Below, piece by piece: positions 1-28,011 of a DNA stretch of 28,011 bases (positions within the stretch are counted from its first letter, which is position 1; each line of letters starts with the position of its first letter). The stretch lies in assembly GCF_006345805.1 (NCBI RefSeq), contig NW_021833549.1:1-28011 (forward strand), in the 5' to 3' direction. Source of the stretch: Octopus sinensis (taxonomy: Eukaryota). Under the pieces are notes generated by a model that was given only the letters and a program-made list of their open reading frames with translations, was not told the DNA's origin and searched no databases. A program made the translations under genes and the position numbers.

Positions 1-1322
1 TAGATTTAAACTATTTGAAAACGAATGTATATTTTTTATTACAATTAAGATAATCTTAAAAAGTATTTTTGCATTCATTAAAGACGTCTCAGGTTCCGTA
101 AAATGTATAATTAATTGCAGTTTCTCTTATTTTATAACTTCACAGTAACCAATCATTTAGTTCGTGCAGTTACGATGCAATTATCTTTTCAAATATTCTC
201 TGACTTCAAGTAAATGACATATTTTTGGAATATTGTTGCATTCTGTATTTCTGGGAAGTTTTTGTATCTGGTCTTGTTCTTAATATTCAATTACTAATGA
301 TCTGCTGTTTGATTTAGTAATACATATCAGTTTAATAATACATATGAGTGGTTAATGACAAATTTTGGCAAATTTTTTGATTACAATCATCTTGTAATAG
401 ATAAAAGACTTGTAAATAATTTTCGCTTATTTGTTTTACAAACTTAAACAACTTTTTTTGATTCACTCCATATGGTAAAAGATTCTGTCATTTTTTCAAA
501 AGTAGATAGAAAATTTTATTTTATTTGTTTGTTTTATTTTGAAAAAATATATTAGATACCCAAAACTTCTTCCTGGACGACAATTACTTCGCCCGGTGGT
601 TCATAAAAACTAATATGGACATCTTTATTAAGATTAGATTTGAATTTTTCTTTGCTATTCGGAACTAGTGAATATAATTCTAACAAAATTTATATCTTTT
701 GAATTGTAAATTATTTAGATTTCTTTATTCATAGTTAATTAAAGTCATTAATTAAATGATTTTAAAATTGTATTTATTATCTGCGTCGTCCAAAAAAGAT
801 TTTCAATAAATAGGATATGTGTTACTTATTAGTAGGTTGGTACTCTGTACGTCTTCATTAATGTAAACCACCTGAATTTGTGTTCTTAGCTGAATTCAAA
901 CAGACTCACAATATTAAATGTTATTTATTTAATTTTTTAAAGTTTTAAATTTATCGAATTAATTACAATGAATTATAATGTGTTAAGCACGTTATTTTAT
1001 TTTCTTGTTTTGTGGTTTTGGTTGTTAATTCTTATTTCATTCTTTTTTTATAAATGTTTTATTTTTATTCTATTTTTTATTTGTTTGAAGATTAATTAAA
1101 TTGACTACTGGTAAAATATCATGGATAAAGTTTATTTTGCAAGTGAATTTGTATTCATTTTATCAATTAATTAATCTTCATTTAATGCATTTTTTTAAAG
1201 TAAATTATTTTTTCCTACTATTTTATTGCTTATTTTGATCTTTTTAGTTTTTTGTCATCTGAAATTATTAATTTTTCTTTACTATTTTAGAAATTAAATA
1301 TGTCTTTGTTTCTTTACATGGT

Positions 1323-1420
1323 ATTTCATAAATATATCCTCTAATTTCATAAATATATCCTCTTATTCCATAAATATATCGTATAATTCATATAAATATC
1401 CTCTTATTTCATAAATATAT
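1323..1420. repeat. ~21-bp AT-rich minisatellite (ttcataaatatatcctctaat-like), about 5 units
   Basis: cataaatatatcc recurs in tandem; the copy near 26465 is about 26 bp shorter. Confidence 0.8.
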
Positions 1421-1599
1421 TGTATATTATAAATAATAATATAATGTAGTAATTCTTGTAGTAATGTTCGTATGTCGTATACGTATATTTCAAGTTACAT
1501 TAACAAAGACCAACTTTTAATTTAAAAAACAAATGTTGATTAATTCTGTTAATAATCGCATTCACTCTATTCCAAAATGACCGGTAGTACTCGGTAAAC

Positions 1600-2000
1600 A
1601 TTTAATTAGACGAAAGCGATTGTATAACATCTTTTAAGTTTCCTTTTAAAGCCTTCTGATTCATAGCTCTTGGACGTATTCGCCTTTGTTGTCCCAAATA
1701 CATTTTCGATAGGATTTAAGTCAGGTGAATAAGGAGGTAAAAACAAATACTAAACACTATGTGTTTCGAAAAAATTAACAAAATTTGAAGAATGATGAAA
1801 TTTAACATTATCTAAAATTATCACAGAATCATCAGTGAAAATTCCTTTTGTACAACATTCATTGATAAACTCAGTAAAAATAATTGTGCTGTACGCACCA
1901 TCAATTATTTTAGAAAGTTCTATTCCCATTATGGATATTATTGAACACAACGATATATTTTTTCCCTTTGATGCAGGTTGATATAGAATCGGATCATGAT
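1600..2000 (-). mobile_element. Tc1/IS630-like (DDE_3) transposase fragment
   Basis: Reads VIILDNVKFHHS...SV*YLFLPPYSPDLNPIENVFGTTK, the DDE_3 motif set, with an in-frame stop. Confidence 0.9.
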
Positions 2001-2055
2001 TTACATTAATATAAAAAAGAATGAAATAAGAATCAACAACCAAAAGCACAACAAC

Positions 2056-2255
2056 ACAAGTTGCATCCCAAATCAGGGACTTGCCTTTCCTGGAAGGGAA
2101 GGTAGTCATCCAGGACGCTTTCCAGCACTCCGACCGAGACCGACTGGCTCTAGAGTGGAGGGGAAACCTGCCGACTCTAGTGCCTTTTTGATGACGTCAT
2201 TGAGGTGAGTGTGGCGAGGAATTCTGCCAGCACTCTTCTTGTACGATGAATATGC
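2056..2255 (-). mobile_element. CRE-like non-LTR retrotransposon RLE-domain fragment (copy a)
   Basis: [41 protein letters not shown], then frameshift to TTFPSRKGKSLIWDATC (RH, RPD, WD motifs). Confidence 0.88.
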
Positions 2256-2374
2256 AAATTTGACAATTAAGTCATTTTCCCTGAACAATTTTGCATCTTC
2301 AATATCATTTTCATCAAGAAAATTCATATATGCATTGTGTGTTATATTTTTTGAATTTGTCTTATATTTTGTGA

Positions 2375-2675
2375 ATTCGTAAAAATTAATAATGGACGCA
2401 TTTTTGAACAATGCCGCCAGTTCTATATCATGTTGTAAATTAATGAGTTCTAGTTGAAACTTTGCAGGCGCATCCTTAATTTCCACGCTGAATGGAGTTG
2501 CGAATATTTTCATTAAAGGAAGGAATTCTTTAAAATTCTAAAAATTAAATTTATATAAATGTACCCCAAAACGTGCTTCAAATTGATTAATGAAATCACC
2601 AATTATGGATATGTTTAACCTTAAGAATGAATAATTGAATTTAAAAATCCTGGGGGCTGCATTTGAGAACCGCTG
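2375..2675 (-). mobile_element. hAT (Buster/Charlie/SPIN-like) remnant: one terminus joined to a C-terminal transposase piece
   Basis: Minus strand starts CAGCGGTTCTCAAA, a SPIN-like end. Then FINQFEARF...[29 protein letters not shown], typical of GTF2IRD2/SPIN transposases. Confidence 0.82.
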
Positions 2676-2872
2676 GTCTAATCCAACCGGCCCCGGGACA
2701 GAAGGGAATTCAGCGGCGTTGAGCGCGCGCTTAACAATATTATTCAAGACAGCATGCCTGGGTATTCAACCGGCACTGAGGCGACAAGAGAGGGGGTGTA
2801 GGCTTCTCCTGTCAATGATTTTACCGCATCTGCACTGATGTGACTGCCAAATCTCGATCCCAATGCGTAGAC
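2676..2872 (-). mobile_element. CRE-like CCHC knuckle plus start of RLE (copy b)
   Basis: CLRIGIEIWQSHQCRCGKIIDRRSLHPLSCRLSAG*IPRHAVLNNIVKRALNAAEFPSVPGPVGLD. Confidence 0.88.
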
Positions 2873-2879
2873 ACAAACC

Positions 2880-3090
2880 AATGTGATTATCTGATTAAAT
2901 CTTTCAACTATCCCCTGACTCTGGGAATTGTTGGGTCGTCCATGAATTTAAACAATTTTGTACTCTTGACGGAGTTTTCTTATATGGTCATTCTCGAATT
3001 CCGTACCATTGTCTGATTGCACGTATTTACAAGGGCTGTGATCCATAAAAATTTCTTCTAATTTATTGGCAGCTTCTCTTCCTTCCACAA
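2880..3090 (-). mobile_element. rve-type integrase core fragment (KRBA2/Ginger2-like)
   Basis: KLEEIFMDHSPCKYVQSDNGTEFENDHIRKLRQEYKIV*IHGRPNNSQSQGIVERFNQ (xSDNGxEF and HGRP..PQSQG.VERxN motifs). Confidence 0.85.
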
Positions 3091-3574
3091 CTTCAAGATG
3101 TTTACGTCGATGTGTTCGTTCAGATTCTCTCTTTTGGTGTGTATATATTGGAATCTATGAAAACTTTTCGTGCTACTTTCATACCAACTTCATATCAACA
3201 TCGTTAGCCTATTTTTTTCGCTTAACCATTTTTTCCGCTCCTTTGTCGGATGATTTTATTATTACACAACGATCTTCTGTTACTTTAAATATCCATTTTG
3301 AATATTTTAGTTCGATCTCTGGATTGATTTCTGTATATTCCAGCTTGGCTAATTTTCTCCCGTTTTTGTGAATAATACTATGTCATTGCCTTCAATAGAA
3401 ATCATTCCATTGGGTAATATTTCAATAATACGATAAATTTGAACGTTCAAATGTTCATTTAAAGCGCTTTACGTGTTTTCTTATTGTTGTCTACATGTAC
3501 TCTTCTAATAACTTTGTCTTCAAATTTAAAAATGGAATGTCATTATTCCACATTTGCTTTTATGATCGTTTTCA

Positions 3575-3930
3575 GTACGAGAATTGACTGGCATGGGCGC
3601 AGAAGCCATAAAGACATTAAAAAGCGTGGGACTCACCACAGGGCCCTGAGGGATCCCCGCGAAGGACTGTTGTGACTTAGAAAAGACTCCCTGATGCCGC
3701 ACGACCTGTCCGCGAAATTCAAGGAACCCTGACAGCCAGCGCCTTAGATACGGAGAAACCCCCACATGGCGAGCGAGCTTCGGATGCCTTGTGCCACACC
3801 GAGTTCGAAGGCCTTTTCAGTGTCAAGACTAACTAACATACCACAACTCTTCTTCTGGAGGGCGCACTTCATCTCAGTGGACACCTTCCACAAGCAGTTC
3901 CATACGAACGACTCTCCCTGAAGCTCCATT
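3575..3930 (-). mobile_element. APE-type (Jockey/I-like) LINE reverse transcriptase internal fragment
   Basis: LVSLDTEKAF, then MGVSPYLRRWLSGFL...AGIPQGPVVSPTLFNVFM (RT motifs), frameshifted. Confidence 0.9.
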
Positions 3931-4339
3931 GGAACTTGAAAGGTGAAAAAAAAGTGGACATCTTACGTGTGAAGGATCTTGAGAGACGGAAAAGTGGTTT
4001 CTCATGTGGAAAATGCTTGATTTTATATAATTCGGCATCAGAAATTAACAAAAGGAAAACGAAGTGCATCGTCGACTAGTGAACGATCCTTGTTAGTCCG
4101 AAAATTCAAATCGACTTTCCCTTGGGATTTCTTGTGAAAAGCAATTCGAACAAGAAACTTGATTTGATGACAATTTGAATTGCATCAAATAAAGTGGTTG
4201 GGCTAATATCGTAGCTCTCATCGACCTGGCCATCGTAACTCTCATTCAACATTAAGTATGATATCTTCAACAGTGTAATGATTTCATTGTCATCAATGAC
4301 TTTTTCTGTTGAAGCATATCTTTTTCAATCATAATTTGG

Positions 4340-4957
4340 TGTATCCCATTATTTTGTGTCAGCATAAGACTAATCAAAACTTGAATAATTCCAACTTTTT
4401 TGACACAATTACTGATAGTTTCTGTTTGAAATTTTCTTAGGCTTCGTTAAATAACAATATTCATCTCTAAGATTAACAAAAAAGACCAATGATTGATCAA
4501 GCGAGTTCATATAATCAACCACTAATTTTTTTGTAATGATGCTTTAGATTTTTTATTATTCCTGATCCATTGATTGAAGATAAGCAGTTGAGTTCTTTGG
4601 AAGCTTTATAACTTCAATGTTTGGAAAATTGTTCTTCAAAATGTGACCTGGCGCCTTATAAAGAAGTAAATAAAATTTTTTGTTATATCGCATTCAAATA
4701 AATAACTGGTCATCCAAGTTTCGGATTTCATAATAATGACGATATTTTACAACATTAAATCTTTGAAACACTTTGATTTCTTGCTGTGCCCAATAACAAA
4801 AGTTGTCATTTTAATTGATCCAGTTCATTAAAACATAAAGCAACAGTTATTCGAACTTTAGATTGTTTTACGGCTTTTCTTTACTTAATAAAATCGTTAT
4901 TGTAGGAAATGCTTGAAAAAAGGTCCTGTTTCATTCATATTTAGTATAACCTCTGGG
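4340..4957 (-). mobile_element. pogo/Tigger (DDE_1) transposase, degenerate fragment
   Basis: Across frames: PEVILNMNETGPFFK; FVIGHSKKSKCFK; KFYLLLYKAPGH...FPNIEVIKLPKNSTAYLQSMDQ. Confidence 0.8.
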
Positions 4958-5099
4958 TCAATTAATCCGAAATTCTATTAATTCTAGCGTTCGGATTGCG
5001 GATTATTGAATTTTCGGAGCATTGAATCAAATTTGGCAGGAAAAAGCTAGAAAATTTATAATTTCAATTAAAAAAATTCGGATTAACAAGGATTGACTG
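4958..5099. mobile_element. Tigger-type MITE-like remnant
   Basis: Right end ttcggattaacaaggattgactg followed by TA (rc CAGTCAATCCTTGTTAATCCGAA); partial inverted left end tcaattaatccgaa; internal ttcggatt repeats. Confidence 0.6.
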
Positions 5100-5234
5100 T
5101 ATGTTGTTTCTGAATAATTAAATAATTCAATCATCTTGCAACGTATATTTGGCCCGGGATATGTCAGATTACAAAAAAAATGCTTGACGGAATACAAGAA
5201 CGTAAAATAATGATAGAATTAGATTAACAAATAC

Positions 5235-5746
5235 TTTTTGTTCTGAAACTAATGTTTTGTGATGATGAGACATTAGTTTAGTCAAATCAATCATGTTCAT
5301 GTTAGGATGCTCACTATGAAATCGGTTATACTCTTCTTTAATGAATAAATTGTAAGCATTTAAAGCAGGCCCTCATTCTATTTATGCTATAGGATAATTT
5401 ACAATTCTTTTGACTACTTTCTTCAAGTTTGAATTGACTTCTGTCAAAAGACTATCTAAGGTCCGGAATTTTCTTGTCTAAAATAATAATAGGCAGTTAT
5501 TAACTCTAGAAATCAGGAGTTCGACTTTTGTCTAATTCATCCGCAGAGTGGCCATCAAAAACAATTTCGTCCTAGTTTATTTGTTTAAGAGACTTTGTAT
5601 AGGAAAGAGGACATTTTAGGTAATTTAGATTTACCGATCAATTAGTACAGAATAGGTATTTTGGTTCATTCTTAAATAAAAAATAGTGATTAAATACAAC
5701 CTGAATCATTTTCTTGTGCTTCTTGATTGCACCGATTGTAAAGCAT
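5235..5746 (-). pseudogene. UBTF: UBF/UBTF-like gene fragment (N-terminal domain plus first HMG box), micro-introns retained, truncated or interrupted after HMG box 1
   Basis: With 1-nt homopolymer corrections reads EWNQNTYSVLIDR...KLPKN...IN(W>TAG)DEIVF, RKFRTLDSLL, LNAYNLFIKEEYNRFHSEHPNMNMIDLTKLMSHHHKTLVSEQK. This is collinear with UBF WSQED..DWEKVAF..RKFRTL..HPEMSNLDLTKILSK. Confidence 0.72.
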
Positions 5747-5844
5747 TGTAGCTTCGATGTTAATTAGATTTATTAAATTAGTAGGTTAACAAAAGTCATA
5801 TCAAAAAATAATTGTTAGTTTATATTGTAGAAAATGTGTTTAAT

Positions 5845-6112
5845 TTGAGAGAAAACAATTAAGTAGGAATGTACAGAGGGGAAATTCTGGGGGGCTAAAG
5901 CACGCACCCTCCTGCGGAAAGTACCGCATGCGTGTTGCCACGGAGAATGGCAATGGACACCCTGCAATAGCCACGAAACCTCGCGTGGCTCTTTCGTCCT
6001 GTGGGCCATTTCCTCCAGATTGTCGCTGATGAAGGCCAAAGTTAGAGGCCTGCAACGCCCGATGTCTCCAAAGCGATGGTACGAATATAAAACGGCGTCC
6101 AAGTACTGTGTC
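5845..6112 (-). mobile_element. CRE-like RLE 3' end (copy c)
   Basis: With frameshifts: ..IALETSGVAGPLTLAFISDNLEEMAHRTKEPREVSWLLQ.VSIAILRGNTHAVLSAGGCVL*. Same subfamily as copy f at 20907. Confidence 0.88.
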
Positions 6113-6190
6113 AACTGTGGTAAGCTGTTTTGATTTATCAATGAAAAATCAATATTTATCAATTTATTGCCACCTTTGTGTCTTAATAGG

Positions 6191-7140
6191 CACTATTTGG
6201 AGAGGGAGTCAGGTTGTTGGCTCAGAGGGCGTGGCCAGAGATCACTGGGAATGAGGGAAGGTCCCTGATTGAGCAGAACATGAAGGAGACGGTGGTTGTT
6301 TTTATATTTTGCAGGTTATTTATTATTTGAGGAATGTCAGGCGGAGAATCACGCTGTGAGAGAATCAGCATGTTTGGCTGTGAACGAGTTGGTCTTGAAG
6401 GTCACAAAATGTGATAAAAATTGATAGATTGACCACCAAGTCATGGAACCTCATGTAATTCATTTTTGACATGCTTTTGACTTATTTGGAGACGACAGTT
6501 GGTCTGTTCGACATGGTTAGTAATATATATTTATTATTCAGCTGCCTATTTCTCCAGCAGTAGATTTATACTGAACTATCCATCTGAGGGAAGGTTATTA
6601 TGCCTGATTATTCATTCTAGAACATTCATTGAACATCTGTGGCCACTTTATCTGGTAAAATCTCCGAGATTCCATATCCTACGTCCGTTCAGGGCTGCAG
6701 TGGCCATTGCTAATGTGTGTGTGGCCTACAGAGTGTATGACACGACGTGGAACTGCACAGTAATTAGCAAATGTACTCATGTGGGTCACTGGCTCCAAAG
6801 TTCTCCAGAAACACTTGTGGATGTTCATGTCTTTCAATATTTACAAGAAGGCAGAATAGTGGGAGGAGGTGAAGGGTTGGAAGGTCAGTTTGATGGCATA
6901 GATGTGCCAATGTGCCCAAACCAATGTGCCCACCAATGTGGTGGTGAGGGGTGGGCACCCGGAAGTGTACAACCATAATTAAATCACGGCGTCCTCTTTG
7001 AGAATAAAACTGCTCGCCGGGGGTTGACGGTGTCTGAACAGAAGTATTTGCTCAAAGTTATGCGTCCAAACAAACGATATGAGGTAGAAGATTAAAACAG
7101 TTTAGATTTCTTTTTTGGATTATATTGTGTAAATTCCACT
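6191..7140 (+). CDS. Uncharacterised HEAT/ARM-repeat protein gene, micro-introns, 5' part apparently missing
   Basis: Spliced reading LFGEGVRLLAQRAWPEITG...|..NHAVRESACLAVNELVLK|..LFGDDSWSVRH|AAYF..RDSISYVRSGAAVAIANV..MYSCGSLAPK. GT-AG introns of 23-27 nt; several frameshifts; 3' limit approximate. Confidence 0.68.
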
Positions 7141-7734
7141 ATTCATGTCAATTCATGAATGGATAAATAAAAACCCGCTGATTTTTGACGTGTGGTTCTA
7201 TTCTGATGAGACAGGTCGGCCATTTTCGGGAAGGACTCAGAGAGATTGCAATTCTCTTGATTTTTCATTAAGTCGAAATACACGATTTTATAAAGAGAAT
7301 AACAAATTATTTTTTAGTGTGTGAAGAATGTAAACGTGGGAAAGTCCCTTTTTAAATATCTAATTTATTAATAAAACTAATAAAATTTAATGCACGTTAT
7401 TAAATAAATTCACATTTTATTGACAGGGGTGGTGAATATTTATGTCTGGTCCATAGTATGTCTGAGTGGTTACTAATTATTTGATAGCGTACAACCTCTT
7501 CATTTGTACAGAGCACTTCTGATAACACTACCAGAAAGTTTCCGACACATACTTTGACTTTGATCGAAGTACTCTATTTAAAAACCGTAAAACTCGACGG
7601 ATACTTTTTTAATCCAGATACAAATTGCTACTATAAGAATGAGACTAAATCTGAAGATGTGAACCCATGGAAGGTCCTAATTTAAAGTCAAAAAACTCTC
7701 ATCTGGGGCACATTGCATTGTGCAGCGTTATAAA

Positions 7735-8222
7735 GTGACGTGTGCAAAAAATTTTTGCTGCTCGAATTCTTCTTAATTTTATTATTGAATCTGAATGAAT
7801 TTTATGGGTAATATGTCTCTTCAGATAATCCAATTTCCATATATCCCTGGTTTCCACTCGCAAAATCACAAGTCGCTTTAGCGTCGCCACATATTTTACA
7901 AACAACTCCGCAGTCTTCGGAAAAACTAAAAATATCACCCAGTTGCACATGTTGGGGAATTTTTGAATCTGTGTTAAGGTTTCGACGTACTCTATCAACC
8001 ATTCCGGCTAAAAGAAGGAGAATTTTTCTTAAGTCTCATATCAATATTATAGACACGTTTTCGTTTTGAAATGAAAATAAGAATATATAAATTCATATAA
8101 AAAATTAAAAAAAATAGCAATTTTTAATATTATACTTTTACTGCGCAGAAAAAAATTTCGCTGCGCAGCAGGGTGCAAACTGCTGCGCGGCCGCGCACGC
8201 GCGCAGCTTAGAGGGAACACTG
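7735..8222 (-). mobile_element. hAT element left end with N-terminal zinc-finger part of the transposase (ZNF862-like)
   Basis: Minus strand begins CAGTGTTCCCTCTAAGCTGCGCG with subterminal CTGCGCAG repeats; downstream VCKICGDAK..FASG / WKLDYLKRHITHKIHSDS. Confidence 0.68.
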
Positions 8223-8659
8223 GTGGAGAGGCCTCAGTCATTAAAATCCGAGGCATTTGGACTCGATACAGCCATATAAGCGGTATGATGGGACTTTCCA
8301 GCTTCGGCACCTCGCTCGTTATCTAGTCCTAAGACCTTCGCGCAGCCGTTAGACACGAATGTCCGGCCTCGATGCCTCCACATTTTTATGGGACTTGCCA
8401 GATTTGGCAAAAATAAATATACTAGACGTAAATTTTTTTAAATAATAAACAAAATATTCAAGATTGAACTGACGAAAAAAGATTTATAAAATAAAATAAT
8501 TTCATATATACTAATCGAATGGGAAAGAAAATAATTCGGAGAGAATATAAATGAAATAATCGTACAATAAATCTGAGCCACCAAGCAATCGGAAGACTTA
8601 CAGGGTGCAAAAATAACTGAACTGAAAATACCAGAAATAAATAAATGGATTTAAAAAAA

Positions 8660-8960
8660 TCCATATGAATGGAGATTAATTAATTGATAAAATGAATACA
8701 AATTCACCTGCAAAATAAACCTTTATCACAGATATTCTACTTTACCAGTAGTCAATTTAATCAATCTCAAACAAATAAAAAACTATTATTAAAATTAAAC
8801 ATTAAAGCACGAAAAAAAAAATAAGAATTAACAACAGAAATGCACCACACAAGAAGAATATACCGCGCTTAGAGGGTGTGAATAATAATCGTATTAATCG
8901 ATAAATTAAAAAATAAATAACATTTATTATCCTCAATCTGTTCGAACTCATCTAGGCTAG
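8660..8960 (+). repeat. Inverted, diverged copy of the AT-rich segment at ~880-1190 (and ~26020-26330)
   Basis: agattaattaattgataaaatgaatacaaattcac.tgcaaaataaac..tttatc..gatatt..ttaccagtagtcaatttaat matches the reverse complement of ~1085-1178; weaker match continues to 8960. Confidence 0.85.
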
Positions 8961-9744
8961 ATCTTTATCCGTCCATAATGCCTATTATGCATTTTTTCTA
9001 CATTTCCAGCATAATAGATTTTTAGGCATTACAAAGTCCACCTTTACCGGGTATAATATATTTTCATAGTACATTTACTAGACCGAAATGTGTGGAATCA
9101 AATTGAAGTTTCTTTTTGGAAGACTGTGGTCTGATGCTGTCATTTCATTAATAAAAGTAAAAGTGATATATCTCAAGAATGACATAGAATGTAAAGGTTT
9201 ATCAACTTCTAACCTACCCCGATACTTTGCTGAAGAGTGGTGCTTTTAAGTAATTTATTTAATGTATCCTCTTATTAATTTTAATCCTTAATTCCTTAGG
9301 TATAAGTCTTTTATAAAAAAACTAAACAAAAAATCAACTAAAAAGAGTCTTGTAGCGCTGATTCTCATTTTCTTTGGTTGTAATTTTGTTTGTACATCCA
9401 AGTATATCTTTTTGTCAATGTTACATTATGGAAAATGACCATTCTACACCTTAGGATTTCTATAAAGGACATCAGGTGTAGGTAGACAGTCCATTGTTGT
9501 TTTGATGAAAGTCAAGACTTTATAAATAAAAAGCATGTTGTAGATATGTACCTGCATGAAAATCTGGTAGGAAAATCTCATACTTTAACTTCACTTAATA
9601 TAAAAATTCTCTTTTTGAGTACGTCCGCTTGTGGTCATAATGAGTTTGCTATGTCTCAGGGTAAGCTAAAAGTGATCATGATGTTAATCAATAGAGGACA
9701 GAGGAAGTTGAAAATATAGAGCGGATCCCAAAGTCCAAACTGAT

Positions 9745-10200
9745 AAAATTCATTCGTTATACCAATCCTACTTTGAAAACGCGGAAACCTGAGGTCTACC
9801 CGCTAAAGAACGGAACAGGCCAACTCCTTCCACAGACAATCAAGACAGCTCCTAGGAGTCTGACGGCAGAAAAAGATGAGCAACAAAAACTGTACGGGAT
9901 TACTCATACATCCCAAATCGAATGGCCAAGAAATGGCAGTTCTTTGGACATATGTTAAAAACATCGCAAATGACTCCAGCTAATCAGGCCATGGAATAAT
10001 ACTTCTGCTTATCAAACAATACAACATATCGAGGCCGACAAAGAACAACATAACCCACCAAGTGAAACCATGAACTCAAAACAATTAAAAGAAAACTGAA
10101 ATCAAATATGAGCTGAACGACCTGAGAGATCTTGCATGAAACAGGGGAGAATGGAAACGACTAACAGAGCGTATCCTAAGTCGCATGGGAAAATAAAATC
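9745..10200 (+). mobile_element. RTE-like LINE 3' fragment (downstream of RT core)
   Basis: Frameshifted VIPILL...FHRQ...LLGV...SN.KLYGITHTSQIEW...PANQAME.YF...RGRQRTT, the typical RTE C-terminal pattern. Confidence 0.7.
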
Positions 10201-10253
10201 TCAACTAACCTTATAATTTCGCGTGAATCGCATAATAATGTCATTATAATAAA

Positions 10254-10721
10254 TTCTGAACAGCATTGTAAAACGCCTACTTGAGGCAACCTGAGTTCCG
10301 TGCCACCTAAATAATTTAATTAATAATAAATATTAATTTTATGAGGCTCGGGAAGATGGGAAGCTGCCAGACGGTGTTTCGCTCTTCCCGTACAAGTGCG
10401 GTAAAGCGATCGTTTGGGACGCGACATGCTTCGACACTTTTGCGTCATCATGTCTTCTTGATCCTCACTCAAAGCTGGAACAGGGTGATAAAAGCGTAGG
10501 CCCGAAAAACCGAAAAATACGGATCCCTCGCTGACAGATTCATTTTTGAACCAGTGTCAGTCGAAACGTCTGGTACTCTTGGACCATCAACTCTTAGTTT
10601 CCTTACCGAGAGAGGCCGCCACCTCGGAAGAATTAGAAACGACCTTGGCAAGCCACACCGAATCTTTGAGCGTATCTCAATAAGGAACAATGTCTCAATT
10701 CTCTCTGCGGGTAGTCTCTAA
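10254..10721 (+). mobile_element. CRE-like RLE 3' fragment (copy d) containing a 33-nt foreign insert
   Basis: LNSIVKRLLEAT*VPCHL[insert]EAREDGKLPDGVSLFPYKCGKAIVWDATCFDTFAS...KYGSLADRFIFEPVSVETSGTLGP...IFERIS..NNVSILSAGSL*. Confidence 0.9.
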
Positions 10722-10901
10722 TCGCTTTATATTTCGTTTATTTCAAATACTATTCTTGACTTAAATAATAACCATATTTCCATTAAAAAATAATTAGAGT
10801 TGTCAAATCAATTTAAACAAATACAAAGACATTAAAACCTATATAACCTTAACTAAGCAATCCGAATACAGACATAACAAGTAATAAAAACTAAACAAAA
10901 G

Positions 10902-12080
10902 TCATGAAGTAAATGCACACTATCTAATGAGAGAGCACACACTGTGCCCAATATTATGATTTAAAAGCTTTTCCACATTCTCAGCCAAATGCCGCTTGGG
11001 GTCCTGCCATCCACCACACTGCCAACCTGTCTCCCCACATTCCTAACAGACAACTGCTCCTTCGTCATCTTCTCCTCCTCTTCCAACGCCCAAATATACC
11101 CCCAATTATACTTTGTCATATTTTTTGAGCAGATCGTCTATTTTATTGAGTGTCCCTATATTCGTCTGAGCGGTGTGACTCGTAGTTCTGCAAAGACAGG
11201 CCTTCAATCCAACTCTTCTTGTGAAGGTTGAGTAACATCTGAATATACAAAAGGACCACCTTCTCATCCAGTTGAGTCTTTTTATATTTATTCCAATCGA
11301 GTAGTAATTCCGGTTTAGTCCGTGGATTAGTGCCTGGAATGAGAGAGACACTTCTACCTGCACTGATGGCTTCCGAAGGTGACCAATGTTGGAGGTAGTC
11401 TTCTTGGTTCATGACTTAAAAACTGCATGATTTGGACTTATAAGACGAAATGCATCAATAACCACCTAAATAATTTAATTAATAATAAATATTAATTTTA
11501 TAATAAATTATTTATATATATGTGTTCTTGTGGTGCTAACTTTTCCTTTAACACTTTGGATAGGATCAATCACCACAGCCACTGCCCTCTCCACTAGAGA
11601 TTCAAAGCTCTGTTGAGTGCTCATATCGACACCAGAAAGCCAGCATCCAAAACCAGGGTGAGAATGGTACCACCCAACCACAGTTTCAGGCCTACCAGTG
11701 ATCTTAAGCATATCAAGCATGCTGGCTTGAAAGGCTGGATCAACTGCCTCTACACTCACGCCCTTATATATATAGCCAACTCTAAACCGTCCCCGACTGA
11801 GGCATGGCAAAGACGTCCACAACGGTGACTGTGTAATCATCCACACAAACTCCCCCAGCATTAGGCCATGACTTCCATGGGGACACCCGCCCGGCCGTGT
11901 TTTAGCATCTTTATATGAGAATTGAGGGTACTTTAAGAAGGGCAAGGGAGGAGATGTAGACTTGTTCGGATGTGTCCATCATGGGTACGTCGGTGTTTGC
12001 AGGTTGTTGCCCCTTTTGATGTGTTAAATTATGTGAACCTGTCCTAGTGAAGATAAGTCCATTCTCATAAATCTGTCCAT
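10902..12080 (-). CDS. PSMD14: 26S proteasome deubiquitinase Rpn11 (JAMM/MPN+), 9 exons; frameshifts probably sequencing errors
   Basis: MDRFMR...[15 protein letters not shown]|[21 protein letters not shown]..|[37 protein letters not shown]|VVIDAFRLI..|[13 protein letters not shown]..|[10 protein letters not shown]..|DPKRHL. Introns 26,23,25,75,24,21,22,23 nt. Stop position approximate. Confidence 0.97.
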
Positions 12081-12411
12081 TATTGATGTGACCACAACAA
12101 CTAATGATGATTAAAAAGGTTAATTAATAATTTAAATTTTATATTAAATAATTATAAAATTATTTATTTTTTAATAAAAAGAATTGAGAAAATTTTTTAT
12201 TAGGTAATTATTTATAGGCAACAAAACTAAGACGAATTTTGGCTACAAAGTTTGTCATAAACATAAAGATTTCTACTTAGTTTATTCGCTTATTCAAAAA
12301 ATTAATTTACTAATATTTTATATTTATAAAATATATTGATATATTTTTTTTACTTTTATAATTAAATTGTTATTTGAATTTTTATCACGTTTATTTCTTG
12401 GGAGTTTAAAG
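12081..12411. promoter_or_regulatory. Probable bidirectional promoter between PSMD14 and DDX55
   Basis: The two ATGs diverge across a 331-bp extremely AT-rich spacer; inferred from gene layout only. Confidence 0.6.
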
Positions 12412-14550
12412 ATGATTGAAAATCAATTACAAAAAATAAAAATTAATCTCAACGAAAAAATAAAAGAAGCAATAAAAGAATTAAAATTCACTAAACTAAC
12501 ACCAATTCAAGTATATATTAACATTATATAACTATAGTAAAAACAATTCCAAAATTTCTCCAAATTATGACGTGGCTGTAGAAGCTATAACAGGCAGTGG
12601 GAAAACCTTGTCCTACATAATCCCCATAGTACAACGCCTATCAAAAATAACCCAAAATTTCAACAAATATGACGTAACCCTCAAAAAACTAATTTAAAGA
12701 TCATTGCTTGATAATTGTGCCCACACGTGAGCTCTCAGTCCAAGTCTATGAGGTACTTCTTCACTTCCTTGCCTATTTCCCTCACTTATCACACTGTCAG
12801 CTTGGGGAGGACAGTCAGTGGCAGACTCAGTCAAGAATTTTGTCTCAAATGGGTGTTTTATAGGGGTATATATTAGTGGGAATGTCACTGTGTGTACTCC
12901 TGGGAGAGCTGAGGCCTTTCTAAAGCAGAGACATGAGGGCTTTGACTTGGCATCCTCCTTAGAACGGCTTGTATTGCTTATTGGTTACTCATTGTAGGAA
13001 GTTCTGGTGATAGATGAGGCTGATAGGCTGTTAGCTGATGGTTACCGTAGAAAGTATGTTTGGTGAATATATTTCTTAGTATTGAAACTATTCTGCGATA
13101 TTTGCCTAAGCAGAGGAGGACTGGGATCTTTTCTGCAACTTTGAATGCAGAGATTACAAGTCTGATGCAGTTTGGGATGAGAAATCCTCGGTTAATCTCG
13201 TTAAAGTCAGAAGAAGAAATATCTACACCACCAGAATTATTTAATTTTGTTAAAGTTTGCCTCCCTTGTTAATTTTATTAGTTTTTGTCACCCATTGAAA
13301 AAATTAATTTTATATTTAATTTTTTAAATAAATATAAAGAAGAAAAAATTATTATTTTTTTCTGCACTTGTGCTTCAACCTCTTATTATTATAGCGTAAT
13401 TAAAAGGTATTTTATGTATATTAAAGCACATAGGAATTTTCCAGAACTTTCTCTTTTCTGTCTTCACAGAAAACAAAAAGGCAAAAGAGATATTATCTAT
13501 TCTAAATTTAGAGAATCAAAATGGTAATTAATTATTTTAAATAATAATAAATTTGGTGGGAATTAAATTATTTTAGTGCTGTCTTGTTATGTACTGATAT
13601 AGTATCACGTGGTATAGATGTGCCCCAAGTGGAGTGGGTAATTCAATTTGATCCCCCTAAAATGGCGAGGTTGTATATTTTAGTACATATTAGTTCATTT
13701 TACATCGTTGTGGACGTACTGCTCGAATGGGACGTACAGGTAGAGCTTGCTACTGCTTAATCAACATGAGGATGTTTATGTAGATTTTTTAAAGTTGAAT
13801 CAAAAGGTTAGTTTTATTATTAATTAAATATAATTAATTAAATACATTTTGGAGGTTTATAATTATTCTGGTGGTACATTTAATGTAGGTATTCTTGGAA
13901 GAGTTTTGTGAAGATTTGAAGACGTGAGACGTGTCTATATCCGCTATTAAGAAGCTTATCTGAGACTGAAGAGATTTATGGAATCAGGAGTGTTGGCATT
14001 TGTATCATATATCAAAGCCTACTTAAAACATCCCCTTAAAGTCATTTTCAACCTATCAAGTAAGTTGTGATATATTTATCCAGAACTCCCCGTTTCCTCC
14101 TTAGCTGAGTCATTTGGGCTGTTAAGAATTCCCAAAATGGTGGAAATCCGTACAAATGACACAACCCTATTTGTTCCATCCTCTGTTGATGTAGATTCAG
14201 TGCCATATCGGTAATCTGGTAGTGTTGATTGTAGTGACTGTGTCCGAGAAGAGAGAAGGAAGAAGATGGCTGTGGACAATTTTGCCAAGAAGGAGTCGAA
14301 GAAAAGATTGAATGCCAAATATGCTAAGAAAGTTATATTTCAGGTGAGTAGTGGTAGAGGGAGAGGATGAAGGGCCAAGAAAGAGAGTTTGTAATGACTA
14401 TAAACTTATGGAATTGAACCATGAGGATTTGGAGGAGATTGAGAGTGATGCCCATCTTTTAAAAAAGTTTAAAAATGGGAAGGTTCTTTGTTTCATTTAA
14501 TGTCTTAGATTGGAAAACACGCATTTGAGACACGTTTTATTCAACAATGA
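12412..14550 (+). CDS. DDX55: DEAD-box RNA helicase DDX55/Spb4, about 15 exons; frameshifts probably sequencing errors
   Basis: LTPIQ|..YDVAVEAITGSGKT..IVPTREL..VCTPGR..VIDEADRLL..LPKQRRTGIFSAT..CTDIVSRGIDVPQVEWVIQFDPP..HRCGRTARMG..GVLAFVSYIKAY.KH..SFGLLRIPKMVE. The last two motifs are DDX55-specific. GT-AG introns mostly 24-27 nt. Confidence 0.92.
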
Positions 14551-15352
14551 TTTTTATATAAATTTTTGTATTTTAAAATGTTATTATTTAGAGCTGTGTT
14601 AGGTAGTTTAGTTTGTGTAGATTTTTTTTAGTTTTTGTAGACTTTGTTGTCTGTGTAGACTAGATTAAACTGCTTTCAGAGATAAGCAGCTTAAATTACT
14701 TTTTGAGGTGATAATTACTCTCATTTGAGACTAATTTCAGACAAAGAAAGGAGTTTGTTATAGTGTTTGTCTTGATTTTCCGATACGATGTGATTTAATC
14801 TTATAGGCTTCCATTCCAGCTGGCCTTTATTGCTTTTTTTATCCCTACAAAAAACCTTGAAGAAGTTCTCCTTCAAACTTATTTTGAAGACGATGGTAAT
14901 ATTTTGTTTGTTTGAACGCATTTGCACCGAAATAAACACGATTTTATACTCAGTTAGTGCCCGTCAGTCGAGTTCATGAAGATCAATAAGATTTTTTTAT
15001 TGTATGGCGTTATTTCTTTGTGGGGACGCTCGATCAGACACTATCCCATATAAAAAATCTCCTTGCTTAAATTGTTATCCGAGACTATCAAAAGAAAAAA
15101 ACAAGACTATTTAATTGATGATTTCCTGTGTAATGATTTCTACATATAATTTGTTCATTATCAAAAAATCGGTATCATTGTCACCTAGAAAAGTAAAATG
15201 AAAGTTAAGGTACGTTTTATTCAGCAATAATTTTGATATAATTTATTTATTTGTTCTTACAAAAAACAAATTGATATTATCAAATAAACTAAGTTCAAAA
15301 TTTTATCTTCTATTTGATTTATAGATTTTTTTCCAAAATTCTTTAAAAAATA

Positions 15353-17534
15353 CAGTAAACCTTCTCCATAGTGAACCCTCTTTATAGTGAACAGGCCATA
15401 TTAATGCAATCTACAATAACAAATAATAGTAATTCTCATTTATATATTTATTATAAAATGAATACCACGTTTAAAAATGTATAATATCATTTATTTAAAT
15501 ATTTTTGTGTTCACTATTAAAGAATAGTGAACGTCAAATTTTTGTGAACATAAAAATATTAAATTTAATATTTTTACATATATATTTAAAATTCTTTAAA
15601 ATGAACACGCTCTACAGTTGTTAGCATGGTGGAAAATCGATAACGCCTGTCATTTTTTCAACAGAAGGAAATAATCGAATTTTATCATAAAAATAGACAT
15701 TACACACAGCGCGATTTATCCCTTTATTTCAATGTTTCTCTGGGCTGCATAAACAAAATTTTGAAAAATTCTGAAGGAATACTTAATGTTCAAGATGACC
15801 AAAAAAAGAAGAAAATTTACTTGCCCAAGTCTCAACCATTCGACATAGATCTATTTAATGGTTCGTTAAAAAACGATCATTTGGATTTACAATCAATGAA
15901 TATCTTTTGAAGTCCATGTCTCTAAAAATGGCGAAAGTTTGTAATATTCAAGGATTTCAAGCATCAAATGGATGACTTGAGAAATTTAAAAATCGATATT
16001 GCATTGCTTCCCGTGCTTTGTGGGGAAAATCAATTTGTTGAAACCTCTGCGATTGAAAATTTTACAGAAAGCCTCAATAGAAAATTAGAACAATATTGTT
16101 CAAAAAATATTTTTAATTTGGACGAAACTGGATTGTTTTTAAACTTTTGTCGAACAGAACATTAGCTGTTGACTCGGACAAAAATTGTCTAATAAACCGA
16201 TAAAAGAAAGAGTAACTGTTATGTTTTGCGTTAGTATGATGGGAGAAAAACTTGACCCATTTGTTATTGGAAAAGCCAAAAATCCACGCTGCTTTAAAGG
16301 AAGAAGAAATTTAATTAATAATTTACAAGTGGAATACAAATCAAATAAAAAAGCATGGATGACATATGGTTATTTCTCAGAATGGCTCATAGAATTGAAC
16401 AAAAAAATGATTTTGCAAAAAAGAAAAATTCTAATTCTACTTGATAATGCGACTGTACACTCACGTGATTTAGAGTTCAGTAACATCGAACTCTTTTTTT
16501 CCCTCGGGATTCTACCTGTTCGGACACGTTCTCGCTTGGAAATCTCGCTCTGTCCGCCGCCAATCCTGGGGACGCTTCGAGTCAGGCCGAGGACCAAAAG
16601 ATTCTCAAGTACGGCCATCTTTCCAACTCGCTGTTCTTTACTCCAATTGCCGTGGAGTCCTCCGGGATTTTCGGCCCCAAGACACTCCGCTTCCTTCGCT
16701 CGCTCGGCCGACGGATTTCAAGGACAAGCCACGATCCAAGAGAGTATTCTTGGCTCCTGGAACGTCTGTCGATTGCTGTGATCCGAGGGAACGGCTTCGC
16801 CATTCGCGAGGCTGCCGGGTGTCTCGTGAGGCCGGTAGTTAGCTTAGCTATCTTTTCACGTCCTTATTGTTTTGTTTAAATTAATTAATTATAAATACAA
16901 CATCGAAGTTACAACCCCTTGATCAAGGAATAATAAAATCATTCAAAGACAGGTATAGACAACTCCTATGTGCACACTTGATTGAATTTTATACTAATGA
17001 TGACAATGTAGATCACGAAAAAGTTACGGAAAAGTTGAAGAAATTCACTCTATTGAATTGCTTGATATTCATAAATCAAGCTTGGTTAGAAGTGTCGGAA
17101 TTAACAATTACAAATTGTTTCAAGAAAGCATTTGAAAATGCGTTAATACAGAACCTGACAAAAATAGAAGAAATAGATGAGGAAAATTTTTTGATTCATG
17201 AAAATGATCAAATTGACGACGAAAACTTTATACAAAACTTTGCGAGAAAACTAAAACACAAGACCAAGTTGAAGAGGAAGATGAAAAAATTTATGTTCCG
17301 ACACTATATGAAGCTAGTGAATATGCGAAGGCGCTTGAATTATGGTTTCTTGAGAATGATTATGAACAAAGAAGAAAAGTATACGAAATACAAAAATTTT
17401 AAGAATTATCAACTAATCATTCTCAAAAAATCACCGATTACATGATTAAAATCACTAAATAATCTTTGTAATTATACTTTAATATTGTTTATTGCTATTT
17501 TGATTCCTTTTGTTCACTATAGACAATAGTGAAC
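15353..17534 (+). mobile_element. Nearly full-length pogo/Tigger DNA transposon (CENP-B HTH plus DDE_1), right TIR lost, interrupted by a CRE insertion
   Basis: TA|CAGTAAACCTTCTCCATAGTGAAC left end with GTGAAC/GTTCACTAT subterminal repeats. FQASNG*LEKFKNR, IFNLDETGLF, KERVTVMFC, VIGKAKNPRCFK, KAWMT, LLDNATVH, TSKLQPLDQGIIKSFK, AWLEV..TITNCFKKA. Confidence 0.93.
16503..16892 (+). mobile_element. 5'-truncated CRE-like insertion (copy e) inside the pogo transposase
   Basis: DSTCSDTF...KILKYGHL..FTPIAVESSGIFGP..DPREYSWLLERLSIAVIRGN plus AT tail; splits NIELFF|PNTTSKLQPLD. Confidence 0.92.
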
Positions 17535-17544
17535 ATGATGTCTT

Positions 17545-17980
17545 GACGTGGACATTTTGTTCATTATAGAGAGGGTGAATTTTATTGCTGCGAAGATTGA
17601 CATCCCAACCAATATTTATTTAATTGACTGCATTTGTGTTGAGACGTGTGATGCAAGTTCAATTTGTCAAACAATTGATGATTGCTTACGAAATTACCAA
17701 GTTGAGAGAAAAAACTTTGTTTTGTTGTTAACTGATGCTATACCGTATATGATGTCAGCCGCAACTAGCATACGTATATTTTATCCGAATATGATTCACC
17801 TTACTTGTTTCGCTCATTTACTTCATAATTGTGCACTAAAAGTGCGTTCTCACTATCAAACATCGATTTCTTAATATCATCGATGAAAATTGTGGACTCT
17901 TAAAAATAAATCGTCAAAAGCTTTTCGGAATTTGGTCTACCTCCAGATGTTACCTCCATGGAAAGGGGAATTTGGTTACA
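17545..17980 (+). mobile_element. hAT-like transposase internal fragment (DUF659/CGGBP-type)
   Basis: ICQTIDDCL..FVLLLTDAIPYMMSAA..FYPNMIHLTCFAHLLHNCALKVR (first catalytic D and CxxH motif). Confidence 0.82.
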
Positions 17981-17984
17981 GTAA

Positions 17985-18300
17985 ATGAAAAAATAAATTC
18001 TGCTGTATATATCAACATTTTAAGAATAATTTGTGGAAATCGGCAGATAAAATTGGGCTAAATCGTTTTATTTGCCAACAAGATTTGGACCCCTGTCATA
18101 ATTCACGGAGAACAAAACAATTTTTGGATGATAAAAAAATTGAATTATTAAATTGGGCACCACAATCACCAGATTTGAACCCAATTGAACATGTCTGCAT
18201 AGTAAAAAGGATTTATGCGAAAATATCATAAAAATTTGGGACTAAATACCAACGGAATTTGTGAGAAAATTAACTGAAAGCATGCCAAGAAGAAGCATTG
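17985..18300 (+). mobile_element. Tc1 (DD34E) transposase internal fragment
   Basis: NLWKSADKIGLNRFICQQDLDPCHNSRRTKQFL..LNWAPQSPDLNPIEH. Confidence 0.9.
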
Positions 18301-18369
18301 AGCTTTATAAGGCACACGGAGGACACATTAATTATTAATCATTTGACCTGTATAAAGAAGATCAATTTT

Positions 18370-18767
18370 GTAAAAGCCTTCCTTTGGAACTGTGGGAGAA
18401 CTTATCCGCCAGGGGTAGAGACCCTTTACAAGCAGTATATCGAGCCAACAATAGGCTATGCATGTGCTGCTTGGGGCTGTAACCTGGCGGCAAAAATCGA
18501 AAAAATTCAAGAAAGATCTATCAACCTACTGAAGAACCACACCGATAGGGAAATTGTCCATAGAACACTGGAGTCTCTCGTAGAGGCAAATGGGGGGATC
18601 GTGGAAATGGACCACAAACCATTCACCGTACATACAGAAAGTGTGTGTGGTCACGGTCGGAACATCGTGAAAAGATGGCTCGACTGTTGAGAAGTGTCGG
18701 AATCACCTGAACGTGTTAGTTAATGGTTAAGACGGTGATTTTGTTTGGCTTAAATAATAATAATAAT
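18370..18767 (+). mobile_element. APE-type LINE 3' end with (TAA)n tail
   Basis: LYKQYIEPTIGYACAAW..KIEKIQERSINL post-RT motif; ends in taataataataat. Confidence 0.72.
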
Positions 18768-18989
18768 CCGGTTTTTTTACACAGAAAAAATTTAATATAG
18801 TCAGTTTAGCTGTACAAAAAGATTATTGAAAAATTATAAAAAGAAAAGTTACGAAAATTATCATTATAAATTAAAAAAAATCTAAAATTAAAAACAGAAT
18901 ATCAAAAAAACTAAGCATTCGAAAATCCGGTTTTTTATTACATGGAGTGTGATTCGCCTTTTGTGGGGGCGCAAAAATCCAGTTATTGG

Positions 18990-19140
18990 ATTAATGAAAA
19001 AAGAATCATTCGCTCATCCCCCCGCGACTATCGTCAGTCCGGGGCGGCCTTCTCTGTCGACCTCACTTTCCCGTTTTGCCCTTCTCACTATCTGTGGGGA
19101 TCTGGAATCTAATCCCGGGCCAAAGAGACGTATATCAATT
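18990..19140 (+). mobile_element. Probable LINE ORF N-terminal fragment with 2A-like motif
   Basis: SLSRFALLTICGDLESNPGP, with DLESNPGP at 19099-19122. Confidence 0.55.
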
Positions 19141-20556
19141 CTCCAACTAATTCTCCAGCTCCACCCTTATCTCACTGCAATGGAGAAGGGGATAATTATG
19201 AAGAAGATTGCTTTGGTACCCTCGCGTGCCAACACACTGGCCGAGGTAATAAAGACGATGAGAACCGTTGAGCATCCGCAAATTCAGATGTGCGGCCAGG
19301 TCCCTTTACAATCAATCGATGAATACAATTTCATACAGTAAAATATAAAAAAAATATAGAAATCGTCGAGAATAGGGTTTTGTAGAAAAGTTAAAAATAT
19401 GTATTGAATAGTTAAAATGTAAAAAAGATTAAATTATTGCAAAAATAAGACCAATACAATTACAAAATATCAAATATTATAAGAAATTCTGTAAGCCAAC
19501 AATATATTTAATCAATTTTAATACAAAATTAACCATTAATACAAGAAAATAAATTAAAAAATAAAACAATAAGCAAAACAAAACAAAATATAAACAATAA
19601 CGTGCGAATATTTTATTATAATAAATTAAAATTTTTTTCTTGACTTTATTTAATAATCATATAACTATCAAAATATATCAAATAATCATATAACTCGGAC
19701 CACAAGGGTATTTTCAAATTTTGAGGATTGTTGGAATCACCTAATATTATCCTAATTAACTGTTGGTGATTCTTAGGTTAAATAAATAAAAAAATAAAAT
19801 AAAACTAACTAGGATTGACGAGTGATGCCGTCATCAGTGATACAACTGCGGAACCAAATGTCTACTTCAGCCACACTCGAAAAGAAAAAATAGATGTAGC
19901 AGAGACACATGTCTTCGTTCGGGTCGTCTTCCTTTGGATTAGTTAGTTTCCTAATAACATGTTCTCTCTCTGTTTTGATCTTATGTGGCTGTTAACATTC
20001 CGTTCTCATCTTGCGGCAGGGGTTGTTGTTGTTAACTATCAAAGAAATAATGGCTTACGAAACGAAGTTTAGTAACTTGATACTAACTTGATAGTAATTT
20101 GTTTGCACTATAGAGTAATTGCCAGAAAAAAATTGTTGAAAATTTGGCTTCTCAGTGTGATAAACATTTTAATCAGCAATTATCTCAGGAGACACAATAA
20201 AGTTGTTTCCAAACGCTGTATTTTTTGATGTTTGTTCTTTCAGACCGTTTGTTGAAGTTTTGCTTTCAATTTATTTCTTTTATAATTTATTAATTATAAA
20301 AATCAGAAGTCTTAGAAAATTTTATTCTACTATTTCATGATGAGATATTCAAATAGAATGCTTTCCGTAACTAGTTTATTTTGTTTAAAGTAAAGACTGT
20401 CTAACTACAGCAAAGGCACGCTAGCATGTGATTACGTACTACCAAACCGAGATCAATTACGAGTTTTATTAAAACGATCTAAATATAATTATATAATAGA
20501 GTTGATAACATTACTTGCGGGGGGCCCTTTGTTACTAGTCTCGAGCAGGTTAAATG

Positions 20557-20628
20557 TCCCCGATAGTATAATGGTTAGTATGCCGCGTTGTCATCGCGGT
20601 GGCCCGGGTTCGATTCCCGGTCGGGGAG
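20557..20628 (+). tRNA. tRNA-Asp (GTC), intronless
   Basis: Acceptor TCCCCGA/TCGGGGA; anticodon arm CCGCG-TTGTCAT-CGCGG; T arm CCGGG-TTCGATT-CCCGG. Confidence 0.96.
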
Positions 20629-20634
20629 TTTTTT
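20629..20634 (+). terminator. Pol III oligo-T terminator of tRNA-Asp
   Basis: TTTTTT directly after the discriminator base. Confidence 0.8.
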
Positions 20635-20906
20635 GCAACCCTTATTTTAAATTCGCAGATTTTTTAAAAGGCAGAGTTTTACATTGCCTAAATTTCATTA
20701 TATGTGTTATTAATATCTAAATCTGATTTGAACTTAAAGATATATTCAAGGATTTTGTACAGCTGAGTCTATTCGCGAGGTGCAAGCTCCGCAAATTGAT
20801 TGGCAGCATAGGTGTACTCTTCTTTGTCAGCCTACACTCTTTGTCTGTATCTCGAAAGATAAATTTTTAAAAAAAAAGTATTAAAATCACAAACGTAATT
20901 ATTATC

Positions 20907-21240
20907 GATTCATTCCCTTCATCGCCTATCATGTCATCTGCCACATCCCCCGGGTCTGCTGCGGAAAAAGCTGAAACGGCTAAAATAAAAAAATAAAAAG
21001 AACTCGGACGCCTTTCGAGACATCGGGCATCGCCGGGCCTCTAACCTCGGCTTTTATCAGCGACATTGGAAGAAAATTGGCCCATAGGACGAAAGAGCCA
21101 CTCGAGGTTTTGTGGCTATTGCAGAGGATATCCATCGCCATATTCCGTGGAAACACGCACGCGGTACTTACCGCAGGAGGGCGCGTGCTTTAGCCCCTCG
21201 GAGATTCCCTTTTGTTCATTCCTAACTTACTTTTTATATA
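20907..21240 (+). mobile_element. CRE-like RLE 3' end (copy f), same subfamily as copy c
   Basis: DSFPSS..SATSPGSAAEKAETAKIKK*..ETSGIAGPLTSAFISDIGRKLAHRTKEPLEVLWLLQRISIAIFRGNTHAVLTAGGRVL*. Confidence 0.88.
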
Positions 21241-21537
21241 ACAATTTTACGCATCAAAAAAAGAAAAATTATATGAATCTTCCTCTTTTTCACAGCGGAA
21301 CAGTCGACTGATATGGTCTTTATTTTCTCTCGTTCATCCATAGTGCTTGGAGGTTTATACGACATGCATTGTTCAACGACATCGTGAAATGAGCTATGAG
21401 GTCGTATTTCTTTCACTACTCCAACCTTTTCGGGTCGACCGTGTGGATAGGCAACATTCTGATGGGATGAGCATTTTCTTTCTCAAGTGTGAAAAAACGA
21501 TATTATTTGTATTATAAATTAAATTTTTGCCACGAAA

Positions 21538-21669
21538 GATCCCAACGAGTCGATCAGACTCTTTCAAAGGATCTCATTGGCCATCATGCGCGGGAATTGC
21601 CAGTCGATTCGCTGCGCATTTTAATTCTTTTCGTTTATTAACAATAAGTTTGTCATTAAAAAAAAAAAA
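21538..21669 (+). mobile_element. Very short CRE-like 3' end with poly(A) (copy g)
   Basis: DPNESIRLFQRISLAIMRGNCQSI then an A-run at ~21657-21669. Confidence 0.75.
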
Positions 21670-21707
21670 TTATAAATTAATTTAATGAAATTCAGTCAGA
21701 TCTAATT

Positions 21708-22220
21708 TTACACGCTCTATCGTGTAGACGCAGTGCTGGCCGCATTCCGCGTCACGCGGCTCTTAACGATCTTATCAGGAGAGCTCTGGAAGTGGCCGGA
21801 ATCCCCTCCCTGCTTGAACCCTCTGGGATCGATCGGGGGGACGGAAAAAGGCCTGACGGGATCACTGAGTTTCCCTTCAACCGGGAGAAGCCTCTTACCT
21901 GGGATGCCACGTGTTTGGACTCTTTCTCGCCTCAGAACCTGCTGATGTCCGCATCCGCCCCTGGATCTATTGTCACAACCGCGGAATGCAAAAAGATGCG
22001 GAAGTACTCCTCACTTACGGAGAAGTTCCAATTCCTTCCATTCGCGGTTGAGACTTCCGGTTCCTTAGACAGTAAGGCAATCAGCTTCGTTCAGGAGATC
22101 GGGTCCCGCATGTTTGCTATCACAGGCGACGCCCGCGAATCAAGATGGTTTTTCGAGCGGATATCTTTTTCGATAGTACGCTCTAATTCTTTCTCGATCG
22201 TGTCGGCTTCCCGTCCATGA
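21708..22220 (+). mobile_element. CRE-like RLE domain, uninterrupted reading frame but no start codon (copy h)
   Basis: [65 protein letters not shown]; 171 codons to the stop. Confidence 0.93.
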
Positions 22221-22333
22221 AGCTTTCGAACACTTGACCGAATTCTTTTTTTCGTAATAAACAAAATTAATCCGGACAAAAAAATTTGACTTAAACTCTT
22301 CAAAATTTTTAAAATGCTTTCTGAAATTCTTTC

Positions 22334-22470
22334 TTAAAAAAGTTTAAAAATGGGAAGGTTCTTTGTTTCCTTTATTGTCTTAGATTGGAAAAACGCATTT
22401 GAGGCACGTTTTATTCAGCAATAATTTTGATATAATTTTTTTTGTATTTATTTGTTCTTACAAAAACATC
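22334..22470 (+). pseudogene. DDX55: Duplicated 3' end of DDX55 (last intron, last exon and flank)
   Basis: About 95 bp closely matching 14459-14555, including the 26-nt intron; stop is TAA rather than TGA. Confidence 0.85.
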
Positions 22471-22509
22471 ACTATCTATTTTTATTGAGAACGCTTCTTA
22501 GAGCGTTTT

Positions 22510-22905
22510 ATAATTTTAAGACCAAGAAGGGACCCGGCTTCTTTCAGGCCGATTTCCCTGTTATGCTCGATGTCGAAAATCCTGGAAGACTGGTTCTTGG
22601 CAGAATAGAAGCTTTCTTACCCCAAAGACATTTTCAACATGGTGTAAGAAGGCGAAGTCCACGTCTTTGTACCTTCAATCCTTGTCAAACTTCATCTGTA
22701 CCGGTTTTGCCAGCAAACCGAGGCACCAAAAGACCGTGCTCTGCTCCGTCGACATCCATAAAGCCTTCGATTCCGTCTCGAGGAAGCTCCTCTCAAGGAA
22801 GATATTCCAATCCAACTTTCCTCTGAAGCTAAAAATATTGATTACCAACTTCCTAAGTGGACGAAGGGGAAGGGTGTGCCTCGGTGGTCTGAAATCCAAA
22901 TCTCG
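22510..22905 (+). mobile_element. Jockey/I-like LINE reverse transcriptase internal fragment
   Basis: KTKKGPG..LPQRHFQHG..; TVLCSVDIHKAFDSVSRKLL..ITNFLSGRRGRV. Confidence 0.85.
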
Positions 22906-23167
22906 ATTAGACAATTTCAATTAGACAATTTTGACAATTAAAAAAAGTAAAAAATAATAATTCTCGTTTTATTATTCTAATTTTGTTTTGTGTTTTATTT
23001 CTAGTTGATTTATAGATTTTTCGAGTTTACAAACTGTTTCATTTGTCTTAAAAGTAGCAGTGTTTTCATTATTAAGCATAGTATTTGTCTAAGAGTAGCT
23101 GGTTAGTGTAATTTGCAATTTAATTGAGCATTAATTTCTTTAAATGTAATTGTTATTTACTAGAAGT

Positions 23168-23350
23168 TAACAAAGCCATCCATCCGAAGTGAACCCCGCC
23201 AACATTATTGACGTTGCGTTGCCTCTCACGATAGCAACGGAGATCACTGAAGAAGCCACCGACCGGGTCTCACGTGTGTCGTGGCTTTTTAATGTAGCTA
23301 AGCGTCCAAGCTTCTTCAGGAAGCAAAGCGATTTCCCACTTATTCCTCCA
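23168..23350 (-). mobile_element. CRE-like 3' end (copy i); the only minus-strand TE piece in the right block
   Basis: GGISGKSLCFLKKLGRLATLKSHDTRE...ISVAIVRGNATSIMLAG. Confidence 0.75.
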
Positions 23351-23419
23351 TATTAGAATTATAAAAAGTAATTATTTAAAAATACAATTCAAATTGATTC
23401 AGAGGATAAATATAACTAT

Positions 23420-24110
23420 GTTTACCAACATCGCTTGGCTTGTTTATTGGCTGCCTTGCAACCATATTCGGGGACTTGGTTGACCGCCATCCCTATGGGA
23501 ACCGCAAACCTTATTGGACGACGATTTCCTAAGGATCGGTGTCTCATTGCGCCTGGGGGTAAACGTATGCCGAGAACACCGGTGCCGCTGTGGATCGACC
23601 GTTGACCCCTTTGGATTGCACCCATTATCGTGTCAGAGAAGCTCTGGACGCTTTCCCCGACACGCTGCCCTGAACGACATAGTCAAGCGGACTTTTGAAA
23701 CTGCCGGATTCCCATCACAGTTGGAACCTGTCGGCCTGGTTCGGGAGGATGGTAAACGTCCTGACGGCCTAACGACTTTCCACTTCAAAGATGGCAAGTC
23801 GCTCATCAATACACAACTTGCACGGACACCTTCTCCGCCGGAAACATCTTTACGTCAGCCGGAGAGCCGACTCCGCAGCCAACCTTGCGGAAACATTAAA
23901 AGTCAAGAAATATAGTGCATTATTGCACCGTTATATCTTTGCCCCGATCGTATTGGAGACGTCGAGAGTACTCGATTACAGAACTAAAAAATTCCTTATT
24001 AAACTGGGGGATTTGGCAAGCAGAAGTAGAAAATGATCGTCGGGAACGGACATGGCTTTTCCAGCGCATATCAATAGCCATCTTGCGTGGGAATTGCCAT
24101 TGCTGCTAAT
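23420..24110 (+). mobile_element. Longest CRE-like fragment: CCHC knuckle plus RLE (copy j)
   Basis: [87 protein letters not shown]. Confidence 0.93.
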
Positions 24111-25154
24111 TAAATATAACTATTCGTTAAAACGTGATAAATAATACACAGTGTACATATAATAAGTTTGATTTAATATGTAAAATTACTGTAATTGGAG
24201 CACGATTTGATCTTAATATAAAAAGTGTCATTACTATTTCTTTAGGGTTATGACAGTATAATAACCATTTATCTTCAAACATTCGCATTTGCCAGCCTTT
24301 TTGTGCTCGCGGTACTCAAAACTATATTAATTAGAAATGTTTTTAAATTAAAATATTCAAGAAACTTAAAAAATACAAAAAATAATTATGATAACTAATG
24401 AGACACTTGTGCATGTTTCTGTGTTCGCAAAATTTCCAGACAGGGATAATTTGCAACAAACATATTCAGACTTTAACTACAAGACAAAAATTTGTTTCTC
24501 TTATTTCATTTAATGTCGACAAGATAAGTGAAAGTTCGTTTAATCTTGTATTGAAATCCAAAACATATCTGTCGACAATTTACCAAAACTAAAATAATTT
24601 GGTTAATTACAATAAAAAGGCTCATTCTTCAGACATAAAATTTTAATAAGTATGAAAATATGCAAAAATATGGTCGTGTAGAAAATCCAAAAAATATCAA
24701 ATTGTTCAAAAAAAGATTAAAATTATTTTATATAGGCGACAAAAATGATAATCTTTATCAAAACTAGATAACTGTCAATAATCATATAATTTAAACTGTC
24801 CTGTTACATCCTCGGAGGTCAACCTATCCAAAGTGGTTTATAATCCAATCCTATTGGATTTGACGTCAGACAGTAAAATAAATTATCAACAAAATAATGA
24901 TTTTTTATTTAATCATAATCGACTTTGATAGATTAAAGCAGTCAGACCATTGATATTTATGGAAATTTAGCGATAAAAATTGTCAAACTTGAACTGAAAA
25001 TGGTATATATTGAGTAGTTCTCCTTTTTATCGTATTTTTAGAATGTTTAATTTCCTTAATGAAAAATCTTGATCACACAAATTTTCTTATTAGACATTTT
25101 CTTAAAAAATTAAAAATGTTTTCATCTTATATTGAGAATAAACAACCGTCTATA

Positions 25155-28010
25155 TAGATTTAAACTATTTGAAAACGGGTTTATATTTTTTATTACAATT
25201 AAGATAATCTTAAAAAGTATTTTTGCATTCATTAAAGATGTCTCAGGTTCCGTAAAATGTATGATTAGTAAGTTTCTCTTATTTTATAACTTCACAGTAA
25301 CCAATCATTTAGTTCGTGCAGTTACGATGCAATTATCTTTTCAAATATTCTCTGACTCTACTTAAATGATTATTTTTTGGAATATTGTTGCATTCTGTAT
25401 TTCTGGAAGTTTTTGTATCTGGTCTTGTTCTTAGTATTCAATTACTGATGATCTGCTGTTTGATTTAGTAATACATATAAGTTTAATAATACATATGAGT
25501 GGTTAATGACAAATTTTGGCAACTTTTTTGATTACAATCATCTTGTCATAGATAAAAGACTTGTAAATAATTTTTGCTTATGTGTTTACAAACTTAAACA
25601 ACTTTTTTTGATTCACTCCATATGGTAAAAGATTCTGTCATTTTTTCAAAAGTAGATAAAAAATTTTATTTTATTTGTTTTATTTTGGGAAAATATATTA
25701 GATACCCAAAACTCTTTCCTGGACGACAATTACTTCACCCAGTGGTTCATAAAACCTAATATGGACATCTTTATTAAGATTAGATTTTTTTTTCTTTGCT
25801 ATTCGGTATTAGTAAATATAATGCTAACAAAATTTATATTTTTTGAATTGTAAATTATTTAGATTTCTTTATTCATAGTTAATTAAAGTCATTAATTAAA
25901 TGATTTTAAAATTGTATTTATTATCTGTGTCGTCCAAAAAAGAGTTTCAATAAATAGGATATGTGTTACTTATTAGTATGTTGGTACTCTGTACGTCTTC
26001 ATTAATGTAAACCACCTGAATTTTTGTTCCTAGCTGAATTCAAACAGACTCACAATATTAAATGTTATTTATTTAATTTTTTAAAGTTTTAAATTTATCG
26101 AATTAATTACAATAAATTATAACGTGTTAAGCACGTTATTTTCTTTTCTTGTTTTGTGGTTTTGGTTGTTAATTCTTATTTCATTCTTTTTTTATAAATG
26201 TTTTATTTTTATTCTATTTTTTTATTTGTTTGAAGATTAATTAAATTGACTACTGGTAAAATATCATGGATAAAGTTTATTTTGCAAGTGAATTTGTATT
26301 CATTTTATCGATTAATTAATCTTCATTCAATGCATTTTTTTAAAGTAAATTATTTTTTCCTACTATTTTATTGCTTATTTTGATCTTTTTAGTTTTTTGT
26401 CATCTGAAATTATTAATTTTTCTTTACTATTTTAGAAATTAAATATGTCTTTGTTTCTTTACAGGGTATTTCATAAATATATCCTCTAATTTCATAAATA
26501 TATCCTCTTATTCCATAAATATATCGTATAATTCATATAATTGTATATTATAAATAATAATATAATGTAGTAATTCTTGTAGTAATGTTCGTATGTCGTA
26601 TACGTATATTTCAAGTTACATTAACAAAGACCAACTTTTAATTTAAAAAAACAAATGTTGATTAATTCTGTTAATAATCGCATTCACTCTATTCCAAAAT
26701 GACCGGTAGTACTCGGTAAACATTTAATTAGACGAAAGCGATTGTATAACATCTTTTAAGTTTCCTTTTAAAGCCTTCTGATTCATAGCTCTTGGACGTA
26801 TTCGCCTTTGTTGTCCCAAATACATTTTCGATAGGATTTAAGTCAGGTGAATAAGGAGGTAAAAACAAATACTAAACACTATGTGTTTCGAAAAAATTAA
26901 CAAAATTTGAAGAATGATGAAATTTAACATTATCTAAAATTATCACAGAATCATCAGTGAAAATTCCTTTTGTACAACATTCATTGATAAACTCAGTAAA
27001 AATAATTTTGTTGTACGCACCATCAATTATTTTAGAAAGTTCTATTCCCATTATGGATATTATTGAACACAACGATATATTTTTTCCCTTTGATGCAGGT
27101 TGATATAGAATCGGATCATGATTTACATTAATATAAAAAAGAATGAAATAAGAATCAACAACCAAAAGCACAACAACACAAGTTGCATCCCAAATCAGGG
27201 ACTTGCCTTTCCTGGAAGGGAAGGTAGTCATCCAGGACGCTTTCCAGCACTCCGACCGAGACCGACTGGCTCTAGAGTGGAGGGGAAACCTGCCGACTCT
27301 AGTGCCTTTTTGATGACGTCATTGAGGTGAGTGTGGCGAGGAATTCTGCCAGCACTCTTCTTGTACGATGAATATGCAAATTTGACAATTAAGTCATTTT
27401 CCCTGAACAATTTTGCATCTTCAATATCATTTTCATCAAGAAAATTCATATATGCATTGTGTGTTATATTTTTTGAATTTGTCTTATATTTTGTGAATTC
27501 GTAAAAATTAATAATGGACGCATTTTTGAACAATGCCGCCAGTTCTATATCATGTTGTAAATTAATGAGTTCTAGTTGAAACTTTGCAGGCGCATCCTTA
27601 ATTTCCACGCTGAATGGAGTTGCGAATATTTTCATTAAAGGAAGGAATTCTTTAAAATTCTAAAAATTAAATTTATATAAATGTACCCCAAAACGTGCTT
27701 CAAATTGATTAATGAAATCACCAATTATGGATATGTTTAACCTTAAGAATGAATAATTGAATTTAAAAATCCTGGGGGCTGCATTTGAGAACCGCTGGTC
27801 TAATCCAACCGGCCCCGGGACAGAAGGGAATTCAGCGGCGTTGAGCGCGCGCTTAACAATATTATTCAAGACAGCATGCCTGGGTATTCAACCGGCACTG
27901 AGGCGACAAGAGAGGGGGTGTAGGCTTCTCCTGTCAATGATTTTACCGCATCTGCACTGATGTGACTGCCAAATCTCGATCCCAATGCGTAGACACAAAC
28001 CAATGTGATT
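25155..28010 (+). repeat. Long direct repeat, copy 2 of 1-2888
   Basis: Offset 25154 at the start, 25122 after the minisatellite contraction. Confidence 0.98.
26722..27994 (-). mobile_element. Duplicate of the Tc1 / CRE-a / hAT / CRE-b mosaic at 1600-2872
   Basis: ORFs are identical to copy 1 apart from YST vs YNK in the Tc1 piece. Confidence 0.9.
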
Positions 28011-28011
28011 G

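What the first reader, a model, noticed from the sequence alone, without database searches (positions are those of the whole stretch)
1600..24110. Strand-polarised archive of transposon fragments (candidate uni-strand piRNA-cluster-like locus)
Seen: between 1.6 and 8.2 kb all 9 recognisable TE pieces are sense on the minus strand (Tc1, CRE x3, hAT x2, integrase, LINE RT, pogo). Between 9.7 and 24.1 kb 13 of 14 are sense on plus (RTE, pogo, hAT, Tc1, LINE x3, CRE x6 of 7). Two-sided binomial values are about 0.004 and 0.002, although the breakpoint was chosen post hoc and neighbours may not be independent. Established: DNA transposons have no intrinsic orientation preference, and co-oriented short fragments of many unrelated families are the hallmark of uni-strand piRNA clusters such as Drosophila flamenco. 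Inference: this may be a selected TE-silencing locus wrapped around essential housekeeping genes, or a replication- or transcription-biased capture process.
Basis: partly seen in the sequence, partly recalled or inferred. Interest (0 to 1): 0.8.

Follow-up and report, generated by a model that had tools for sequence, protein, structure and literature searches.

The report
Strand-polarised transposon debris in parasite contig
The transposon fragments really do point one way on the left and the other way on the right, more than chance or this genome's background explains. The contig comes from a tiny-intron parasite co-assembled with a mollusc host, and whether it is a piRNA-type silencing locus cannot be decided without RNA data.

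Summary
Observation confirmed. An unbiased tblastn with sense-defined TE proteins reproduces nine minus-sense pieces at 1.3-8.2 kb. It gives twelve plus-sense pieces against one minus at 10.3-24.1 kb. Only the 'RTE' piece could not be verified. The exact p, corrected for the post hoc breakpoint, is 4e-4, and 0.004-0.02 under conservative merging. Elsewhere in the genome, neighbouring TEs of different families are co-oriented about 50% of the time (34:35), against 15:2 in the window. The pieces are not internal duplicates.

The context changes. The contig belongs to a second organism with 20-33 nt introns, a dicyemid-type parasite in a mollusc assembly. PSMD14 and a DDX55-like helicase are intact in two better sister contigs. 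The window's frameshifts look like homopolymer errors.

The two arms converge on a 24%-GC spacer. In a sister contig the minus arm runs four more elements. A PIWI-clade gene exists in the parasite contigs.

Best reading, at about 0.37, is a small two-arm piRNA-cluster-type locus. Neutral accumulation plus chance is nearly as likely. Small RNA and stranded RNA data would decide.

The parts
1..2888 (.). Left end of the contig, repeated at 25155-28010 (97% identity). The contig is a circular permutation of the locus seen in the sister contigs.
1322..2007 (-). Short Tc1/mariner-type element (DDE_3). It has 21-nt terminal repeats at 1323-1426. The family has 91-96% copies with the same ends.
2053..2246 (-). 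CRE/SLACS-like non-LTR fragment (core of the restriction-like endonuclease domain).
2238..2537 (-). hAT-type C-terminal fragment. Copies elsewhere lie in 154-226 aa open frames.
2625..2891 (-). CRE-like fragment.
2882..3154 (-). Integrase (rve-type) fragment.
   Evidence: library label confirmed
3338..3962 (-). LINE reverse-transcriptase fragment ('LINE2'). The segment 6125-6905 belongs to the same family, because the two are adjacent in C9729.
4559..4812 (-). pogo/Tigger DDE fragment.
5172..5372 (-). Weak HMG-box match. It is unclear whether this is a gene or a fragment.
5956..6060 (-). CRE-like fragment. It is an inverted homologue of 21012-21235.
7705..8224 (-). Young hAT-like non-autonomous element (zinc-finger N-terminus; label by eye). 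Many 97-98% copies exist. The window's rearrangement junction at 7705/7706 lies about 30 bp inside it.
9695..10003 (+). Unverified: no copies outside this locus and no family match.
10256..10718 (+). CRE-like fragment.
10915..12080 (-). PSMD14/Rpn11 gene with 8 GT..AG introns (seven of 20-33 nt, one of 75 nt). It is intact in the sister contigs. The window copy has 8 slips of 1-2 nt.
12412..14500 (+). DDX55/SPB4-like DEAD-box helicase gene with 12 GT..AG introns (24-33, 53 and about 85 nt). It is intact in the sister contigs. The window copy has 8 slips.
15317..17576 (+). Full pogo element. It is a recent insertion, absent from the C11156 copy, and the family is 95-98% identical across copies.
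16506..16892 (+). CRE 3' fragment nested in the pogo element. Other pogo copies lack it.
17575..17859 (+). hAT fragment (weak DUF659 match).
17989..18228 (+). Tc1 fragment (weak DDE_3 match; DDE motif visible by eye).
18274..19338 (+). LINE1-family pieces: the RT C-terminal part at 18274-18687 and a piece with a 2A-like GDLESNPGP motif at 18892-19338.
20557..20628 (+). tRNA-Asp(GTC).
20886..22217 (+). Three CRE-like fragments (20886-21178, 21300-21618, 21708-22217). The last is 95% identical at protein level to intact copies.
22520..22921 (+). LINE1-family RT fragment. Copies elsewhere lie in open frames of up to 944 aa.
23182..23349 (-). The only wrong-strand piece: a CRE C-terminal fragment.
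23195..24100 (+). CRE-like fragment.
24101..26467 (.). AT-rich spacer (23-28% GC) between the plus arm and the minus arm. The two arms' coding senses converge on it.

Best explanation
The window is a lower-quality haplotig of a gene-bearing, TE-rich chromosomal region. The region belongs to a second organism co-assembled with the 2.7 Gb mollusc host: an animal with 20-33 nt introns, that is, a dicyemid-type parasite.

Two intact housekeeping genes sit head to head, about 330 bp apart. They are PSMD14 on the minus strand and a DDX55-like helicase on the plus strand. Downstream of the helicase lies an interval of about 19 kb without recognised protein-coding genes. It is filled with truncated copies of at least 9 TE families.

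The coding senses of these copies form two arms that converge on a 2.4 kb spacer of about 24% GC. The plus arm runs from 10.3 to 24.1 kb. The minus arm runs from 1.3 to 8.2 kb, which follows the spacer in the true order of the locus, and it continues about 9 kb further in contig C12442.

Proposed mechanism: long transcripts start in or near the spacer and run outward. They are therefore antisense to the TEs of both arms. Insertions in that orientation are kept because the antisense RNA feeds a PIWI pathway, and because sense insertions would terminate the precursor. This would make the locus a small bidirectional piRNA-cluster-type source locus.

Shown: the polarity, the independence of the pieces, that the pattern is unusual against the genome background, that the genes are real, and that a PIWI-clade gene exists. 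Inferred and not shown: the transcription, the small RNAs and the selection.
For: - Polarity was confirmed with an unbiased search. The exact change-point-corrected p is 3.8e-4.
- It is reproduced in two better sister contigs.
- Cross-family adjacent pairs in the window are 15 same: 2 opposite. The genome baseline is 34:35. Fisher p = 0.005.
- DNA transposons follow the arms as well as retroelements do (Tc1, hAT and pogo on each side). This argues for retention after insertion rather than an insertion mechanism.
- The pieces come from families with intact, young copies: CRE ORFs up to 1051 aa, pogo at 97-98%, the hAT-like element at 98%. A cluster that records active elements would look like this.
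- In C12442 the next four elements beyond the window's edge are also minus. This gives 12 consecutive minus elements over 25.3-38.9 kb.
- Compact Piwi-domain loci lie on parasite-type contigs. One carries the PIWI-clade RDGVGDGQ motif.
- TE fragments enriched in one orientation are the structural signature of flamenco (79% antisense; PMC10495008). Fragments in antisense orientation (endogenous viral elements) likewise mark mosquito core clusters (bioRxiv 10.1101/2022.08.22.504762).
Against: - There are no small-RNA or transcript data of any kind.
- The arms are about 14 kb each. Flamenco spans hundreds of kb.
- Two intact housekeeping genes lie inside the plus arm. An outward transcript would run antisense through the helicase gene.
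- The TEs of the plus arm are sense relative to the upstream DDX55-like gene. This is the opposite of the mosquito read-through model.
- Beyond the arms the bias fades. The right flank is 9 minus: 4 plus. The left flank of C11156 is 4 minus: 1 plus, which is the wrong sign for a continuing plus arm.
- Insertions private to single haplotypes are only 6 concordant: 2 discordant.
- If abutting mosaics are counted as single events (n about 10), p rises to about 0.02.
- Dicyemida show a strong reduction of Tudor genes (PMC12147562).
- No paper in the library mentions both Dicyema and Piwi.
Confidence: 0.37

Rival explanations
1. Neutral TE accumulation. The region is an ordinary TE-rich intergenic stretch of a genome that is about 49% repeats. 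The two-block pattern is a chance outcome, inflated by non-independence. Neighbours of the same family tend to be co-oriented in this genome, and abutting fragments may be single composite events.
For: - Same-family neighbours are co-oriented genome-wide, 32:10, p = 9e-4. Ten of the 21 pieces are CRE.
- The significance falls to 0.004-0.02 under merging (arithmetic).
- The flanks are only weakly biased and private insertions are 6:2.
- Real genes of mixed orientation surround the region.
- The D. japonicum genome is 48.9% repeats (PMC6736024).
Against: - The 12 non-CRE pieces alone form a perfect two-block pattern (p = 0.006).
- The cross-family baseline is 50%.
- The CRE pieces match different subfamilies best and share no DNA similarity except one inverted pair. 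Duplication therefore does not explain their co-orientation.
- Four further minus elements follow outside the window.
Confidence: 0.33
2. Orientation-dependent purifying selection tied to ordinary transcription, not to piRNAs. One version: insertions are tolerated only when they point away from, or along, the read-through of the divergent essential gene pair. Another version: they lie antisense within an unannotated long non-coding transcript.
For: - The plus-arm TEs are co-directional with DDX55 and lie immediately downstream of it. Most minus TEs lie on the PSMD14 side in the window's own arrangement.
- Genes are compact and intergenic distances short, so TE promoters and terminators could interfere with them (PMC6736024).
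Against: - The switch point (8.2-10.2 kb) is not at the shared promoter (12.08-12.41 kb). CRE 10256-10718 points into PSMD14.
- In the sister contigs the minus arm is not next to PSMD14 at all. It lies 13 kb downstream of DDX55.
- Most fragments are truncated and lack promoters.
- Other gene-TE neighbours show no rule. For example, a pogo element converges on SMU1 in L054.
Confidence: 0.14
3. Insertion-time bias. Replication-fork direction or another strand-asymmetric process sets the orientation. The spacer or the 8-10 kb region would then mark a fork switch.
For: - The pattern has two sharp switches. One lies in an AT-rich spacer.
- L1 insertions in human cells favour the lagging-strand template (own knowledge).
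Against: - Cut-and-paste DNA transposons (Tc1, hAT, pogo; 6 of 6) follow the arms as strictly as the retroelements do.
- Known replication-linked biases are weak (own knowledge).
- The cross-family baseline elsewhere is 50%.
Confidence: 0.06
4. Composite retro-mosaics. Reverse-transcriptase template switching, or capture of cDNA during repair, joined sense fragments of several TE mRNAs. Each contiguous mosaic would then be one event with a built-in polarity.
For: - Short internal coding fragments abut one another in the same sense with little spacer: integrase-CRE-hAT-CRE at 3154-2053 on the minus strand, and hAT-Tc1-LINE at 17575-19338 on the plus strand with the LINE part at the 3' side.
- One ORF runs in frame from a hAT piece into a CRE piece.
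Against: - The Tc1 piece (1322-2007), the hAT-like element (7706-8224) and the pogo element are DNA-level elements with family-typical ends.
- The CRE pieces in the left mosaic are internal and do not reach the 3' end that priming would require.
- No such junction recurs elsewhere.
Confidence: 0.05

Closest known systems
Drosophila flamenco (uni-strand piRNA cluster)
   Same: A dense mosaic of truncated fragments from many TE families, including currently active ones. Strong enrichment of one orientation. It lies next to protein-coding genes. The locus is polymorphic or duplicated between haplotypes (PMC10495008).
   Different: Flamenco is hundreds of kb long, has one strand and one promoter, is about 79% antisense and consists mostly of Ty3/mdg4 LTR elements (PMC10495008). 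Here there are two arms of about 14 kb of opposite polarity, mostly non-LTR and DNA-transposon pieces, and intact housekeeping genes inside one arm. No RNA evidence exists.
Mosquito core piRNA clusters driven by read-through from upstream genes
   Same: A fragment-rich stretch that begins directly downstream of a conserved housekeeping-type gene, with captured fragments in a preferred orientation (bioRxiv 10.1101/2022.08.22.504762).
   Different: In the mosquito clusters the captured elements are antisense to the read-through. Here the plus-arm TEs are sense relative to the DDX55-like gene. Read-through from that gene would therefore give sense RNA, not antisense.
Bidirectional (divergently transcribed) piRNA clusters, such as mammalian pachytene clusters (own knowledge)
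   Same: Two arms of opposite strand polarity flank a short central region. If transcription leaves the spacer, both arms are read antisense to their TEs.
   Different: Pachytene clusters are TE-poor and are defined by small RNAs and an A-MYB promoter. Here the central region is a 24%-GC spacer of unknown function and nothing is known about transcription.
Ordinary TE nests or graveyards in repeat-rich genomes
   Same: Nested, truncated, multi-family debris with polymorphic insertions between haplotypes.
   Different: Such nests are expected to have random orientation. That is what this genome shows elsewhere for cross-family neighbours (34:35).

Membership tests
piRNA cluster (uni-strand or bidirectional) | Dense 24-31 nt small RNAs with 1U bias mapping to the locus. 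| not testable with these tools
piRNA cluster (uni-strand or bidirectional) | Rich in fragments of many TE families, including active ones. | tested here: met
   At least 9 families and 21 verified pieces in about 22 kb. The families have intact or young copies elsewhere.
piRNA cluster (uni-strand or bidirectional) | TE fragments strongly biased to one orientation per transcription unit. | tested here: met
   9 of 9 minus and 12 of 13 plus. Corrected p = 3.8e-4. The genome's cross-family baseline is about 50%.
piRNA cluster (uni-strand or bidirectional) | Fragments lie antisense to a long single-stranded precursor made from a defined promoter. | not testable with these tools
   The direction of transcription is unknown. 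Relative to the upstream DDX55-like gene the plus arm is sense.
piRNA cluster (uni-strand or bidirectional) | The organism has PIWI-clade Argonaute proteins. | tested here: met
   Compact Piwi-domain loci lie on parasite-type contigs. The RDGVGDGQ motif is at C9497:513867-513890. Assigning the clade from that motif rests on my own knowledge, and no full gene model could be read.
piRNA cluster (uni-strand or bidirectional) | Extended size (tens to hundreds of kb) with polarity kept throughout. | tested here: inconclusive
   The arms are about 14 kb each. The minus run extends to 12 elements over 13.5 kb in C12442 and then becomes mixed. The outer flanks are 9:4 and 4:1.
CRE/SLACS clade of non-LTR retrotransposons (for the 'CRE' pieces) | A single ORF with a reverse transcriptase followed by a C-terminal CCHC plus restriction-like endonuclease domain. 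| tested here: met
   Intact ORFs of 856-1051 aa with this layout. Public relatives carry RVT_1, and one is named 'Retrotransposable element SLACS protein'.
CRE/SLACS clade of non-LTR retrotransposons (for the 'CRE' pieces) | Site-specific insertion, classically into spliced-leader genes. | not tested
   Only an incidental observation: copies on C12878 sit in one orientation inside a short tandem repeat of about 70 nt.
Dicyemid (mesozoan) nuclear genome | Spliceosomal introns mostly under 30 nt (median about 26-27 nt). Among animals this is otherwise known only in myxobolid myxozoans. | tested here: met
   Of 20 GT..AG introns in two genes, 17 are 20-33 nt and the median is about 26. Literature: PMC13644364, PMC6543705, PMC6736024.
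Dicyemid (mesozoan) nuclear genome | The host is a cephalopod. | tested here: met
   The chromosome-size contigs C5 and C28 carry multi-unit molluscan haemocyanin genes. The host's own PSMD14 on C23 has an intron of about 925 bp where the window has one of 25 nt. A cephalopod rather than another mollusc is inferred from the 2.7 Gb genome size (own knowledge).
Dicyemid (mesozoan) nuclear genome | Sequence-level match to a known Dicyema genome. | not testable with these tools

The most novel reading that the evidence does not exclude
The two converging arms are the halves of a divergently transcribed piRNA source locus of a dicyemid. This would be the first such locus for that phylum. In addition, its unit of about 25.1 kb would be excised or amplified as a circle or tandem repeat. 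That would link TE defence to the programmed DNA rearrangements and extrachromosomal circles reported for dicyemids. The basis for the second part is that the window contig is a circular permutation of the sister contigs, with a junction found in no other copy.
Probability: 0.05. Interest if true: 0.75.

Novelty: new member of a known kind. Interest (0 to 1): 0.38.

Why it matters
If the arms do produce strand-specific small RNAs, this would be the first candidate piRNA source locus in Dicyemida. That phylum has about 5,000 genes and strongly reduced germline gene sets, yet about 49% repeats. The question of whether extreme parasites keep RNA-guided transposon control would then become directly testable.

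Two practical points hold regardless. First, unplaced contigs of this mollusc assembly contain a second animal genome. Its TE families and genes (PSMD14, DDX55, NOG1, SMU1 and Argonautes) could be mistaken for host sequence or for horizontal transfer. Second, the window's apparent pseudogenes are an artefact of low consensus quality combined with 20-30 nt introns.

Tried and rejected
1. 'Housekeeping genes are processed pseudogenes.' This was my first reading, based on frame hops. I rejected it. A spliced protein-to-DNA alignment shows 0 frameshifts and only GT..AG mini-introns in both sister contigs. The window has 4-6 times more indel events, mostly 1-nt homopolymer slips, than the sisters have against each other.

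2. 'A 25 kb macrosatellite or tandem array.' The sister contigs carry one pass of the locus with collinear flanks beyond it. Only the window has the 7705/7706 junction.

3. 'The unit is a giant mobile element.' The boundary is not a transposon terminus. It lies about 30 bp inside a hAT-like copy.

4. 'The arms are an inverted duplication, or the fragments are co-duplicated blocks.' The self-BLAST shows only four small repeats.

5. Sampling about 1 Mb of the genome for a de novo TE library and a run-length null. I replaced it with strand tables from four searches and with loci fetched earlier.

6. A chimeric query of the unverified pieces against public proteins gave nothing.

7. Six-frame Pfam scanning was too insensitive on its own. 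It found only about 8 of the pieces.

8. Base-skew profiles simply follow TE orientation and carry no independent information.

Full report
WHAT THE WINDOW IS

The window is the whole contig C10020 (28,011 bp) of a 2.72 Gb assembly with 13,516 contigs. Its first 2.9 kb recur at 25,155-28,010 with 97% identity.

Two other unplaced contigs carry the same locus: C11156 (45.9 kb) and C12442 (66.9 kb). They differ from the window by about 2% in substitutions. In both, the order is window 7706 -> 25154 -> 1 -> 7705, and the two are collinear with each other well beyond that point. The window is therefore a circular permutation of the locus. Its 7705/7706 junction is unique to it. That junction lies about 30 bp inside a young hAT-like element, not at a transposon end. 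Whether it is a tandem duplication, a circle or a chimeric join is unresolved.

A SECOND ORGANISM

At first I read the PSMD14 and DDX55-like copies as pseudogenes because they hop between frames. That reading was wrong.

- A spliced protein-to-DNA alignment shows PSMD14 in C11156 and C12442 with no frameshift. It is 310 aa long, 71% identical to the human protein, and has 8 GT..AG introns, seven of 20-33 nt and one of 75 nt.
- The DDX55/SPB4-like helicase reads with no frameshift and 12 GT..AG introns of 24-32, 53 and 87 nt.
- The window has the same introns plus 8 slips of 1-2 nt in each gene.
- Across the whole contig the window has 4-6 times more indel events, mostly 1-nt homopolymer slips, than the sister contigs have against each other. 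Low consensus quality is the simplest explanation.

Among animals, introns under 30 nt are known only from myxobolid myxozoans and from Dicyema (PMC13644364; median 27 nt in Dicyema sp., PMC6543705). D. japonicum has 36.7% GC, 48.9% repeats and 6.2 introns per gene (PMC6736024).

The chromosome-size contigs belong to a mollusc. C5 and C28 carry multi-unit molluscan haemocyanin genes. C23 carries a different PSMD14 with an intron of about 925 bp at the position where the window has one of 25 nt.

Every top hit of the five TE families I searched lies on unplaced contigs and none on the chromosome-size contigs. The window is thus most likely dicyemid DNA co-assembled with a cephalopod-size host.

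CHECKING THE OBSERVATION

Six-frame Pfam scans found only the strongest pieces. I therefore took intact ORFs from other copies in the same genome:

- CRE-like ORFs of 856-1051 aa, whose public relatives include a 'SLACS protein';
- pogo, integrase, hAT, Tc1, two LINE types and a Helitron helicase, with labels checked.

I searched both strands with them. Nine of nine pieces are minus between 1.3 and 8.2 kb. Twelve pieces are plus and one is minus between 10.3 and 24.1 kb. The coding sense of the LINE and hAT-C pieces is backed by many copies lying in long open frames. The 'RTE' at 9.7 kb has no relatives outside the locus.

The exact probability of a pattern this clean, allowing any breakpoint and either polarity, is:

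- 3.8e-4 for n=21;
- 5.9e-3 for the 12 non-CRE pieces alone;
- 3.9e-3 after merging same-family neighbours;
- about 0.02 if abutting mosaics are counted once (arithmetic).

IS IT SPECIAL IN THIS GENOME?

Two substitutes were used.

- From the strand tables of four searches (414 elements on 176 contigs), adjacent elements of different families within 30 kb are 23 same: 26 opposite. Same-family neighbours are 32:10.
- Around 38 CRE- or pogo-centred loci, cross-family neighbours are 11:9.

The window's cross-family adjacent pairs are 15:2, giving Fisher p = 0.005. Long mixed-family same-strand runs are therefore not the rule here. Same-family co-orientation is the rule, which tempers the weight of the ten CRE pieces.

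The pieces are not internal duplicates, and their junctions do not recur elsewhere.

ANATOMY IN THE TRUE ORDER OF THE LOCUS

The order is:

1. PSMD14 (minus) and the DDX55-like gene (plus), head to head;
2. a plus arm;
3. a spacer of about 24% GC (window 24.1-26.5 kb);
4. a minus arm.

The coding senses converge on the spacer.

In C12442 the four elements beyond the window's edge are also minus: a LINE RT N-terminus, an integrase, an IS1595-like transposase and a CRE. This gives 12 consecutive minus elements over 25.3-38.9 kb. Further out the pattern is mixed. The right flank as a whole is 9 minus: 4 plus. The left flank of C11156 is 4 minus: 1 plus.

Real genes of mixed orientation follow: a WD40-like ORF (plus strand, identified by eye only), an S10 carboxypeptidase (minus) and NOG1 (plus).

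Insertions private to one haplotype are 6 concordant: 2 discordant.

MECHANISM

DNA transposons obey the arms as strictly as retroelements do. A bias acting after insertion, through retention, is therefore more plausible than an insertional bias.

The reading that fits best is transcription running outward from the spacer, antisense to both arms, feeding a PIWI pathway. A PIWI-clade signature is present in a compact Piwi-domain locus on a parasite-type contig. One-orientation fragment mosaics are the known signature of flamenco (PMC10495008). Mosquito core clusters likewise hold endogenous viral fragments in antisense orientation (bioRxiv 10.1101/2022.08.22.504762).

The points against this reading are:

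- the arms are short;
- intact genes lie inside the plus arm;
- the TEs are sense relative to the upstream helicase gene;
- the bias fades in the flanks;
- Dicyemida have reduced Tudor gene sets (PMC12147562);
- there are no RNA data at all.

I put this reading at about 0.37 and neutral accumulation plus chance at about 0.33. The remainder is shared among other transcription-linked selection, insertion-time bias and composite retro-mosaics.

VERDICT

The interpretation survives the three refutation tests that could be run, but it remains unproven. If true, it would be a new member of a known kind in an unstudied phylum. The by-products are solid: a second genome in the assembly, mini-intron genes, and a low-quality haplotig.

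Noticed in passing
Whole window; G000 unplaced contigs versus C1-C30: The contig belongs to a second animal with 20-33 nt introns (dicyemid-type) co-assembled with a mollusc host. All top hits of five TE families lie on unplaced contigs. The host chromosomes carry molluscan haemocyanin genes and an intron-rich PSMD14 of their own.
   Followed up: yes
Whole window versus C11156 and C12442: The window contig has 4-6 times more indel events, mostly 1-nt homopolymer slips, than its two sister contigs have against each other. These produce 8 false frameshifts in each of two genes that are otherwise intact.
   Followed up: yes
window 7705/7706, and 1-2888 versus 25155-28010: The contig is a circular permutation of the locus. 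Its junction is found in no other copy and lies about 30 bp inside a hAT-like element. It could be a tandem duplication, a circle or a chimeric join. Dicyemids are reported to make extrachromosomal circles, though much smaller ones (PMC6543705).
   Followed up: partly
window 10303-10342 and 11462-11501: An exact 40-nt direct repeat. One copy is the 3' part of the unusually long (75 nt) PSMD14 intron plus 5 exon bases. The other copy lies 1.16 kb away inside the CRE-like hit. Both are present in the sister contig as well.
   Followed up: no
window 18892-19338 (+): A LINE-family fragment encodes a 2A-like self-cleaving peptide motif (GDLESNPGP).
   Followed up: no
L048, L030, L038, L041 (C12878) and the tables: CRE-like elements sit head to tail inside a short tandem repeat of about 70 nt (period estimated by eye). 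Same-family TE neighbours are co-oriented genome-wide (32:10). Pairs with identical scores recur at spacings of about 24-29 kb on several contigs, which suggests segmental or tandem duplications.
   Followed up: partly
public relatives of L048:1425-4577: Several public CRE-like proteins carry an N-terminal ubiquitin-specific protease domain (PF00443) fused to the reverse transcriptase. Some are annotated as host ubiquitin hydrolases in a barnacle.
   Followed up: no
G000:C9497:513456-513968, C8702:422118-422819, C12468:143639-144649 and 159513-160016, C7758:66767-67039: Four or five compact Argonaute-family (Piwi-domain) loci lie on parasite-type contigs. The one on C9497 carries the PIWI-clade RDGVGDGQ motif.
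   Followed up: partly
window 887-1224 and 8625-8954: An AT-rich repeat of about 340 bp occurs in inverted orientation at these two sites (75% identity). Further copies lie in both sister contigs. Its nature is unknown.
   Followed up: no
window 14459-14573, 15205-15265, 22334-22466: The last coding bases and 3' flank of the DDX55-like gene recur as direct repeats (87-91% identity). One copy lies just before the pogo insertion and another just after a CRE fragment 8 kb downstream.
   Followed up: no
window 5594-5683 and 20557-20628: ARAGORN calls a 90-nt tRNA-Leu that Rfam does not support. The tRNA-Asp(GTC) is supported by both tools and lies on the plus strand inside the plus arm.
   Followed up: no
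L054 (C8320:232500-238500), minus strand, 4278-5634: A nearly uninterrupted SMU1 (WD40) gene lies next to a pogo copy. This is another compact housekeeping gene of the parasite-type compartment.
   Followed up: no
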